The notes under the pieces: model-generated
Seen by the model: only the letters and a program-made list of their open reading frames with translations
Database searches by the model: none
Told to the model about the DNA's origin: nothing
Part shown: in pieces, positions 1 to 64,000 of the stretch
Numbering within the stretch: the stretch's first letter is position 1
How the letters are laid out: each line of letters begins with the position of its first letter
Position numbers and translations under genes: made by a program
Source of the DNA: Mytilus edulis
Lineage: Eukaryota
NCBI RefSeq assembly: GCF_963676685.1
Contig: NC_092352.1
Span: 31,248,001-31,312,000 of the forward strand
Length of the DNA: 64,000 nucleotides
Direction: 5' to 3'

Positions 1-587
1 TGTAGGACAAACACCCAGAGTTCTATAAAAAAAATAAAAATAAATAAATATAAATATTGATTCTGATATAAGAGACAAAATTAAAATAATCTTTAAGGAC
101 AAGAGGAGATTGCCAAAATCTGCAATTTTACATCAATTTTTCTAAACCTTGTGCATTGCTGTAGCTCATTAAATATGGTTTTTTTTTCAAACGTTGGAGT
201 TATTCAGACTCTGATGCGATTTTTAAGTGACATATTGCTCAAACTTAGATGCATTTAGTGATAATAGCCATGCTGTTCATATGTAAATACATATATCATG
301 ACACACGCATTCACTTGATCTATGCTTAACCAACTCCAAACCGATTAAAGTGGTTATAATTCAACAGTAAATCCATATTTCTAAATTATCTATATGAATG
401 TGTAACTTTTAAAACACAAAGTAATATTTACCTTTAGAGATATCACATCCGTTACAAATGCATCCATATAATACAAACCCATTAAATCTTTCGGGTACGC
501 AAATACTAAAGCCATGATGTAATGGTCGATCAATCATTTTCTTGAAATTGTATTCAAATACTGCATTTCAATTTTTTTGGTTTTACA

Positions 588-1760
588 ATGCAAATGCTCG
601 TACACAGCATGGGAATTATACAGCATATACTATTTTTTTGCTGTATCTTCTGTGTGTTAGGAGATAATATATCAACCTATAGGGACCTACATAATTTAGT
701 ATTTAAGGATTATGATGCAGAGATTCAACCTATGCCTACGGACAACGGGGAATTTAACATAAGTATAATTTTCCATTTGTTTGCCTTCAACAGCTTTAAC
801 GAAGTAGATGGTGTATTATCTGTAGTGGGCGCTATCACTTTTTTCTGGACAGATGAATCTCTAACATGGAACAAAACATTGTATGATGGAATCGACCAAA
901 TAATTGTACCACAGTCAAAGGTATGGACCCCTAAAGTGATTCTTGTAAATAGTGCTGATACTCTAGCATGGATCGGGTCTGACTCATCGTTTAACGTTCG
1001 GGTTACCAACGATGGCAGACTTCACTGGACACCAGGATCGGTGTTAAATGCCAAGTGCTCTGTTGATGTTCTAAAGTTTCCATTTGATTCTCATTCTTGT
1101 GAGTTACTTCTCTCTGGATTTGGGTATCACAACACTGTCAGACTTAAACCAATCAGCGCAACTACCGAGAACTCGCATCTTATTCTGAGTCAACTATGGG
1201 AGTTGGAAAGTACTTCGGTTGCAAATGATCTTGAACATGAAAGTTCTTTTGAGGTAGTTATAAATTTCAAGAGAAAACCAGTTTATTACACTGTTTTGGT
1301 GTTCACACCCACCGCTGTCTTAGCTTTGCTTAATCCTCTGATATTTATGTTACCTATAGAATGTGGCGAACGGTTGTCTTTTGGGATGACTATTCTGTTA
1401 TCATACATGGTGTTTTTAACACTGGTGTCTGATAAACTTCCAACCACATCAAATCCGATGTCCTTCATGGTTATTTACATTATACTATTGTTCGTGACCA
1501 GTGCATGCATAACCATGTGTAATATAATTAACATGAAGTTATATTGGTCTGAAGAGTCGGAAGCTACAGGGATTCAGGGATGTTTGATCTCTTTTTGCTC
1601 CAAATATCGCCAGAAGAACTCTATTTTAGATGTGAGCGACAAAAAAAGAAAACCAACAACCAAGGATTTTGTACGAATTCTTGATAAAGTTTATGTTTTT
1701 TTCTTTTATACAACTATATTGATAATATTTATAGCTTATCTAACCGTTACAGCTGTATGA
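588..1760 (+). CDS. Cys-loop ligand-gated ion channel subunit, nAChR-like non-alpha (gene 1), single-exon CDS
   Basis: Signal peptide (start could be ATG 609); WTPKVILVN; Cys-loop CSVDVLKFPFDSHSC; four TM helices; M1-M2 LPIECGERLSFGMTILLS; no YxCC. Confidence 0.93.
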   Translation: MQMLVHSMGIIQHILFFCCIFCVLGDNISTYRDLHNLVFKDYDAEIQPMPTDNGEFNISIIFHLFAFNSFNEVDGVLSVVGAITFFWTDESLTWNKTLYDGIDQIIVPQSKVWTPKVILVNSADTLAWIGSDSSFNVRVTNDGRLHWTPGSVLNAKCSVDVLKFPFDSHSCELLLSGFGYHNTVRLKPISATTENSHLILSQLWELESTSVANDLEHESSFEVVINFKRKPVYYTVLVFTPTAVLALLNPLIFMLPIECGERLSFGMTILLSYMVFLTLVSDKLPTTSNPMSFMVIYIILLFVTSACITMCNIINMKLYWSEESEATGIQGCLISFCSKYRQKNSILDVSDKKRKPTTKDFVRILDKVYVFFFYTTILIIFIAYLTVTAV

Positions 1761-4628
1761 AAGATGAAGAAGACGTTTTGATACTGAAGTAGAAATGCAA
1801 TGTATACTAGCATGATTTGTTTCTTGAGTCTTTTAATATAGATTTATTCTGCATCGTATTTTAGTTTTTATTTATCACAGATGGACACAAGGCTAACCAT
1901 AGGGCTACAACTACTTGCGGAAAGCTTTATATTTCAGAGGGTAGAAAACCTGTTTGGACGATCCATACCTTGTATACAAATTCCTTATGTTATGGAGTTG
2001 TCATATGTCCAACGTCCTTGACCTTATTGTTATGAACTGCTTAAAGTTATAGTTATTTTGCCATATGATTTTTTTCACTTATTGTGAAAAATAGGATAGC
2101 TGTATCTGTAAGCGATAGGTCAACTATGATTTGTGTATGGCATGATAACTGTAATGTGTGCTTTTTTGTCTGATCTTACTTTAACCTCATTTGCATGGTT
2201 CGTTGGTCAAGGTTGTTATGTTTTAATCCGTATCTCAAATCTCTTCATTAGTTTCGTTCCTCTCAAGCACTTTCTGGACCAACCTTCATCATGTAAGCTC
2301 AAATTGAAACTTATGAAAGTCACGAATGTTTTATCAGACTCCAACACGTGAAGATGTATTGACTATACGTAACTTGAAACAATAGTCATTTTTTAAGGTC
2401 AACTTTGTCTGATGGAGTTAAATAACAAAAATCCAGATAAACTTCTAATAGATCTATCAAAAGATAAAACACAAGAAACAAAACTATAATCTTATCATTA
2501 ATTTTACCAAGCTAATGCAAAGATCCAATGAACAACTTTTATTTGTATGCGCTTTGAAAACGACATCATATCTCAGCAAGTCACTATATCCGTTGCAAAA
2601 TTTGACCGATTTGTGATATCAAATTCTTTAACATAATACTTTTTAAATGAAATTAAATCAATTAAACTACAAAACGATTTGTTGAAAAAAATAAATTCCA
2701 CGTGTCTGTTTCTAGGCCAATAGGCGTGGTAATAAACCCTTTTGCACAAATAAAATAATACAGTTATAAGTACGCCTGGTTTATTTGCATGTCATCTTTT
2801 TGTATCATGTACTATTATAGACATCTACGCAAATAAAGTGTTGCACGTGTATTGGATTTCCATACGGATTAGCTTTTTTATTCTTCTAATCCTTTTTCTA
2901 GTTTCTAGTAAACAATTTATAAAATCAGATTACTGTTATTCGGTATAACCACAATCAAAATAGCTATAATATCTGGTATAGGTATATATCTTATTTTAAT
3001 CCTGCTATGATAATATTAAATTCAGACAGAACACCAATTAAGATTTACTTAACAATAAATTTAATGACAAAAACTTTCAATCCGATCCCCATTCTCCTTA
3101 ATGAAAATTCAATATTAGTTTCAGATTTTTTTTAGTAGAAAACAAAACATCATCCCTCAGAGTCAATGATCGTATTCTTCTGTAGTAAACGACAGTTATT
3201 CAATATATCTAGAAATAATAATCATGAAACAATATGTAACGATTGTCAAGTATTTCGAATCGTGATTCAAGGACAATCCAACTACAAAAAAAACAAAAAA
3301 ACTTTGTGTTATCCAAAAATTGTTTTGAATGTGCAAAATGAATACTAGAAAATTTCCTCAATAATACCGTGAACACAGTAACGAAATGTCAAATACAGTA
3401 CTTTTGTTGAAAACACAAAATGCGCACATTTATGTTTTGTAGCAGATAAGTGTTTCTGTTGTTCCGTTGTTTTCCTTTTACAATTAATGTGTTCTCCTCA
3501 ATTTAGGTTTATGACCCAGATTAGCTTCAGTTAAATCGATCTATGACTATTAATCAGCGGTATACTACTGTTGCATCTATTTATAACTTTATGCGAAAAA
3601 TGAACAAAGCAAACCATTCACGTGTTGATTTTTTTCATGGTCGCATTCCAACGCATCAACTGCATCTAAAACTAAACTGTCAGTGTGTCAGAAGATACTG
3701 AAAATTTAATTTGTTTTCTTCTGAAGGATGTTAAAATTATGTAATTACATGTTTGGTTGAAGACTCAATTGTGGTAGGTTGTGAGTTCGATCAACGGTTT
3801 GGTCGGTAAATTTATTATTTGTGTTCTATCCCTAATCGTAGCAACTTCGACTGTCTTGTTTTGCATGCATGTAATGCAAGCGACGCTATAAACCATTTCA
3901 ACACACCAGATTTCGCCCACGTTGAAGATAATATTATTTTTCGAGACTTTGGTCTCACGGTTCGTATCTTCGAAATAGATTAGCACGTAAACTGATGCTA
4001 TCCTTTACGTCTAACACTCAACACTATATATATTATAAGCAAAATAAGCCAATAATAACTATTTCTTGAGCAGCACATATGTCTTGTTTCGTTGATATAT
4101 CTTCTGGGAACTGTTAATACCTTACGAATTCTAAATTTGTATTCTAGTACAATATTTTGACATTGCGTAGAATTAAAACATTAAATCAAGAAATGTAATT
4201 TTGGTATCTTTCATTTACAACCCGAAGCGAAAGATAACCAACTAGTATGGGTTTAAAGTGTCTTGTACCAAATCAGGAATACGGCAGTTGTTATATGATA
4301 GTCCGGTTTTATGTATGTTGGGGTTTGTTATTATTGCAGTTCAGTATTTCTGTAGTACTGTTGTTTTCCTCTAATAAGTAGTTAATGTGTTCCCCTCGGT
4401 TAGAATGTAACCCGGATTTGTAATCTCTCAATCGATTTATGACTTTTGAGCAGTAGTATACTACTGTTGCCTTTAACTATAACTAAATCGGTAATTCAAT
4501 TCTTATTATGCACATTTCCCCATAGCGTTATTCTCTCGTTGAAAATCGTACAGTTTATGTATACATTCCTGTAACCAACTCGTTGTCTTTGTAACTTAAA
4601 TCAAGCCATTTGTATTGTATTTTGTACT

Positions 4629-5078
4629 TTCCCGGGCTTGTATTTCCTATCATGATTTCCTTGATAGAGGATTGCTGCTAACAAGGAAGCTATTAAACCA
4701 AGAGTTTCAAAAGGTGAATTTGAAATCATCCCTTCGTAAATTTTACGGACGCCATCACGAGTTGGTTGACCGTTATGGAATAACCGTTTCACAGAGGATA
4801 TCGGATATGTAGTATCTTCAAAACCAGTCCCTTTTCACGAATGTGACCACAGTATGTGACTACTTACCGGATTTGTAATAACATAAGCAACACGATGGGT
4901 GCCACATGTGAAGCAGGATCTGCCTACCCTTCCGGAGCACTTGAGATCTGTTTTCTGTGTTGTGTCTTCTGTACTATTATTTGTCTGTTTGTCTTTTTAT
5001 TTTTAGTCATGGCGTTGACAGTCTATTTTCGATCTTTGATTTTGACTATCCCTCTGGAATCTTTCGTCCCTCTTTTGT
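4629..5078 (+). mobile_element. Penelope-like element 3' fragment
   Basis: SRACISYHDFLDRGLLLTRKLLNQ...KFYGRHHELVDRYG plus non-coding tail; a reverse copy of the tail is at about 45365..45603. Confidence 0.75.
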
Positions 5079-6565
5079 ATTGTTTTACATTTTGACATAC
5101 ATTTTAATCAACCTTATAATATTATTTAAAATAGCGTGTCTGTCGTACTAAATTATAATCCTGGCACCTTTGATAACTATTTACTAATACGGTATGGATT
5201 TTTCTCAGTTTTCTCAGGTGGCCGTACTTTTAATTGTTCATATCGTTCTTACTTTGTTTAAACTTTTCTTTTGGATATTCTGTCATTAGCAGTCATACAA
5301 TAAACTCCTTATTTTTATGAATATGTAGGTATTTTGTTTAGAAGTAGAAATACGTGCAACCATGAAGATAAACTAGTATAATAACTGACAATGTTTCAAA
5401 GAAATAGTACTATGGAGCCAGTAGAACTAAAAACAATATGATATTTGGAATACACTAATTAACCCCCAGCCAACAAGAAAACATATTAGTGCTGTTTTTG
5501 AACTTTCAAATCCCGAAATGAAGAAACATGACATTTGACGCCAAATAATCTAATTACTCTTAATTTTTGTCCGATTTACCGTCCTGAGCTGACCATATTG
5601 AACTCATACTAATAGAATAATCCGTCCAAACAGAAATAATTGTGCAGCTAAATAATATTAATCCTCTAACAATTCATATTTAGTATGTTTGTTAAATTCT
5701 ACAGTATGCAGTCTAGACTTTATACATGAACTATGACAGATAAAAGTCTTAATGGGCATTTAATAAATTAATATTGAAAATAACCAAACAAAACATTTGT
5801 GTAAAAAGAAATTATAAGAAAACAATAGACAGGTGACACAAAGCCTAACATGAAAAGTTAACATGGTCAGTAGATTTGTTAATCGACAATCTAATGATGT
5901 GTTTTTCTGTCAAGTTGCTATAGGATGTTGGGGAGAACACACTTTCAAAAGAAATAATAGTGGGGAATTCACAATGACAAAGCCAATAGAGGGTTCAGTT
6001 TGACATTATCTGATAAAAGGGATTTCATGAACTCGTAATAAACCTAAACCTTATATCGCAACATCAAGATAAACATACCCTGCACCTTTCAACAATTGTA
6101 TATGATATGTTTTGTCATTTATTTCACATAATATTTGACCGATGACAGACAGGGTCATATGATAATTTAGTCTCGAAATTTTTACAAAAAAGGACGAATG
6201 CATGAACTTACAAACATATCCTAATCGGATAAACCTTTCTTTATGAATTTAACTTATACTATACCTTTAATATATTAAAACAACTTTTTACATTCTTTCA
6301 CTCAATTTTGACTAATACGTAACAATTTCTATCATCAGTACACTGGTTGCAATATTTATTCAAAATACTGATTATAGTAATTCTCATGAATTCAATCTAT
6401 GAATAAATGTTTCGAATCAAAAACGTTAATGTTTCTATTTGAATGAACGTGAAAGGAAAAGTTAATACGGCTTGAATGCATTAACAAAAATAAACTTAAG
6501 AAGGTTGATATTTATAAAATATATAAATATACTTAAGAAACACGTCTATATCTTAACAAGTAATA

Positions 6566-7558
6566 ATGTCTTCTATAGCCACAGATGACCTTTTTAATGA
6601 AGACAGGACAGTGGAAGAAACAATAATAGACGAAGTTGTGAAATCTGTCGAAGAAAGGACATGCTTACGTCAAAGACGTTCAATGGCTATGAAAGTGAAA
6701 CTTCAAGAAATGAACGATAGAAAAAATAAACTGGATGAACTCAGACTAAATCGCCTGGCCTCTCTTGGAATTCACGTTGATATCAAACGTATTCGTGACG
6801 AAGTAAAGAAGACAATTGACAATCAAAGAAAAGCACAGACTTACTTTCAGTTAGATTTCGATACTACGTCTGATACTTGTCTTCAAACGGAATCTAACAA
6901 TGAACAAATTCTAGATGTGGAGGTTAAAAAGAACTTGGAAGACCAGATACGTCTTAACATTGCACTTGAAAGGTTGCAACAACTTAACCCGCCACAATAT
7001 GATAAAGACAGTAAACAAGTGAGAAATAAAAGACGTAAATCGGTTTCAAATATCAATGTAGCAAAAAGACCTTCATCTCAGACAACAAAAATGCCAACTG
7101 GACGACGCACGTCAATAAGTAACCCTTCCGGTGAATTCGGCAAGTCTTTACAACGACGCAAGTCAATAAGTAACCCTTCCGGTGAATTCGGCAAGTCTTT
7201 ACAACGACGCAAGTCAATCAGTAACCCTTCCGGTGAATTCGGCAAGTCTTTACAACGACGCAAGTCAATCAGTAACCCTTCCGGTGAATTCGGCAAGTCT
7301 TTACAACGACGCAAGTCAGTAAGTAACCCCTCCGGTGAATTCAGCAAGAATAGTCAAAATTCTTTACAACGACGTCAGTCAATAAGTAACCCATCCGGTG
7401 AATTCAGCAACAAAGGTCAAACACAACGACGCAATTCTATCGGAAACATTTCTGATAGGACAAAATCCAAAGGACCCAAATCACTATTGGCACCTATTGA
7501 AAGCAATGAATTTAAAAAAGTGTCAACTAAAGTGAAAAATGCGGTGAAGGTAAAATAA
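6566..7558 (+). CDS. Unknown basic protein with a 17-aa tandem repeat (RRKSISNPSGEFGKSLQ)
   Basis: 330-codon ATG ORF in AT-rich DNA, open well beyond the repeat; helical/coiled-coil-like N-terminal half. Possible splice donor AAG|GTAAAA at 7550, so it may be one exon of a longer gene. Confidence 0.7.
   Translation: MSSIATDDLFNEDRTVEETIIDEVVKSVEERTCLRQRRSMAMKVKLQEMNDRKNKLDELRLNRLASLGIHVDIKRIRDEVKKTIDNQRKAQTYFQLDFDTTSDTCLQTESNNEQILDVEVKKNLEDQIRLNIALERLQQLNPPQYDKDSKQVRNKRRKSVSNINVAKRPSSQTTKMPTGRRTSISNPSGEFGKSLQRRKSISNPSGEFGKSLQRRKSISNPSGEFGKSLQRRKSISNPSGEFGKSLQRRKSVSNPSGEFSKNSQNSLQRRQSISNPSGEFSNKGQTQRRNSIGNISDRTKSKGPKSLLAPIESNEFKKVSTKVKNAVKVK
7102..7410 (+). repeat. Coding 51-bp minisatellite, about 6 copies
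   Basis: Unit CGACGCAAGTCAATAAGTAACCCTTCCGGTGAATTCGGCAAGTCTTTACAA repeated in frame. Confidence 0.9.
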
Positions 7559-8454
7559 ATCTTTCTGATGTATCGGATTATTTTAGTCAAATTAGTGCTT
7601 GTAAGTTTATATCAATTTGAGATTATTATCAAAGTTTAATTGTTTTATCTAACACTATAAGAAGTGCAGTCGTCATAATAAATTGGTTTAATGTAAGACC
7701 GATTTTATTGTTCTGTGTTAATGGTGTGTATCACACGTTGTAATTGTAAACTATGACAATATTGGACTAATTTATGTTTATTGAAATTATAACAGAACAT
7801 GAACTTGAAATGCCATGTATTGTTTTACTTGCTATGTTTTACAAACTTGTGCAATGATCAAAGTAATTAGAGCTGTTTGATAGCGGTCGTGACAAATTGT
7901 ATCAGTTTAGTTCTTGGTTTAATTCCAAAATAAAAATCGTTGCTTTGAAAGAATAATACTAAAATTTGAAAACATGCCCAATTATAATGAATGCTAGTGG
8001 GTATTGTTATAGCAATTAATAACATTATTTTTGTTTCATTTCTGAACAATGCACTGCATAATACATAAGCAAATAAACTACTGCCAATGCATTTGTCCTA
8101 GTATTCTCTCGTTATTGATCACATTTAATATCCCACGCTACAAAAAGTACCAATTGAAATAAAATCATCAAATGGATAATGGACCTATTACAAAAATACC
8201 AAGTAAAAAAATCATCAAGTATTCTGATACAAAACTAACACGTTTTTAGGGGAGAATAAATACATATTCACAGGTTCATTTATCAACAGTAATATTTAAA
8301 AATAAGTTGCTTTTTGCTTGCCACACTTTGCTCAAAGATATTGAAAGAGTAGTGCTACCGAGTTTGAGCAGCTGATTTGATGGTATACATTGTAATAGTA
8401 AAATAGTGTTAAAAAGTTGTAAAAAAGAGTAAAAAAATTATGTAATATGGTAAT

Positions 8455-9570
8455 AACTCATGAAAGATGAGGTTTATAGGTTTGTTTGCCAGACACGCGT
8501 TTCATCTACATAAGATCTACCAGACAAGACACAAGAAGTAATCATTACATGTATTGACTTTTCTACTGTATTTTTTCTGACTTAAACCCATAGGAACAAA
8601 ACGTTCACCAGTAGTGTTTCGACATAGTGGTTGAAAAAAACCTCATCAAAGATACCAGGTTTATAGTTTAGTACGACAAACGTGTGTTTCGTCTACATAA
8701 TATTCATTATTGGCGCTTCAATAAAAATGGTTAGGGGCTAAATTCAACACCAAGATGGAAGCATGCATTAAAAAGTAAAGGTGACAGACAGTATTTTTCA
8801 AAATGTAGCGTAAGCATTCTTTGCCTGGTTTATAAAAGAGCTAAGTGTGAATAATTAAAAATTCAATAACAGTAATTTTTCATTAAATCGTATCAATGAT
8901 ATTTCATATCATGACAGAAGTATTGACTACTGAGAGTATGATACAATCGGGAACAAAACATTCACCAGAAGTTGCAATGAGCCACTGGTTGTAAATACCA
9001 TTCCATGATATGTATTTGACTTTTGTCCTCTTCATTTTTCTGACTACTATTTTTCGAAAAACTAAGGAATTTCGTATCCCAGGCATAGATTACCTTAGCC
9101 GTATTTGGCACAACCTTTTGGAATTTTGGATCCTCCCTCAATGCTCTTCAACTTTGTACTTGTTTGGCTTTATAAATATTTCGATATGAGCCTCCCTGAT
9201 GATTCTTATGTAGACGAAACGCGCGTCAGGCGTACTAAATTATAATCCTGGTACCTTTGATAACTAACTACGATGCAATACTGGTGAATGTTTGGTTATC
9301 ATCGGGAACAAAACGTTCACCAGTTGTACCTCGACTAGGTGGTTGTAAAAGTTCAGAAAAGCTATCAGGTTTATAGTTTGGTATGATAGACTTGTGTTTC
9401 GTCTACATAAGATTCATTAGTGGCGCTCGACTCAAAATAGTTTGAGTGAAAAGGGAGGGGGGATTCAACACGTAGTTGAAGAGCATGCATTAAAAACCAA
9501 AAGTTGCAGAAAATAGTTCGAAATATAACGTAGGCATTCTTTGACAGGGTTGAAAAAAAGCACATAGGCA
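8455..9570. mobile_element. Decayed retrozyme array (minus strand) with a younger plus-strand retrozyme fragment at about 9051..9268
   Basis: Degenerate GTTTCGTCTACATAAGA motifs near 8500, 8690 and 9400. Plus-strand CTGATGA...GACGAAACGCGCGTC at 9196..9227 with damaged stems. Confidence 0.75.
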
Positions 9571-9689
9571 AAAGGCAAATATGAATATGCCGTGATTGAA
9601 TCAGTTGAAAAAGAAAATAGAAAGATACCAAAGGGACTTTCAAACTGATAGGTCGAAAATATACTGACTGCTCCATACCGTGATTGTTT

Positions 9690-9920
9690 TCCTCAATACT
9701 GACACAGGTGGACGATTCCATACTAAAATCTATGACAAATGGGATGGTTTCAACTTCCCAATTGTCAATTTGCCATTTCACAGCAGTAACATTCCCTCTT
9801 CTCCGTCGTATGATGTTTATGTATCTCAATTGATACGTTGGGCTCTTGCATATTCACACTTCACCGACTTTATCTACAGGAGTGTGCTCCTTACGCAGAA
9901 ACTGCTCCAACAGATTTATA
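9690..9920 (+). mobile_element. Penelope-like RT thumb fragment
   Basis: TKIYDKWDGFNFPIVNLPFHSSNIPSSPSYDVYVSQLIR. Confidence 0.75.
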
Positions 9921-10784
9921 TGTAAACTAACTATGACATCTTACCATGTCTTAGATTGTGGTTAAACATCTATGTGGTACCGAACGTGACCTATTCTCGA
10001 ATTTAACTGTTATACCGAGTATGAATTTGCATTGCTATACCCCATGTCTCGGTATTTTGTACATCCAAGATTCATGTATTTACTTTTTATGTTTCTGTTA
10101 TGGTTTCGGTTGGATAATGTAAAATCGTTTGTAGTCCAAATTATTATAAAATTGCTTTTCAATACCATTGTTCATTGACATGAACATTGTTTGGACTGGT
10201 ATTGTGAATATAACTGTATAAAATTCGAGATTGCATGTTTGTTACGTAAGTGAGTCACTGTTTGTGATGTCCTGTGGTGTTTGTCGTTGATGGCATATGT
10301 TTGTTGTTGTTCTGCGGTTTGCATGTTGTGTCGACTATCATATTATTTGTTTGTGCTTTTCTCTGAGTGTTTTCCTTGCGTGTGTTTGTGCTGTATTTCG
10401 TCACGTAGTGTTGTCACTTTTTGCGATATTGTTTAACATTGTCATAAAAGTAGGAGGTATAGTTAACAATAAAACCAGGTTCAATCAAACATTTTTTTTT
10501 ATTCAAATGTCCTGTACCTAGTCAAGAATATGGCAATTATATTTGATATTTATATATGTTGGCGTTTATTTTTGTTGCACTTAAGTGTTCCTGTTGATCC
10601 TTTGTTTCTTCTTATAGTTGATGAAGTTCCCTCGGTTTTAGTTTGTAACCCAGATTTGTTTCCTCTCAATCGATCTATGACTTTTGAGCAGTAGTATACT
10701 ACTGTCGCCTTTATTTATTACTAAATTGGTAATTTTTATGTGCATTTCCCCACAGCGTTGTTCTCTCGTTGAAAATCGTATACA

Positions 10785-11300
10785 AAGGTTGCCGATTGGT
10801 CTAGACAGCTGGACACAATACATGTGGTGTTGTCTTGATTATCAATAGCACGAGTTCAAATCCGGATAGGGAAAAGCAAAATGTTGCTACCGCAAATTTT
10901 CAGTTTCTATATTGTTGTGCTAATATTTGGAGTAATTATGAATATAATATGTGTTTTCATCCGTGTATTACCTTCACTGGTGATCCAATTGATGGATCTG
11001 TCGTAGAGTTGTCACATGTTTAGACGTGACTGCATCTCACGATCCTTTACGAAAGACAATTTAGCTAATCTACAATCAACTCCATCTTCATGCCTAATAT
11101 ATCATGTACTGCGTTCGTTCTAGATTCTACTGACAAGGTAGAAATATACCACAAGGCCATAGAAAACTGAATTTTGTTCAGTTAAGATGGCCAAGTGGTC
11201 CAGAGAGCCGGACATAGGGTAGGCAGTGTTGTTTCGATATCTCAATAGCATGAGTTAGAATCCCGGCGAGGGAAGAACAAAATTTGCTTCCGCAATCATA
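10785..11300 (+). mobile_element. Diverged relative of the tRNA-headed tandem unit (two heads)
   Basis: GTTAAGATGGCCAAGTGGTCC...GAATCCCGGCGAGGGAAGAACAA; body shares GATCC.ATGGAT, GATCCTTTAC and CATGTACTG with 40915..41745. Confidence 0.7.
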
Positions 11301-11886
11301 CAACATATGCAGGCGCTGCTAGAATATTGACTTATAGAAATAGATAGTACGCAATCAGTGAGTACGGATATTCATTTACTGTTTATTGAAATAATGCATT
11401 ATTATACACCAACTGGGTTGATTACATACATGAACATTGACAAAATAACACATTACTTAATACAATACAAAACTTAATTAAAAAAAGGTGACCAGGATGT
11501 TTTGATAAATGGAACAGCATACTGCATAACTATGGAAATGCAAGACATACATCAAATTTACCCACGTTATCAATCTCATCTATAATTGAATAGATATTTA
11601 TTTGTTTTAAAGATTTACTGAACAAATGAGTATAACAAACTTTCCCCCTTCATACACATCAATTAGTCAGATGATATATGTGTAAGAGACGACAACACAT
11701 CAAAATGATACCGTATCAATATATTTATTTGGAAGAATTAATCTTACCGCAGTTTGTGTGCGATTTCTTATAATATAATGATAATGATGTTCACAATATT
11801 TTATAATGCAATTATAGTGAAATTAAGGACAAATCTTTGAATTGTGCAAATCGTATCATTGTTGACTGGTTTATATTTGATTTTTT

Positions 11887-14202
11887 TTAAGCTGCAGTCG
11901 CCAAGGGAACTAGGAAAAAGACTGACACAGTTAGTGTTCCTACGAGAAACATGATAAAGAAAAACCAGTCCAAAAGTTCTCCCACTGTCTTCCACTGAAT
12001 ATCATCTAAATCATAGTCATAATTGTACATAGGTGGCGTGTCGATGTCAATTTCTTCTGTTGGATCAGGTTCTATTTCTGGAGGATCCATATCGTTACGC
12101 CATTTTTTACATTTCCGACAAGTGAGAAACGATGTCAGATGTTTCAGCCATTTTGGTATCTCTATTGAATCGTCTTGATGGTAAACTCGCAGGGTCATTA
12201 TTGTTATAATAGTTGATAAAGCGCTCATAACCAACATTAGTGTAAGGAAGTAACAAAGAAGAGACATTGGCTGGGAGGCTTGTGGTAAATTTTCAGAAAC
12301 CATAGTGAGGAAAACTGCAAAAGTTAAGAATGCTGTGACGGCATAACCAACTCTTTCACCGGAGTCTGCTGGTAACAAAAATACCAAGCCGTTCAAAAGG
12401 CCTAGAATAACGATTGGAATCACCATATTGATTAGAAAATAACCAGGTCGTCGTTTCATTGTTAATGTGTAGGTTAGGTACGCTGCACTATTAAATGTTT
12501 CCTGGTCCACAGTAGTTGCTGCTAAATCCCATTCTACATTTGTTTGGTAGTAAGTCAGGTCTATGACATTTGTTGTATTTTCTAGAAACACCTACAAGAA
12601 ATAAGAATTCACAAACTGATGATAACAATTAGTATATATATTATATTGAGTTTTACAAATGATAATCACGATTTAGATTAAAAATTATTTTGTAAGAAGT
12701 GCTCTTTTGTGTCAACCTATTGTAACAATTCAGAAGGAACTCGTTTAATCGGACGATATACTGCTGACGGATAGGCTAGTTACTGTTAAGGAATGCTAAC
12801 ATATTTGGTTTAATTCGGATTTACATTTATGGTAATGATGTGGTCAAAGCTTCGGTAACTCAGTGAAGACTACAAAAAAGAAGGAAGTAAAGAAACGAAC
12901 CTGTGAAGCACCGACAATTTTCCAGAAATCTATGTATTAACCAGTCTTTTTATTAACTGTTAATTTTGTTTCATTCTTTAAATGCATAACATTAATGTAT
13001 TAATAACATAAACAACATATAAAATTGGTTGAACATGAGAGGGTTGGAAAAAAAAGTAAAATCACAAAAATACTGAACACCGAGGAAAATAACGACTTCT
13101 TGTTGAAACTACAAGTAAAAGCCGCAATAGTATAACAGTATTAAAAAGTCATAAATCGATTGAGAAAAAACAAATATGGGTTACGAAACAAAACCGAGGG
13201 AAACACATCATATATAAGATGAAAACAAAGGATCAACATAAACAGTACAACAAACCAACCATATAAGAGTATAAACATTGTAGCATAAATTGGTGCTCCC
13301 GTTTTGGACATCGATATTCACGTCTTAAATACACAAGGAGCATGGCATTCTTCATATGGCATCAATCGTGGATGTAAGCGTCTTGAGTAAAGTTTTGCAA
13401 TTATTTGTTGGAACTTAGTCTGTGAGCAGTACAATTAGTATCAAGACGAAAGAGCAATTTATAGTATGTTTAAATCAATATCATATATTATGAAAAGTGA
13501 TTTTTGTACTGTATTTATTTAAATCGATTTACCCTACGTTAATTATCATTCCTTTGAACAACCCAAAGCACACGAAAATACAAAAAAGGGGGAGAACAAG
13601 ATACGAGGTAACAGGAATATGTTTACATTAAATCATCTTCAATATTATATGCTATGGTAACGTACTTGATTGTCGTAATATCCCCATGGCGTAAACTTCA
13701 CCTTACACGACTGTGTGTCGAACGGATAGTATGAGACATCTACAGGACATCCCGTCTTGGACACAACACCAACTGTCCAGGAGTGCACACCAGTACTCGT
13801 TATCCTCATTTTATAACTAGTATGTCCTAATTCTTCCAAAGATTCTACAGAGTTAGACAAGACCAGAGACGGTTTCCAAAAATTATCCTGCGGTAACAAA
13901 ATCTCTGTCATAGGGTTAGTACCTGCTGTCCAGGTTAGCAAATCGTTTGTCCAGTTTACGTCTATAAAGCCAACGAGCTCCAATTGCCCTGCTATCTCGT
14001 CAAAGTTAGTAATTGCTATTAGGTAAAACTTCATATAAACCGTTAATTTGTCGGTCTGTGCCTCTTTGGGAAATATTTTTTTGTTGTAACTTGTGAATGT
14101 AGAACTGTCAAGAAAATTCTTAAAGTCGTCTGAAGACTGTGATGAAATTGGCACTAAGAAAGTATAAAACATACATAAAAACAAAAGATACTTGTTTGCC
14201 AT
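11887..14202 (-). CDS. nAChR-like non-alpha subunit (gene 2), two exons: complement(join(11887..12591,13666..14202)), about 413 aa
   Basis: Exon 1 runs MANKYLL...CPVDVSYYPFDTQSC...WGYYDNQ, then donor GTACGT at 13665. Acceptor ttcttgtag precedes 12591 and the frame continues VFLENTT...GERVGYAVTAFL...M4. Phase-0 intron of 1074 bp. Confidence 0.92.
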
Positions 14203-15541
14203 CTTCGAAATACTTTCCAAATGGTTAAACTTCACACATATTACTTTACATTATAGATGTACAAGTATCACTTTATAAATCATTGTTTTAAAATCGTGTT
14301 TTGCATGCCAATTATTTGACGTAGGTTTAATTAAGATAATAGGTACAGATACCCGAATTAAATAAAAGACTTTAATTAATCGTGTTATAACCACTAGACT
14401 TCAAAGTTGACACCATCTTCTGTTAGGGTCACGAATAAGAAAGATTTGTTCTGAATTACCTTTGGTCATTCAACTGCATGGAGATTTAAATGCTACTAAT
14501 TATGACAGATTTGATAACTAAATATGTGAATTTATGAACAACCTGTAATCTGGCCATCTGCTAACAAGGGCAACACAAATGTGGTTTAATCCATGTCTAG
14601 ATCGAACCAGTCTTTAAGTTTGGCATTAAACGCATGCTTATAGGTATAGGAACTAGGACGGGTTGGCTAGGATAGCTACATTATCACGTAAATAATCAAT
14701 CCCAGCGCGTCAGTATTTTTTAATGCGCGTTTTATTCATTCAAATTGGTACCATTAATGTAATCATTACCAGTTATTACTTCTAGATATGATGCCTTTTT
14801 ATTGAACACATGTGGTGCATGTCTTTAGCATCTGCCATATTAACCCACTGAACTAAATATAAAGAAACCTTAGGTACGAATAGTGGTGTCTTATACCCAG
14901 AATAACACCTTGATATTTTTACAGAAACCGTTTTTTCCTCCAAAGCACCTCAGCTCACTTCCAATTTTTATTTAGTATTAATGTTGTACTGTTGATTGTC
15001 TTGTTGACCTTTTCTTAAATTTCTTCTGTGGTTTGTCTATTTTCGGCATGCGTCTATTAGCTACGGTGTTGTTTTGACGTCTTTTTTGTTGTTGCTATGT
15101 TATCGCCATTTCCTACTGGGATTCTTTTTTTTTTGTCTTTTCATTTAGATTCATTTCATTTATTTCATAATGTTTAAACGTTGCATTAAGCGAATATCTA
15201 CCAACTAATACGAATAAAAACTTAATTCAACGTTAATTGGCAACTGATATGTTCTTTAATTGATAGCGTTTGATTCTGTCAGTTTTTATGATCTACCCAT
15301 TTTTTGATTTGCCTTGGAGTTTGGTATTTTTGTTATGCTTTTTTCGAAGAAAAAAAAAGAATGATTTAGATTTCGAGTTAGTGTGTACAAAACTATATCG
15401 TTATTTGAGACCAAATGAATTTTGAATTACTTTAACGAGTCTTAATTGGGTTAACTAGTAGGTAGTCAGCAAAAACAACAACACACTAGAGTCAATATTT
15501 ATCACTGATAAGTCATATCTAAATAAATAACAGACACAATT

Positions 15542-17625
15542 TTACGTTTCTGCAAAAGCTAATGGAAAATAGAAGAAAATGGCCACAACAATTGTCATAA
15601 TCAGGAATAAAAGGAAAAATGTCCAGTCTAAAACACCCCCTACATCTTTCCACTGCATCTCATCCCAGTCTGTGTATTCTTCTGTCACGCTCTCATCGTC
15701 CTCCTCTTTATCAAACTCGTCATCTCCCCATTCATCAGAACTGTCACCTATTTTGCTCTTTCGTTTCTTTTTAGAACAACAATTTTTACCCTTCTGGCAT
15801 TTAAGAAAGGATGTAACATGTTTCAGCCAAAGTGGAATTTCTGTAGCCTCTTCTTGAGAATATACTCTCAAAGTCAAGGTCGCCATGGCCATCGACAGAG
15901 AGCTCATAACCAGCATTAATGTCAGATATATGCTAAAAATTGTGATTGGACTTGACGAACGTGGAATGTTATCAGCTATCATTGTAATATAAATAACCAG
16001 TGATAAGAAGGTAACGACCGAGTAGGCAATTCGTTCTCCCGATTCTGCTGGCATCATGTATGAAAGACTGCTTAAAATACACAATATCAGGACCGGTAAG
16101 GCGTAATTGATAAGAACATTTCCGGGACGTCTGGAAATTTGTAGATTAAATGTTAAATATGATGCTCCATTAATTGTACTCATTGATATAGATGTTTGGT
16201 CAATCCACCACTGAACGTTTTCTGCAAAGTAGGTCAGCTCTATTGCAGAGGTAGAGTTCTCAAGTTTAACCTTTAAAGCAAAAAAGCAAAAAATGTAATC
16301 TTGCTTAAATGATAATGAACGTTTCCATTTTCAATCGACAATAAAAGAAAAAAAAATATACTAGTTTTAGTACATCTAAAGTTGATATACGATGCAAACT
16401 GTAGTGTATCCTAAACTTGTACGATGTCTGTACGATGCAAACTGTAGTGTATCCTAAACTTGTACGATGTCTGTACGATGTAAACTGTAGTGTAGTCTAC
16501 TCTTGTACGATGTATATATGATGTAAACTGTAGTAAGTTATACAGTTGTATGATGTAAAATGTAGTGTAGCCTACAAGTGTACGATGTCTGTATAATGCA
16601 ATGTAAACTATAATATAGTCTTCACTTGTATGATCTAAATACTCGCCTACACTTGTACGGTGTGTGAATCGAGGCCTATCTTTGTACGGTGTGAATAGTG
16701 TCATACACTTGTACGGTGTGAATTGTGGACTACATTTTTACGGTGTGAATTGTGGCCATCACTTGTACTTTGTGAAATGAAGCCTACAGTTTTACGATGC
16801 GATATATGGTCTTTAGTTGTGCGATGTGAGTTGCAGTCTACACTGTAACGATGTGAATTGTGGCTTACACTTGTACGATGTGAGATGTAGACAACAGTTT
16901 TACAATGTGAATTATAGCTTACACTTGTTCGATGTGAGTTGTTGCCTACACTTGTACGGTGTGAAGGCTACTGTTCATTATATAAAAGTAGACTACTTTA
17001 TATTATTTAGAAGCAGATAACTGTCCATTATATACAAGTAAGAAAAAATAGTTGCAAGCAAATGTAAGATATTTACCTGATCTTCCAAATAACCCAACGG
17101 TGTAAACTGTAGTTGGCATGTATGTGTATCGAATGGATAATGTGACATCGTAATTTTACAGCTAGTCTTTGATACTATTCCTACTTTCCATGTGTGCGTA
17201 CCGTCCTTATTTACTCGGATTTTATTACTCCTGTAACCTAACGTTTGAAGTGTTTCAACTGTATTGTGTATTGAAATTGGTGGCAACCAGACGTTGTCTT
17301 GAGCAATCATCATTTCATCTATACCGGCTGTCCATGCCGTCAACAAATCATTGGTCCAAGATGCTTCTATAAATCCAACTAAATGCATTTGTCCATGTGC
17401 TTCGTCCATCTTATTTATAGCAATTAGTGAATATTTCATGGAAACAATCATCTGATCGGATTGTGTTGCCTTTGGAAAAATCTTTTTATTGTAAGTTGTG
17501 AATTCCGTTCCTGATAGAAATCCTTGAAAATCTGTATGTGATGCACATAGTACTGTACTGGAAAACGTAGTTATCAAAATAACAGCAATATACATTGTTC
17601 TAATCATTTTCATTTCTTGGTTCAT
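15542..17625 (-). CDS. nAChR-like non-alpha subunit (gene 3), two exons: complement(join(15542..16270,17077..17625)), about 425 aa
   Basis: Exon 1 ends CKITMSHYPFDTHTC...LGYLEDQ with CAG|GTAAAT. Acceptor ttttgctttaaag precedes 16270; VKLENSTSAIELTYFAENVQW... is in frame with ORF 15542..16183. Phase-0 intron of 806 bp. Start codon uncertain among several Met. Confidence 0.9.
16385..16970. repeat. Degenerate minisatellite filling most of the gene 3 intron
   Basis: Recurrent CTTGTACGATGT / ACTGTAGTG motifs with a 30-40 bp period. Confidence 0.75.
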
Positions 17626-19068
17626 TTGGTTTTCAAAACTATAGACAAATATAAGTAAGAAAACGTTTGTAAATAAAATTCATAAATTCTTCGCCTCAGC
17701 GGATGGGTTAAAGTAAACTGTCATTGTTTCATGATTCGCGCTATTTATTTTGAATAAAGGATAGCGAGAAAACAACACCAAACAAAATAAATATTTAAAA
17801 AAGAATAATGGTCATTTGTTGGTTTGAAAGCCATGTTTTGGTACACAGATAGTTAAGTTGTACTGACAACTTCATAAAGAATCAAAGGAACATGAAGAGA
17901 TTTACGTGTAAATGAAAATGAAAAAGCAATGTTGATCAAGGGATTAAATTGGGAGGTTTTTTTAAATGATGAACAATTTAGATAAAAAGCAAATTTCTGG
18001 CAGCTTGAACTAGTAACAAAAGGGCAGTGTTTTTAGAAAATGACAAAATTTCAAATAAGTATTGCGAACACTTATACATTAGAACTTACAATTAAAAGAA
18101 AAAAAGGGGGTGTCATAACAAGAAAGAATCAATGAAATAGCTCATGTAAAATAATGGTTTATTTTCGTTTATCTTACTGGCAAATTATAACTACACTTCA
18201 AATACTGAATGATTATGAATGTTTGAATGTCCGAGGGTTTGATAAGTTCATCGAGCACCATTCGTTCGATTCATTGACTAGTAGTCAGAACATGTCCGAG
18301 TAGGCGCATATCTTCCCGTTGACTGTATGCAAGACAAGGTCAAAGCAGGATTCATATTCGTATAATTGTGAAATATTCTCGTTCTGATACGACTGTTATA
18401 AAATTACACTTTTTCAATTTGATGGGTCCCTAGCACTTTTCTTGATTTACCTTCATCAGGAACGTCCAGACATAAAGAATTGAAAGCAAGGTGTGTTAAA
18501 ATACGTAGACATGTTTTATGTTATAGAACTAACAAGGACCTACAAGGAATATCCAAATTCAACTTTGGTAAAAAAAGTCACTGAATGTTAAAACCACAAT
18601 CATCATCATCATGATAAAATATAAAAGCCTGATTCCACCCTCAACAAACAAACAAAAATAAAACCAAGGCAAAACCATTTAATGTAAGCTAGGTTCTGGA
18701 ATTTGTAGTTGTACCTGTAGTTCAGTTACTTTAAAAATTTGGAAAACGTACCAATTAAATCATGCCATTATTGGAAAAATCGGCTGCTGGGCGGTCAGTA
18801 ACATTAAGAACTGCTATTTTACCAGCAAAGGTATATATCTAATGATATACGAGCCTAATTTCCCATGTTCATTGCTCCTCCAATAAAAAAGAATAGACGT
18901 TCACGTTCTAGTCAGCAACCACTCTTTATTATCATATGCTGACAAGTAAGTTTTCCATTCTCAATTTTAAGTGGTCACTTAAGATTGAAACACATTTTCT
19001 TGAACGGGTAGGTAGACGATGTTTTTTTTTAAACTTTTGTCTACTTCCACTTGTACAACTGCATCTTT

Positions 19069-19323
19069 CAAAAAGTGTTAACAGTTATTAACCATCATAT
19101 TAACAAAAAGTGTTAACAGTTATTAACAATCATATTAACAAAAATTGTTAACAGTTATTAACCATCATATTAACAAAAAATGTTAACAGTTATTATACCA
19201 TCATATTAACAAAAAATGTTAACAGTTATTAACCATCATATTAACAAAAAGTTTTAACAGTTATTAACCATCATATTAACAAAAATTGTTAACAGTTATT
19301 AACCATCATATTAACAAAAAGTG
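19069..19323. repeat. 35-bp minisatellite x about 7
   Basis: Unit AACAAAAAGTGTTAACAGTTATTAACCATCATATT. Confidence 0.92.
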
Positions 19324-19360
19324 TAAGTTACAGTTTGGCTATGTTATATATACGTCTATT

Positions 19361-20540
19361 TTACAACAGGCCGTATTACTGTCCCACTTTAGATAACGTT
19401 TTGTATTTTGTTGTTGTTACAACAGGCCGTATTACTGCCCCACTTTAGATCCCGTTTTGTATTTTGTTGTTGTTACAACAGGCCGTATTACTGCCCCACT
19501 TTAGATACCGTTTTGTATTTTGTTGTTGTTACAACAGGCCGTATTACTGTCCCACTTTAGATACCGTTTTGTATTTTTTTTTGTTACAACAGGCCGTATT
19601 ACTGTCCCATTTTAGAAGCCGTTTTGTATTTTTTTGTTGTTACAACAGGCCGTATTTCTGTCCCACTTTAGATGCCGTTTTGTTTTTTGTTGTTGTTACA
19701 ACAGGACGTATTACTGTCCCACTTTAGATACCGTTTTGTATTTTTTTGTTGTTACAACAGGCCGTATTACTGTCCCATTTTAGATGCCGTTTTGTATTTT
19801 GTTGTTGTTACAACAGGCCGTATTACTGTCCCATTTTAGATGCCGTTTTGTATTTTGTTGTTGTTACAACAGGCCGTATTACTATCCCACTTTAGATACC
19901 GTTTTGTATTTTTTTCTTGTTATAACAGGCCGTATTACTGTCCCACTTTAGATACCGTTTTGTATTTTTTTGTTGTTACAACAGGCCGTTTTACTGTCCC
20001 ACTTTAGATACCATTTTGTATTTTGTTGTTGTTACAACAGGCGGCCGTATTACTGTCCCACTTTAGATACCGTTTTGTATGTTTTTGTTGTTACAACAGA
20101 CCGTATCACTGTCCCACTTTAGATACCGTTTTGTATTTTGTTGTTGTTACAACAGGCCGTATTACTGTCCCACTTTAGATACCGTTTTGTATTTTTTTGT
20201 TGTTACAACAGGCCATATTACTGTCCCACTTTAGATACCGTTTTGTATTTTTTTGTTGTTACAACAGGCCATATTACTGTCCCACTTTAGATACCGTTTT
20301 GTATTTTTTTGTTGTTAAAACAGGCCGTATTGCTGTCCCACTTTAGATGCCGTTTTGTATTTTGTTGTTGTTACAACAGGCCGTATTACTGTCCCACTTT
20401 AGATACCGTTTTTTTTTTTTTTTGTTACAACAGGCCGTATTACTGTCCCACTTTAGATACCGTTTTGTATTTTTTTGTTGTTACAACAGGCCGTATTACT
20501 GTCCCATTTAAGATACCGTTTTGTATTTTTTTGTTGTTAC
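19361..20540. repeat. 56-bp minisatellite x about 21
   Basis: Unit TTACAACAGGCCGTATTACTGTCCCACTTTAGATACCGTTTTGTATTTTGTTGTTG. Confidence 0.95.
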
Positions 20541-21581
20541 GCTGTTCTCTTTTTAATCATAATGAGAAATGACCAAAAAAAAATTGAGGCATTATTTTTT
20601 AAAAGGCAAAGAGTGACATAAAATATCTCCAAATATTTGAAAAACACTTTTTTACAAAAACTCCGTTAGATATGTACATATAAACATTTTAGTCTGGAAT
20701 ACCATTATTTATTTATTAGTTTATATTGGCTTTAAAGTTTTCCGTGACTGCGAGTATCGGTGTTTTGTGTCTTGTTTTTTTGTTAGTTGTTTTTCCTCGT
20801 ACTGATTATGTGAGTAAAGCAAAATTGGAACTGATTTTTATGATTTGCCCTTCAGTTGAATGTCCCGGTTTGGGGAGGGTTGAGCGCCTACATACATATA
20901 ATTAACCCGCCACATTTTTTAATTTTTTGTTGAAGGAACGTACGATGGCCCCTAATTCGTATATCCACTTCTTTTGAACTTATTGACAATCATACCACAT
21001 CTTCTTATTTTTATATTAAATATACTCAGACCACAAGTCCTTGCATAAAACCAAACATGGGCAAGTAATATTTACAACACTTACTTTTTCTTTTGGTATA
21101 CTTTTCGTTAAGATAAAAAAAAAAGTGAACATATTTTCTAAATATTTCTAATACTAACTTTTGTTAATGATAAAACATCATTTAAAACATATAATATGAA
21201 CAAAATATTAATATGAATAAAACAGTATATACAGATAACATAGTTGAAAAGTTTCTTATATCCCTACCTACACAAAATTTACAAAGATTACTTATCTTCA
21301 AGTACATGTATATGGTTTTGTAATTAAGAAACAAGTTTTTTTTACTTTTTTTTTTATTTACAGGAACATGTGGAAACTATTTTCGTAACGAAAAGCTTTT
21401 ACTTACACCCGTTCAAAGCAAATTGTGGCACAGAAATTCTAACAAACAAACTGCATATATTTTGGTCATTAAAAGACCTAAGTAACTGAAACTGATAATG
21501 CCCGATAATTTTCAAATAATTGACTTGAAACAAAATGTATAAATAAACAAGAAAATAAAAACATAACTTATTTAAGCCATT

Positions 21582-22919
21582 CTACTGGTAATAATGTGCA
21601 ATCAATGGCGTCATGAAAATCATAGTCAAAAGGAAATTGACAATAATAAATACAACAAAACATATTTTATCAAAGGTCCTTGCTACATGTTTCCATGTAA
21701 TTTCATAATCGTTCTTGTATACTTTATCATCTTTCCGGATAACAATAGGGGCAAAGTCTTCTTCGTATTCGGTTTGAAATTTCGGATGGGAAAAGAAGTT
21801 ATCGTCGTTGTCGTCATACTCCGATAAAGTCAGAGGAGTAACCTTGTTTTGGCGCGAAAGATCATCCTTGTGTTTGTTCTCATAGCAACCACAACATGCA
21901 ATAAAACGGACTATTCTTTGCGGAACCATATTTCGGGGGTCTTTACTGTGAATAGTCAATGATAAAATGGCTAGGTACGTAAGAACAGAAACGACAAGAA
22001 TCATCGTTGTAAAATAAAATGACAAAATAGACATCTGTGTCGACGACTTTGGCAATGATCCGGTGACCATAGCCATCAGAATTGATATTGAAAGAAAAAC
22101 AAACATGGCGAATCCGACCCTTTCTCCAGAACCTGACGGTACAAGGAATATGAGGTTACTCAAGAATACTAACATCAGAAAGGGTAAAAAATGAGTCAGC
22201 AAAAAGTATTTTGGATTTCTCTGCAGCGTTAGCTCGAAGTGTGCAAAAGATGTGCTCTCTTTGGTTTCCGTGTAAGGATCATGGGATTTAAGGCGCCATA
22301 ATTCATGCTCGTTATAGTATGAAGTGTCTAAACTTTCGTTGGTAATTGAAATATTAACTTCTGAATCCATGTAACCCCAAGGCGTAAAAGTTATGTTACA
22401 TTTTTGAGTATCAAAGGGGAAATAAGTTGAATCTACTTGACAGTTTGTTTTGGATACAATAGAAGGCGACCATTTCATTACTGCAGATTCATCTTTGGTT
22501 GGCATCGAGATCCTTACATCTGTATTGGCATCTCCAATCATTGAAATATTTGAATGTGAATTAAAAATGCTGATGGTTGGTACCCACACAACGTCTCGTG
22601 GCACAGAAATTTCAGTAACAAAAGGCGGACCGGACACAGCGGATATTAAGTCATCATCCCATGTAATATCCATGAGTCCATTTACCTCTAGATATCCATC
22701 TGCTTCATTAAATTCTCCGATACTCACAAGTGTGAAATTCACATCCACAGTTATCTGGTCACTTTGTTCTTTTTTGGGAAAGATTTCATCGACAAAACAA
22801 GTTGTACAAGTTATTGCATTTGTATAAAAATTTAAAATATCCTGATATGATGGCGCTCCTGCAACTGGATAAAAGTATAAAATCAAAGTTAAAATCAACA
22901 CTGTTTTAACCGTAGCCAT
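21582..22919 (-). CDS. nAChR-like non-alpha subunit (gene 4), single-exon CDS
   Basis: Signal peptide; CQVDSTYFPFDTQKC; FTPWGY; GSGERVGF; four TMs. Confidence 0.94.
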   Translation of the reverse strand: MATVKTVLILTLILYFYPVAGAPSYQDILNFYTNAITCTTCFVDEIFPKKEQSDQITVDVNFTLVSIGEFNEADGYLEVNGLMDITWDDDLISAVSGPPFVTEISVPRDVVWVPTISIFNSHSNISMIGDANTDVRISMPTKDESAVMKWSPSIVSKTNCQVDSTYFPFDTQKCNITFTPWGYMDSEVNISITNESLDTSYYNEHELWRLKSHDPYTETKESTSFAHFELTLQRNPKYFLLTHFLPFLMLVFLSNLIFLVPSGSGERVGFAMFVFLSISILMAMVTGSLPKSSTQMSILSFYFTTMILVVSVLTYLAILSLTIHSKDPRNMVPQRIVRFIACCGCYENKHKDDLSRQNKVTPLTLSEYDDNDDNFFSHPKFQTEYEEDFAPIVIRKDDKVYKNDYEITWKHVARTFDKICFVVFIIVNFLLTMIFMTPLIAHYYQ

Positions 22920-23251
22920 ATTTCTTTTCCCTTATTAAATTAAGAGTTTCGATCAAGCGAATGATAATAAAGTCAAAACAATAGACAGTTTTTGAGCCAG
23001 TAAACCTGTTGAACAAATCAAAATGTGACACTTACCTACTTAAGTATTTGAAATAGAATAATTGGTTGAAAGGAGAACTGACATAAGGTTATATTAATAA
23101 ACAAAAGTAAGAGTAAATAATTATGAGAAAATAATCAGAGCGATCAAATATGGAACACAGCTTTGTGTCAAAAGAATTGACCGCAATTATTTAAAACAAT
23201 TAACCCATATAATAGTAGTAAAATATAAAACAACGTTCAACTGTACCAAAT

Positions 23252-23715
23252 GGTCCGAGACCACAATTATTTCGTAGTGCATTTCTTTTAGAACATAAAT
23301 GAAAATTAAAAAAAATCCAACCTGCGCTTTCTCAATGATTTTTTTACAGTGTGTTATACTACTTTTGGGACAAATTACATCAAAATTATAGAAAACTTCA
23401 TCGGCTCTAACTCAAAATATGGTCAAATTTATGTTTAGGGCGTCTTGAAATCTTTTGACAGCTTCCGAAGTGCTAATTTTTAGCCTTTTTCATCTGGACC
23501 AAATCACTCCTTTCCTTTCAAATTCTGGACACAATTTTTTTTACAGTGTAATTTCACCCCCCTTCTTGCAATTTGAGGCATACAAAATGGAGAAATAAAT
23601 TTGGAAGGGGTATAAAAACATTGGCAAGTAACCCACTGTCAACACTAGGGACTAAAATCAAGGGACAACAATTGTAACAACGAAAATCAAGGGACGACAA
23701 TTGTGGTCTCGGACC
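23252..23715. mobile_element. MITE with a 4-bp TSD (Sola-like)
   Basis: Perfect 17-bp TIR GGTCCGAGACCACAATT; AAAT on both flanks. Confidence 0.8.
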
Positions 23716-24569
23716 AAATACAAATTGACCATTAATTGTCTCTAAAGTAAGAAGAAAACACTTATCAAAATATTTTTGTTAGCTTGAATTTTCAAGGTGA
23801 AACAGTTTCTTACCGTAGCTCCTCTTTAAGTGTTAAAAATGGTAAATAAAAGGATAAGTAAGAAAAACGAAAATGAAAATAAATGCCATCAGAGGTAACC
23901 ATATGGTTCTAATTTGAATCTAATCATCTTATCTAAGTTGTTAATTTCTGTGTCATTTTGGTCTCTTGTGGAAAGTTGTCTCATTGGCAATCATACCACA
24001 TCTTCTTTTTTATACTAAACAATATAAAAGTGTCTATTCTACAGATAGGAATGGCAACAACAAACAAGGTTCTTGACTAAGAACAGGTGCGTCAATTTGT
24101 GAAGGTGTAAACCTAGTTCAAAGCATTTTCAAAGTAAGCAATGACCGTAAGATAATTTGAACACAATAACACAATAATTTTTTTTTTTATTTGTGGCAAA
24201 AATGACATTTTTGAGTTTCCGGACCGTGAACGATATTTTATCACCGATAAATATAGTAATTGTAACACATTCGATATTTTATCATTTAGTATGATATGAT
24301 TGATAGTGTATATAAAGATATTATTGTGATTTGATAATTTGGAAATAATGCATATTTTGATATTTTCGACTCTCCACATATATGTTGTCTGTAAAATTTA
24401 CCTTTTTGAACAATTCACAAAACCGTCGTATTTTGGGCCAACGATGCTCCTTTAATTTTCGACTCCTGATAAAATGAACAAAAAGAAGAAGATATATATA
24501 GTAGAAATCAGCTTTGCCAAAGATAATTGTTCTGAGAGAAAGAATGTTTAAAAATCAAGTAACCGATCA

Positions 24570-25976
24570 TTATTCTGTTGTAACACCGGTTGTTCCCAAC
24601 AAGAGGGGTAAAATGTAATAGCCCGAAATTATAAGTGTTCCGGACATGAAAATAAGAAACAATGTTTTATCTACAGTTCTCCCGACAACTGACCATGTTA
24701 TCCCATATCGGCATTCCTCTTCCTCTTCATCGTCGTCGGATACTTCATCGACATATTCCATTGGTTGCACCATCGACTCATCATCGGTGACGACAGAAGC
24801 GCCACTAGATAAATCGCGTTTGACCTCCGTAATATCGTTCTCCGTCATTTCTTTGGTCAATGTCTGTTTACTTTCAGAACGCTTTCTACGTTTAGGGGGC
24901 ATGAACTTTGATTTGCGACACAAGCGACATGTCAACAAACCAAATATGTAAACTAAAATCCATGGCACTGGGGTATTGTCCTCTTCCTTTGCATAAATTC
25001 TTAGGGACAAAATTGTTACGAATGTTGTTAAACTGCTGATGGATAGCATAATCACAAGATAATATACCATATTAGACATAGGTTTGGATGTTTCTGGGAG
25101 ACTTTGCGATACGATTGTCAAATAAACAGCAAACGTGAGAAAAATATTCGTTGCAAATCCCATTCTTTCTCCTGCTGTCGGTGGAAGTACAAATGATAAA
25201 GAGTTAAGAACACCCAGAAGTACAATCGGAATTATCATGTTTATCATGAAATAAATAGGCCGTCTTTTCACAGTTATAGATAGTGAGAGGATGGATCGAT
25301 TTGATAGACTTGTTGTGTTTATGGTCGAAGACAACAGCTCCCATTCCTGATTTTCAACGAATTGGTCCGTACGAGCATATGTCGTCGTCGGTAGGAACTC
25401 TATCTCGTGACTCTGATATCCCCAAGGTGTGAACAATATTTCGCACGTCTGCTCGTCGAACGGAAAGTCAGTGGTATCAACCGTGCATCCAGTTTTGGTA
25501 ACGATACCAATATTTAAGTCCACTTGACCATTAGTTAGAGTCAATGTTGCATCATACCCTCCTTTTATAAGTGGTGTTAGGCTGGACACTGAATTAAACA
25601 CGGTGACCGGTGGTAGCCATATATCATCTGACTGAAGATCAATCTCCATCAGAAGATGAGTTTTAGGAAGATAATTAAGAACTATATACTCGTCCAACCA
25701 TCTTACTTTCATTTTCATAATTAATAATAATGTTCCCGCCACTTCGTCAAACTCCGGAAGTTGTATCAAGCTGAACTGCAAGTCCACATACAATGTTTCA
25801 TTATTCCAAAGCATAGGAAGCACATTTTTGTCGTAAGATTTTAGAAATAAAGCACTCATCAACTTTCTCACGTGTGAAGCAGTTGGTATTGTTTGTGAAG
25901 AACAGTTAGTGCAGTCTAACTGGATAGAACTGTGTATCAGTGCTAGTAAAAGTAGACATGTCGGTAAAGCAGCCAT
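24570..25976 (-). CDS. nAChR-like non-alpha subunit (gene 5), single-exon CDS
   Basis: Signal peptide; CTVDTTDFPFDEQTC; FTPWGY; AGERMGF; four TMs; acidic M3-M4 loop. Confidence 0.94.
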   Translation of the reverse strand: MAALPTCLLLLALIHSSIQLDCTNCSSQTIPTASHVRKLMSALFLKSYDKNVLPMLWNNETLYVDLQFSLIQLPEFDEVAGTLLLIMKMKVRWLDEYIVLNYLPKTHLLMEIDLQSDDIWLPPVTVFNSVSSLTPLIKGGYDATLTLTNGQVDLNIGIVTKTGCTVDTTDFPFDEQTCEILFTPWGYQSHEIEFLPTTTYARTDQFVENQEWELLSSTINTTSLSNRSILSLSITVKRRPIYFMINMIIPIVLLGVLNSLSFVLPPTAGERMGFATNIFLTFAVYLTIVSQSLPETSKPMSNMVYYLVIMLSISSLTTFVTILSLRIYAKEEDNTPVPWILVYIFGLLTCRLCRKSKFMPPKRRKRSESKQTLTKEMTENDITEVKRDLSSGASVVTDDESMVQPMEYVDEVSDDDEEEEECRYGITWSVVGRTVDKTLFLIFMSGTLIISGYYILPLLLGTTGVTTE

Positions 25977-27834
25977 GTTGTTTTTGTTTTAGCCTTAACT
26001 GAATTAACTGTACTTATAGAATGATATGTATAACATACACTATTTTGATAGAAATCACACTTCATTTAAATAGAACCATTTATTAAATGTCAATATAACA
26101 TTAACTCCTTGAAGATTAATTAAGATTCAACTGAAAAGATTGTGATAAAATTCTGTTAAAAGGAATGGATGCGTAAAATAATGAAATCACGATCGTGTCT
26201 TTTTGCTACATAACAAGGTGAAATGGTTCAACATTCAAGATAAATTATTAATCTTTAAAATCTTGTTCTTAATTTTTAAGGTAAAAATGTCATTTCAAAG
26301 AAGGAAAACAATGTGCCTCAAACCTTCTATGACTTGCAGCGTAAAATCCACATTTGGTTGTTCACACACTGAAAGGTCAAAAGTTACCAAATGGGCATCA
26401 AGTTTTGTTTCATGGTATGAGCCAAAACAACTAGAAATTAACGTAATGTAGCCTTAACAGTTAATTTGGAGTCGATTTATTGACGATAACAATTTTACGA
26501 TTGTTGCTGGCACAAGTAGCAAATTATCTTACAATCCTATAGGGTCAATTGTTTCAAGTAAAAAAATACATTGTTAAAAGAACAACAAGTTACACTGCAA
26601 CAAAATTCGCAGTGGCGGTAATTTACTTCTGATAAACCTTGTCGTTTCAATCCTATATGAGGCAAATGGTAGACTATAAATATAAAATATGAATATCTAC
26701 AAAAAAATCCTCAGTCGACTCCTAAAAGTTGATAAGCAAAATAAATCTACAACCAAGTTAATTTGATCAAAATTGACAATCGAGAGAAACAGTAATAGGG
26801 AAACTGAAAAATTAGATCAACGAATAAATCTGAAATTTTCATTCCAATAAAGGCAACAGTAGTATACCACTGTTCAAAAGTCATAAAGACTTGAGAAAAC
26901 AAACCCGGGTTACAAACTTAAACCGAGGGAAACATATCAACTATAAGAGGAAAACAACGAAACAACAGACACACTGAAGTGCAAAATAAACAAACGACAA
27001 TGCAATATCCATAGAAACGAACTCTTAGACAGCAAAGCAGAAAGAAAGAAAGTCATGCAAAACGGAGCAGCTACATGAGATTCTCGAAAAATTAAATTTA
27101 ATTATATTAGCGATGTAAGCTCTTTATCGTAAACTATAATAGATATAGAGAAATTGTAAACAGCTTTTATGATCAGTAAGATAAGATTCACAAATAGGTA
27201 GATATATCTGCATGATTCAAACCTAGCCACACTGTGGCGAGTGTCACTTAGTGTGTTACAGATTGTTGGCACAGTTACTAATGATTTTAATGTTGCATGT
27301 TTAATTAGTTTAGCGATTCAAGGCAAAATCTTTTGATCAATTTCATATTTTATCTAAGTTAATTCTATGAATAAAAGATCCTTCAAAGTATCGAGAGTGA
27401 AAAGCAGGTAATATAACATTGCCATGCGCACAATAAGAAAGAATTTTCAGGGCCAACTTTGCATTACATAGACTGCTGCAGGGAAATAAACCACTAGACA
27501 TCTAAGAAAAACATAGAATGGTGTACAGACGAACAAGCAAATCAGCAAACAATCAAACTAGTCTTTTTTTAAACCCTCATACATGATGCACAGGTTTAAG
27601 TTGAAGCCTGCCTCTAGGTGCCGGATTTTCCCGCTGAGTTTTTTTAATACTGAAAATGACAAGCATAGTCCAGTCTGATATAACTTATAAGGAAGATACC
27701 AACCAATTAATAAATGATGATTTTGTCAAAATAAGGTTTACAACCTTTAATACTTTGCAAACATATTAGTGTAGTCCTCCCATGAACAGAGAATTTTGAA
27801 TGAGGTTACCTCACAAGTCATAGCCATATCGTAA

Positions 27835-29763
27835 TGCGGGGTTCACACATTGCCGATTATTGCTCCCGTTTGAGATCAGACAGCGATACGACTCCAAAAG
27901 TGAAAAAGTCGGATTACTATCCTCAATTATCTGAAATGTCCTATCATTGTCTGAAAGCAGTCGTTTAAGTTCGTAACAGATTCCTACGGGTCGGGAAGGG
28001 TCCGAATAGTTCGGCGAAGCACCCCGACAGTTAGGTGCGTCCCGTAACATTCGGGGAAACTCAGCCGATTTTGTCTAGTCGGATTACAATCGCGTCTATG
28101 CCGTGACAGATTCTGCTGTATCGGATCAAAATCCTAATAATGTTCTGTGTATTCTGGACGGTGTCCTGTGGAACGGGAATGATCTGGTGAAATTTTTCAT
28201 TGCTGTTTTCTGCCGATTGAGTCCAGATTGCATTTAGATCTTGTCGATTGCAAACCGTTTTTGCCGAAACCGTTCCGGAACAGTCCCCGTTATTAATACG
28301 AAATTCGACAATGATACCCACGTCAGTATCCCGACAATTACAGAATACAATACGACTGAGACCAGACAAAGCCGTTTGCAATGCGATAGAGCGGACCGTG
28401 ATAGGATTTCGTTCTGACAGTACCTAATCATCCCGAGTATGCCGACAGTTTTCAAACGAATAACTTCCGTCAGCGTCGGTTCACTGTCTGGTCACTGTCG
28501 GATCTCTGTCGGATTACATTCGATAGAATCGGGACGCAGTCGTGACAGACTCGGTAGAATTTTACCAGGCGAAATATACAAATTGGATTAGAATCGGAAT
28601 GAAAACGGGATTATCGGGATAAATTCGCTTGGAAACGGTTGAATATCGACGCATCCTGAACAATATCTGATTGTTGTCGTGATTAAATTATTTGTTTAAC
28701 AAATTTTAATTAAATAGATATAGGAAGATGTGGTGTGAGTGCCAATGAGACAACTCTCCATACAAATAACAATTTAAAAAGTAAACCATTATAGGTTAAA
28801 GTACGGCCTTCAACACGGAGCCTTGGCTCACACCGAACAACAAGCTATAAAGGGCCCCAAAATTACTAGTGTAAAACCATTCAAACGGGAAAACCAACGG
28901 TCTAATCTATATAAACAAAACGAGAAACGAGAAACACGTATATATTACATAAACAAACGACAACTACTGTACATCAGATTCCTGACTTAGGACAGGTGCA
29001 AACATTTGCAGCGGGATTAAACGTTTTAATGGATCCAAACCTTCTCCCTTTTTCTGAAACAATAGCATAACATCACAACAAAGAAAAACATACGATAAAA
29101 TATCAATTGGCAGACTTAACTCAATCAAAAAACGTATGATTAAACAATGAACGAATAAATTTGATCTGCGATATCTGAATACAAATGCACAGTTAATTAA
29201 ATATTAGAGACAAACATTCATGACCAAAAAGCTAACAAACAAATTCAAACACAGGACATGACTGAGAAATATTTAACCAATCAATGTTCACTTTAGAAAA
29301 AAACCGTTTTTTTTATAATCTTGAAGTTTATACAAATGTTGTAAGAATAAGTGAAAAATTGAAGATATTACAAATAATGAAAGCTGGTGTACAGACAAGA
29401 TCCATATAAATAAAAATAACAAAAAAGCATTATAAACAGTATCAACAGGTCGAATTAACAAGAAAATACGATTTGAGAGTACTCGCAGTTACTGACAGTT
29501 ACTGACTAGTTAAAAGCCAAAACCAATAAATAATAAAAAATCATGCATCAGAGACTAAAATCGACTAAAACACATCACAGGGATTTCGTCATTAATAGTC
29601 AAATAAGACATGACTTGTGCAATGCCAAAAATAAATGTATCGACAGGTAAGTTTGAATTGCCATCCACGATTCACAGGATCTTGATCAGACTTTTGATAA
29701 ATTTTAATCGGGAATGGTCCTGTCAAGGACGGCAGTAAAAATCGTGAATGTGTGACCCCAGCT
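27835..29763. mobile_element. PIF/Harbinger-like non-autonomous element with a nested repeat (about 28712..29645)
   Basis: Imperfect 17-bp TIR (14/17; ...GGGKTCACACATT); TAA on both flanks; GC-richer body. Confidence 0.65.
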
Positions 29764-31075
29764 TAAGACACGGGAAAAAAGTAAAATAACAAAAATACCG
29801 AACTCCGAAGAAAGTTCCTAAACAAATGGCAAAATCAAAAGCTGAAACACATCAAACGAATGGATAAAACTGTCTTATTTCTACTTAGGACTAGGCATTT
29901 TCTTAGATAGAAAATGTTGGATTAAATCTGGTTTTATATCTAGTAAAACCTCTCACTTGTATGACAGTTGCATAAAACTCCGTTATATTGATAAAGATGT
30001 GTGAACAAGAAACACAGACATAAAATATAAAAAGGGGTACAGCAGGAAACATAGTGTAATACACAAAAACAAGCAAAATGTCAACAAAAACATGCAGATA
30101 TGTTAACAAAGACAAAAAAAGGTAAGTAGACAAACCACAATAGCAAAAACAAAAGATAAGAATACCAAATTTTACCATAACACAACACAATGGCGGAATG
30201 TACAAGTACCGAGCCACTTCCAATGGATACTGCCAAAAAAAGACTAAAAAGTAAAAGTAATAATTTACTAAGACAAATAAAATAATACAATAACACGTTA
30301 ATATAGAGAATAATACATGGCAAAATCCGTATCATATGCCGTATCATCCCGAGATACCAATATCAGCCAGAGGGCCTTTAGGCATGTGATACGGATTTTG
30401 CCATATTTTATACGCTTCATCGTATATTTCAACAGGAGAGTATATATATGAACTGTTTTCTGATCCCTAGCACCTGGGTTACCTTCATTTCTTCTTTTGT
30501 CTTGTTTTAAAAGCTCTCAAAGAACTGCTCAATTACTCATCCGAAGCACATGGGTTACCTTACAATTTGCGTGCTGTTGTTTTAAAAATATTGTGTTTAT
30601 TGTTTTCTTTTTTGTGTGTTTTGTATGGTATTTCATTGAGTTCTTTTTTATAGTTACATAATATGGAAACTCGACGTTTGTGACGTCACATTCCAAACAA
30701 TGACGTCATTCAATAAATTGCGTCACGCCCGAATGACAGTTCATTTAGGACCAATTTTTAGGGGGGAAAAAATCTTGTGAAGCTTGCATAAATTAAAACG
30801 GAGTTTATGTAAAAATGAGAGAAAAAACTAGTAGGGGTGTGATAAAGGGTAGTGGTCAAACTCCATGCAGCGTTATCGTTCGGGGCATACTTCCCTTTCT
30901 CTGTAAAGAAGCGTAGCCAGATGTCACCACTCTTTCGGAGTTTGGGTAGGGGTGTGATAAAGGGTCGGGTATGATAAAGGGTGCGCATCAAAATTGTGCG
31001 ATATGGGTTAAACAACAGGCTAATTATAAAATATTCAAAACTACTGTATTTACTACTAAATATATGATAAATATA

Positions 31076-31187
31076 GATTCTACCACTGCATCGAATGTGA
31101 TACGATATTTATCCACTCGAGACAGTTAAATTTTCAACTGTCGAGAGTGGATAAATATCGTATTACACGAGATTTGGTGGTGGAATC
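31076..31187. repeat. Long imperfect palindrome (arms of about 52 bp)
   Basis: ...TACGATATTTATCCACTCGAGACAGTT / AACTGTCGAGAGTGGATAAATATCGTA...; a second palindrome is at 30317..30404. Confidence 0.8.
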
Positions 31188-31760
31188 TGTTTCTCTAATG
31201 ATTTTCAAACAAAACGCAGGCAAAGTTATTCCTTCGTTGCGATTGATCTGCAAAAAGTCGTGTTCTTTCTATGTGACGTCATCAGGCATGGTCGCCTTTT
31301 TGCATGCCGTCACAATTGGAAATTCAGAGGAAAACAAGAAAATTCGACGTCATAATAGGATTTTAACCAATGAAGAACTGAGTTCAAATGAACCACACGT
31401 TGATAAAAAAAAAATTATACAATGGGTGCAGAAAGGAATAAATTGACGAAGAATTAGAGAAAAGATTATAAACAACGTCAGAACCTAGAATCTATACTTT
31501 AAGACCATAGTATATTATTTGAACAGATGATTCGGAATATTTTTCAGCAAGGTCTTGGTATCTTCCGATGAGTTTTTTTTTTTTAGAAAACGGACGTTCT
31601 TTGCACCATGTATCTTTCTATGAATAAAAGCTCTTGAATACCGAATGAGTTGGGAAATGTATATCCCATATGCAGTTGTAGTTGGTTTAAAGCTATTTAG
31701 GTGGGAAAATTGATTTTAAAAACATGAGTTATCAAAGGTACCAGGATTATAATTTATAGT

Positions 31761-31804
31761 ACGCCAGACGCGCGTTTCGTCTACATAAGACTCATCAGTG
31801 ACGC
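31761..31804 (-). ncRNA. Type I hammerhead ribozyme (copy 1)
   Basis: Minus strand GCGTCA-CTGATGA-GTCT tatgt AGAC-GAAAC gcgc GTC^TGGCGT: full catalytic core, stems I and II, minimal palindromic stem III. Confidence 0.9.
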
Positions 31805-32117
31805 TCATATCAAAATATTTATAAAACCAAACAAGTACAAAGTTGAAGAACATTGATGATCCAAAATTCCAAAAAGTTGTGCCAAATACATCTAAGGTAA
31901 TCTATGCCTGGGATAAGAAAATCCTTAGTTTTTCGAAAAATTCAAAGTTTTGTAAACAGGAAATTTATAAAAATGACCACATTATTGATATTCATGTCAA
32001 CACCGAAATGTTGACTACTGGGCTGGTGATACCCTCGGGGACGAAACGTCCACCAGCAGTGGCATCGACCCAGTGGTGTAAATAGTTATCAAAGGTACCA
32101 GGATTATAATTTATAGT

Positions 32118-32161
32118 ACGCCAGACGCGCGTTTCGTCTACATAAGACTCATCAGTGACGC
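32118..32161 (-). ncRNA. Type I hammerhead ribozyme (copy 2)
   Basis: Identical to copy 1. Confidence 0.9.
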
Positions 32162-32474
32162 TCATATCAAAATATTTATAAAACCAAACAAGTACAAAGT
32201 TGAAGAGCATTGGGGATCCAAAATTCCAAAAAGTTGTGCCAAATACATCTAAGGTAATCTATGCCTGGGATAAGAAAATCCTTAGTTTTTCGAAAAATTC
32301 AAAGTTTTGTAAACAGGAAATTTATAAAAATGACCACATTATTGATATTCATGTCAACACCGAAATGTTGACTACTGGGCTGGTGATACCCTCGGGGACG
32401 AAACGTCCACCAGCAGTGGCATCGACCCAGTGGTGTAAATAGTTATCAAAGGTACCAGGATTATAATTTATAGT

Positions 32475-32518
32475 ACGCCAGACGCGCGTTTCGTCTACAT
32501 AAGACTCATCGGTGACGC
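32475..32518 (-). ncRNA. Type I hammerhead ribozyme (copy 3, U4C core variant)
   Basis: Core reads CCGATGA because of a substitution at 32511. Confidence 0.8.
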
Positions 32519-32831
32519 TCATATCAAAATATTTATAAAACCAAACAAGTACAAAGTTGAAGAGCATTGGGGATCCAAAATTCCAAAAAGTTGTGCCAAA
32601 TACATCTAAGGTAATCTATGCCTGGGATAAGAAAATCCTTAGTTTTTCGAAAAATTCAAAGTTTTGTAAACAGGAAATTTATAAAAATGACCACATTATT
32701 GATATTCATGTCAACACCGAAATGTTGACTACTGGGCTGGTGATACCCTCGGGGACGAAACGTCCACCAGCAGTGGCATCGACCCAGTGGTGTAAATAGT
32801 TATCAAAGGTACCAGGATTATAATTTATAGT

Positions 32832-32875
32832 ACGCCAGACGCGCGTTTCGTCTACATAAGACTCATCAGTGACGC
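32832..32875 (-). ncRNA. Type I hammerhead ribozyme (copy 4)
   Basis: Identical to copy 1. Confidence 0.9.
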
Positions 32876-33377
32876 TCATATCGTCTCTTTTGTCCTAGAC
32901 TTTGGTAGCGCTTAACGTCAAATTCGAGTTTTTAAGTCTAAAAATGATACAGAGGAAGCCGTGTCTGTTGTTTTTTAATTTTTAGTTCTGGTGGATATAT
33001 TTATGAAACCAATCAGAAAAGTTTGGATTGTTAATGGAAAGAACATCATCAATATATCTAACTGTGAAGTTAAATGATCTGGTTTCTTTGGTTTTCTTGT
33101 TTTTTGACAAATGTCTGAAGGGATTCCGACTCATAAGAAAATAAGACGAAGTTGACAAGAAGAGGCTGATAGTTTGTTCCCAAAGGAATGCAGACAATTT
33201 GTTGAAAAAGTCTTACTTCAAATTCCACAAATATGTTGTCAATTAGAAACTTCAGCATACTGATCATTTGCTCCTCTGTAGCATGTTTTTGTTCACTATT
33301 AACAAAATATCCCGTTTGGTATTTCAAAGTTATAAAATTATACCGTATGCTACCATTTGTATGTTGAAACGTAACTG

Positions 33378-33800
33378 TAAACCAAGAGTTCCAAGGTGAA
33401 GTTGAAGTCATCCCTTCTATTTTACTTGCGCCACCACGAGTTGGTTGACCGTTATGGAATATTCGTTAGACAGATGATATCGCATATGTTCCTTATGTCA
33501 TATCTACAATCCCGTTCCCTCCTACCGATTGCGATCTTCCGAATTAAACTATTTACCGAGTTTGTTATAACATAGCAACACGACAGATGCCACATGTGGA
33601 GCAGGATCTGCTTGACCTTCCGGAGCACCTAGGATCTACCCCAGTTTTGGTTGGCTTCGTGTTGTTTAGTCTTTAGTTTTCTTTGTTGTGTTTTGTTTGC
33701 TATTGTTTTCTGTTTGTCCTTTTATTTTTTGGCCATGGCGTTGTCGGTTTGTTTTCGATTTCAGAGCTTGACTGTTCCTTTGGTATCTTTCGGTCCTCTT
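33378..33800 (+). mobile_element. Penelope-like element 3' end remnant
   Basis: KLKSSL...RHHELVDRYG followed by the same tail as 4629..5078. Confidence 0.7.
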
Positions 33801-34469
33801 TTTGCATTCTCTTGACAGTTGTTGAGTAATCTTGAAACAATGTTAAAAAAAGGAGGAGATGCCGTGGGTACTTCGCAACCAACAAGGAAAATTGTAGTCT
33901 ATATCATACTATACAGAAAACTTAAAATTGAGTCCAAAACCTGTGGTTAACTCAGATATTCCGTTTCTGCTCACCTAGTGTCATCTGTCCTGATGCTCAT
34001 GAAAAGGAAAGTTTCAGTGATATTATATTGAAATTATCAGTTTCCATTCAAAATGGGGGACAAATGGGACACGACAAGAGTAAAATATGTTTGTAATTGT
34101 TAGGAATGTTTTGTAACCTCTTGGTGTGACCTTTTAGTGTTTATCTTTGATTACCTTGTTATGTTATATTACTGATTTTAACGTTTACCTCATATCTGTT
34201 TTTAAAAATTATCAACTTAACATTTGCATACATAATCAACAACTACTTAATATGTAAATGATTTTAATCAATTATTGAGTTACTGTACATACATTTTCGT
34301 TGTTAATATCTTTATGAAATAAGCAAACCCCTTTCGCTCATATAAATACAAGTTTTAATAGATCTATAAACAATAAGACCATGTGGTATGATTTACAATC
34401 AGACAACACTCCACTAGAGACAATATGACATAGAAGTTATCAACTATATGCCACACTATAAGATTAATA

Positions 34470-35921
34470 TCAAGTATTCATTTGTTCCAAAAGTGGAACC
34501 AAGAATACGACGCATACAATGGCGTTTAGTCCTATGAAAACCAAGAAGAAAAGCATATCTAAAGTAGAAGCAACGAGTTTCCAATCTACTCCCCATTTAC
34601 GGTTATGTTCTTCGTCCGAATCAGTTGTCACTATACTCCTGGTGTCAAGTTTCCCTCGCTTTTGTAATTCGAAATTGACTGGGTATTCTGGGTCCTCAAA
34701 TTCATCCTCGCTACAAATTCTACAATTTAAGCAGCCTATTAAATTAGATAGCCAATTTGGAACCATTTTTTTCTCGTCTTTATGGAAAATTCTAAGCGTG
34801 AAGATAGTCACAAACGCAGTTCCAGCACTAATGGCAACCATACACATTAGAAAATAGCACAACGTAGACATAGGATCGGATGTTTTCGGTAAGTTATCAG
34901 AAATCATTGTAAGATACACGGCAAATGTCAGGAATGCGGTTACAGAATAACCGATTCGTTCTCCAGAATTCCCTGGCAACAAAAATACAAGAGTACTAAT
35001 TACAGCTAGTATCAAAATAGGAGTAACAAGATTTACTACAAAATATAAAGGACGTCGCGTAAATTTTAATTTCACAAGGATAAAAGATGAACCATCAATT
35101 TCTTCGACTTCGATAGCCGTACTATCCAAAGTCCACTCCATATTATCTTGATAGTCAGTTAAATTAACTTCCGGTTCCAAAGCGTTGAACTTGACCTCTG
35201 TGCTTGGATGTCCAAACGATATAAACCTCACTACGCACTCTTGTGAGTCGAAAGGGAAATGGGTTACGTCGATTAAGCAGGCGGACTTCGAATTTATACC
35301 TGGTTTCCACGTAACTAGTGGTACCTCTTTGATAATAGTTTTTGTAATAGTTCCTTCATTACTGTCATTTTTAACACAAGTTGTGTAGCCCATCTGAACA
35401 CGAACGTGATATGTAGAATCTGCGATCGGTATAATAGCTTTTACCGAGTTAAATACAGATACAGGCGGTTTCCAAACATAATTCTCTGGAATAAGAAATT
35501 TGGTAAGACTTCCGTGATCAACCTCATCAAATGAATCGTCGACAAGTTCATCATTCCACAGCAGAGTAAGAAATCCTACGATCTCTAAAGTTCCAGCGAC
35601 TTCGTTGAAATCTATGACTTGTAAAAGATCGAATGACATATTTACCTGAACAACAGACAAATCTGCTCTCGGTGGAACCAGCGTGTTGTAGGAAGCTCTA
35701 CTTCCGGTGAATGTCGTAGACAAAAAACTTTCGAACTGTGTTTTAGAAACTAAATTCGCATTAGGAGTACACACTTCTGTGCAGTTAACGTTTTTATTAC
35801 ACGGTACCGCATTAACAGGTTGTGTTGTGCAGATAAAGTTTTTATTACACGGTACCGCATTAACATGTTGATGTCCGAAAAAGCAGAAAGTTATAACACA
35901 TATTTTCTTTAACAACTCCAT
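34470..35921 (-). CDS. nAChR-like non-alpha subunit (gene 6) with a Cys-rich N-terminal extension, single-exon CDS
   Basis: CLIDVTHFPFDSQEC; NSGERIGYSVTAFL; four TMs; 16-aa N-terminal duplication. Confidence 0.94.
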   Translation of the reverse strand: MELLKKICVITFCFFGHQHVNAVPCNKNFICTTQPVNAVPCNKNVNCTEVCTPNANLVSKTQFESFLSTTFTGSRASYNTLVPPRADLSVVQVNMSFDLLQVIDFNEVAGTLEIVGFLTLLWNDELVDDSFDEVDHGSLTKFLIPENYVWKPPVSVFNSVKAIIPIADSTYHVRVQMGYTTCVKNDSNEGTITKTIIKEVPLVTWKPGINSKSACLIDVTHFPFDSQECVVRFISFGHPSTEVKFNALEPEVNLTDYQDNMEWTLDSTAIEVEEIDGSSFILVKLKFTRRPLYFVVNLVTPILILAVISTLVFLLPGNSGERIGYSVTAFLTFAVYLTMISDNLPKTSDPMSTLCYFLMCMVAISAGTAFVTIFTLRIFHKDEKKMVPNWLSNLIGCLNCRICSEDEFEDPEYPVNFELQKRGKLDTRSIVTTDSDEEHNRKWGVDWKLVASTLDMLFFLVFIGLNAIVCVVFLVPLLEQMNT

Positions 35922-36343
35922 GATGTTTGTACAATTCCGTTTTCCTTATATGATTTAAGAACGAACCGTTCCATGTGAACAGATTTGGCATCAAAATAAT
36001 GATGTGTGATTAAATCGAAGTTTAAATACTTCAAAAGACAAGAGGTCGACACCGTTAAACATACTGATATTTCATATTTAATTAATTAGATAGAACTTTA
36101 GTCGTACATATGATATAGAACTCAATCAGGACATCATGAATAAGTTTTCAACTTTAAAATTTGAAGTGCAAATGTTTGTATTGTAATATTCGGAAGTCCT
36201 AAAGGGGGACACTTCATTGTTCCCTGTCCGTAAGCACGATTAAATAGTCCGATATCTCAATTAAGTAATTAGTTAATTATCTCGAGTTTTTCATCGTTAT
36301 CTCGATTTTAATAATTCTTATCTCGATATATGTAGTCGTTATC

Positions 36344-38425
36344 CGGTCTCTAAAAACACCGCAAAGGACCTCCTTTGTGCACAAAGGAGCACAAAGGACC
36401 ACAAAGGAGCTTCATAAGAGCACAAAGGACCTGAAATTGTTTATTAAATGGGGGGAAAGGCATTTCTCACGAAAAAAACATTTCAGAATAGCCAACATAT
36501 AGCCGTTATTGAGTATACAGGTTCATGTCCAACTACCAACACAACACATGGTAATGCCAAACACGTCTCACATGAGTTTATACGTACAGACCCTTCAGTA
36601 ATGAATCGTATAACCGAGGGACTCAATAATAAGAAATCCTGCATCGAAATATATCAGGACATGGTACTTTAAGACCCTGATAACGCACCGAAATATCTTC
36701 AACAAGTCCATACAAAAAAACATTACAACAAAAAACAGGTTTCTCATGCTGCCAAAGCCAATATAGCCGATGAAGTGCTACAAATTTTGTCAATGGTAAA
36801 TGATCATGACTTTGTGAAAGAGGTTGTATATACACAGGATAACAGTAAGCCACCATCCATCATATGCTACACGTCTGAGCAGATAGCTGACATAAAAACA
36901 CACTTGCAAGCTGATCCTAGTACAGTCCTTGGTGTTGACAGAACTTTCAATTTAGGTTCAGTTTTTGTGACAAACTTTGTTTATAAAAACAAAAAGGTCA
37001 TTTCGAAGTCAACCCGTGACCATCCAATATTCATTGTGCCAGTGTTTTTCCATTGGGACGGTTCCATGGAGACTTACCACACTTTCTTTTCACACTTCAA
37101 AGCTCGGATACTAACGGAGGTGCAATGTTTCGACGTCAAACTTGGTAGCGACGATGAAGGTGGTTTGAGAGTTGCATTAGACAGCGTTTTTTCAAAGCCG
37201 GACAGATTACTCTGCACAAAGCACATAAAAGACAATGTGACAGATTACATTAAAAACAAGCTGCCTCTAACATCTAATCAAAGATCGCAGATTATGTCCA
37301 ACATTTTTAACGATAATGGCATAGCAACAGCTGATGACACCATAGATTTCGATATCAAATCCAATGAACTTTGTAATAGCTTTCCATGTTTTGCCAATTA
37401 TTTTGAGATAAGACTTAAAACCCGCTTGTTCAATTATGTCAATCAACCCTTTCGCAAATATGATTCTAACAGACTCTGGACAAACAATAACTGTGAGTCC
37501 ATGAACCACCGGTTTAAGGTAGCACTGAACTGGAAACCACATCAATTACCAGAACTTTTAGACAAAATCTACAATGTTATACAACTTCACCACACAGATT
37601 TAAAACGCAGTATAGTTGGAAACGGCAATTATGAACTTTTCGGAAATTTCAAGAAACACAGAATTCAACATTCCAAATGGCACAGTCTTTCCCAAATTGA
37701 AAAAGAAGTGCTTTACCGAAAGCTTGCCAGTGATAAAAAGTTTAGTGACAATATGTTAAGAGCAGCAAATGGTTTTGCAATACCAAAAGTTAAACGTCTC
37801 GCCAAGAAGCCTGGTCAACGTCACCGACCAAGAACAGCTGCAGTGAGGACAAAGCCAAAATTTTAAATGTTATTGTTAAATCATATGTATTTATTTATCA
37901 TGTTTATTTAATCTTAATAAATCATAATTGAAAATATAAAGTTTTGACTTTTTTGTTATAATGCAAGTATTCTTACTTCACTTAAAAAAATAATACGTAT
38001 AAAGAAAACAAAGTGATGATATATGAGACCAAAAAACAACCAACAACACATTGCTATCCTATATAATTTTCGAAGTTTTGGTAACGGCATACCCTTGAAA
38101 AATTACAACAATAAGATACCAAGATTAATAATTGACGTTTTTATCAGTTATATTACATTTTTACTATTTAAAAATTCACATACATGAACTATCTCTTAAC
38201 CCGGATATAAAGTCGGTTCCAAACCGATACCGGTGAAAACTACAAATCGTACATTATTAAAATCGCAATTTTTATTGAAATTGTTTTGTTTTTTTTTACA
38301 TTTTTTTTCATGACTTATAATATTTTTATGTTTTAAAATGAATTTCAGGTCCTTTGTGCTCTTATGAAGCTCCTTTGTGGTCCTTTGTGCACAAAGGAGG
38401 TCCTTTGCGGTGTTTTTAGAGACCC
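36344..38425 (+). mobile_element. Mutator-like (MULE) DNA transposon, defective
   Basis: About 85-95 bp TIRs (GGTCTCTAAAAACACCGCAAAGGACC...); 9-bp TSD GTCGTTATC at 36335..36343 and 38426..38434; internal transposase. Confidence 0.92.
36448..37866 (+). pseudogene. MULE DDE transposase with one in-frame stop (TAA 36670..36672), probably 5'-deleted
   Basis: ORFs 36448..36672 and 36775..37866 share a frame and the gap between them is open. Motifs VDRTFNLG, GSDDE, LLCTKH (CxxH) and TNNNCESMN. Confidence 0.85.
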
Positions 38426-40914
38426 GTCGTTATCATCATTTAATTATTTGTAAGTTGGATTTGTGCTTTTTTAAATCAAGACAACGGATCATTAAATCGC
38501 GATAACGAACATATTTAAAATCACGGGAAATAAATCGACCGAACGAGAAGAAAAAAATCGAAATAACATACAATTAAATTTGATAAACAACTGAATATGT
38601 CGAAATACCAGATAAGTTAATAATCGAGATAACGATTAACCAAATCAAGATACAGAATCACTTTTTGCATCTAGACGATTGGTTACTCCTGATAACGGAT
38701 ATAAATAAGTGATTGATTGATTGATTATTGGTTACTTAACGTCCAGTGGCAAATATTTCATGCATATTCAGGACGAGAAAAAGTTCACAATAAATACAAT
38801 AGGTAGGTCCTGTCACAATAAAGGCCATCTGGGATGATGGTCTTGGAAATTTGAACTGCCACTGGAAAATGAGGGTATATTGGATAGGGACAGAAATTTT
38901 GCCTTGCAACAGGCCACCTACGGACCCCCCAAAGAGTTGTTGCATGGGATAATTCGCGATTTTTCACTTTTCATCTTATTATGTTCATAATACCATAAAA
39001 AAACATATTCACCAAGTTTTATTTTGATATGAAAAGTAATAAAGAAGAAAATTGGGAATTATTAATTTTATTTCTTCAAACTTACTGACTTATGTGACGT
39101 AGTTTAAGTCTTTTTGCATGCCGGGAGTGAAATTAATATCATGTAAGTCTTGTACGTTAACCATCTAATAACGCTATTTAAAGCACATCGACGACTTTTG
39201 GTATTCTATTAACCAACGAAAATTAAGTGATAGCCATGCAACTTTTAAAATTAGAGTGTAGGATTTATGTGCGGATTTTTTTATACGAATTTAAGTAAAT
39301 AAAGTAAATAATACAATAGAACGTTTTTACGATTTTTTTCTACAAATACTTTAAACAAACATATGAAACTGACATGATCGATAGTGTATTAAAAAATACA
39401 TGTTTGTATTTTGAACTTTTTGCTTCATTCCAGCAAACATTTTCACTTGTACTGTGGAAATAAAATGTGTATTAATTTGTGACACTGAGTGAATGTTGAA
39501 TGCGTAGTTAAACTCAAGGTAATTAAAAGATTAGCATTATGTAATTCTAATCTTTCAATCTTCATTCAGTGACATCTAGGCGTCACGGTTCACCATTTCA
39601 GGTGTGAACAACATTTCGTATTAATGATATACGGGAGTCAGTTATAGTTTTAGACACAGAAATGCAAGAAAAAGAATTAAAATTAATGTACGGGAGTAAT
39701 AAGGTCGCACAATAATTGGATAGCTGTTGTATATTTTTATATATTTTGCATAAGCTCACTTTTAAATGAATTATGACTCCTGATTACTTTTAGGAATTAA
39801 TGTTCTCATCAAAATATTTTAAATCTCACAACGCATGAATACTTCACTATTTGAAAAAAAGATGTTTTAAAAATTGACAGGAAATTTAAGGCCGGATCTT
39901 CTTGGAATGGAATCGAAAAATTACGAATAGATATTCTTTTCGAGTGCATGTAAAAAACGTCAACCAAATTTATTCTTAATCGGGAACGTCCTGATTAAAA
40001 TAGTCTTCGTCTCACAACGTATTATTCTTTAGCTATTTGACCAACGATGTTTAAAAACAAAAGACAACGAATTTAATGTCATCTTTCCCTATTTTTGAAT
40101 GTAATTATAAGTCTGTTCAACTGGCAAAAATACCCCTAAAGCGGACAAGCAGTTTATTCTTTAAATTGATGTCATCGAATATCAAGAAAGAAAATAAATC
40201 CCGAAATTGATTTGAAACTTTAATCCTCAATAGTTTTCCTAGAAAATATTCACATCCCTTGGGGATTATTAGTGTACGTCCAGTTGCATATATATTACAT
40301 GAATGTCGGAACAATTGTGATGATGACGAATTTCTTCCTTTATTTGAGAACAATCTAATTGATATATAAATATGTGATTTTACTATGTTCATAACTTTGA
40401 TGAACCAAAGCAAGTTATATATCGACCTGTATTTAAATCAAATTCGTTCTCTTCTTCTTCTTTTGCTATACAATAGTCTATTACATACTGTTGGCATACG
40501 TGGACTAGTCTATAAATTTACAAAACTTTTACAACAATTTACACAAAATGTATGTTTCTTTCTTATGTTCAATGTATACATGTATATATCTTCAATTGCG
40601 ATACAGTTCCGAAACTTTCTGTTATCCAGTTGATAAACGTATCGTCGACAAGTGCGTACATTTTTTTAAATCAATATTTCTGGTATGTTCCAATCTGTCC
40701 TTTACTATTGACAACGAGTATATATACATGTAATATTACATTTTCCCAAATTAACCCTTGGAAACAATATGTAAATAGATTTTTATTTCTTCGTTTTTTT
40801 TGTTTGTTTTTTTGGTATTACATGTATCAAGGATTCGTCCTCAGTCAATATACTTCTTTCAGGTCAATATATCCTTGTATCGACCTCATATAAAGGCTAT
40901 ATTTGTATAATATC

Positions 40915-41745
40915 GTGATCCGATGGATAAATCTGTTGTAGAGTTTTCACTGGCTCAGACGTACTTATAAATATAATTATTTTCTGTGACTGTATCTTAC
41001 ATTAATTTGTAGGATCCTTTACTATAGATAATTTAGCTGATCTGTATTTATAACATCTCCATGCCTTATATATCATGTACTGTAGTACGACGCTAGATTA
41101 AAACTGAGGTGGAAAGGTAACACCTGGCCACCGAAAGCTTCATTTTACGAAGCCCAGGTGGTCGTGCGGTCTAGCAGGACGGCTACAGTGCAGGCAATTT
41201 GGTGTCACGATATCTCAGTAGCATGGGTTCGAATCCCGGCGAGGGAAGAACAAAAAAACAGATCTAACATTGTTGGGTTGATGTTTAGACGAGTTGTATA
41301 TACATAATGCACACAGCCATGTATCACCATCACTGCAGGTGATCCGATGGATAAATCTGTTGTAGAGTTGTCACTGGCTCAGACATAATTATAAATATAA
41401 TTATTTTATGTGACTGTATCTTACATTAATTTGTAGGATCCTTTACTATAGATAATTTAGCTGATCTGTAAAAATAACATCTTCATGCCTTATATATCAT
41501 GTACTGTAGTACGACGCTAGATTAAAACTGACGTGGAAAAGTAACACCCGGCCACCGAAAGCTTCATTTTATGAAGCCCAGGTGGTCGTGTGGTCTAGCG
41601 GGACGGCTACAGTGCAGGCGATTTGGTGTCACGATATCTCAGTAGCATGGGTTCGAATCCCAGCGAGGGAAGAACAAAGAATTTGCGAAAGCAAATTTAC
41701 AGATCTAACATAGTTGGGTTGATGTTTTGGCGAGTTGTATACATA
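40915..41745 (+). mobile_element. tRNA-derived (SINE-like) tandem repeat, 424-bp unit x about 2
   Basis: A box (GGTGGTCGTGYGGTCTAG) and B box (GGTTCGAATCC) in heads at 41152..41245 and 41576..41669; ends in (TA)n. Confidence 0.8.
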
Positions 41746-42602
41746 TATATATATATATATCAATGAAGAGACATTATTTGTCAAAATCCGGATATGGTGT
41801 AAAAAAAAAGCACCTCATGTTGTGTTTTAACATCTTTGTCGCAAGTTTATTGTTTTCTACTTGATATTAAATTAATATAGAGATTTATTTTGTTACACCT
41901 TGTGATCAATTTAATAGGCAATCGTCAATGACAGTCAGCAGGGTTTAAGCACTTTAATTGTTCGACCGTTAGTCAAATGCGTTTTGTAAAAATATTTTTT
42001 TTACTCTTTTGGTCTTTTGGAACATGTTGCTTATGCTGAATTTAGAACCCTCGTACTCGAAATTTGATACATGCACACGTATAAAAATTGCGGTTTTTAT
42101 CCAAATTTTATGACGTTTGAAGGTCAGAGAAATCTTATTAGGATGTCTTTATTAAATAATATAAAGATCTGGTAATAGTGCTTTTTACGCTTTTACTATT
42201 GGATTTTATGTGTTTTTTTTTTATGTGAAAGTGACATTTCATGTCTCAAATTCGTTGTATTGTTATAGCTGATATCTAAACTGTAAGATAATAAAAGTAC
42301 GATGTTTGTTTATTTTCTTAAAAAGCAGAAATGCATAGAATACACAAAACATGTTTAAGCTCTCTTTAATAATTCAAACTTTTCTTTAAGTTCCCTCCAT
42401 AGAGGATACATCGTAGAAATGAAAAGTATGGTACATTTTAAAACAATAAGTCTCATTAAAAGCCTTTCTGGATTTTTTTTTCTTCGAAGTTTATTAGAGA
42501 ATTTAATGCAAAGTGAAAATAGAATGCAAATAAAATCTTAGTTCTCTTTTCCGAGTAATATACAACCAGAACAGATTAAAAATCACATTCACAAACAGAA
42601 AT

Positions 42603-44009
42603 TCAGACATATCCCCCTTCCTTCAACATTGGATTCAAAAATACGTATGCAAGGTATGAATGGACAGCTATCGTTGCAAGGAACAGTAAATAATCAAAAG
42701 CCCGCGAAACTGTTACCCAGGTCATTTCTTCTGGAACCCTACAAAACCAGCAACGTTCTGAGCATGTCAACTTCTTTGTATACGGTGGTGGTTCTTCGAT
42801 TTCTTCACGTTTCTTCCATTTGTCCCATTTTACATTTGAGACCCCAAACTTGTGTTCTTGTGGTAGGTAGTAGACATCAAATTTTCGTTTTTTATCTGCA
42901 AAGTCATATGACGAAATAGATATACCATCTGGGTGAATCGTTGCTTTCTTTTCCCGCTTACATCTGCATACCATGCAACACATTGTACCAACTATGAACG
43001 CTACAACAGACGGTACTTTAAGGTCAACAGTCTTAAGATGTTGTCTGACAGTAAAAATAGAAATTATTGTTATTACACCACTAAAGGCCATTAAAATCAC
43101 GATATACAGTGACAAGGTAGACAGCGGATTAGATGTTCTAGGAAGATTATCACCAATAATTGTCAGAAAAACTGAGAATGTTAAATAAACAGTCATAGAA
43201 AAACCTACTCTACCATGATCTATTGGCATGAGGAATGCAAATCCATTTATGATTCCCAATAACAAAATAGGTGCAGCTAAAACTATTACAAAATACGTAG
43301 AACGACGCTTTAAGTGAATAGTAAACGACACATAGGTAGCTTTGCTTGTTGACTTAGTGCTTACTGTTGTAGTATTCATATCCCAGACAATGTTTTGAGC
43401 GAAGTCTGTCGTGTCAAGACTTGTAGAAGTAGTGGAAAGTGCTAATTCTTCCGGTGAATAATCAAGGTGCGACATATCAAATGAACATGTCTGTGAATCA
43501 AACGGAAAAAGTTCGATATTCACATCACAACCAGCCTTAATGATAAAAGCAGGCTTCCAGGTATGGGTGCCGTCAAATCTCACGTCAATTAGATCATTGT
43601 TAGTCCCAACGACGGAAAGCTGATCAACGCCATTGTACGTGTATATCGGTGGATACCAAAGATCAGACCGGGGTATTTTTGCTGTAGTGATGACATCTAT
43701 AACTCCCACTGGTTTTTCGGTCCATGTTAGAATTTCACTTTTCCAGGAAATTATGAAATTACCCACTAAGGTTATTGTTCCATCCCTATCAGAGAATTCT
43801 TGTATGTTGTCAAGTTTCATTGAAATACTCACATTAAGCTGGTCGGACTGGTTGTTCATAGGGAAACTAAGTTTGTTATAATCAGCAAATATCTTATTGT
43901 AAAAGAACTGCCAGTCTGATGCTAAAGTAACTCCGTTTGCAGTTTGGAAACATAACAAAAAGATGAAAAATCCTCCAAAGTTGAACGGTGATAATTTCTT
44001 GTCCGCCAT
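42603..44009 (-). CDS. nAChR-like non-alpha subunit (gene 7), single-exon CDS
   Basis: CDVNIELFPFDSQTC; four TMs; M1-M2 linker PIDHGRVGF without the -1' Glu. Confidence 0.93.
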   Translation of the reverse strand: MADKKLSPFNFGGFFIFLLCFQTANGVTLASDWQFFYNKIFADYNKLSFPMNNQSDQLNVSISMKLDNIQEFSDRDGTITLVGNFIISWKSEILTWTEKPVGVIDVITTAKIPRSDLWYPPIYTYNGVDQLSVVGTNNDLIDVRFDGTHTWKPAFIIKAGCDVNIELFPFDSQTCSFDMSHLDYSPEELALSTTSTSLDTTDFAQNIVWDMNTTTVSTKSTSKATYVSFTIHLKRRSTYFVIVLAAPILLLGIINGFAFLMPIDHGRVGFSMTVYLTFSVFLTIIGDNLPRTSNPLSTLSLYIVILMAFSGVITIISIFTVRQHLKTVDLKVPSVVAFIVGTMCCMVCRCKREKKATIHPDGISISSYDFADKKRKFDVYYLPQEHKFGVSNVKWDKWKKREEIEEPPPYTKKLTCSERCWFCRVPEEMTWVTVSRAFDYLLFLATIAVHSYLAYVFLNPMLKEGGYV

Positions 44010-44392
44010 GTTGATGTATAATTAAAACATTTGGCAAAACATCTCTTGTTATAGTTGAACTCCATATCTGATCAGGTGTAATTATTTGTAATCAACTCGA
44101 AAACAAAAGATTTATTTAAATGATGTTTTTGAATAACAATACAACAAATGTATTAGTTTTAATTCAGCATTTTAAAGTTGTTCATCATATTAAAGCTGTG
44201 CATGTATGTTAAACATAGAGCCGGGTGATATAATTTCGTTAGCAGAATAGAAGGTTTAATGATTAAACGAAAGACATTATTTGATGTTTGTCATTTCACC
44301 TTTTTTTATTTGATCCATAATAAAAACAAGTATAGGCACACCCAGTGCTTCAATCTTTTGACTAGACATAAACTTGAATTATATTTTATTAC

Positions 44393-47300
44393 GGGTGTTG
44401 CTAAACGGCGGAAACGGAAAACGGAACGGAATACGGAACGGAAACGGAAAACGGAAACAGGAAGAATTAACATCTTTTCTTTTTGGTTATTTTATCTACA
44501 TAGTCATGTTTTATATAGTATACACATGTTCAAAAGAAAAAAAAAACCAGGGGAATAAATTTAAAATAAAAGATTTTAAGCAAAAAGTATTGAAATAACT
44601 ACCAGAAGATGTGACTATGTTTTTGAAATATTTGATAAGGTCATGTGTAATCGTTCGTGCGATTCAGGATAGTCTGTTCGAATAAATCCTTTGCATCATT
44701 TTTTTCTGTGCTTCTTTTTTAATTGCCTTGATTCAAGATTAGTGATGTGGTGTATCTTGTTGCGTTGTTCTGCAAGTGGCTGCTAGCTTGAGCTTGGTTG
44801 TTCTGCACTGGTGCTTTTCGTTGTATCTTTTCTTGTATAATGCGGGAAAGAAAACGTAAAAGAAACAGGACAATGGTGTATGGACAAAATCCGATATGGA
44901 AACCAGGGAACTAGAATAGAAACTTGTATGTACTTTATTTTTAAGAAAAAAAAAATATGACAAAATCTCTCACTACACAAAGCCTTTCTCACCCTTTTAC
45001 AATACTCAAGGATTTGTATAGTAAATCCTTGCAATACTGAAGCATGCTGTTTGGTATTTACATAGGAAAAGCATTATATCCTCTAGAATTTAAATCAATA
45101 AATATGAATTGATGTGCAAAAAGTGGCGAACAATTAGTAGCCTACATGGATATAAACGATTTGCACAGTGCCCTCACCAAGTTAGTCGTAGTAATATCCT
45201 AAGGTTTTCAAAATCAAATTGTCCACGCTGCTTTAAATATCATGCCGCTTAATTCTGCTCTGAAAACTTAATTCCTCTCAAGCAGCCGTGACTTTTATTT
45301 CATAATATTACAATTGCAAATAGTGTCACTCATTCAGTATGCTGTTTTACTATAGTAGAAAACATACAAAGATAGGCGAAAAATACCAAAGAGTTATTCA
45401 AGCTCAAAAGTCGAAAACAAACCGTCAAAGCCATGACTAAAAAAGAAAAGGTCAAAAAGACCAAAAGACAAACAGACAAACAATTGTACACAAAATGCAA
45501 CATATAAACTAAAGGCTGAGCAACACGAACCTCACCAAAAACTTGGGGTGATCTCAGCTGCTCCGGAAGGGTATATAGATCCAGCTTCACATGTGACACC
45601 CGTTAATATAGATATACATTCACACAAAAGGAATATTGAAATTTGAAAAGAACTTTTATTTATATTGGTAGTCTTTAGTGATTTTGATGCTATGTCAAGA
45701 AAACTGAAAACTCATTCTGTTCTGTCCTTTTTTTTATGACGGAAATGATACTTTATTTCACACTACGCATCTGCTCGTTTGGATGTTTCTACTAGCCATA
45801 CACACGATTTTCCAAGATATCACTGATATCATTTACTAAATAACACCTGACCCGATTTTCCAAGATATCGCTATTATCATTTACTAAATAACACCTGACC
45901 CGATTTTCCAAGATATCACTGATATCATTTACTAAATAACACCTGACCCAGAACATTTCCTTGAGATCCCCAGAATCAACGGCATGTTGGACCTGTTTGA
46001 TGTTGTTAAATTTACCACAACTCTTTGCTTGCGTACGGCCTTCAACAATGAACAAAGCCCATACCACATAGTCAGCTATAAAAGGTCCCGAAATAACAAT
46101 TTTAAAGAATTCAAACGAGAAAGCTAACGGCCTTATTTATGTACAAAAGACAGGCAGCCTGTAATTCAGTGGTTGTCGTTTGTTTATGCGTTACATATTT
46201 GTTTTTCGTTCACTTTTTTTATATAAATAAGGCCGTTAGTTTTCTCGTTTGAATTGTTTTACATTGTCATAACGGGGCCTTTTATAGCTGACTATGCGCT
46301 ATGGGCTTTGCTCAATGTTCAAGGCCGTATGGTGACCTATAGTTGTTAATGTCTGTCATTTTGGTCTATTGTGGCAGTTGTCTCATTGGCAATCATACCA
46401 CATCTTCTTTTTTTATACATACATACAGAACGTGGCGGGGTTAGACATGTTAGCAGGATCCCAACCCTCCCCTAACCTGGGACAGTGGTATAACATAACA
46501 ACATAAGAACGAACTATAAAAATCAGTTGAAAAGGCTTATCGCATCAAATAAACACAAGTACAAGTGGACGTGGCCGGGTACTTGTACATTCCCATAACA
46601 AAAAGATACTAGGTACAGATCTGAGAGTACTCGCAGTTAACTGACAGCTAGTTCAAAGCCACTAACAACTAACAAAAAGATCATGCATCTAAGACGTAAA
46701 GCATTGGTGATATTATATTATCTAGACGGTAACGCATTATGTTGGACTATACTATATGTTGCAGCATCTGGATGCAGAGAATGCATGTTTGAGACACTTA
46801 ATTAGCGGAAATGCACAAATGTCTCCTGTTGTTTATTCATCAGGTATTGCACTAGTATTGATGATTGTTAAAAAAAGTGAATAATAATATGATAGCTGCT
46901 ATTCATTCTCTATTTTTAAGGTCTATTTTTTTTACATTCTATGGCCTTTTTCTTCTGGCCCTCATACTTTTTTATGTATTGAATCAATATTCTAATTTTG
47001 TTCTTGCCCAAACTTAAGTTATTATGTCTTTCCATTTTGGATGTAACGGTTTATTTAGTGGTACATATTTAGTTGATGTCTTCTTAGTTGATACAAATAT
47101 AGTAAAATGTTCATTCAATGTCTTTTGCTCTGTCATGGTCGTTTTCTGCTGGTTCTAAGATCTGCTTTAGTCTTTAGTGGTATACTTTGAGAGAGTTCTT
47201 TTTTTATATGACCTGGCCTGGCTAAGTGAGCTTTTCTCGTCACTTGGCGTTCGTCTTCCGATTTCGTCTTTGTTAACTTTTACAAAACTTCGCAGTCTCT

Positions 47301-48159
47301 GAAACTACTGGGCCAAATGTTATTGCACATTTGTCTTTTAGGGAGTCGCCTGATAGTCTTGGTTAAACTTTGCAACAATTACCATTGGTGTATCTAGTTT
47401 AGAAACTGTATTGGATAACCCTGCCTGTCCGCCAAGCCGATATAGCTAAAATTAAAACATAGGGATAACATGCAAGTGCTGTCTATTAAAAAAACGCTAT
47501 GAATAACGAAAACCTGATGTGAAAAACATGTCTAATCTGACATCGGACTCGGACTTCTTTTAAAATGAGTTTTCCTGTGTGTATTGCTTCATATGTAGTT
47601 TATTCTTCATTTGCTAGAGGTATAGGGGAGGGTTGGGATCTCACAAAACATGTTTAACCCGCCGCATTTTGCGCCTGCCCCAAGTCAGAAACCTCTGGCC
47701 TTTGTTAGTCTTGTGTTTTTTCTAATTTTTATCTCATTTATATGTTTTGGAGTTTAGTGTGACGCCCATTTTCACTGAACTAGTACACAATTTTATTTAG
47801 GGGCCAGCTGATACCACCTCCGGTTGCGGGATTTTCTCGCTGCATTTACGACCCATTGGTGGCCTTCGGATGTTGTCTGCTCTTTGGTCGGGTTGTTGCC
47901 TCTTTGGCATATTCCCCGTTTTCATTCTCATGACTTCTTATAGGAGTTATCGACCCTATATTACGAATTTCCTCACTCGCATGTTCGCCTGTTACATTGA
48001 AATATATGATAAATAGATAGAAACTTTAAATAGCAAAATTTACCAGCAAGACAAGATCTATTGATTTTCATAGTTCTTTGTTTCCACCCTTAAATTCCGT
48101 CTATATAAATGATATTTCCGTTTCCGTTTCCGTTCCGTTTCCGCCGTTTAGCAACACCC
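44393..48159. mobile_element. Non-autonomous MULE-type element with nested repeats
   Basis: TIR GGGTGTTGCTAAACGGCGGAAACGGAA with subterminal ACGGAA repeats; 9-bp TSD TTTTATTAC at 44384..44392 and 48160..48168. Confidence 0.88.
45805..45948. repeat. 48-bp tandem repeat x3
   Basis: Unit CGATTTTCCAAGATATCACTGATATCATTTACTAAATAACACCTGACC. Confidence 0.9.
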
Positions 48160-48917
48160 TTTTATTACTTCTATTTCATCAATTTATACTGACATAATGT
48201 ATAGCATGTTTTCCCTAAAGTCTCCGTTGACGAATTATGAAAAATGGACTTTCTAAAACGGCAATAAGTGAAACAATATTGACAAAAAATGACATGAGGA
48301 AATCAAAACAACAACGCACCACCACAACAACAGTCATAGCAAAATTAGGACCACAATTAACCAGAATTAAGCATACGCAAATTTTTTAGGTACTTTTTCA
48401 AAATCAAAACTGTTTGCAATTTATCAGTTTACAACGAATTTTTTTTTAAAATAAACTCGACAAAACTATTTACTTGCCTGCGATTTCAAGAATTTCTAGC
48501 TGTATATTCTCCTATTTATAATGACTTGTGTGCCGGCTTGTTGACAGTGACGTAGGATTACAAACCATTATTGTTTTTGGATATCAGAAATGTAATACTT
48601 CCCATGTGTAAGCTACCATCTGATCCTTTTACGGATATTTTTCTGGTATTTTTTTGGTTATTTTTTTACGATGTTGTATTTATCTGCATTTTGGCAGCTG
48701 TTTGACCCCAAAAGGATTTATCAATTTAACCCTTTTTATTTTCACTTAGAAAAACTTTGTTTTTGTTAATAGAGAAACCTATGATACAACTTTTAAATAC
48801 TATTGTACACCTTATGAATGTTTTTGCAATTTTGTCCTATAATATTCGTTTGGTCCTTTTTTGTGCATATCTCTTCATAGTTTTTATAAGCTTTGGATCT
48901 TCAAATATTTTGGCCTC

Positions 48918-48964
48918 GAGCATCACTGAAGAGACATTGATTGTCAAAATGCGAATTGGATGCG
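48918..48964 (+). pseudogene. Degenerate hammerhead of a second family (CTGAAGA core)
   Basis: GCATCA-CTGAAGA-GACA ttgat TGTC-AAAA (GAAA mutated); a related remnant lies at about 41760..41800. Confidence 0.55.
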
Positions 48965-48997
48965 AAAATTTGGTACCGTTTGTGTTATAACATAATT

Positions 48998-49115
48998 CAT
49001 TTGCCAAGAAAAATTTCAGACTGGGTTATACGTTGCATCTATTTTAGAGAACATGTCTCCATTATCTAGAACAGATGCAACGTATAACTCATTCTAAAAT
49101 ATTTCTTGGCAAATG
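48998..49115. repeat. Long imperfect palindrome (arms of about 51 bp)
   Basis: CATTTGCCAAGAAA...GTTATACGTTGCATCT / AGATGCAACGTATAAC...TTTCTTGGCAAATG. Confidence 0.85.
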
Positions 49116-49503
49116 ATGGGTGCACTTTTAGAGAGTTTTCAGTGCCTGTATTTCATATAATTATATATTTTGTGCTATAGCGCTAACAGTTAAATGATAT
49201 TTACTCGTTTTCTAGACAATTAAATAAATGGATAGCTAACCATATGTTATTTTAGCACATTGTGTTGTCTTGACGTTTTATAGTATATCGCAAACAGTCT
49301 GCTTGTCAGTCAGAACACGTGTCCAGATAATTTAAAAGTACTCATATTCGTTTTGAAATTTTTACATACTGCTTTCCACAACGAAGAATATATCAAATTT
49401 ATTTCACTTTATTTGAATTGTCTGTTTTCATGTTTGTCGCTTCATTTATGTACCTTAATGGTTTAAAGTTGTAGCTTTTTTTTTTCATTGAAAGCTGCTT
49501 TAA

Positions 49504-49711
49504 GGAGGTAGACTTAGGTTAAGGGAAATAACTCCTAAAATCATCAGTACGTTTGTGTCAACCATTTTCAAAAACATATTCTAAGCTTCTAGGTTACATA
49601 GATTATTTTTAATCTGTTTCAGGTAAATGCTTAAAAAACATTGATGAACTTGACTTTTACAAACGCTTAACTGATTTAAAGAGTTATCTCCCTGAACCAA
49701 GGTCTACCCCC
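49504..49711. mobile_element. Kolobok-like MITE
   Basis: About 31-bp imperfect TIR GGRGGTAGAC...ATAACTC; TTAA TSD; GG...CC termini. Confidence 0.75.
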
Positions 49712-49732
49712 TTAAACGAACAATACGAATAC

Positions 49733-50278
49733 GGAAAAGACACTCTTACACCACAGTTATAAACTGTAATACAAGATGGAAAAGACACTCTTACACCACA
49801 GTTATAAACTGTAATACAAGATGGAAAAGACACTCTTACACCACAGTTATAAACTGTAATGCAAGATGGAAAAGACACTCTTACACCACAGTTATAAACT
49901 GTAATACAAGATGGAAAAGACACTCTTACACCACAGTTATAAACTGTAATACAAGATGGAAAAGACACTCTTACACCACAGTTATAAACTGTAATACAAG
50001 ATGGAAAAGACACTCTTACACCACAGTTATAAACTGTAATACAAGATGGAAAAGACACTCCTACACCACAGTTATAAACTGTAATACAAGATGGAAAAGA
50101 CACTCTTACACCACAGTTATAAACTGTAATACAAGATGGAAAAGACACTCTTACACCACAGTTATAAACTGTAATACAAGATGGAAAAGACACTCTTACA
50201 CCACAGTTATAAACTGTAATACAAGATGGAAAAGACACTCTTACACCACAGTTATAAACTGTAATACAAGATGGAAAA
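49733..50278. repeat. 45-bp minisatellite x12, nearly homogeneous
   Basis: Unit GGAAAAGACACTCTTACACCACAGTTATAAACTGTAATACAAGAT. Confidence 0.95.
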
Positions 50279-51054
50279 TAACTAAATAAAAAAATATTGT
50301 TTGTATTGAAATCATGGCTTGTAATACAATGAAAATGAATCGCAAATTTGCTCCACATATATTCTTTGATTTAGTCACTAATTTTGTATCAAATCAAGAC
50401 AAAAGAATGTTCAATCGTTTGAAATATATATTTCTCTCACATGTACGACCTTCTACATTGTTAAATACGGCACGAAACGAGATGAGCAATTTAATTGTTT
50501 GGTATTTGTTTTGTGTCTTTCTCCACTGAACCAGAAGTATCAATGTTATCGACGGTGTAGGGGATATCATTGCATATCTCTGTGTCAAAAACTAAATAAA
50601 ACAATAGTACTTTAATTGTATAGTGACGTATATTTGATATTTTATTATCGTGTTGTACGAAACAATGAGGTAATCGAACTGGTCCTAAAATTAAAATACC
50701 ATTGTTTAAGAACCACCATGGTTTTATATCAATTGGTGTTTACTTAATGACGTCCATTGTCATAACATTCAAAACAAATAGTTATAACTGTAGAAATTTC
50801 AGTGTAAATGTTATACTGGGCACGTGTATTATTTGATTTTGATATACATTGTAATAAACAAATAGATTTAAAAAATAAAAGAACGAAAAAGCAAACTAGC
50901 ATAATTTAAAGGCACCATCCATATAATAGGACAAAGGTTCAAAAAGAAAAAAATGTGAGAGGGACAGAAAGAATAAACATAAAAATCATCAAGAGTAGAC
51001 TATAAAAATGGTTTTCTGTATATTTTATAATTTTTCTTTTAATAAGACATTAAT

Positions 51055-53407
51055 CACGGTCGACACTCGGCTAACCGAGAGATTGGTCGGTTAATCTATA
51101 TTGAGTATGCGGCTATATGGGCGATTGGTCTGTTAATCGGGTTGGCTATACGTCTGTTAAGAGTAAAACGCACAATTTAATGTTAAACTCTATCAAATAT
51201 ACAGATTTTTGGCATATTATAAGAATCAAATCAAAAAAAGAAAAGTGTCTGACAAAAGGATATCTATCATAGAACATTTTCCACCTTTAAAAACATTTCA
51301 TAGTCTGCGCAGTTTTCGGCAAAAGTAAAAGGCGTCGCGCAAGTATGTAGTATTTATGATTACACGCATAGCAATTTTTTTTAATAAAAGGCGAAACAAA
51401 CAATTTTAGATATCATTTAAAAGACACAAAATACTACTTTGGTTCTTAAATATAATTGACATTAGTAAATATTTCATAATTGTAATATAACGTGAGTAAT
51501 ACCACGTTTTAGTGAAAATTATGGCAATAAAGTCTGTTAATGGGTTGGACAATTGAAATTGTGTCAGTTAAGAGTTATTTAGCCACGAAAATAGTTTTGC
51601 TACCTTTATGAAAAAGTTAAGAATGGGATGTTCTTGAGTAAAAGCATTTTTATTTTGACTTTCTTTGCATTTTATTGAAGAGTGTGTCACTTCAATATAG
51701 CGTGATCTGGGTTGTTCGCTGGAATATGCATGAATTTATTATTAACGATTTCAATCGGCCTTAATTTTTGTGTCTGCTCAAAGTAGCATGTTCTCAAATT
51801 CGACTGAACGTGTTATTCTAATACAACACAGGGTACAGTATAACGTGTTGTCGTTCTCATATGCACATGATATTTGTCACTGGACGTTTAACCCTAATTC
51901 GTCAGCATCATCCATTTAGTTCTTTTCTTCTATTACTTGATCATCTGTTGTTTACAAATAATTATAAAAAAAGTAAATGGAAAGGAGCGAATGCAGCTAC
52001 ATTTGGTTGTATTAAGTTTTAATTCATTTTATTCCGTTTAGTTCCTTTTCTACATATGTGCAGAGGAGAACTGCAGTTGTCCACATGTAAACTTCAAGCA
52101 TTTGTCACCAATATGAGTACATCGCAATCCGTTACTGTTTCAACACCCAGGGGGTTTCATGTCTTCAACAATTATTTTTTCTCTCTCTCTTTTTTAGCAA
52201 TGCATCACATGGATTCGAGCGTCACTGATGAGTCTTTTGAAGACGAAACGCGCGTCTGGCGTATATACTAAATTTAGTCCTGGTATCTATGATGAGTTTA
52301 TTCTCTACTTATCTTTTATTTATATTCTGTATCTCCATCCAGATTCTCGTGTATACCATGAGGGTCCGGATTGGGGGTGTTGATTATTTCTGTATTCTTT
52401 AAATTGTTATGTTACTTTTCTCTACATTTTATTTATCTTACTCATTATTTTTTCTCTATTCTTTATGTTTAGGCATTCCAATATATTTTACTTACTGATG
52501 TTTAGTTACATTACGACTTTAATACTGGTTACCAATGTAGATGACAAATTTGTGTCATTCATGACAATTAAACAGAATCCACATGATATATGCGACCATT
52601 CTCGGATAAAATCAAATTTACTTTAATTTAACACTTTTTTGAAACCATTTTTATCAATTTTCAATATCCATTGCCTAAATTGTTAATTATTGTTCATGTG
52701 TTTTGTTTCCGTATATTTTATATTCCATTGCTCATGTTTTGTTTCCGTATATATTTTATGTTCCATTGCTCAAGTGTTGTTTCCGTATATTTTAGCCGCT
52801 CGTCTTGAGCCTACCAAATTAACACACCATAAAGTAATAAAATTATACTTTTATTGTCATTCATAACTCTTAACAGACCAATTAACAGACCGGGTTTTAT
52901 ACATCCGACCCATTAACAGACCAGGTTTTAAATAAAGATTGATTTATGTCACCAAAATACAGATTTACGTGTAGATTTTTCACACAATGATATCAATTTG
53001 GTTAACACACATAATGCCTGTCTTTTTTCGATGTTTAAAATATTGCATGCAAGTAAATTCAACCAAAGTGTCATTTTGTGTACATTTTGTGTGTGTAAAA
53101 TGTGTATAAATTTATTGATGAGTAACTTGCCTTTTTATTTTATAGATCGTACATAGAAGCTAGAAAAATAATAATTACACCACTGAATTCAGTACATTGA
53201 ATAGTTTTGTTAGACATAAATATTTTTTATGATAAAAATATATTTAAAAGGTAATACAATAAAACATGCTGAGTTTTCAATGATTTTCTCGATAACACCT
53301 GATTAACAGACTTTAGCCAACCCGATTAACAGACCAACCGCCGATATAGCCGCATACTCAATATAGATTAACCGACCAATCCCTCGGTTAGCCGAGTGTC
53401 GGCCGTG
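51055..53407. mobile_element. Non-autonomous DNA transposon with CAC...GTG termini and a 5-bp TSD (Transib-like; Chapaev/CMC not excluded)
   Basis: About 95-bp TIRs (CACGGYCGACACTCGGCTAACCGAG...); TTAAT at 51050..51054 and 53408..53412; internal TTAACAGAC repeats. Confidence 0.85.
52219..52262 (+). ncRNA. Solo type I hammerhead ribozyme (retrozyme fragment, about 52212..52300)
   Basis: GCGTCA-CTGATGA-GTCTT ttg AAGAC-GAAAC gcgc GTC^TGGCGT; intact core with a different stem II loop. Confidence 0.85.
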
Positions 53408-53546
53408 TTAATACAACATGATAAATAATTTTATAACAACACGATATTAAGATGACTTTTCTTTGTTTACAAAACTGGGGAAAAGACAACGCGTACGACA
53501 ATTCATACTTCAACAAATTTAAATGCAAAAGATAAAATGAATATTT

Positions 53547-54881
53547 TCAGTTTGAAATAAAGTTTTCCTTTGCAAGATTGATCCAAGGATACATGAACAT
53601 GAGATACACACAGAAATTAAGAAAAAGAAATAAAAATAAGTAGAAAATGTCCATAGTCGATCCAACGGTTTTCCACTTTATTCGTGGAACTTTCTTCTCC
53701 TTTTCAATATCATCTTCCCCATCATCGTCTCTCCTGCGTTTGACTTTCACTTCCTTGACAAATGCCGATGCTGCTTGAAGTTTGAATCGTTTATTTAGAA
53801 TTCCATATCCCGACGGTGGTTTCCAGTCGCCGAGTGTTTTACCTCGACATGGGAAACACCACAACAATGAAACAAAACATGACAAGCATCCAGATACTTT
53901 AGACTTGCCATGTCGATGATAGATATGTAACGTAGACGATATATACGATAGAAGCATGATGTTCGTCAAAAACTGCCAATCAAGAAAATAAACTACAACC
54001 GGGATAGGAGATGTAGTTTTAGGTATTTCATCCGTGACAAGGTTTAAAACTATGGCAACAACAAGTGTTCCCGTAACGATATATCTTACTCTTGCTTGAT
54101 CGTATGGAATCATGAATGCAAGAATACTCATCACACCCGTTAGAAGGACCGGAACAATAAAATACATAGCAAAGAACGCCCCTCGACGCTGGATCTTTAT
54201 AGTATATTCCACTTTTGAGTACAATCCTAGAACATATGATGAAGAGGTTGACATAATATTCCAAGAAGGGTTTATAGCATACTGAGTGAGATCTATCGTG
54301 GCGTTCTCGACAGACGGATAAAGTGTGATCATTTCGCTTGTTATTTGCCAAGGTAAAAAGGATATAACACATTCGTGTGTATCAAAAGGATAGTATGTAG
54401 CATCCACTGAACAATATACTTCGAAATCAAAGTTAGTTTTATAGTAAATACTCCCGTCAGGTTTCAATACCACAGGCGTTGACGTATGACCAACACGAAC
54501 TAGGTCCTCCACCGAATTTGTCATGATAATGATAGGCATATAAACATCATCTTGTGATAAAGTGATATTTATAAGTGTTATTCCAGCATCTGTCAGAGGT
54601 TCTAGTATTAATTCATCCGTCCATTCCATTTCAATGAATCCCATTAATTCCAACACTGCAGCCTCTTCGTAGTATTCCTTGATTGCTGTTAAACCGAGGT
54701 TTATTGTAACCTGTAGTGGATCGTCCTGGATTAGTTTGGGACGTACTGCTGTATCATACTTTGTTTTAACTGCTGGTGGCTGGATAATGTCATCCAAAAA
54801 AGTCCCCACGTTCGTTGCAGTGTTTCCATAAATAACTGGTAAAATTCCAAATGCTATAAAGAAGATAAACTTATATTCCAT
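53547..54881 (-). CDS. Divergent nAChR-like non-alpha subunit (gene 8), single-exon CDS
   Basis: CSVDATYYPFDTHEC; four TMs; M1-M2 PYDQARVRY. Confidence 0.92.
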   Translation of the reverse strand: MEYKFIFFIAFGILPVIYGNTATNVGTFLDDIIQPPAVKTKYDTAVRPKLIQDDPLQVTINLGLTAIKEYYEEAAVLELMGFIEMEWTDELILEPLTDAGITLINITLSQDDVYMPIIIMTNSVEDLVRVGHTSTPVVLKPDGSIYYKTNFDFEVYCSVDATYYPFDTHECVISFLPWQITSEMITLYPSVENATIDLTQYAINPSWNIMSTSSSYVLGLYSKVEYTIKIQRRGAFFAMYFIVPVLLTGVMSILAFMIPYDQARVRYIVTGTLVVAIVLNLVTDEIPKTTSPIPVVVYFLDWQFLTNIMLLSYISSTLHIYHRHGKSKVSGCLSCFVSLLWCFPCRGKTLGDWKPPSGYGILNKRFKLQAASAFVKEVKVKRRRDDDGEDDIEKEKKVPRIKWKTVGSTMDIFYLFLFLFLNFCVYLMFMYPWINLAKENFISN

Positions 54882-55208
54882 TTTGAAATCTGCCTGAGAA
54901 GTGGAATTGAGTTCCTACTTGTAAATTTGTTCTGTTTTGATATTAAAACGACATTTAAAAACAAATACAATTTAAAAAATAGTAATGGCATGATCGCCTT
55001 AGAAAATCACAGTTCCATGTTAATAATTATCTAAACAACAAGTTTGCTCAAACACAATAACTTTCAATAGAATAGTATACAAAGTTAATTTACTAAATAA
55101 AATAAAACAATAAAGACATACCAAAGTCAGAAAATATGGTAACTTTATGATGTTCAATTAAATTGGATAGTTTTAATTCTTATTTTAACGTTTTAAACTT
55201 AATAGGAA

Positions 55209-56591
55209 ATGAAGTCTTCATTTGTTTTTACTGTGATTCTAGCAATGACCAAGTTTTCATTATTCAAGACACAGACGGAGTATCATGATAAATTCAGAAC
55301 CTACTTATCAGACGTGATTGAGAAAGAATCTGTACATGATGCAAGGATACGCCCGATGACAGATCAAGCAAACGCCGTAGATATTTCTGTGGAATTTCAG
55401 ATCATATCCATTAGTAAGCTTGATACCTTCTCCGGTTCCATGGATTTCGCTGGTAGATTAAAAATGAAATGGACAAGCGAAGAAGAAATAGTGCGTCCTG
55501 ATGAACAGAGAAACTGGTTGGACTTTGATGCAAGACTTGTGGAACAAGATAGTATCTGGACACCTGACATCACTGTTTATAACTCAATGGGCGAGCGGAA
55601 GCGACTTGGCGATTCGTCATTTCGTATTCAAATAGACATGGACGGTAGATGTGAATGGCTATTGGGAGTCGTTGATTCCACTTCTTGTACGTTTGATGTC
55701 ACTTTATTTCCGTTCGACAAACCAATCTGTAACATCGTGTTCACTACATGGAAATACAAAGCTGCCGAAGTTCTATTATCTGCTCTCAATGATAGTGTCG
55801 ATATGTCATTATACAATGAAAATAGTGAATGGACGATAGTTAATACTACCTCAAATCTAACAATTCAAAACGAGGTTTCATATCTAAACTATACGATTTA
55901 CTTTAAACGTGAAGCTGGGTTTGTTTTAGTGAATATGATTCTTCCCGTAATAGTAGTTTCCTTGCTAAATGCATTAGTATTTTTAGTTCCTGCAGAATCA
56001 GGAGAACGGTTAACTTATGCCGTTTTATTGTTTTTATGGTTTGCTGTTTATCTTGATATCATTTCCACAAACTTGCCTATATCGTCTGATAATATGTCCA
56101 ATTTATCTCTATTCGTCATTTCGATGGTTGGGTTAAGTATTTTAACGATATTTTTAGATGTTATTAGTGTAATGTTGTACAATCGCGATGACAAAAAACA
56201 AGTGCCTTGGTGTATTGAAGGTTTTGTTCGATGTTTACGCTGTCGGTGTGGTGGTAGTAATCGTAATCGAATTATTCCTTTCGAAGACGTTGAATCATTT
56301 GATCAGAACGGTGACACACAGATGCTAAACGGAAAAGCGCCGACGACTGTAGCGCTTGGCACGAAAAGTAATAACAAAGTAGAATTAAGACTGAGAGACT
56401 TTGAAATGCCGAGGGATGATTTAAAAAGAAAAGAAAACATTGAAAATGAACCTAGGAAGAGAAAATCAGATGAAGTTGATTGGAAAGTCGTATCTGTTAC
56501 ATTTGATTATATATGTTTTATATTAACCCTGCTTTGTACTTTAGGACTTTGTGGTTACTTTCTTGTTCCTTTAGTAACTGCAAATTCATAG
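55209..56591 (+). CDS. nAChR-like non-alpha subunit (gene 9)
   Basis: WTPDITVYN; CTFDVTLFPFDKPIC; PAESGERLTY; four TMs. Confidence 0.94.
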   Translation: MKSSFVFTVILAMTKFSLFKTQTEYHDKFRTYLSDVIEKESVHDARIRPMTDQANAVDISVEFQIISISKLDTFSGSMDFAGRLKMKWTSEEEIVRPDEQRNWLDFDARLVEQDSIWTPDITVYNSMGERKRLGDSSFRIQIDMDGRCEWLLGVVDSTSCTFDVTLFPFDKPICNIVFTTWKYKAAEVLLSALNDSVDMSLYNENSEWTIVNTTSNLTIQNEVSYLNYTIYFKREAGFVLVNMILPVIVVSLLNALVFLVPAESGERLTYAVLLFLWFAVYLDIISTNLPISSDNMSNLSLFVISMVGLSILTIFLDVISVMLYNRDDKKQVPWCIEGFVRCLRCRCGGSNRNRIIPFEDVESFDQNGDTQMLNGKAPTTVALGTKSNNKVELRLRDFEMPRDDLKRKENIENEPRKRKSDEVDWKVVSVTFDYICFILTLLCTLGLCGYFLVPLVTANS

Positions 56592-56752
56592 AAAATAACT
56601 ACAACTAGATGTAGTCAATCATTTGCAATTTGAAGGAACAGGGAAATGGGAAATGAAGAATGTAAAACGTGTGTTGTTTTCTTTGTATGTTTGTAATAAA
56701 GACATTATTGAGGTTTTCTCCAACAACATGATTGTTTCTGTTGATACATACT

Positions 56753-56848
56753 TTTCAATATCACACACCGTGTCAATTCCAAACTTTCAATATCACACAC
56801 CGTGTCAATTCCAAACTTTCAATATCACACACCGTGTCAATTCCAAAC
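56753..56848. repeat. 32-bp tandem repeat x3 downstream of gene 9
   Basis: Unit TTTCAATATCACACACCGTGTCAATTCCAAAC. Confidence 0.9.
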
Positions 56849-57119
56849 CATTTTGATACCTCGAGCAGAGCTTTTGGGATAATATTGGTGTCTCAGTTTC
56901 AACCAAAAAACCATAAAGCTATAAATATATAGAATGCATAAAAAAAAACGTAATAATGTTTTCTCATCAAAATTTTAGCTTTTGTAAATCGACACTTATT
57001 GAACAAAGATTAAAAAAAACCAAATCGCATACACTACGTTTAGTTGCTTGCGGATACATTAAAGGCATAATATATTGTGACTATCGTGTTCGACTATTAA
57101 CCCATGATATCCTTATCAT

Positions 57120-58975
57120 ATTGATCTTTGGAAGCCTTTGCAATAGAACCATTGGTATTCTTTATACTAGGATCTTTGGAACCTTTGTATTAAAACCTTT
57201 GGTATCCCTTTTATATTAAAACCTTTGGTATCCCTTTTATATAAAGATCTTTGGTAATCCTTTATATAAAGATCTTTGGTAATCCTTTATATAAAGATCT
57301 TTGGTAATCCTTTATATAAAGATCTTTGGTTATCCTTTATATAAAGATCTTTGGTAATCCTTTATATAAAGATCTTTGGTAATCCTTTATATAAAGATCT
57401 TTGTTATCCCTTTATATAAAGATCTTCTGTATATAATAAAGGCAACAGTAGTATACCGCTGTTCAAACTCATAAATCCATGGACAAAAAACAAAATCGGG
57501 GTAACAAACTAAAACTGACGGAAACGCATAAATATAAGAGGAGAACAACGACACAACACTACAATATAACTAACACACACAGAAACGGACCAAGCATCAG
57601 ACAAAATCCCACGAGAATAACAAATATAACATCAAAACCAAATACATGAATTTAGGATAGACAAGTACCGTGACACGTCTTATCGCAATGTCAATTTACA
57701 CTCAAAAATAAGAGAAAATAAACGACGCAACGTTAAATTGTAACACACACAGAAACGAACTATAATATAACAATTGCCATATTCCTGACTTGGTACAGGA
57801 CATTTTTAAAGGAAAAAATGGTGTGTTGAACGTGGTTTTGTGGCATGCCAAACCTCGCACTTTAATGGCAATGTTAAATATAACATAGAAAAGACAACAT
57901 AATATTACAGGACTACTTTACATTTGGACATTTGGTATCCTGTCTTAGGCTTTCGGTATTGTTCCTTTTAAGACATTTGGTAGCCTTTTTTTAAGGACCT
58001 TTGATATTATTTGTATTAAGATCTTCGGTATCCTTAACATTAAGAACTTTAATATCCCTTGTATTAGGTGAAGAATTTGGTATTCATTGTATTAGGTACT
58101 TTTAATATGTGGTATCCTTTGTATTAGGATCTTTGTTGTGTTTATTATTAGGACCTTTGACTCGTCCTATGCCATTCAGTAGCCTTTGTGATAGGACACT
58201 TGGTATCCGTTGCAGTATGACCTTTAAAAACCGTTGTATTAGGATCTTTGTTATGTTTATTATTAGGACCTTTGACTCGTCCTATGACATTCATTAGCCT
58301 TTGTGATAAGACATTTGGTATCCGTTGCAGTATGACCTTTTAACAACCGTTGTATTAGGACCTTTGTTATGGTATTCTTTGTATTAAGACCTTCGGTATC
58401 CTTTGTATAAGTACCTTTTGTAATATTTGCATTATGACCTTTGGAAGCGATTTATTAGGACCTTTGGTATCCTTATTACAATAAACTTTAGTAGTCATTG
58501 TAGTAGGACAATTGTTATCCTTTGTATTATGACCGCTTGTATTCTTTTGAATAGGACCTTTGGTATCCTTTGTAGTAGGAACTTTTGTATCCTTCGTATG
58601 TGGTCGCCTTTGCAATGGGATCTTTGGTAGCCTTTGTATTATGATCTTTGGTATCATTTGTATTTGGACCGTTTGTATCCTTTACACTAAGACCTTTGGC
58701 TTCCTTTTATGTTAGGATTTTTGGTATCCCTTTATCTTACGACCTTTGATATCCTTTGTATTATAATCTTTGGTATATTTACTTTTAAGACCTTTGTTAT
58801 CCTTTAAATAGGGACCTATGGGGTGTCTTTGTATTATAAGCTTTTGATATCCTTTGTATTAGGATCTTTGGTATCCTTTATATACTAATCTTCAGTATCC
58901 TTTGTATTAGGAAATTCCCTAGCATATGTATAAGGACATTTGGTATCCTTTCTTTTAAGACTTTCGGTATTCGTT
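57120..58975. repeat. Degenerate 24/25-bp minisatellite interrupted by a dispersed repeat (about 57436..57917)
   Basis: Consensus GGACCTTTGGTATCCTTTGTATTA; homogeneous 25-bp block at 57246..57425. Confidence 0.85.
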
Positions 58976-59716
58976 GAACTAGTAGCAGGAACGGTGTTTG
59001 ATTATATACTAGTTCAGCGAAATGGACGCCTCACTAATTTCCGAAACATCCAAATAAATCAAAATAAAAAAGAAAACCACAAAACCAACAAAAGCTAGAG
59101 GTTTATTGCTTGTGACAGACGGTGGATTTAAAAAAAAAGTTTTGTGAGATCACAAGCCTCCGCTTTACCTGCAGTTTATGTGGAATGTAAATTCATAGAA
59201 ATACGCATAGTTAAACTCCGTCTAAAAAATGTATTTGTATTATTGTTAGGGGTACTTTTTGTTCATTCTGATTTACTACTGAAAAAAAACAACCAAAACT
59301 TTAAACCAAATTGAATGTTTAATTAGGTATCATAATTGTCATTGGTAACTACCTATCTTTCAAATTGCTTTTTCTAGGGGAAAGGGTTACAGGTAGAAGT
59401 GAATACAATTTGATTGACCCTTTAAGCAGCCAAATCCTAAACGCATTTCAGGTGAACCCATACTTTATCTTTCTAAATTTGAGTTGTTATTTTAGAATAA
59501 TTCTTACATGTCAAGGTAACCTGACCCTAAAAATAAATAAAGATACAAGTCATAGGATTTGAATGAAAGTGTTTTCACTCTGATAATTATAAATTGACTT
59601 GGAACTTAATACCGTCATTGTACTTGCCACGTTATAACTTTAAAAATTAAAAACAAAAGTTTTAAATTTTGGTAGAAACTGTTAACACGTTACGTTGCAC
59701 TTTAAGATTTATAAAA

Positions 59717-61000
59717 ATGGTTGCAAAATTAATTGTTTTCCTCCTAATCTTCACATATTTTGGATTAGCGGGATCAAAAGACTTGAATGAACTGAAGGAC
59801 CTGTTATACTTGTCACATTACGGCCCTGACAATCCGTACGACTCGAGGATATTTCCATGCCACTTTGAGTACTGTCTTGTTGGAGTAGAACTAAGTTTTC
59901 AACCGAAGTCGATAACAGGATTTGTTATGGAGACGGGAATTCTGTCGCTGACTGGTAAAATATCTTTATCATGGGTTGATGAAAACATCGGAGAATGGAT
60001 GATTGGTTCCGAGCACAGCAGCATTACCGAAATGATTTTACCGGAAGATTATCTATGGCTTCCTACAATAACTGTTTACAATACGGTTAAAGAATTCAAA
60101 ATGATAAGCGATCCAAGCCATAAAGTGCGAATTTTGCCTATATCCGGAACAGGAACTCAGTCCCCCATTGAATGGGTGACAACTCTTATAACAGATATAC
60201 CATGCGTCATAAATGTTAAATATTATCCATTTGATGAACAGACATGCGAAATTGTTTTCACGCCATGGGGTTATAACGTTTCAGAGGTATATCTTTACAC
60301 AGCAGACGACGTGTTGAATACAGCCCAATACGAAGTAAACGAAGAATGGACTATGGAAGCTGGGGCTGCATCTAACTATTCTGTTGATGGAATTTCTTAC
60401 CTTAAATATGAGTTTAAACTTAAGAGGAAATATTTGTGGTTCTTTATAAATATGGTAGCACCGATCATTTTACTAAGTATGTTGACAGCTTTTGTAAACA
60501 TGATTCCTGTTGATTGTGGCGAACGACTAACTTTTCTTCTGACCATATTTCTAGGACTTGCGTTTTATATGGACATGGTTCAAAGAACAATACCGAGAAC
60601 ATCAAACCCAATGCCTTTTATTTCATTCTATCTAACAGGTATGGTTTACCTCAATTCGTTTGCTATCATAATCAACATCTTTCTGATGAGGATTTACAAC
60701 AAAGACCCCGATTCAACTGTTCCAGTGGCGGTTAGATGTTTCATCGCAACGCTCACTTGGCGATGGTGCTGTCCCAAAAAAGTCAAACCGGATCCGGATG
60801 CTGTCCAGCCAATCGAAACTGACAAGGAACACACCATTCCAGTAGAAACAATCACTCTAGCACCTATGGAGAGAATAGACTGGCGAACAACAGGAATAGC
60901 ATTAGACATTCTTTTCTTCTACGTATTTACTTTTATGCATGTGCTTTGTTCCATTCTGTTTCTAGTGCCACTTTCACAAGGGGCAATTTACAATATTTAG
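59717..61000 (+). CDS. nAChR-like non-alpha subunit (gene 10), single-exon CDS
   Basis: First ATG at 59717 (MVAKLIVFLL signal peptide; the ORF track used an upstream TTG); CVINVKYYPFDEQTC; PVDCGERLTF; four TMs. Confidence 0.93.
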   Translation: MVAKLIVFLLIFTYFGLAGSKDLNELKDLLYLSHYGPDNPYDSRIFPCHFEYCLVGVELSFQPKSITGFVMETGILSLTGKISLSWVDENIGEWMIGSEHSSITEMILPEDYLWLPTITVYNTVKEFKMISDPSHKVRILPISGTGTQSPIEWVTTLITDIPCVINVKYYPFDEQTCEIVFTPWGYNVSEVYLYTADDVLNTAQYEVNEEWTMEAGAASNYSVDGISYLKYEFKLKRKYLWFFINMVAPIILLSMLTAFVNMIPVDCGERLTFLLTIFLGLAFYMDMVQRTIPRTSNPMPFISFYLTGMVYLNSFAIIINIFLMRIYNKDPDSTVPVAVRCFIATLTWRWCCPKKVKPDPDAVQPIETDKEHTIPVETITLAPMERIDWRTTGIALDILFFYVFTFMHVLCSILFLVPLSQGAIYNI

Positions 61001-61684
61001 TGGATACTGTTTAAAATCTTTTAAGTTAAAACTACATCAAAATAAATCGAAGTATGGGGTAGGTAATGCTACTGGACTGTATATCAAGAAATAAAAGTAT
61101 TTACATCTTTCTTTTTTCCTTTATTTTTATGATTTAAACATTATCTTTCGACAAGGATGCTATTTATTTTTTCAGGGGAAGAGTACTAGTTTTTCATGTT
61201 TTTTTCTCATTTTCTTAATACAATTTTATTTCGATCAAAGGTATTGTTGCTGTCGACCTTATTTAACTATAATAATGATGGAAGTTTTAGTATCCAGCTA
61301 TTTTAAAAGGTGAATGAAGCAATATTTGACATTTTGAAGTTATCAGTAGGTAAATTTCGTCATTAGGCCAACACATGCCCCATTGGAACAAATACAACAG
61401 CTATCGTGATGATAATTTTACTTTTAACAATCCAGAATTCTCTAACATTACTGTTGATATGTATCAAGAAGAATACTTTAAATAATATGATATTTACAGC
61501 AATACATCCCATTTTATTTCCTTAAAATTAAGAAAAGAGACATTTTCATTCCCTATTGTGAATTTTCCTTTAGCCTGTTCGTACGGTGTGTATTTTTCGA
61601 ACTCGTTCGCATTGCCCGTTTCTGTAGTAACGTTTTAGATTTTAATGTTTTGGAACCTTATTGCTAGGGGACATTTAACATTTA

Positions 61685-62030
61685 AATAAAGGCAACATTA
61701 GTATACCGCTGTTCGAAATTCATAAATCGATTGAGAAAAAAAAACCTAAATCCGGGTTACAAACTAAAACTGAGGGAAACATATCAAATATAAGAGGAAA
61801 ACAACTAAACAACAGAAACACTAAAGTGCAACAAAAACCACACGACAATGCAACACACACATAAACGAACTATAAGATAACAATTGCTATTTCCTGACTT
61901 GGAACAGGACATTTTAAGAAAAAAATGTGGTTGAACCTGGTTTTGTGGCTAGCCAAACCTCTTGATTTTATGGCAATGTTAAAAAAATAACACTAAAATG
62001 ACAACATTACATGACAGAACTACATTACAT
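61685..62030 (+). repeat. Unclassified dispersed repeat family (representative copy)
   Basis: AATAAAGGCAACAGTAGTATACCGCTGTTC...; other copies near 3450-3580(-), 4260-4475(-), 10500-10716(-), 13115-13260(+), 26846-27030(+), 57436-57917(+) and 62440-62540(-). Confidence 0.75.
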
Positions 62031-63399
62031 ATAAACGACCATACAGGTGTGTTAACAAAGATCACTTTACATTTACACATGAAGTGTTTAGCATTATTAG
62101 ACATCAAAATAGCAAAGTCTTTTATGAAACGTTTTTTGTCGAGTGTTGTGTTTTGACGGTATGCATGTTCTTTCTATTAGTTTAATCTTTTATTATTAGA
62201 TCACAAGTCAAGTATGTGAACGATTACATGTCACCGCACGGCCTTCAACAATTATAAAAATCCCATATGTATAGAAAGCTTCAAAACGCCCCCAGTTGAC
62301 AAATAATTAAAAAGGGAAACTTTAATGCACGGCTTGATTTGTGGTTAATAAGTATTTATAACGAAAATTTATTACGAACAGCCACCAACAACAACAACCA
62401 CTTGATTTTTATTAAACGGTAATCTTTACTTAAGATATGCACAAACACTTTAGTGTTTCTGTTGTTTCGTTGTTTTCCTCTTATATTTGATATGTTTCCC
62501 TCAGTTTTAGTCTGTAACCCGGATTTTTCTTCTCTCAATCGAGAGATGTGTTTTATTCATGACGAAACAATTATTGTTACTGGAAATTCTTAGGTGTCAA
62601 GATCACAACCGGCATCTGGAATTTGTGTACTTTGAAAATACAAAAGCGTGACGTATGAATTGAGATATGCAAACGTTATACTATATCGGCCAGAAGAAAT
62701 GTTACTGCAGAGAAATAGGATAGCTGAAATTATCACGTTAGATTCTAATGTGTTGTCGTCCATTTGTGTCCATATCAAGGATAAGACCAACAGAAAACAG
62801 AGATTCAAGCATGGGAAGCGTCTTTAATTTCGGGTTCCCTGTGATATATTAGATACAAGAACACCATAATCTGTAGGTTGACTGGGCAACATGGATCTAT
62901 CCGAAGGGATTAAAAGACTGGAACAATGCATAATGATACTTCTTTGAGAAAACTTTGTATAAATACTGCTTCATGTAATTTAAAAAAACAGGTCGATCAG
63001 TAGAGGTGTACAATTAGTATCCATTGGATTACTGACTGTTCACTGAGATATCAATTAATTAAACTCAAGCTTTTATCCATTGTTTAAGACAAAAATATAT
63101 CTTTAATTCTGGATTATTAAATGCATAAGCGTCTAAATATTACCAATAATTATCAATTTGTCTTTAAAGGCAACAAACAAGGCCAAATAACATACCGTAT
63201 TGACAAAACCTTCAATCAGTTCAGATGAATCGCTCCCTTATTACAGTCGGAAAAAAAATCACTTTATTGCAACAAATAAATTTAGATGTATTTTATGGTA
63301 TTGACGTTTATGAAACTTCTGACGTATCAATCAATTTTTTTTTATAAAAAGTCCTGAATAATTAAAAAAAAAACCCAGCAAATCATCTTGAACAAGATC

Positions 63400-64000
63400 A
63401 AAACAAAAGCCAAACGTCCTGATTCAGACCGGAATAATCGCCAATCTTTTCAAATGAGATAAAAATCATTACAAATTACCAAAAAGTGAGACCAGAACTG
63501 CAGTCATTTAGCTTATATTAAATAAGCACTTATCATCCTAATTCAGATCAAAACAACACCAATCACCAAAAATCAAGCCAGAATAACAACCAGTCTCCGT
63601 AAACTATACCAGAACAATAACAATCAATCATAAATAAGATCAGAATCACAACCAATCATCCAACATCAGACCAGAACAAACAACCGATCATCCTACATCA
63701 GACAATATCAACAACCAATCATCCTGAATCTGATAAGAACAACAACCAATCATCCTGAATCTGATAAGAACAACAACCAATCATCCTGAATCTAATCAGA
63801 ACAACATCCCATTATCCTGAATCTGATACTAGCAACAACCGATCATTCCAAATTAGTCCAGCACATCAACCAATCATCATGATTATGATCAGAACAACAA
63901 CCAATTATCCTGAATCTGATCAGAACAACAATCAATCATCGTAAATCAGTTCAAATCAACAACCATTCATCCTAAATTAGATCAGAGCAACTACAAATCA
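63400..64000. repeat. Degenerate minisatellite of about 31 bp, running off the window edge
   Basis: Consensus GAACAACAACCAATCATCCTGAATCTGATCA. Confidence 0.8.

What the first reader, a model, noticed from the sequence alone, without database searches (positions are those of the whole stretch)
588..61000. Ten-gene array of divergent nAChR-like channels lacking the ACh site: candidate bivalve chemosensory receptor cluster
Seen: ten intact paralogues in about 60 kb, none pseudogenised despite heavy TE load, mostly with single-exon CDSs. All keep the Cys-loop and M2 9' Leu, but none has the loop C YxCC. The beta9-beta10 segment is about 6 residues shorter than in alpha7 (e.g. EWDLAATTVDQETFNSAAYLTY; alpha7 compared from memory). 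The loop B Trp is replaced in genes 1, 3, 6 and 7 (SGFGY, TPLGY, ISFGH, SHLDY), and the loop A Tyr survives only in genes 7, 9 and 10. Known: bivalves have large, often intronless nAChR expansions, and cephalopod chemotactile receptors are tandem, intronless, ACh-insensitive nAChR derivatives. Inference: this array encodes a non-cholinergic, possibly combinatorial, sensory receptor repertoire. The expansion itself is not new, but its function is open.
Basis: partly seen in the sequence, partly recalled or inferred. Interest (0 to 1): 0.85.

Follow-up and report, generated by a model that had tools for sequence, protein, structure and literature searches.

The report
Ancient mussel nicotinic-like channel gene array
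This stretch of a blue-mussel chromosome holds ten intact genes for nicotinic-receptor-like ion channels without the usual acetylcholine pocket; they are one example of a bivalve gene expansion already described, the array is old and kept in order across distant bivalves, and the proposed taste or smell role remains untested.

Summary
The window (Mytilus edulis, chromosome piece C9) carries exactly ten intact Cys-loop channel genes, eight of them single-exon and two (g2, g3) with one shared phase-0 intron. There are no decayed copies. All ten keep the Cys-loop and the 9' Leu, and none has the loop C Cys pair.

Three results change the reading.
- These traits are not special to this array. None of 20 other high-scoring single-exon loci in the genome has the Cys pair or the loop A Tyr, and 18 have the same short loop C. 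The scan has flagged the same pattern on at least eight other pieces of this genome.
- The array is ancient. Genes g2-g10 form one clade, and nearly every gene has its own counterparts in oysters, pearl oysters, ark clams or scallops, with gene order kept. Octopus taste receptors instead show lineage-specific expansion and positive selection in the pocket.
- The genes are no closer to cephalopod chemotactile receptors (21-24% identity) than to vertebrate nAChR or 5-HT3A subunits.

Best reading: conserved orphan non-alpha channel subunits. A sensory role is possible but unsupported.

The parts
588..1760 (+). g1: single-exon Cys-loop subunit, 390 aa, short intracellular loop. It lies outside the g2-g10 clade and is nearest to g11.
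   Evidence: Pfam LBD 1.3e-34 plus TM region. Loop A is V, loop B F and loop D A. Its nearest relative outside Mytilus is P0138, 48% identical.
11887..14202 (-). g2: two-exon subunit, 413 aa (exon 1 14202-13666, intron, exon 2 12591-11887). RefSeq XP_071129574.1, named 'alpha-7-like'.
   Evidence: Pfam on each exon. Splice sites CAA|GTACGT and TTGTAG|GTG. Both exons are 100% identical to P0281. It is sister to g3.
15542..17625 (-). g3: two-exon subunit, 425 aa (exon 1 17625-17077, exon 2 16270-15542). RefSeq XP_071129576.1, named 'unc-29-like'. Loop B Trp is replaced by Leu. The intron holds a satellite-like repeat.
   Evidence: Pfam. Splice sites CAG|GTAAAT and AAAG|GTT at the same phase-0 position as in g2. 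Both exons are 100% identical to P0274.
21582..22919 (-). g4: single-exon subunit, 445 aa, on a long branch. 20' is Gly.
   Evidence: Pfam. Its counterparts in other Mytilus are 97-100% identical: P0247 (M. coruscus) and P0245 (an older M. edulis assembly). Only Mytilus orthologues are placed securely.
24570..25976 (-). g5: single-exon subunit, 468 aa. It has the best-conserved orthologue group.
   Evidence: Pfam. Identity is 95% to M. coruscus, 74-78% to another mytilid and 44-47% to Pinctada, Saccostrea and Crassostrea. The AlphaFold model has mean pLDDT 76 and a full pLGIC fold.
34470..35921 (-). g6: single-exon subunit, 483 aa, with a duplicated Cys-rich N-terminal motif. Loop B Trp is replaced by Phe in Mytilus only.
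   Evidence: Pfam. Oyster and ark-clam orthologues keep the Trp. Orthologues are P0050 and P0023 (Saccostrea, 41-42%) and P0256 (M. californianus).
42603..44009 (-). g7: single-exon subunit, 468 aa. Loop B Trp is replaced by Leu in mytilids. The -1' Glu is missing (DHG-R).
   Evidence: Pfam. The whole g7 group lacks the GE(R) Glu. Orthologues include the Crassostrea gigas protein XP_034312890 (cluster of P0074) and the Pinctada protein P0069.
53547..54881 (-). g8: single-exon subunit, 444 aa, with an unusual filter (Q-A-R, Arg at 2'). It sits head-to-head with g9, with 327 bp between the start codons.
   Evidence: Pfam. M2 reads DQARVRY in Mytilus but DQGRVGF in the non-mytilid orthologue P0055. 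The Mytilus stem branch in the C-half tree is very long, 2.10.
55209..56591 (+). g9: single-exon subunit, 460 aa. It keeps loop A Tyr, loop B Trp and a Tyr198-like Tyr. 10' is Trp and 16' is Asp.
   Evidence: Pfam and alignments. The g9-group proteins P0064 and P0199 lie on the same ENA contigs as the g8-group proteins P0055 and P0198.
59717..61000 (+). g10: single-exon subunit, 427 aa. It keeps loop A Tyr and loop B Trp. 16' is Asp and 20' is Arg.
   Evidence: Pfam. The orthologue P0054 (Saccostrea echinata, 40%) has an accession two away from that of the g6 orthologue.

Best explanation
The window holds an old, syntenic array of ten working genes for divergent non-alpha subunits of pentameric Cys-loop (nicotinic-family) ion channels. 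An eleventh gene lies 57 kb downstream. The array is one of many such arrays in the documented bivalve nAChR expansion.

Shown:
- Each gene encodes a signal peptide, a beta-sandwich ligand-binding domain with an intact Cys-loop, four membrane helices and a 9' Leu gate.
- Eight of the ten window genes, and g11, carry the cation-type G-E-R filter. g7 and g8 lack the -1' Glu.
- No gene has the loop C Cys pair or the loop D Trp.
- Each of the eight g2-g10 lineages was already separate before mussels, oysters, pearl oysters, ark clams and scallops diverged. Each has since been kept in about one copy, in the same neighbourhood.

Inferred:
- The subunits are non-redundant.
- They most likely co-assemble with one another into heteropentameric, mostly cation-permeable channels.
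- Those channels are opened by something other than acetylcholine bound in a classical aromatic box. The ligand is unknown, and the tissue is unknown.
For: - Domains and intact ORFs. The splice models agree with RefSeq proteins.
- The pLGIC fold is modelled with confidence for g5. The best structural matches are nAChR epsilon, alpha7 and beta2 at Z 29-31.
- Binding-site and pore residues.
- Purifying constraint. Identity is 89-100% in every domain across four or five Mytilus species. Intact orthologues at 34-49% identity exist in other bivalve orders.
- Two trees built on non-overlapping column sets both recover the g2-g10 clade, with SH-aLRT 91 and 98. Both recover the same per-gene orthologue groups.
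- Gene order is conserved.
  - The Tegillarca fused model P0036 reads g6-like, g5-like, g2-like, the same order as on the window's minus strand.
  - Accession numbers are consecutive in M. coruscus, M. trossulus and Saccostrea echinata.
  - One 48.7-kb ENA contig carries members of the g5, g8 and g9 groups plus the oyster-only group.
- The phenomenon is known: Jiao et al. 2019 (PMC6896357) describe 99-217 nAChR genes per bivalve, mostly intron-poor and in tandem arrays of up to 12. In C. gigas only 33 of 132 are alpha-type.
Against: - No expression, assembly or ligand data were obtainable, so co-assembly within the array and non-cholinergic gating are inferences.
- A partial aromatic cage persists. 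Loop B Trp is kept in 6 of 10 genes and a Tyr198-like aromatic in 8 of 10. g9 and g10 also keep the loop A Tyr. Binding of acetylcholine, choline or another amine at some interface is therefore not excluded.
- Vertebrate structural subunits that bind no agonist would look similar from sequence.
- In the g5 group, loops C, D and F are the least conserved parts of the ectodomain (mean pairwise identity 0.31-0.43, against 0.48 for the background). This fits either relaxed constraint or ligand adaptation.
- The non-Mytilus counterpart of g4 is unresolved, because the two trees disagree on the scallop sequence P0053.
Confidence: 0.6

Rival explanations
1. Chemosensory repertoire. The subunits form externally facing receptors in mantle edge, gill, palps, foot or larval sensory cells. 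They would detect environmental cues combinatorially, like cephalopod chemotactile receptors.
For: - The genes are intron-poor and tandem, and their ACh site is degenerate, as reported for CRs (PMC11526382).
- The loops lining the pocket (C, F, D) are the most variable parts of the g5 ectodomain.
- Published work raises alternative ligands, and an ionotropic chemosensory role, for divergent molluscan nAChR clades (PMC6896357; PMC13174522).
- Gill shows the highest nAChR expression in bivalves (PMC6896357).
Against: - The array is evolutionarily static. The orthologue groups are old and mostly single-copy, and the only duplication seen in Mytilus is g2/g3. This contrasts with the lineage-specific expansion and positively selected pocket residues of octopus CRs (PMC11526382; 10.1101/2025.03.03.641191).
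- There is no special affinity to CRs. CRB1 scores Z 24.2 at 21% identity and CRT1 Z 23.1 at 24% identity, below nAChR, 5-HT3A and GABA-A chains. No CR appears among the top 60 PDB sequence matches of the family profile.
- The diagnostic traits are shared by 20 of 20 sampled paralogues elsewhere in the genome, so they carry no information specific to this array.
- There is no expression evidence.
Confidence: 0.15
2. Accessory or complementary subunits of ordinary cholinergic receptors. These non-alpha subunits would co-assemble with alpha subunits encoded elsewhere. They would tune ACh-gated channels without forming agonist sites themselves, as vertebrate beta1, beta3 and alpha5 do.
For: - All ten are non-alpha (no CC) and have short loop C hairpins, as non-alpha subunits do.
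- The best sequence and structure matches are canonical nAChR subunits.
- Loops A and B and the Cys-loop are conserved, while loops C and F are relaxed.
- Long-term single-copy retention suits fixed stoichiometric partners.
- From general knowledge of nAChRs, structural subunits can lack the loop D Trp.
Against: - The genome appears to hold hundreds of such non-alpha genes. There were 494 LBD candidates, and all 150 scored pass the Pfam cut-off.
- None of the 20 best single-exon loci sampled is alpha-type. That is a large excess for an accessory role.
- Some bivalve nAChR genes are expressed before ChAT and the nervous system appear (PMC6896357).
- The related lophotrochozoan orphan Alpo4 forms homopentamers and does not respond to ACh or serotonin (PMC10338036).
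Confidence: 0.22
3. Neutrally drifting retrocopies: intronless duplicates with no function that happen still to be open.
For: - Most are intronless, which fits a retroposition origin.
- Jiao et al. report more unexpressed genes among intron-poor nAChRs (PMC6896357).
Against: - All ten ORFs are intact, with no frameshift or fragment.
- Identity is 89-100% across Mytilus species.
- Orthologues with the full domain set exist in four other bivalve orders.
- The Cys-loop, pore and M1-M3 are strongly conserved.
Confidence: 0.02

Closest known systems
Bivalve/lophotrochozoan intron-poor nAChR expansion (Jiao et al. 2019, PMC6896357; molluscan clades in PMC13174522)
   Same: The genes are intronless or have one intron, and they sit in tandem arrays (up to 12 genes are reported). 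They are mostly non-alpha, with divergent binding residues. Arrays shared by oyster and pearl oyster were already described. This array is an instance of that expansion.
   Different: Here the array is traced gene by gene across five pteriomorph orders, and it is slow-evolving rather than a lineage-specific burst. I could not tell whether it is the very array shown in Fig. 5 of that paper.
Cephalopod chemotactile receptors CRT1/CRB1 (PDB 9e6b, 8eiz; van Giesen 2020 and Allard 2023, as summarised in PMC11526382)
   Same: Both are nAChR-derived, intron-poor and tandemly arranged, with a non-cholinergic-looking pocket and the pentameric channel fold.
   Different: - Identity is only 21-24%, no higher than to vertebrate nAChR or 5-HT3A.
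- CRs expanded within cephalopod lineages, with positive selection on pocket residues. These genes instead form old, mostly single-copy orthologue groups.
- Sensory expression and hydrophobic ligands are shown for CRs and unknown here.
Alpo4, orphan nAChR-like receptor of the annelid Alvinella pompejana (PDB 8bx5; PMC10338036)
   Same: It is a lophotrochozoan nAChR-family channel without the loop C Cys pair. It does not respond to ACh or serotonin, and its ligand is unknown. The family profile matches it at 1.3e-59, and g5 at Z 24.6.
   Different: Alpo4 keeps the aromatic cage, including the loop D Trp and the loop C tyrosines. The mussel genes have lost the loop D Trp and have a loop C about six residues shorter.
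Canonical non-alpha nAChR subunits (human beta2/beta4, muscle beta/delta/epsilon) and their clustered genes
   Same: These are the best sequence and structure matches. They also have no vicinal Cys pair. Clustered subunit genes that co-assemble are known from vertebrates (general knowledge).
   Different: - A true beta-like gene in the same genome scores 9e-123 to human beta2, against about 1e-33 for g5.
- The loop D Trp that canonical complementary subunits contribute is absent.
- Loop C is shorter (27 against 33 residues).

Membership tests
Cys-loop pentameric ligand-gated channel, nicotinic branch (Pfam PF02931 + PF02932) | Ligand-binding domain followed by a four-helix transmembrane region | tested here: met
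   Both Pfam domains are found in all ten genes. The LBD is above the cut-off in all, and the TM domain is just below it in g8 and g9. The g5 model shows the beta-sandwich plus M1-M4. The best PDB matches are nAChR chains at Z about 30.
Cys-loop pentameric ligand-gated channel, nicotinic branch (Pfam PF02931 + PF02932) | Cys-loop disulphide pair 13 residues apart with the FPFD core, and a 9' Leu in M2 | tested here: met
   Both are present in all ten genes and in g11.
Alpha-type nAChR subunit | Vicinal Cys-Cys (YxCC) at the tip of loop C | tested here: not met
   No gene has CC in the beta9-beta10 segment, and the segment is 26-27 residues against 33.
Canonical acetylcholine site (aromatic box) | Loop A Tyr, loop B Trp and loop C Tyr190/Tyr198 on the principal face, with loop D Trp on the complementary face | tested here: not met
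   - Loop D Trp: 0 of 10.
- Loop A Tyr: 3 of 10.
- Loop B Trp: 6 of 10.
- Tyr190 equivalent: not an aromatic residue in the g5 alignment to alpha1.
- Tyr198 equivalent: Tyr or Phe in 8 of 10.
. The box is partial, never complete.
Canonical beta (non-alpha) nAChR subunit orthologues | High similarity to, and grouping with, beta2/beta4-type subunits | tested here: not met
   The same genome's beta-like gene hits human beta2 at 9e-123, while g5 reaches about 1e-33. The beta-like sequences lie far outside the array clade. The trees were rooted on that beta-like gene, so the E-value gap is the main evidence.
Bivalve intron-poor nAChR expansion (Jiao et al. 2019) | 0-2 introns, tandem arrangement, non-alpha, many paralogues per genome | tested here: met
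   Eight genes are single-exon and two have one intron. The genome scan found 494 LBD candidates, and all 150 scored pass the cut-off, many of them in arrays. The 20 sampled paralogues share the same traits.
Cephalopod chemotactile receptors | Membership of the CR clade in a phylogeny | tested here: inconclusive
   No CR sequence could be brought into a tree. Indirectly, CRB1 and CRT1 are no closer than vertebrate nAChR or 5-HT3A and are absent from the top 60 profile matches. A 2026 preprint reports a 'CR-like' clade that includes bivalves (PMC13174522), but I could not map these genes onto it.
Cephalopod chemotactile receptors | Lineage-specific expansion with diversifying selection on pocket residues | tested here: not met
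   The orthologue groups are old and mostly single-copy, with conserved gene order. dN/dS itself could not be computed, because no orthologue DNA was available and dS between g2 and g3 is saturated.
Cephalopod chemotactile receptors | Expression in peripheral sensory epithelium and gating by poorly soluble environmental molecules | not testable with these tools
There is no electrophysiology.

The most novel reading that the evidence does not exclude
The g2-g10 array could encode the subunits of a receptor system that is older than the split of the pteriomorph bivalve orders, is not cholinergic, and has been kept as a co-regulated unit. Subunits would mix to give channels of different ligand and ion selectivity. 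This would include the head-to-head g8/g9 pair, and the g7/g8 lineage that lost the -1' Glu. The channels would respond to a conserved non-ACh signal, either an environmental cue or an unrecognised endogenous transmitter.
Probability: 0.2. Interest if true: 0.7.

Novelty: new member of a known kind. Interest (0 to 1): 0.3.

Why it matters
Bivalves carry hundreds of nicotinic-like channel genes whose ligands are unknown, and the question of what they sense is open. This array does not answer it, but it offers a good entry point. It is a small set of non-redundant subunits, each with an identifiable counterpart in mussels, oysters, pearl oysters, ark clams or scallops. A ligand or tissue found in one species could therefore be tested in the others. 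The slow, orthologous mode of evolution also warns against reading every intronless nAChR-like array as a fast-evolving chemoreceptor family on the octopus model.

Tried and rejected
  - The other two, with g9 and with an alignment of g5 orthologues, returned no relative.
  - No dN/dS between species could therefore be computed.
- **dN/dS within the window.** Between g2 and g3, NG86 gives dN about 0.43 with dS undefined, which means saturation.
- **Allelic copy.** A search for an allelic or haplotig copy of g4-g5 in the assembly found only an interspersed repeat.
- **Spliced transcripts.** I looked for spliced g2/g3 transcripts among Logan-derived proteins. Only annotated spliced proteins and Logan ORFs matching the unspliced genomic exons were listed, so this gives no transcript evidence.
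- **Joined models.** I never searched with a joined g2 or g3 protein. Both were searched and aligned exon by exon. The trees were built on two separate column sets, before and after the intron site, so no joined model was needed.
- **CR phylogeny.** No CR sequence was obtainable as a tool object, and the Allard 2023 and van Giesen 2020 papers are not held.
- **Rejected readings.**
  - Pseudogenes are ruled out by the conservation data.
  - Canonical beta orthologues are ruled out by the E-value gap.
  - The ORF at 49684-50358 is not a gene, because its 'DUF3432' hit comes from a translated minisatellite.
- **Not used.** Complex prediction was not run. A pass between two pLGIC ectodomains would not separate the hypotheses.

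Full report
**What is there**

The window is G000:C9:31248001-31312000 of a 1.37-Gb genome. I take it to be Mytilus edulis for two reasons. Proteins on a contig of exactly that contig's length (88,296,451 bp) are RefSeq M. edulis entries. Both exons of g2 and of g3 are also 100% identical to two of those entries.

ORF listing and Pfam show ten Cys-loop receptor genes.
- Eight are single ORFs: g1, g4, g5, g6, g7, g8, g9 and g10.
- Two, g2 and g3, have one intron each. Both introns have GT/AG sites and sit at the same phase-0 position, just after loop B.
- The spliced lengths I predict, 413 and 425 aa, equal those of XP_071129574.1 and XP_071129576.1.
- tblastn with every paralogue finds nothing else in the window, so there are no relics.
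- Within 100 kb on each side there is one more paralogue, g11. It lies at C9:31368443-31369621 on the minus strand and is nearest to g1.
- Paralogues are 24-35% identical to one another, and g2 and g3 are 48% identical.

I aligned the genes with a canonical beta-like subunit from the same genome (L001, which hits human beta2 at 9e-123). Every claim holds.
- The Cys-loop and the 9' Leu are present in all ten genes.
- No gene has the loop C Cys pair.
- The beta9-beta10 segment is 26-27 residues, against 33 in the beta-like subunit.
- Loop A Tyr is present only in g7, g9 and g10.
- Loop B Trp is replaced in g1, g3, g6 and g7.

I add three points.
- The complementary-face loop D Trp is missing from all ten genes. 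It is Phe in g2, g3, g6 and g8, and non-aromatic in the others.
- g7 and g8 lack the -1' Glu of the cation filter.
- The cage is not wholly gone. Six genes keep the loop B Trp, and eight have Tyr or Phe at the alpha1 Tyr198-equivalent position (mapping applied to the equal-length loops). g9 and g10 keep three of the principal-face aromatic residues.

**How special is this?**

It is not special within this genome.
- The Pfam LBD scan of the genome gave 494 candidates. All 150 that were scored pass the cut-off. Most are single open frames of about 400 aa, and many stand in arrays of four to seven.
- I fetched the 20 best-scoring single-exon loci elsewhere in the genome.
  - 0 of 20 have the Cys pair.
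  - 0 of 20 have the loop A Tyr.
  - 4 of 20 have the loop D Trp.
  - 18 of 20 have the short loop C.
  - 19 of 20 keep the loop B Trp.
- The 'lost ACh site' is therefore the default state of the mussel's intronless expansion. Only the loop B losses are unusual.
- The scan's own notes list at least eight other pieces of this genome with the same description. One follow-up reached a like verdict.
- The expansion, its intron-poor tandem arrays and its mostly non-alpha make-up were published by Jiao et al. 2019 (PMC6896357). That paper already suggests that diverse LBDs may bind diverse ligands.
- A 2026 preprint proposes that divergent molluscan nAChR clades may add an ionotropic arm to chemosensation (PMC13174522).

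A homologue search for g5 found 95% identity in M. coruscus, 74-78% in another mytilid, and 44-47% in Pinctada, Saccostrea and Crassostrea. A profile of the single-exon genes, run against 1.84 billion representatives, gave 3,818 hits below 1e-30. For most window genes there was a distinct nearest relative outside Mytilus, at 34-48% identity.

I built two maximum-likelihood trees on non-overlapping columns, one before and one after the g2/g3 intron site. This meant no joined model was needed. The second tree is the quick tree, because the careful search did not finish in time. Both trees show the following.
- g2-g10 and their relatives form one clade, with SH-aLRT 91 and 98.
- The same orthologue groups appear in both trees.
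  - g5 groups with oysters, a pearl oyster and an ark clam.
  - g6 groups with Saccostrea and Tegillarca.
  - g7 groups with Pinctada and with a cluster that includes Crassostrea gigas.
  - g10 groups with Saccostrea.
  - g8 and g9 each group with a non-mytilid sequence.
  - g2 and g3 are a Mytilus duplication, sister to Saccostrea, Argopecten and Tegillarca genes.
- g1 and g11 lie outside the clade.
- g4 has a long branch and only Mytilus partners are placed securely. By position, its oyster counterpart may be the oyster-only group that follows the g5-like gene in a fused C. virginica model.

Gene order is kept in other species.
- A fused Tegillarca model reads g6-like, g5-like, g2-like, as on the window's minus strand.
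- Accession numbers of the orthologues are consecutive in M. coruscus, M. trossulus and S. echinata.
- One 48.7-kb contig of a pearl-oyster-like species carries members of the g5, g8 and g9 groups and of the oyster-only group.

Within Mytilus, all domains are 89-100% identical between species, and M1-M3 is 96-100% identical. These are constrained, non-redundant genes.

**Relation to known receptors**

- The g5 model has mean pLDDT 76 and a disordered intracellular loop.
- It matches nAChR epsilon, alpha7 and beta2 at Z 29-31 and 5-HT3A at Z 27.
- Alpo4 scores Z 24.6, squid CRB1 Z 24.2 (21% identity) and octopus CRT1 Z 23.1 (24% identity).
- The family profile ranks canonical nAChR chains first and Alpo4 at 1.3e-59. 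No CR appears in the top 60.
- There is therefore no special tie to cephalopod CRs.
- The mode of evolution also differs. CRs expanded within cephalopod lineages and show positive selection on pocket residues (PMC11526382; 10.1101/2025.03.03.641191).

**Mechanism**

The shown facts are the domain architecture, the gate, the filters, the loss of both faces of the classical site, the constraint and the synteny.

The rest is inference. These are subunits of pentameric, mostly cation-permeable channels that do not use a classical ACh box. Because eight lineages have each been kept singly for so long, side by side, I think co-assembly among them is the likeliest arrangement. The head-to-head g8/g9 pair, with 327 bp between start codons, hints at shared regulation.

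Within the g5 group, loops A and B and the Cys-loop are more conserved than the rest of the ectodomain (mean pairwise identity 0.77, 0.55 and 0.66, against 0.48). Loops C, D and F are less conserved (0.31-0.43). This fits either a relaxed non-binding face or an adapting pocket, and does not decide between them.

The accessory-subunit rival stays alive at about 0.2, and the sensory reading at about 0.15.

**What could not be done**

There was therefore no read evidence and no orthologue DNA for dN/dS.
- Between g2 and g3, dS is saturated.
- No CR sequence was available for a joint tree.

**Verdict**

They are a typical, already-annotated part of a published expansion. The sensory interpretation is an untested analogy that the evolutionary pattern mildly disfavours. 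The modest new point is the deep conservation and synteny of this particular array.

Noticed in passing
window 54882-55208: g8 (minus strand) and g9 (plus strand) are head-to-head, with only 327 bp between their start codons. This may be a shared bidirectional promoter. Members of the g8 and g9 groups also share contigs in another bivalve.
   Followed up: partly
window 53547-54881 and 42603-44009 (M2 regions): The whole g7 and g8 orthologue groups lack the -1' Glu of the G-E-R filter (E-G-R or H-G-R in the g7 group, Q-G-R or Q-A-R in the g8 group). The extra Ala at -1' and Arg at 2' are seen only in Mytilus g8; the non-mytilid orthologue P0055 reads DQGRVGF. The Mytilus g8 transmembrane half sits on a very long branch.
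   Followed up: partly
window 35780-35921 (g6 N-terminus): g6 begins with a duplicated Cys-rich motif (..VNAVPCNKN.. occurs twice). Orthologues in M. galloprovincialis, trossulus, coruscus and californianus are 16 aa shorter (467 against 483 aa), which fits an indel of one repeat unit.
   Followed up: no
window 49684-50358 (-): This 224-aa ORF, which hits Pfam DUF3432, is a translated minisatellite: a 17-aa (51-bp) unit, SFPSCITVYNCGVRV, repeated about 12 times. It is not a gene.
   Followed up: yes
window 16400-16990 (g3 intron): The g3 intron is largely a satellite-like run of degenerate units of about 40-60 bp (..cacatcgtacaagtgtagg..).
   Followed up: no
window about 23245-23720: An intergenic element of about 470 bp between g4 and g5 is 90-92% identical to very many copies on all chromosomes (4,453 first-look candidates). 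It is probably a SINE or MITE.
   Followed up: no
window 36775-37866 (+): A 363-aa ORF has a weak match to the Mutator-family transposase (PF00872, 4.5e-05). It is probably a transposon remnant between g6 and g7.
   Followed up: no
G000:C9:31368443-31369621 (-), L009:6443-7618: An eleventh paralogue, g11 (391 aa counted from its Met), lies 57 kb beyond the window. It is 35% identical to g1 and 92.5% identical to a M. trossulus protein whose accession follows those of the array.
   Followed up: partly
g5 loop C, window about 25290-25330: An N-x-S/T glycosylation sequon (N-R-S) near the tip of loop C is kept in g5 orthologues from mussels, oysters and pearl oysters. A glycan there could affect access to the pocket.
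   Followed up: no

What the first reader, a model, noticed from the sequence alone, without database searches (positions are those of the whole stretch)
31727..32882. Young retrozyme array with four hammerheads, predicting a 357-nt circular RNA
Seen: 3.2 near-identical units that begin and end around a hammerhead. Minus-strand GUC cleavage sites at 31767, 32124, 32481 and 32838 are exactly 357 nt apart. Stem III is only AC-gcgc-GT, but ACGCGCGT is self-complementary. Known: such minimal type I hammerheads cleave as dimers and define non-LTR retrozymes, which produce abundant circRNAs in several animals including mussels. Inference: the array is a product of rolling reverse transcription of a circle. 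A B-box-like GGGTCGATGCC lies about 50 nt downstream of each cut.
Basis: partly seen in the sequence, partly recalled or inferred. Interest (0 to 1): 0.7.

Follow-up and report, generated by a model that had tools for sequence, protein, structure and literature searches.

The report
Mussel retrozyme carrying Naiad's start hairpin
This is a young copy of an already described ribozyme-bearing mussel repeat; copies of its family nearly all end at one fixed point just before an RNA hairpin shared with Naiad jumping genes, which likely identifies the enzyme that copies these probably circular RNAs into the genome.

Summary
The array is real: 3.2 units of 357 nt, with hammerhead cut sites at the stated places. 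It belongs to the mussel non-LTR retrozymes described in 2020 (PMC7229834); 15,687 intact cores occur genome-wide. Corrections: the hammerhead at 32475-32518 has a core mutation; the motif is the classical invertebrate type, reported to cleave as a monomer, not a 'minimal' one; the 'B-box' follows only 3 of 4 cuts. Family RNA is abundant, hammerhead-sense and continuous across the cut, but nothing ties it to this locus and circularity is untested. Family copies end 40-50 nt past the cut (36 of 37), with scattered 5' ends. Just beyond that end lies a hairpin 53/61 identical to the start of an intact Naiad Penelope-like element, in register and with compensatory pairs. Naiad reverse transcriptase likely binds it, primes internally and rolls round the circle. 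I found no paper stating this link. This scan noted it earlier on other DNA of this genome. The array sits in a dead Naiad, which is chance-level.

The parts
31727..32882 (-). Retrozyme array, family A: 45-nt 5' stub, three 357-nt units (cut to cut), 40-nt 3' tail
32832..32875 (-). Type I hammerhead 1 (cut after 32838), intact core
32475..32518 (-). Type I hammerhead 2 (cut after 32481), core U4-to-C change at 32511; likely weakened (effect recalled, not tested)
32118..32161 (-). Type I hammerhead 3 (cut after 32124), intact core; stem I 6 bp with two G-U pairs, stem II 4 bp, stem III 2 bp
31761..31804 (-). Type I hammerhead 4 (cut after 31767), intact core
32729..32791 (-).
   Evidence: 87% over 63 nt to the Naiad start; fold
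32372..32434 (-). Naiad-shared hairpin, copy 2
32015..32077 (-). Naiad-shared hairpin, copy 3
31727..31766 (-). 3' tail ending at the family's fixed 3' end, the inferred start point of reverse transcription
32880..33369 (-). Dead Naiad RT fragment upstream of the array (ends ...DKRDD; GAT is shared with the array's 5' end)
   Evidence: 83% DNA identity to intact Naiad L101; translation with X at stops
31462..31722 (-). Continuation of the same dead Naiad ORF downstream of the array (FKINFP...YGIYISQLIRYSRA)
33378..33802 (+). Inverted 3' end of a second Naiad family (called P here), the closest match to the retrozyme's tail and hairpin

Best explanation
The array is a recent insertion of a mussel non-LTR retrozyme, likely written into the genome by the reverse transcriptase of a Naiad Penelope-like element that recognises a hairpin the two share. 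Shown: the repeat, the hammerheads, the family's fixed 3' end about 43 nt past the cut, the hairpin just beyond that end, its homology and register with the Naiad start, and hammerhead-sense family RNA that runs across the cut. Published for a mussel clone, not this copy: self-cleavage and circles (PMC7229834). Inferred: multimeric transcripts are cut to monomers and closed by a host ligase; Naiad protein binds the hairpin, nicks AT-rich DNA and starts cDNA just 5' of the hairpin; it copies back through the ligated cut site and round the circle until it stops at a random point. Because the hairpin lies beyond the start point, only a circular or tandem template returns it to the genome; a cleaved linear monomer would give at most about 43 nt. 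Here about 3.2 turns, or about 2.2 turns plus one later local duplication, landed in a dead Naiad.
For: 3' ends at +40 to +50 in 36 of 37 loci chosen by full-unit match, 5' ends uniform (KS p=0.99); 23 of 30 loci chosen by hammerhead end at +37 to +52; 22 of 28 position-ordered loci end at +40 to +50. Intact cores outnumber hairpin cores 15,687 to 5,596, as 3'-first copying predicts. A prediction held: searching for Naiad P's 3' end followed by GTCGA gave 170 matches (control 0), and 13 of the 20 fetched continue into the retrozyme-like hairpin. Unit positions 24-133 align to the P junction in register with the fixed end: score 106 against a maximum of 46 in 300 shuffles; the rest of the unit has no homology; the hairpin is 53/61 identical with the same predicted fold. 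7 of 23 pairs change on both sides across 8 sequences. The hairpin core opens published Naiad consensuses from bivalves and hemichordates (supplement of PMC8557442). P has an intact 1000-aa ORF in 3370-nt tandem units. Target profile: (TA)4 within 30 nt of the 3' end in 2 of 82 retrozyme, 0 of 37 Naiad and 30 of 36 Neptune-type ends (two Neptune tallies overlap). Internal RT initiation upstream of a protein-binding region is shown in vitro for another PLE (PMC11167929). All 12 multi-unit arrays have non-majority variants shared by all their units. RNA: 0.02-0.13% of reads in 4 runs, stranded to the hammerhead strand in the 3 stranded runs, no pile of ends at the cut.
Against: No trans-mobilisation was tested; shared sequence shows descent or a shared signal, not which enzyme acts today. 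The segment could be Naiad's internal promoter: other PLEs have one across this boundary. Short reads cannot tell circles from uncleaved multimers, and in the anole PLE the uncleaved RNA was the main substrate. In this array units 2 and 3 share a rare allele where the 3'-most unit has the family-majority base (31856), which pure single-circle copying does not predict; L047 also shows nested shared variants, so local duplication occurs. One Neptune-type PLE also ends about 45 nt past its hammerhead-like motif (read by eye). The covariation control does not correct for relatedness, 3 of the 8 rows are near-identical, and the pair-count measure was reached by 26 of 500 shuffles. The predicted circle hides the hammerhead (stem probabilities 0.05 or less). 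This locus is not seen in RNA: 1 of 218 reads carry its 31850 allele.
Confidence: 0.72

Rival explanations
1. Same Naiad enzyme, but the template is an uncleaved linear multimer transcribed from older arrays, and circles are a by-product.
For: Hammerhead cleavage was not needed for the anole PLE in vitro. Reads across the cut fit multimers as well as circles. Some arrays have nested variants (L047).
Against: Circles made up most retrozyme RNA in mussel northerns. In the 9-unit array L042 all 19 variable columns are singletons and 7 variants are shared by all units, 4 of them seen in no other locus.
Confidence: 0.12
2. The shared segment is Naiad's internal promoter (or a Pol III box) captured by descent, and another enzyme, such as a hammerhead-bearing Neptune PLE or a LINE, does the copying.
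For: PLE promoters span the pLTR-body boundary. Young hammerhead-bearing Neptune-type PLEs are present. Retrozymes in Xenopus resemble pLTRs of PLEs (bioRxiv 10.64898/2026.07.22.740005).
Against: The 3' end sits in register with Naiad's own 3' end. Paired positions co-vary. Neptune ends abut TA repeats and retrozyme ends do not. Five of six Neptune loci score 19-30 against the hairpin; the sixth hit lies in the flank, outside the element. No poly(A) tail or duplicated target was seen. No A-box, and 7 U-runs in the unit.
Confidence: 0.1
3. This array is mainly local satellite growth: a short insertion expanded in place by unequal exchange.
For: Units 2 and 3 differ by 1 base but differ from the 3'-most unit by 3-4, and share a rare allele. 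The 2026 preprint favours local amplification.
Against: It cannot explain the fixed 3' and random 5' ends across loci; elements longer than one unit are common and dispersed.
Confidence: 0.06

Closest known systems
Mytilus galloprovincialis non-LTR retrozymes (Cervera and de la Pena 2020, PMC7229834; parts 1-4 of 6 read, supplement not readable)
   Same: Type I hammerhead in each repeat, unit within the reported 350-390 nt, thousands of copies, two related ribozyme families, low GC, no long ORF, abundant RNA.
   Different: The paper names PLEs only as a candidate helper because they share hammerheads. The parts read report no fixed 3' end and no Naiad hairpin. Identity with the deposited circRNA clones was not checked.
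Naiad Penelope-like elements (PMC8557442; section 6, passages and supplement searches seen), incl. Naiad_Mgal
   Same: Shared junction segment in register, fixed 3' end, 5' truncation, partial tandems, non-microsatellite AT-rich targets in this genome.
   Different: Naiads are 3.4-4.6 kb, encode endonuclease and RT, and have no hammerhead (none found in two families). The retrozyme shares about 110 nt and adds a hammerhead.
Xenopus retrozymes as non-autonomous PLE sequences (bioRxiv 10.64898/2026.07.22.740005; parts 1-3 of 5 read)
   Same: Retrozyme-PLE terminal homology and the helper model.
   Different: No molluscs sampled, no Naiad link, no RT start site or hairpin.
Anole Poseidon PLE with internal RT initiation (PMC11167929; parts 1-2 of 4 read)
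   Same: cDNA starts inside the RNA downstream of the hammerhead cut; AT-rich target; no reads ending at the cut.
   Different: An autonomous linear element of another clade; start sites lie about 85 nt or more past its cut, not about 43.

Membership tests
Non-LTR retrozyme | Type I hammerhead in each tandem unit | tested here: met
   4 Rfam hits 357 apart, just under the gathering score; 3 of 4 cores intact
Non-LTR retrozyme | Short (150-450 bp), low-GC tandem unit without a long ORF | tested here: met
   357 nt; GC 0.38 in the 2-kb bin; longest open stretch 88 aa
Non-LTR retrozyme | Dispersed multi-copy family | tested here: met
   137 matches among 40 scored of 3,249 candidates; 15,687 exact cores
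Non-LTR retrozyme | Expressed in the hammerhead sense | tested here: met
   Family level only; this locus not detected in the one run checked
Non-LTR retrozyme | RNA is circular and self-cleaves | not testable with these tools
   Reads run head to tail and across the cut but cannot tell circle from multimer; shown for a mussel clone in PMC7229834
Non-LTR retrozyme | Sequence match to the deposited mussel circRNA clones | not tested
   Supplement unreadable; the GenBank clones are not held here
Minimal (PLE-type) hammerhead | Helix III absent | tested here: not met
   2-bp helix III with tetraloop and 4-bp helix II; definition from PMC7761336
Non-autonomous partner of Naiad | Shares the autonomous element's terminal cis-sequence in register with the insertion end | tested here: met
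Non-autonomous partner of Naiad | Intact autonomous copy in the genome and a similar target profile | tested here: met
   1000-aa ORF; TA-repeat counts (a coarse test)
Non-autonomous partner of Naiad | Mobilised in trans by Naiad protein | not testable with these tools
   Needs an in vitro or cell assay
Pol III (tRNA-type) SINE | A-box plus B-box, no internal U-runs | tested here: not met
   No strict B-box, no A-box on the RNA strand, 7 runs of 4 or more U (box consensuses recalled)

The most novel reading that the evidence does not exclude
Mussel retrozymes are circular RNA parasites built from two modules: a hammerhead that makes the circle, and the 5' hairpin of the hammerhead-less Naiad clade that loads its reverse transcriptase. 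The hairpin is a clade-wide RT start signal that is left behind at initiation, so circularisation is the shortest way to regenerate it. A 60-nt RNA tag might then direct target-primed rolling insertion of any small circle.
Probability: 0.5. Interest if true: 0.7.

Novelty: new member of a known kind. Interest (0 to 1): 0.48.

Why it matters
The array itself is one of thousands of copies of a described family. The gain is mechanistic: which enzyme mobilises animal retrozymes, and how a circle is primed, are open in the papers read. The data name a specific intact partner, a start point and a 60-nt structured signal, all testable in the published in vitro PLE assay. The partner is the PLE clade without hammerheads, against the published argument from shared ribozymes. 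The hairpin would also be a first candidate cis-element for Naiad mobility.

Tried and rejected
Targeting of Naiad DNA: the array sits in a dead Naiad, but 10 of 76 retrozyme 3' flanks are Naiad-like against 8 of 76 control windows (library of three Naiad elements), so I treat it as chance. Target-site duplication: none at this locus and none consistent in 39 loci. 5' ends piling at the cut site: not seen (two 5' ends were reset by eye from +1 to -5 and -7). Neptune-type hammerhead PLEs as partner: rejected on TA targeting and absent homology; the GIY-YIG search scored 150 of 858 candidates, so other PLE families may be missed. A first whole-element alignment to Naiad_Mgal-type copies was only weakly significant (3-11 of 200 shuffles); the anchored test gave 0 of 2000 and family P was clear unanchored. 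The tail motif is not shared with the Naiad_Mgal-type 3' end beyond a loose resemblance. Whole-monomer folding is no better than shuffles (z -0.29). Empty allele in other animals: contigs of three runs were too fragmented to decide; one 105-nt contig covers the 3' junction with only 27 nt inside. The look-up of sequencing runs listed no RNA holder; the RNA evidence comes from laying raw reads of same-species runs. One pile of read starts at 31907 was absent at the looser setting at the equivalent place 32264 and was set aside. Family B end counts (second table) are biased by the query and are not used as evidence. The supplement of PMC7229834 and of the bioRxiv preprint could not be seen and may bear on prior description of element ends.

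Full report
Observation. The window holds a tandem array at 31727-32882 with period 357 and 99% matches. Rfam Hammerhead_1 matches four times on the minus strand, just under the gathering score, and the cut sites are at 31767, 32124, 32481 and 32838. The hammerhead at 32475-32518 carries a U4-to-C change in the core. The three full units differ pairwise by 1, 3 and 4 bases. The motif has a 6-bp stem I, 4-bp stem II and 2-bp stem III with a self-complementary loop. By the definition in PMC7761336 (passages) it is a classical invertebrate type I motif, not a minimal one.

Family. The genome is 1.37 Gb with 14 large contigs; a Mytilus mussel is inferred from the match of its Naiad elements to Naiad_Mgal and Naiad_Mcor. 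The unit gave 3,249 candidates, 40 scored. The exact hammerhead core occurs 15,687 times with 0 in the control. A second family, with a 367-nt unit 81% identical, has a solo copy at 52212-52302. This fits the two mussel retrozyme families of PMC7229834 (350-390 bp; self-cleavage about 0.1/min; circles by northern; parts 1-4 of 6 read; supplement unreadable). Of 70 full units from 36 loci, 49 are 355 nt and 7 are 357.

RNA. Four RNA runs of the same species label (two studies) were laid on one unit at 90% likeness: 5,590 of 8.71 million, 6,270 of 8.25 million, 9,520 of 7.34 million and 2,949 of 12.73 million records. In three runs the first mate lies mostly on +, so the RNA is the hammerhead strand; the fourth looks unstranded. 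Depth continues across the cut with no pile of ends, and head-to-tail joints of 357 nt are common (1,557 against 81 by strand in X23). At the family's fixed end, 865 reads in X23 continue into the next unit while 329 run into unrelated sequence; in the genome only 2 of 30 hammerhead-picked copies clearly continue. This fits circles or uncleaved multimers and cannot separate them. This locus is not visibly expressed in X23: 1 of 218 reads carry its allele at 31850, 4 of 192 lack the common base at 31857, and the flank has depth 0-5. The animal may simply lack the locus.

Polarity. Among 39 loci, two were dropped (one cut by the fetch, one duplicate), as was a second fragment in L005; 36 of the remaining 37 end 40-50 nt past the cut, and their 5' ends are uniform over the unit. 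These loci were chosen for a full unit, which does not constrain the 3' end. Of 30 loci picked by the hammerhead model, 23 end at +37 to +52 (one of them resumes after a deletion), 2 continue and 5 stop earlier. Of 28 position-ordered loci picked by the hairpin pattern, 22 end at +40 to +50. Tail-only insertions of about 29 nt with the same end also exist. No consistent target duplication was found. A fixed 3' end inside the RNA with a random 5' end is what internal initiation of target-primed reverse transcription gives, as shown for an anole PLE (PMC11167929, parts 1-2 of 4). A cleaved linear monomer primed at +43 could yield only 43 nt, so longer copies need RNA that is continuous across the cut (inference).

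Partner. The array interrupts a dead Naiad RT frame on the same strand. Intact relatives have an N-terminal GIY-YIG domain, CxC and DKA motifs. Retrozyme flanks are not enriched for Naiad DNA (10 of 76 against 8 of 76), so the site is likely chance. I first noticed that the retrozyme tail resembles the 3' end of a second Naiad family, P. Earlier notes of this scan then pointed to a hairpin beyond the fixed end, which I tested. Against Naiad_Mgal-type starts the anchored score was 42-46, reached by 0 of 2000 shuffles. A pattern built from P's 3' end followed by GTCGA found 170 places; 13 of 20 fetched continue into the hairpin, and one locus holds an intact 1000-aa ORF in 3370-nt tandem units. 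Unit positions 24-133 align to this junction in register with both elements' fixed ends (score 106, shuffle maximum 46 of 300; the remainder of the unit scores below chance). The hairpin is 53/61 identical and folds the same way. Across 8 sequences 91% of cells pair and 7 of 23 pairs change on both sides (relatedness is not corrected). In the supplement of PMC8557442, 9 of 10 CCCCGAGG hits lie in this motif at Naiad starts or tandem junctions from oysters, mussels, a clam and a hemichordate. The main text has no 'hairpin' or 'stem-loop'. Hammerhead-bearing Neptune-type PLEs are young here too, but 30 of 36 of their ends abut TA repeats, against 2 of 82 retrozyme and 0 of 37 Naiad ends.

It misses the strict consensus (recalled), has no A-box, and the unit has 7 U-runs of 4 or more. 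A Naiad internal promoter in the same segment is not excluded.

How this array formed. All 12 multi-unit arrays have non-majority variants shared by all their units; mean divergence is 2.2% within and 3.7% between loci, and the 9-unit array L042 is star-like. That fits repeated copying of one template. Against a pure single event here, units 2 and 3 share a rare allele where the 3'-most unit has the majority base, so one later duplication or conversion is plausible. Where transcription of this copy would start is unknown; a Cys-loop receptor gene ends 1.6 kb upstream on the same strand, so read-through is possible but untested.

Comparison and verdict. The element is a member of a described family; circularity and cleavage rest on the published mussel clone. 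A general PLE link is proposed in PMC7229834 and supported for Xenopus in a 2026 preprint (parts 1-3 of 5), which has no mollusc and no Naiad link. Searches for Naiad with retrozyme, non-autonomous, hairpin, bivalve or ribozyme returned no paper stating it (listings only, open-licence library). The scan's earlier notes reached the same reading on other loci of this genome; they are not independent support. Confidence that this is a mussel retrozyme: about 0.95. Confidence in the full Naiad-primed, circle-templated mechanism: 0.72. Interest 0.48.

Noticed in passing
window 546-61000 (e.g. 24570-25988, 34470-35945, 42603-44021, 53547-54914, 55206-56591, 59666-61000): Cluster of about a dozen long ORFs that look like Cys-loop (nicotinic-receptor-like) ion channel genes, many apparently single-exon; two were confirmed by Pfam.
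   Followed up: partly
window 52212-52302 (+): Solo 5'-truncated copy of the second retrozyme family: intact hammerhead plus 46-nt tail ending at the fixed point.
   Followed up: yes
window 8493-9560 and 5140-5184: Several older retrozyme pieces on both strands, including a 218-nt family A copy at 9049-9266 with a damaged core.
   Followed up: partly
L294:4480-4950 (G000:C5 near 48.17 Mb); also L072: A third, diverged repeat of about 352 nt with a variant hammerhead-like motif and the same hairpin about 45 nt after the predicted cut, with its own compensatory pairs.
   Followed up: partly
L103 and L112, Naiad 3' UTR: A retrozyme tail of about 29 nt is inserted in the 3' UTR of two young Naiad copies and absent from L113, so it appears to have been carried along by an active Naiad sub-lineage.
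   Followed up: partly
L211, L215, L217, L219, L220, L222: At least five young Neptune-type PLE families with C-terminal GIY-YIG and variant hammerhead-like motifs; most end in TA repeats, several with two alternative 3' ends.
   Followed up: partly
L042 and L043 (G000:C7 28.20 and 28.27 Mb): A 9-unit array duplicated with its flanks in inverted orientation about 70 kb apart.
   Followed up: no
window 36673-37866 (+): 397-aa ORF with a weak Mutator-family transposase match (E 5e-5).
   Followed up: no
window 19361-20540, 49733-50278, 63532-64000: Other tandem arrays (56-nt x 21, 45-nt x 12 at 99%, 31-nt x 15) with no Rfam match.
   Followed up: no

What the first reader, a model, noticed from the sequence alone, without database searches (positions are those of the whole stretch)
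54020..54112. Gene 8 pore has an anion-channel-like filter (Ala -1', Arg 0', extra Arg 2')
Seen: M1-M2 reads PYDQA-R-V-R-YIVTGTL against PADSGE-R-V-G-YAVTAFL in neighbours. The linker is one residue shorter, Glu -1' is replaced by Ala, and Arg occupies the pore-facing 2' position (register anchored by T6', L9' and D20'). Known: Glu -1' sets cation selectivity, Ala -1' typifies GABA-A/glycine receptors, and Lymnaea has anion-selective nAChRs. Inference: an independent charge-selectivity switch, or an inhibitory/modulatory subunit within a cationic cluster.
Basis: partly seen in the sequence, partly recalled or inferred. Interest (0 to 1): 0.7.

Follow-up and report, generated by a model that had tools for sequence, protein, structure and literature searches.

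The report
Mussel receptor subunit with arginine-lined pore
A mussel gene of the nicotinic-receptor family has lost the acidic residue that normally lets cations through and gained a conserved arginine predicted to face the pore, so it likely dampens or partly reverses the ion preference of channels it would join, by a route unlike known chloride channels.

Summary
Gene 8 (53547-54881, minus strand, 444 aa) is the eighth of ten nAChR-like genes in a Mytilus tandem cluster. Its M1-M2 reads PYDQA-R0'-V-R2'. The motif is kept in three named Mytilus species and two unnamed relatives at 76-78% identity, so it is not an allele or assembly error. Arg2' occurs in 1 of 155 nAChR-like M2 sites sampled in this genome.

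The interpretation needs correcting. This is not a GABA/glycine-type filter: there is no Pro-2', no Thr13', and the linker is two residues shorter than in this genome's GABA/Gly-type subunits. The oyster orthologue reads PFDQG-R-VG. So Glu-1' was likely deleted long ago, and Ala-1' likely descends from Gly; only Arg2' and a remodelled membrane domain are mussel-lineage novelties. Adjacent gene 7 also lacks Glu-1'.

Published mutants still make an anion-leaning filter plausible. The most likely role is an accessory subunit that cuts cation and Ca2+ flux and admits some Cl-; this is untested. Unexpectedly, the cytoplasmic loop is 96-98% identical across orthologues, far above the rest of the protein.

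The parts
53547..54881 (-). Gene 8: single-ORF nAChR-like Cys-loop subunit, 444 aa, single copy in the genome
   Evidence: (Pfam LBD 104.6 bits; TM 27.2 bits, just under the 28.1 cut-off)
54369..54413 (-). Cys-loop, C157-C171
54093..54107 (-). Shortened M1-M2 linker PYDQA: Glu-1' absent, Ala at -1', Asp at -3'
54090..54092 (-). Arg0' (R264), start of the M2 helix in the model
54084..54086 (-). Arg2' (R266), predicted pore-facing; unique among sampled paralogues; Gly in oyster orthologues
54021..54092 (-). M2 helix 0'-23' with T6', L9', I13', N16', D20', E21', P23'
53676..53927 (-). M3-M4 cytoplasmic loop (residues 319-402), net charge +10, 96-98% identical in orthologues that are 70-74% identical in the extracellular domain
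42603..44009 (-). Gene 7: second Glu-less, short-linker subunit (PIDHG-R, Gly2'); candidate partner
55206..56591 (+). Gene 9: divergently oriented neighbour that keeps Glu-1' (PAESGE-R); candidate partner
546..61000 (.). Tandem cluster of ten nAChR-like genes (eight single-ORF, two split over two coding exons); none of the eight single-ORF genes has vicinal Cys in loop C

Best explanation
Gene 8 encodes a conserved nAChR-like subunit that lacks Glu-1' and carries Arg at 2', and it likely works as an accessory subunit that would join mixed pentamers and there cut cation and Ca2+ flow while letting some Cl- through. Shown: the residues, their conservation, their rarity in the family, and the Gly-1'/Gly2' state in oyster orthologues. 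Inferred: Glu-1' was deleted before mussels and oysters split, and the mussel line later added Ala-1' and Arg2'. Also inferred: Arg2' points into the narrow cytoplasmic end of the pore; five such Arg would nearly plug a homomer, so one or two copies per pentamer is the likelier form; each copy swaps a negative charge for a positive one at the filter. The basic, ultra-conserved cytoplasmic loop likely binds a conserved partner.
For: Motif PYDQAR[VI]RY is in all 17 rows of the mussel-type group that cover M2 (one row, P0008, is the window's own protein, and the rows fall into three independent lineages). Arg2' is in 1 of 155 sites in the genome and 0 of 169 in library representatives. On an ideal helix 2' lies on the same face as 6', 9', 13', 16', 20', and the model starts M2 at R264. 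Purifying selection: 25 of 28 listed variant sites in the gene are synonymous. Literature: E-1'A abolishes Ca2+ permeability in alpha7; Arg at 9' in the alpha1 subunits narrows the pore to 2.4 A, cuts currents and gives Cl- conductance at positive potentials only; alpha7 with P-2' and E-1'A but hydrophobic 13' gave no functional channels, and gene 8 has Ile/Met13'. Eight Glu-bearing subunits lie in the same cluster.
Against: No co-assembly, expression site, ligand or current was observed. Lack of vicinal Cys does not imply an accessory role, since the eight single-ORF cluster genes all lack it. Pore-facing M2 positions are not significantly more conserved than the rest (6 of 7 versus 9 of 17 invariant, p=0.19). 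Asp-3' may pair with and neutralise an Arg. Long mussel branches also occur in genes 4, 9 and 10, so fast evolution alone does not show a functional switch. The precedent is at 9', not 2'.
Confidence: 0.45

Rival explanations
1. A true chloride-selective channel, as a homomer or with the other Glu-less subunit (gene 7), reached independently of the Pro-Ala route.
For: No Glu at -1', two Arg in the first turn of M2. GlyR with P-2' deleted stays mildly anion-selective, and outer-ring charge barely affects monovalent selectivity, so D20'/E21' do not exclude it. Cytoplasmic loop net +10. A second Glu-less gene lies next door.
Against: No Pro-2', no Thr13', no Arg19'; M1-Pro to 0' distance is 20 against 22 in 11 of 11 GABA/Gly-type sites. 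The extracellular domain stays acidic (net -16, neighbours -9 to -19), and position 21' is Glu where the non-mussel orthologues have Ile, Val or Thr. The basic loop is also present in oyster orthologues without Arg2'.
Confidence: 0.25
2. A non-conducting subunit: Arg2' helps seal or silence the pore, and the protein acts through its cytoplasmic loop as a scaffold, trafficking factor or dominant-negative regulator.
For: The loop is the most conserved part: 82/84 and 81/84 identical against about 74% elsewhere (p 7e-8 and 5e-7), while three neighbour pairs show no such excess. All 10 listed variants in the loop's coding region are synonymous. M1-M3 is no better kept against the non-mussel orthologues than the extracellular domain (29 vs 31%, 35 vs 36%), whereas it is higher in all six neighbour pairs (significant in four). 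Loop A Tyr is lost relative to oysters.
Against: T6', L9', D20', P23' and the Cys-loop are kept, and the whole protein is under purifying selection. Loop conservation predates Arg2' (49-50% to the P0270 and P0268 orthologues). No partner or motif was identified.
Confidence: 0.2
3. An ordinary cation-channel subunit: the short linker twists the helix start so that Arg2' snorkels to the cytoplasm or pairs with Asp-3', leaving selectivity little changed.
For: Asp-3' is invariant in the clade. Linker length changes are thought to re-orient charged side chains (PMC2233820 discussion). The outer ring and vestibule are acidic.
Against: 2' is Gly, Ser, Thr or Ala in 154 of 155 paralogues, which points to a tight lumen position. 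Arg has been kept across lineages 22-24% diverged.
Confidence: 0.1

Closest known systems
Expanded intronless, tandem nAChR-like genes of bivalves (Jiao et al. 2019, PMC6896357)
   Same: Single-ORF gene in a tandem array, non-alpha type, degenerate ACh site, orthologue in an oyster (Saccostrea echinata).
   Different: No pore or selectivity analysis found in that paper. Gene 8 has Arg2', a short Glu-less linker and an ultra-conserved cytoplasmic loop.
Anion-selective nAChRs of Lymnaea and Schistosoma SmACCs (PMC4055736, PMC4562599)
   Same: Nicotinic scaffold without Glu-1', Ala at -1'.
   Different: Those carry Pro-Ala. Gene 8 has no Pro-2', a deletion, a pore Arg and no vicinal Cys. Selectivity is measured there, not here.
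GABA-A and glycine receptor type chloride channels
   Same: Ala-1' followed by Arg0'.
   Different: Linker two residues longer, with Pro-2' in 11 of 11 and Thr/Ser13' in 11 of 11 sites in this genome. Gene 8's best sequence and fold matches are nAChR and 5-HT3.
Human muscle AChR mutant alpha1 L251R (PMC6800317)
   Same: A pore-facing Arg in part of the subunits of a nicotinic pentamer.
   Different: A disease mutation at 9' with Glu-1' kept; here a conserved natural Arg at 2' with Glu-1' gone.
AMPA/kainate receptor Q/R-site Arg (recalled, no call)
   Same: One subunit brings an Arg into the pore and removes Ca2+ permeability of mixed channels.
   Different: Unrelated fold, tetrameric, made by RNA editing; analogy only.
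Cephalopod chemotactile receptors (PMC13174522; bioRxiv 10.1101/2025.10.28.685082)
   Same: Intronless nAChR-derived genes with remodelled binding sites.
   Different: Placement of gene 8 in the CR or CR-like clade was not tested; no ligand known.

Membership tests
nAChR-like Cys-loop receptor subunit | Ligand-binding domain with Cys-loop | tested here: met
   PF02931 at 104.6 bits, cut-off 26; C157-C171
nAChR-like Cys-loop receptor subunit | Four transmembrane helices and nAChR fold | tested here: met
   Model helices 234-257, 264-283, 295-321, 403-440; all 32 listed Foldseek hits are nAChRs; PF02932 27.2 bits is just under its 28.1 cut-off
Expanded bivalve intronless tandem nAChRs | Uninterrupted coding sequence in a tandem array | tested here: met
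   One ORF, ten genes in 61 kb
Alpha-type ACh-binding subunit | Vicinal Cys in loop C | tested here: not met
   Loop C has no CC
Alpha-type ACh-binding subunit | Aromatic box (loop A Tyr, loop B Trp) | tested here: not met
   Loop B Trp kept, loop A Tyr replaced by Thr
Pro-Ala anion channels (GABA-A, GlyR, Lymnaea and schistosome ACCs) | Pro at -2' | tested here: not met
   Gln at -2'; Pro in 11 of 11 anchored GABA/Gly-type sites of this genome
Pro-Ala anion channels (GABA-A, GlyR, Lymnaea and schistosome ACCs) | Linker one residue longer than in cation channels | tested here: not met
   M1-Pro to 0' distance 20, against 21 (152 of 155 nAChR-like) and 22 (11 of 11 GABA/Gly-type)
Pro-Ala anion channels (GABA-A, GlyR, Lymnaea and schistosome ACCs) | Ala at -1', no Glu | tested here: met
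   Met by position; the orthologous residue in oysters is Gly
Pro-Ala anion channels (GABA-A, GlyR, Lymnaea and schistosome ACCs) | Polar 13' (Thr) | tested here: not met
   Ile or Met at 13'
Pro-Ala anion channels (GABA-A, GlyR, Lymnaea and schistosome ACCs) | Measured chloride selectivity | not testable with these tools
   Needs electrophysiology
Cephalopod chemotactile receptors / CR-like clade | Phylogenetic placement with CRs | not tested
   No CR sequences were fetched
Cephalopod chemotactile receptors / CR-like clade | Gating by poorly soluble environmental ligands | not testable with these tools
   Needs a ligand screen

The most novel reading that the evidence does not exclude
Mussels built an anion-preferring nicotinic-type pore in two steps not found in the searches made here: an old deletion of the selectivity Glu, then a pore-facing Arg2'. 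With or without the Glu-less neighbour gene 7 this would be a chloride channel with no Pro-Ala motif. It would be a natural test of whether side-chain charge alone sets selectivity in pentameric channels, and oyster orthologues supply the intermediate state.
Probability: 0.25. Interest if true: 0.75.

Novelty: new variant of a known kind. Interest (0 to 1): 0.5.

Why it matters
How sequence sets cation versus anion selectivity in pentameric channels is disputed: Pro-driven geometry versus charged side chains (PMC2233820). This lineage offers a natural three-step series on one scaffold: Glu-bearing paralogues, the Glu-less oyster orthologue with Gly2', and the mussel gene with Arg2'. That makes the question directly testable. 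It also hints that bivalves' many orphan nAChR-like genes include pore-tuning subunits, and motif-based annotation (GEK/GER versus PAR) would not classify it. The near-invariant cytoplasmic loop is a separate lead to a conserved partner.

Tried and rejected
Assembly or allele artefact: rejected. Contigs from six runs of six studies span M2 with no difference there (one may be the assembly's own sample), and orthologues agree.
Shifted register with R266 as 0': rejected; it loses L9' and P23' and breaks the oyster alignment.
Ala as a direct Glu replacement: disfavoured by parsimony and by gap placement; codons cannot decide.
One origin for the short linkers of genes 7 and 8: neither shown nor rejected (p-AU 0.052, quick tree of 28 of 66 rows).
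DNA-level constraint as the cause of loop conservation: disfavoured, as synonymous variants occur throughout it.
Expression: no RNA holder listed. Two small-RNA raw-read runs gave no reads on the gene, which is uninformative.
No orthologue DNA from the metagenome scan, so no dN/dS between species. The search for shorter proteins added two fragments only. The Atlas search with the loop alone gave no hit above 0.84. A search for gene 9's upstream exon in the window found nothing, so no shared promoter is shown.
No complex prediction was run: a pass would follow from likeness to solved pentamers, and no pore electrostatics could be computed.
Earlier scan findings: none.
Four key papers were not held (van Nierop 2005; Cymes 2005, 2008, 2016), so I rely on secondary passages.
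Not found in print: paper searches (listings only, except papers named as read) and 7 of 8 supplements of PMC6896357. One picture file there and the MolluscaGenes supplement could not be read and may bear on novelty.

Full report
What is there. The window holds ten nAChR-like Cys-loop genes between 546 and 61000: eight as single ORFs and two split over two coding exons. Gene 8 is the ORF at 53547-54881 on the minus strand, 444 aa. Its nearest named relatives are Mytilus coruscus, M. trossulus and M. edulis proteins at 96-99% identity. A search with its cytoplasmic loop finds one copy in the genome. Its sequence and predicted fold match vertebrate nAChR and 5-HT3 subunits.

Observation. M1-M2 reads PYDQA-R-V-R-YIVTGTLVVAIVLNLVTDEIP, giving A-1', R0', R2', T6', L9', I13', N16', D20', E21', P23'. 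The register holds: P23' and L9' fall in place, and the oyster orthologue aligns without a gap. Contigs from six runs of six studies cover M2 with no difference; one could be the assembly's own sample.

How unusual it is. I took 177 loci from own-genome searches, two of which scored only their best 150 candidates (of 260 and 464), so this is a sample and not the whole repertoire. Anchoring gave 168 distinct sites. I dropped one false window anchor and one false antisense row, leaving 11 GABA/Gly-type and 155 nAChR-like sites; 11 loci gave no anchor, 8 of which looked GABA/Gly-type on inspection. Among the 155, position -1' is Glu in 141, Asp in 6 and non-acidic in 8. Position 2' is Gly, Ser, Thr or Ala in 154 and Arg only in gene 8. 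The distance from the M1 Pro to 0' is 21 in 152 and 20 in three (gene 8, gene 7, L059). It is 22, with Pro-2', in all 11 GABA/Gly-type sites. Among 169 M2 anchors from 149 library representatives none has a basic 2'.

History. Two unnamed clusters at 76-78% identity keep PYDQAR[VI]RY. A more distant set at 34-38% identity, including Saccostrea echinata, reads PFDQG-R-[VI]GF. These group with gene 8 at SH-aLRT 99 in two quick trees, with a long stem leading to the mussel-type group. From the family consensus PxDSGE-R, the simplest path is loss of Glu, leaving Gly at -1'. L059 shows that deletion with DSG-K intact, and HMMER places the gap at the Glu. The mussel line then changed Gly-1' to Ala and Gly2' to Arg (inference). 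Gene 7 and its oyster and pearl-oyster relatives also have the short Glu-less linker; a single origin is neither shown nor rejected (p-AU 0.052). Long mussel branches are seen in genes 4, 9 and 10 too, so speed alone proves little. Gene 8 is, however, the only gene tested whose M1-M3 is no better conserved against non-mussel orthologues than its extracellular domain (29 vs 31% and 35 vs 36%, against 47-62 vs 34-48% in six neighbour pairs).

Constraint. Of 28 listed variant sites in the gene, 25 are synonymous (the tables were truncated, with 65 and 28 rows not shown). Pore-facing M2 positions are invariant in 6 of 7 cases against 9 of 17 elsewhere, which is not significant (p=0.19). The M3-M4 loop is 82/84 and 81/84 identical to the two unnamed relatives while the rest is about 74% (p 7e-8 and 5e-7). 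Three neighbour pairs of similar overall distance show 64-77% with no excess; their species may differ. All 10 listed variants in the loop's coding region are synonymous, so the constraint is on the protein. The loop has net charge +10, as in the non-mussel orthologues (+8 to +11).

What known mutants say. Pro-Ala is called the defining feature of Lymnaea and schistosome ACh-gated chloride channels (PMC4055736, passages). Converting alpha7 needed a Pro insertion, E-1'A and V13'T; E-1'A alone removed Ca2+ permeability; P-2' plus E-1'A without a polar 13' gave no function (PMC2233820, abstract, first part of the introduction, first part of the discussion). Gene 8 fails these tests. In the same paper GlyR lacking P-2' stayed mildly anion-selective (3.81 against 27.9), and outer-ring charge hardly mattered. 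An Arg at 9' of the muscle alpha1 subunit narrowed the pore, cut currents and carried Cl- at positive potentials only (PMC6800317, parts 1 and 3 of 5). So a Glu-less, Arg-lined constriction should lean towards anions, but by charge and not by the Pro-Ala geometry. Against a full switch: the extracellular domain stays acidic (net -16), D20' is kept and 21' is Glu, 13' is hydrophobic, and Asp-3' may offset an Arg.

Mechanism. I put 0.45 on an accessory subunit that brings one or two Arg into mixed pentamers and lowers cation and Ca2+ flux with some Cl- leak. I put 0.25 on a true chloride channel, 0.2 on a non-conducting subunit acting through its loop, and 0.1 on no real effect. Pore orientation of Arg2', co-assembly and all effects on current are inferred; none was measured. 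Gene 8 lacks vicinal Cys and the loop A Tyr, so it is unlikely to supply a classic ACh site, but this is true of much of the cluster and does not mark it as accessory.

Compared with what is known. It is a member of the intronless, tandem nAChR expansion of bivalves (PMC6896357, parts 1 and 3 of 6, passages and 7 supplements), where I found no pore analysis. [quoted passage not shown] It is not a member of the Pro-Ala anion class. I found no report of a conserved Arg2' in the searches, but subscription journals are mostly not covered. Other papers seen as passages only: PMC4562599, PMC9565810, PMC5715906, bioRxiv 10.1101/2025.10.28.685082. The Q/R-site analogy is recalled.

Verdict. A real, conserved and rare pore variant in a known gene expansion. 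Interest 0.5.

Noticed in passing
window 53676-53927 (-): Gene 8's cytoplasmic M3-M4 loop is its most conserved part (96-98% among the mussel-type group, about 50% to P0270 and P0268), the reverse of its neighbours. No partner or motif identified.
   Followed up: partly
window 42603-44009 (-): Gene 7 also lacks Glu-1' (PIDHG-R). Its oyster and pearl-oyster relatives read PIEEG-R and PLEEG-R, so the mussel form has fewer acidic residues in the linker.
   Followed up: partly
L127, L128, L177, L165, L159 (G000 C8:10.94-10.96 Mb, C175, C10:48.33 Mb): Other paralogues lack Glu-1' with a normal-length linker (KSGA-K, KSAQ-K). These are better candidates for a direct Glu-to-Ala change; L159 also has Arg16'.
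   Followed up: no
L063, L076 (G000 C13:23.8-23.9 Mb) and L059 (C14:9.33 Mb): Two paralogues with Thr-1' (LKSGT-R) and one with an independent-looking Glu deletion (VDSG-K).
   Followed up: no
window 55206-56591 and 59666-61000 (+): Genes 9 and 10 have odd pores too: Asp16' in both, Leu6' and Trp10' in gene 9, Arg20' in gene 10.
   Followed up: no
window 55201: One contig has 59 unmatched letters before 55201, next to an AG just upstream of gene 9's start, which suggests an intron in the 5' untranslated region; the upstream exon was not found in the window.
   Followed up: partly
window 11887-14250 and 15542-17679 (-): Genes 2 and 3 have one coding intron just after the Cys-loop and loop B, unlike the other eight; splice sites not checked.
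   Followed up: no
window 36673-37866 (+): A 397-aa ORF with a weak Mutator-family transposase match (PF00872, 22.8 bits) lies inside the cluster.
   Followed up: no
window 6557-7558 (+): A 333-aa ORF with no Pfam match and a 51-bp in-frame tandem repeat (RRKSISNPSGEFGKSLQ units).
   Followed up: no
window 35778-35870: Gene 6 carries a 48-bp tandem duplication near its N-terminus that adds Cys-containing repeats.
   Followed up: no
window 53300-53410: A very high-copy short repeat downstream of gene 8 drew small-RNA reads in one run (11 molecules starting at 53304).
   Followed up: no
P0270/P0058 and P0040/P0045: Orthologues of gene 8 and of other cluster genes share the same longest-contig length, hinting that the cluster is syntenic outside mussels.
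   Followed up: no
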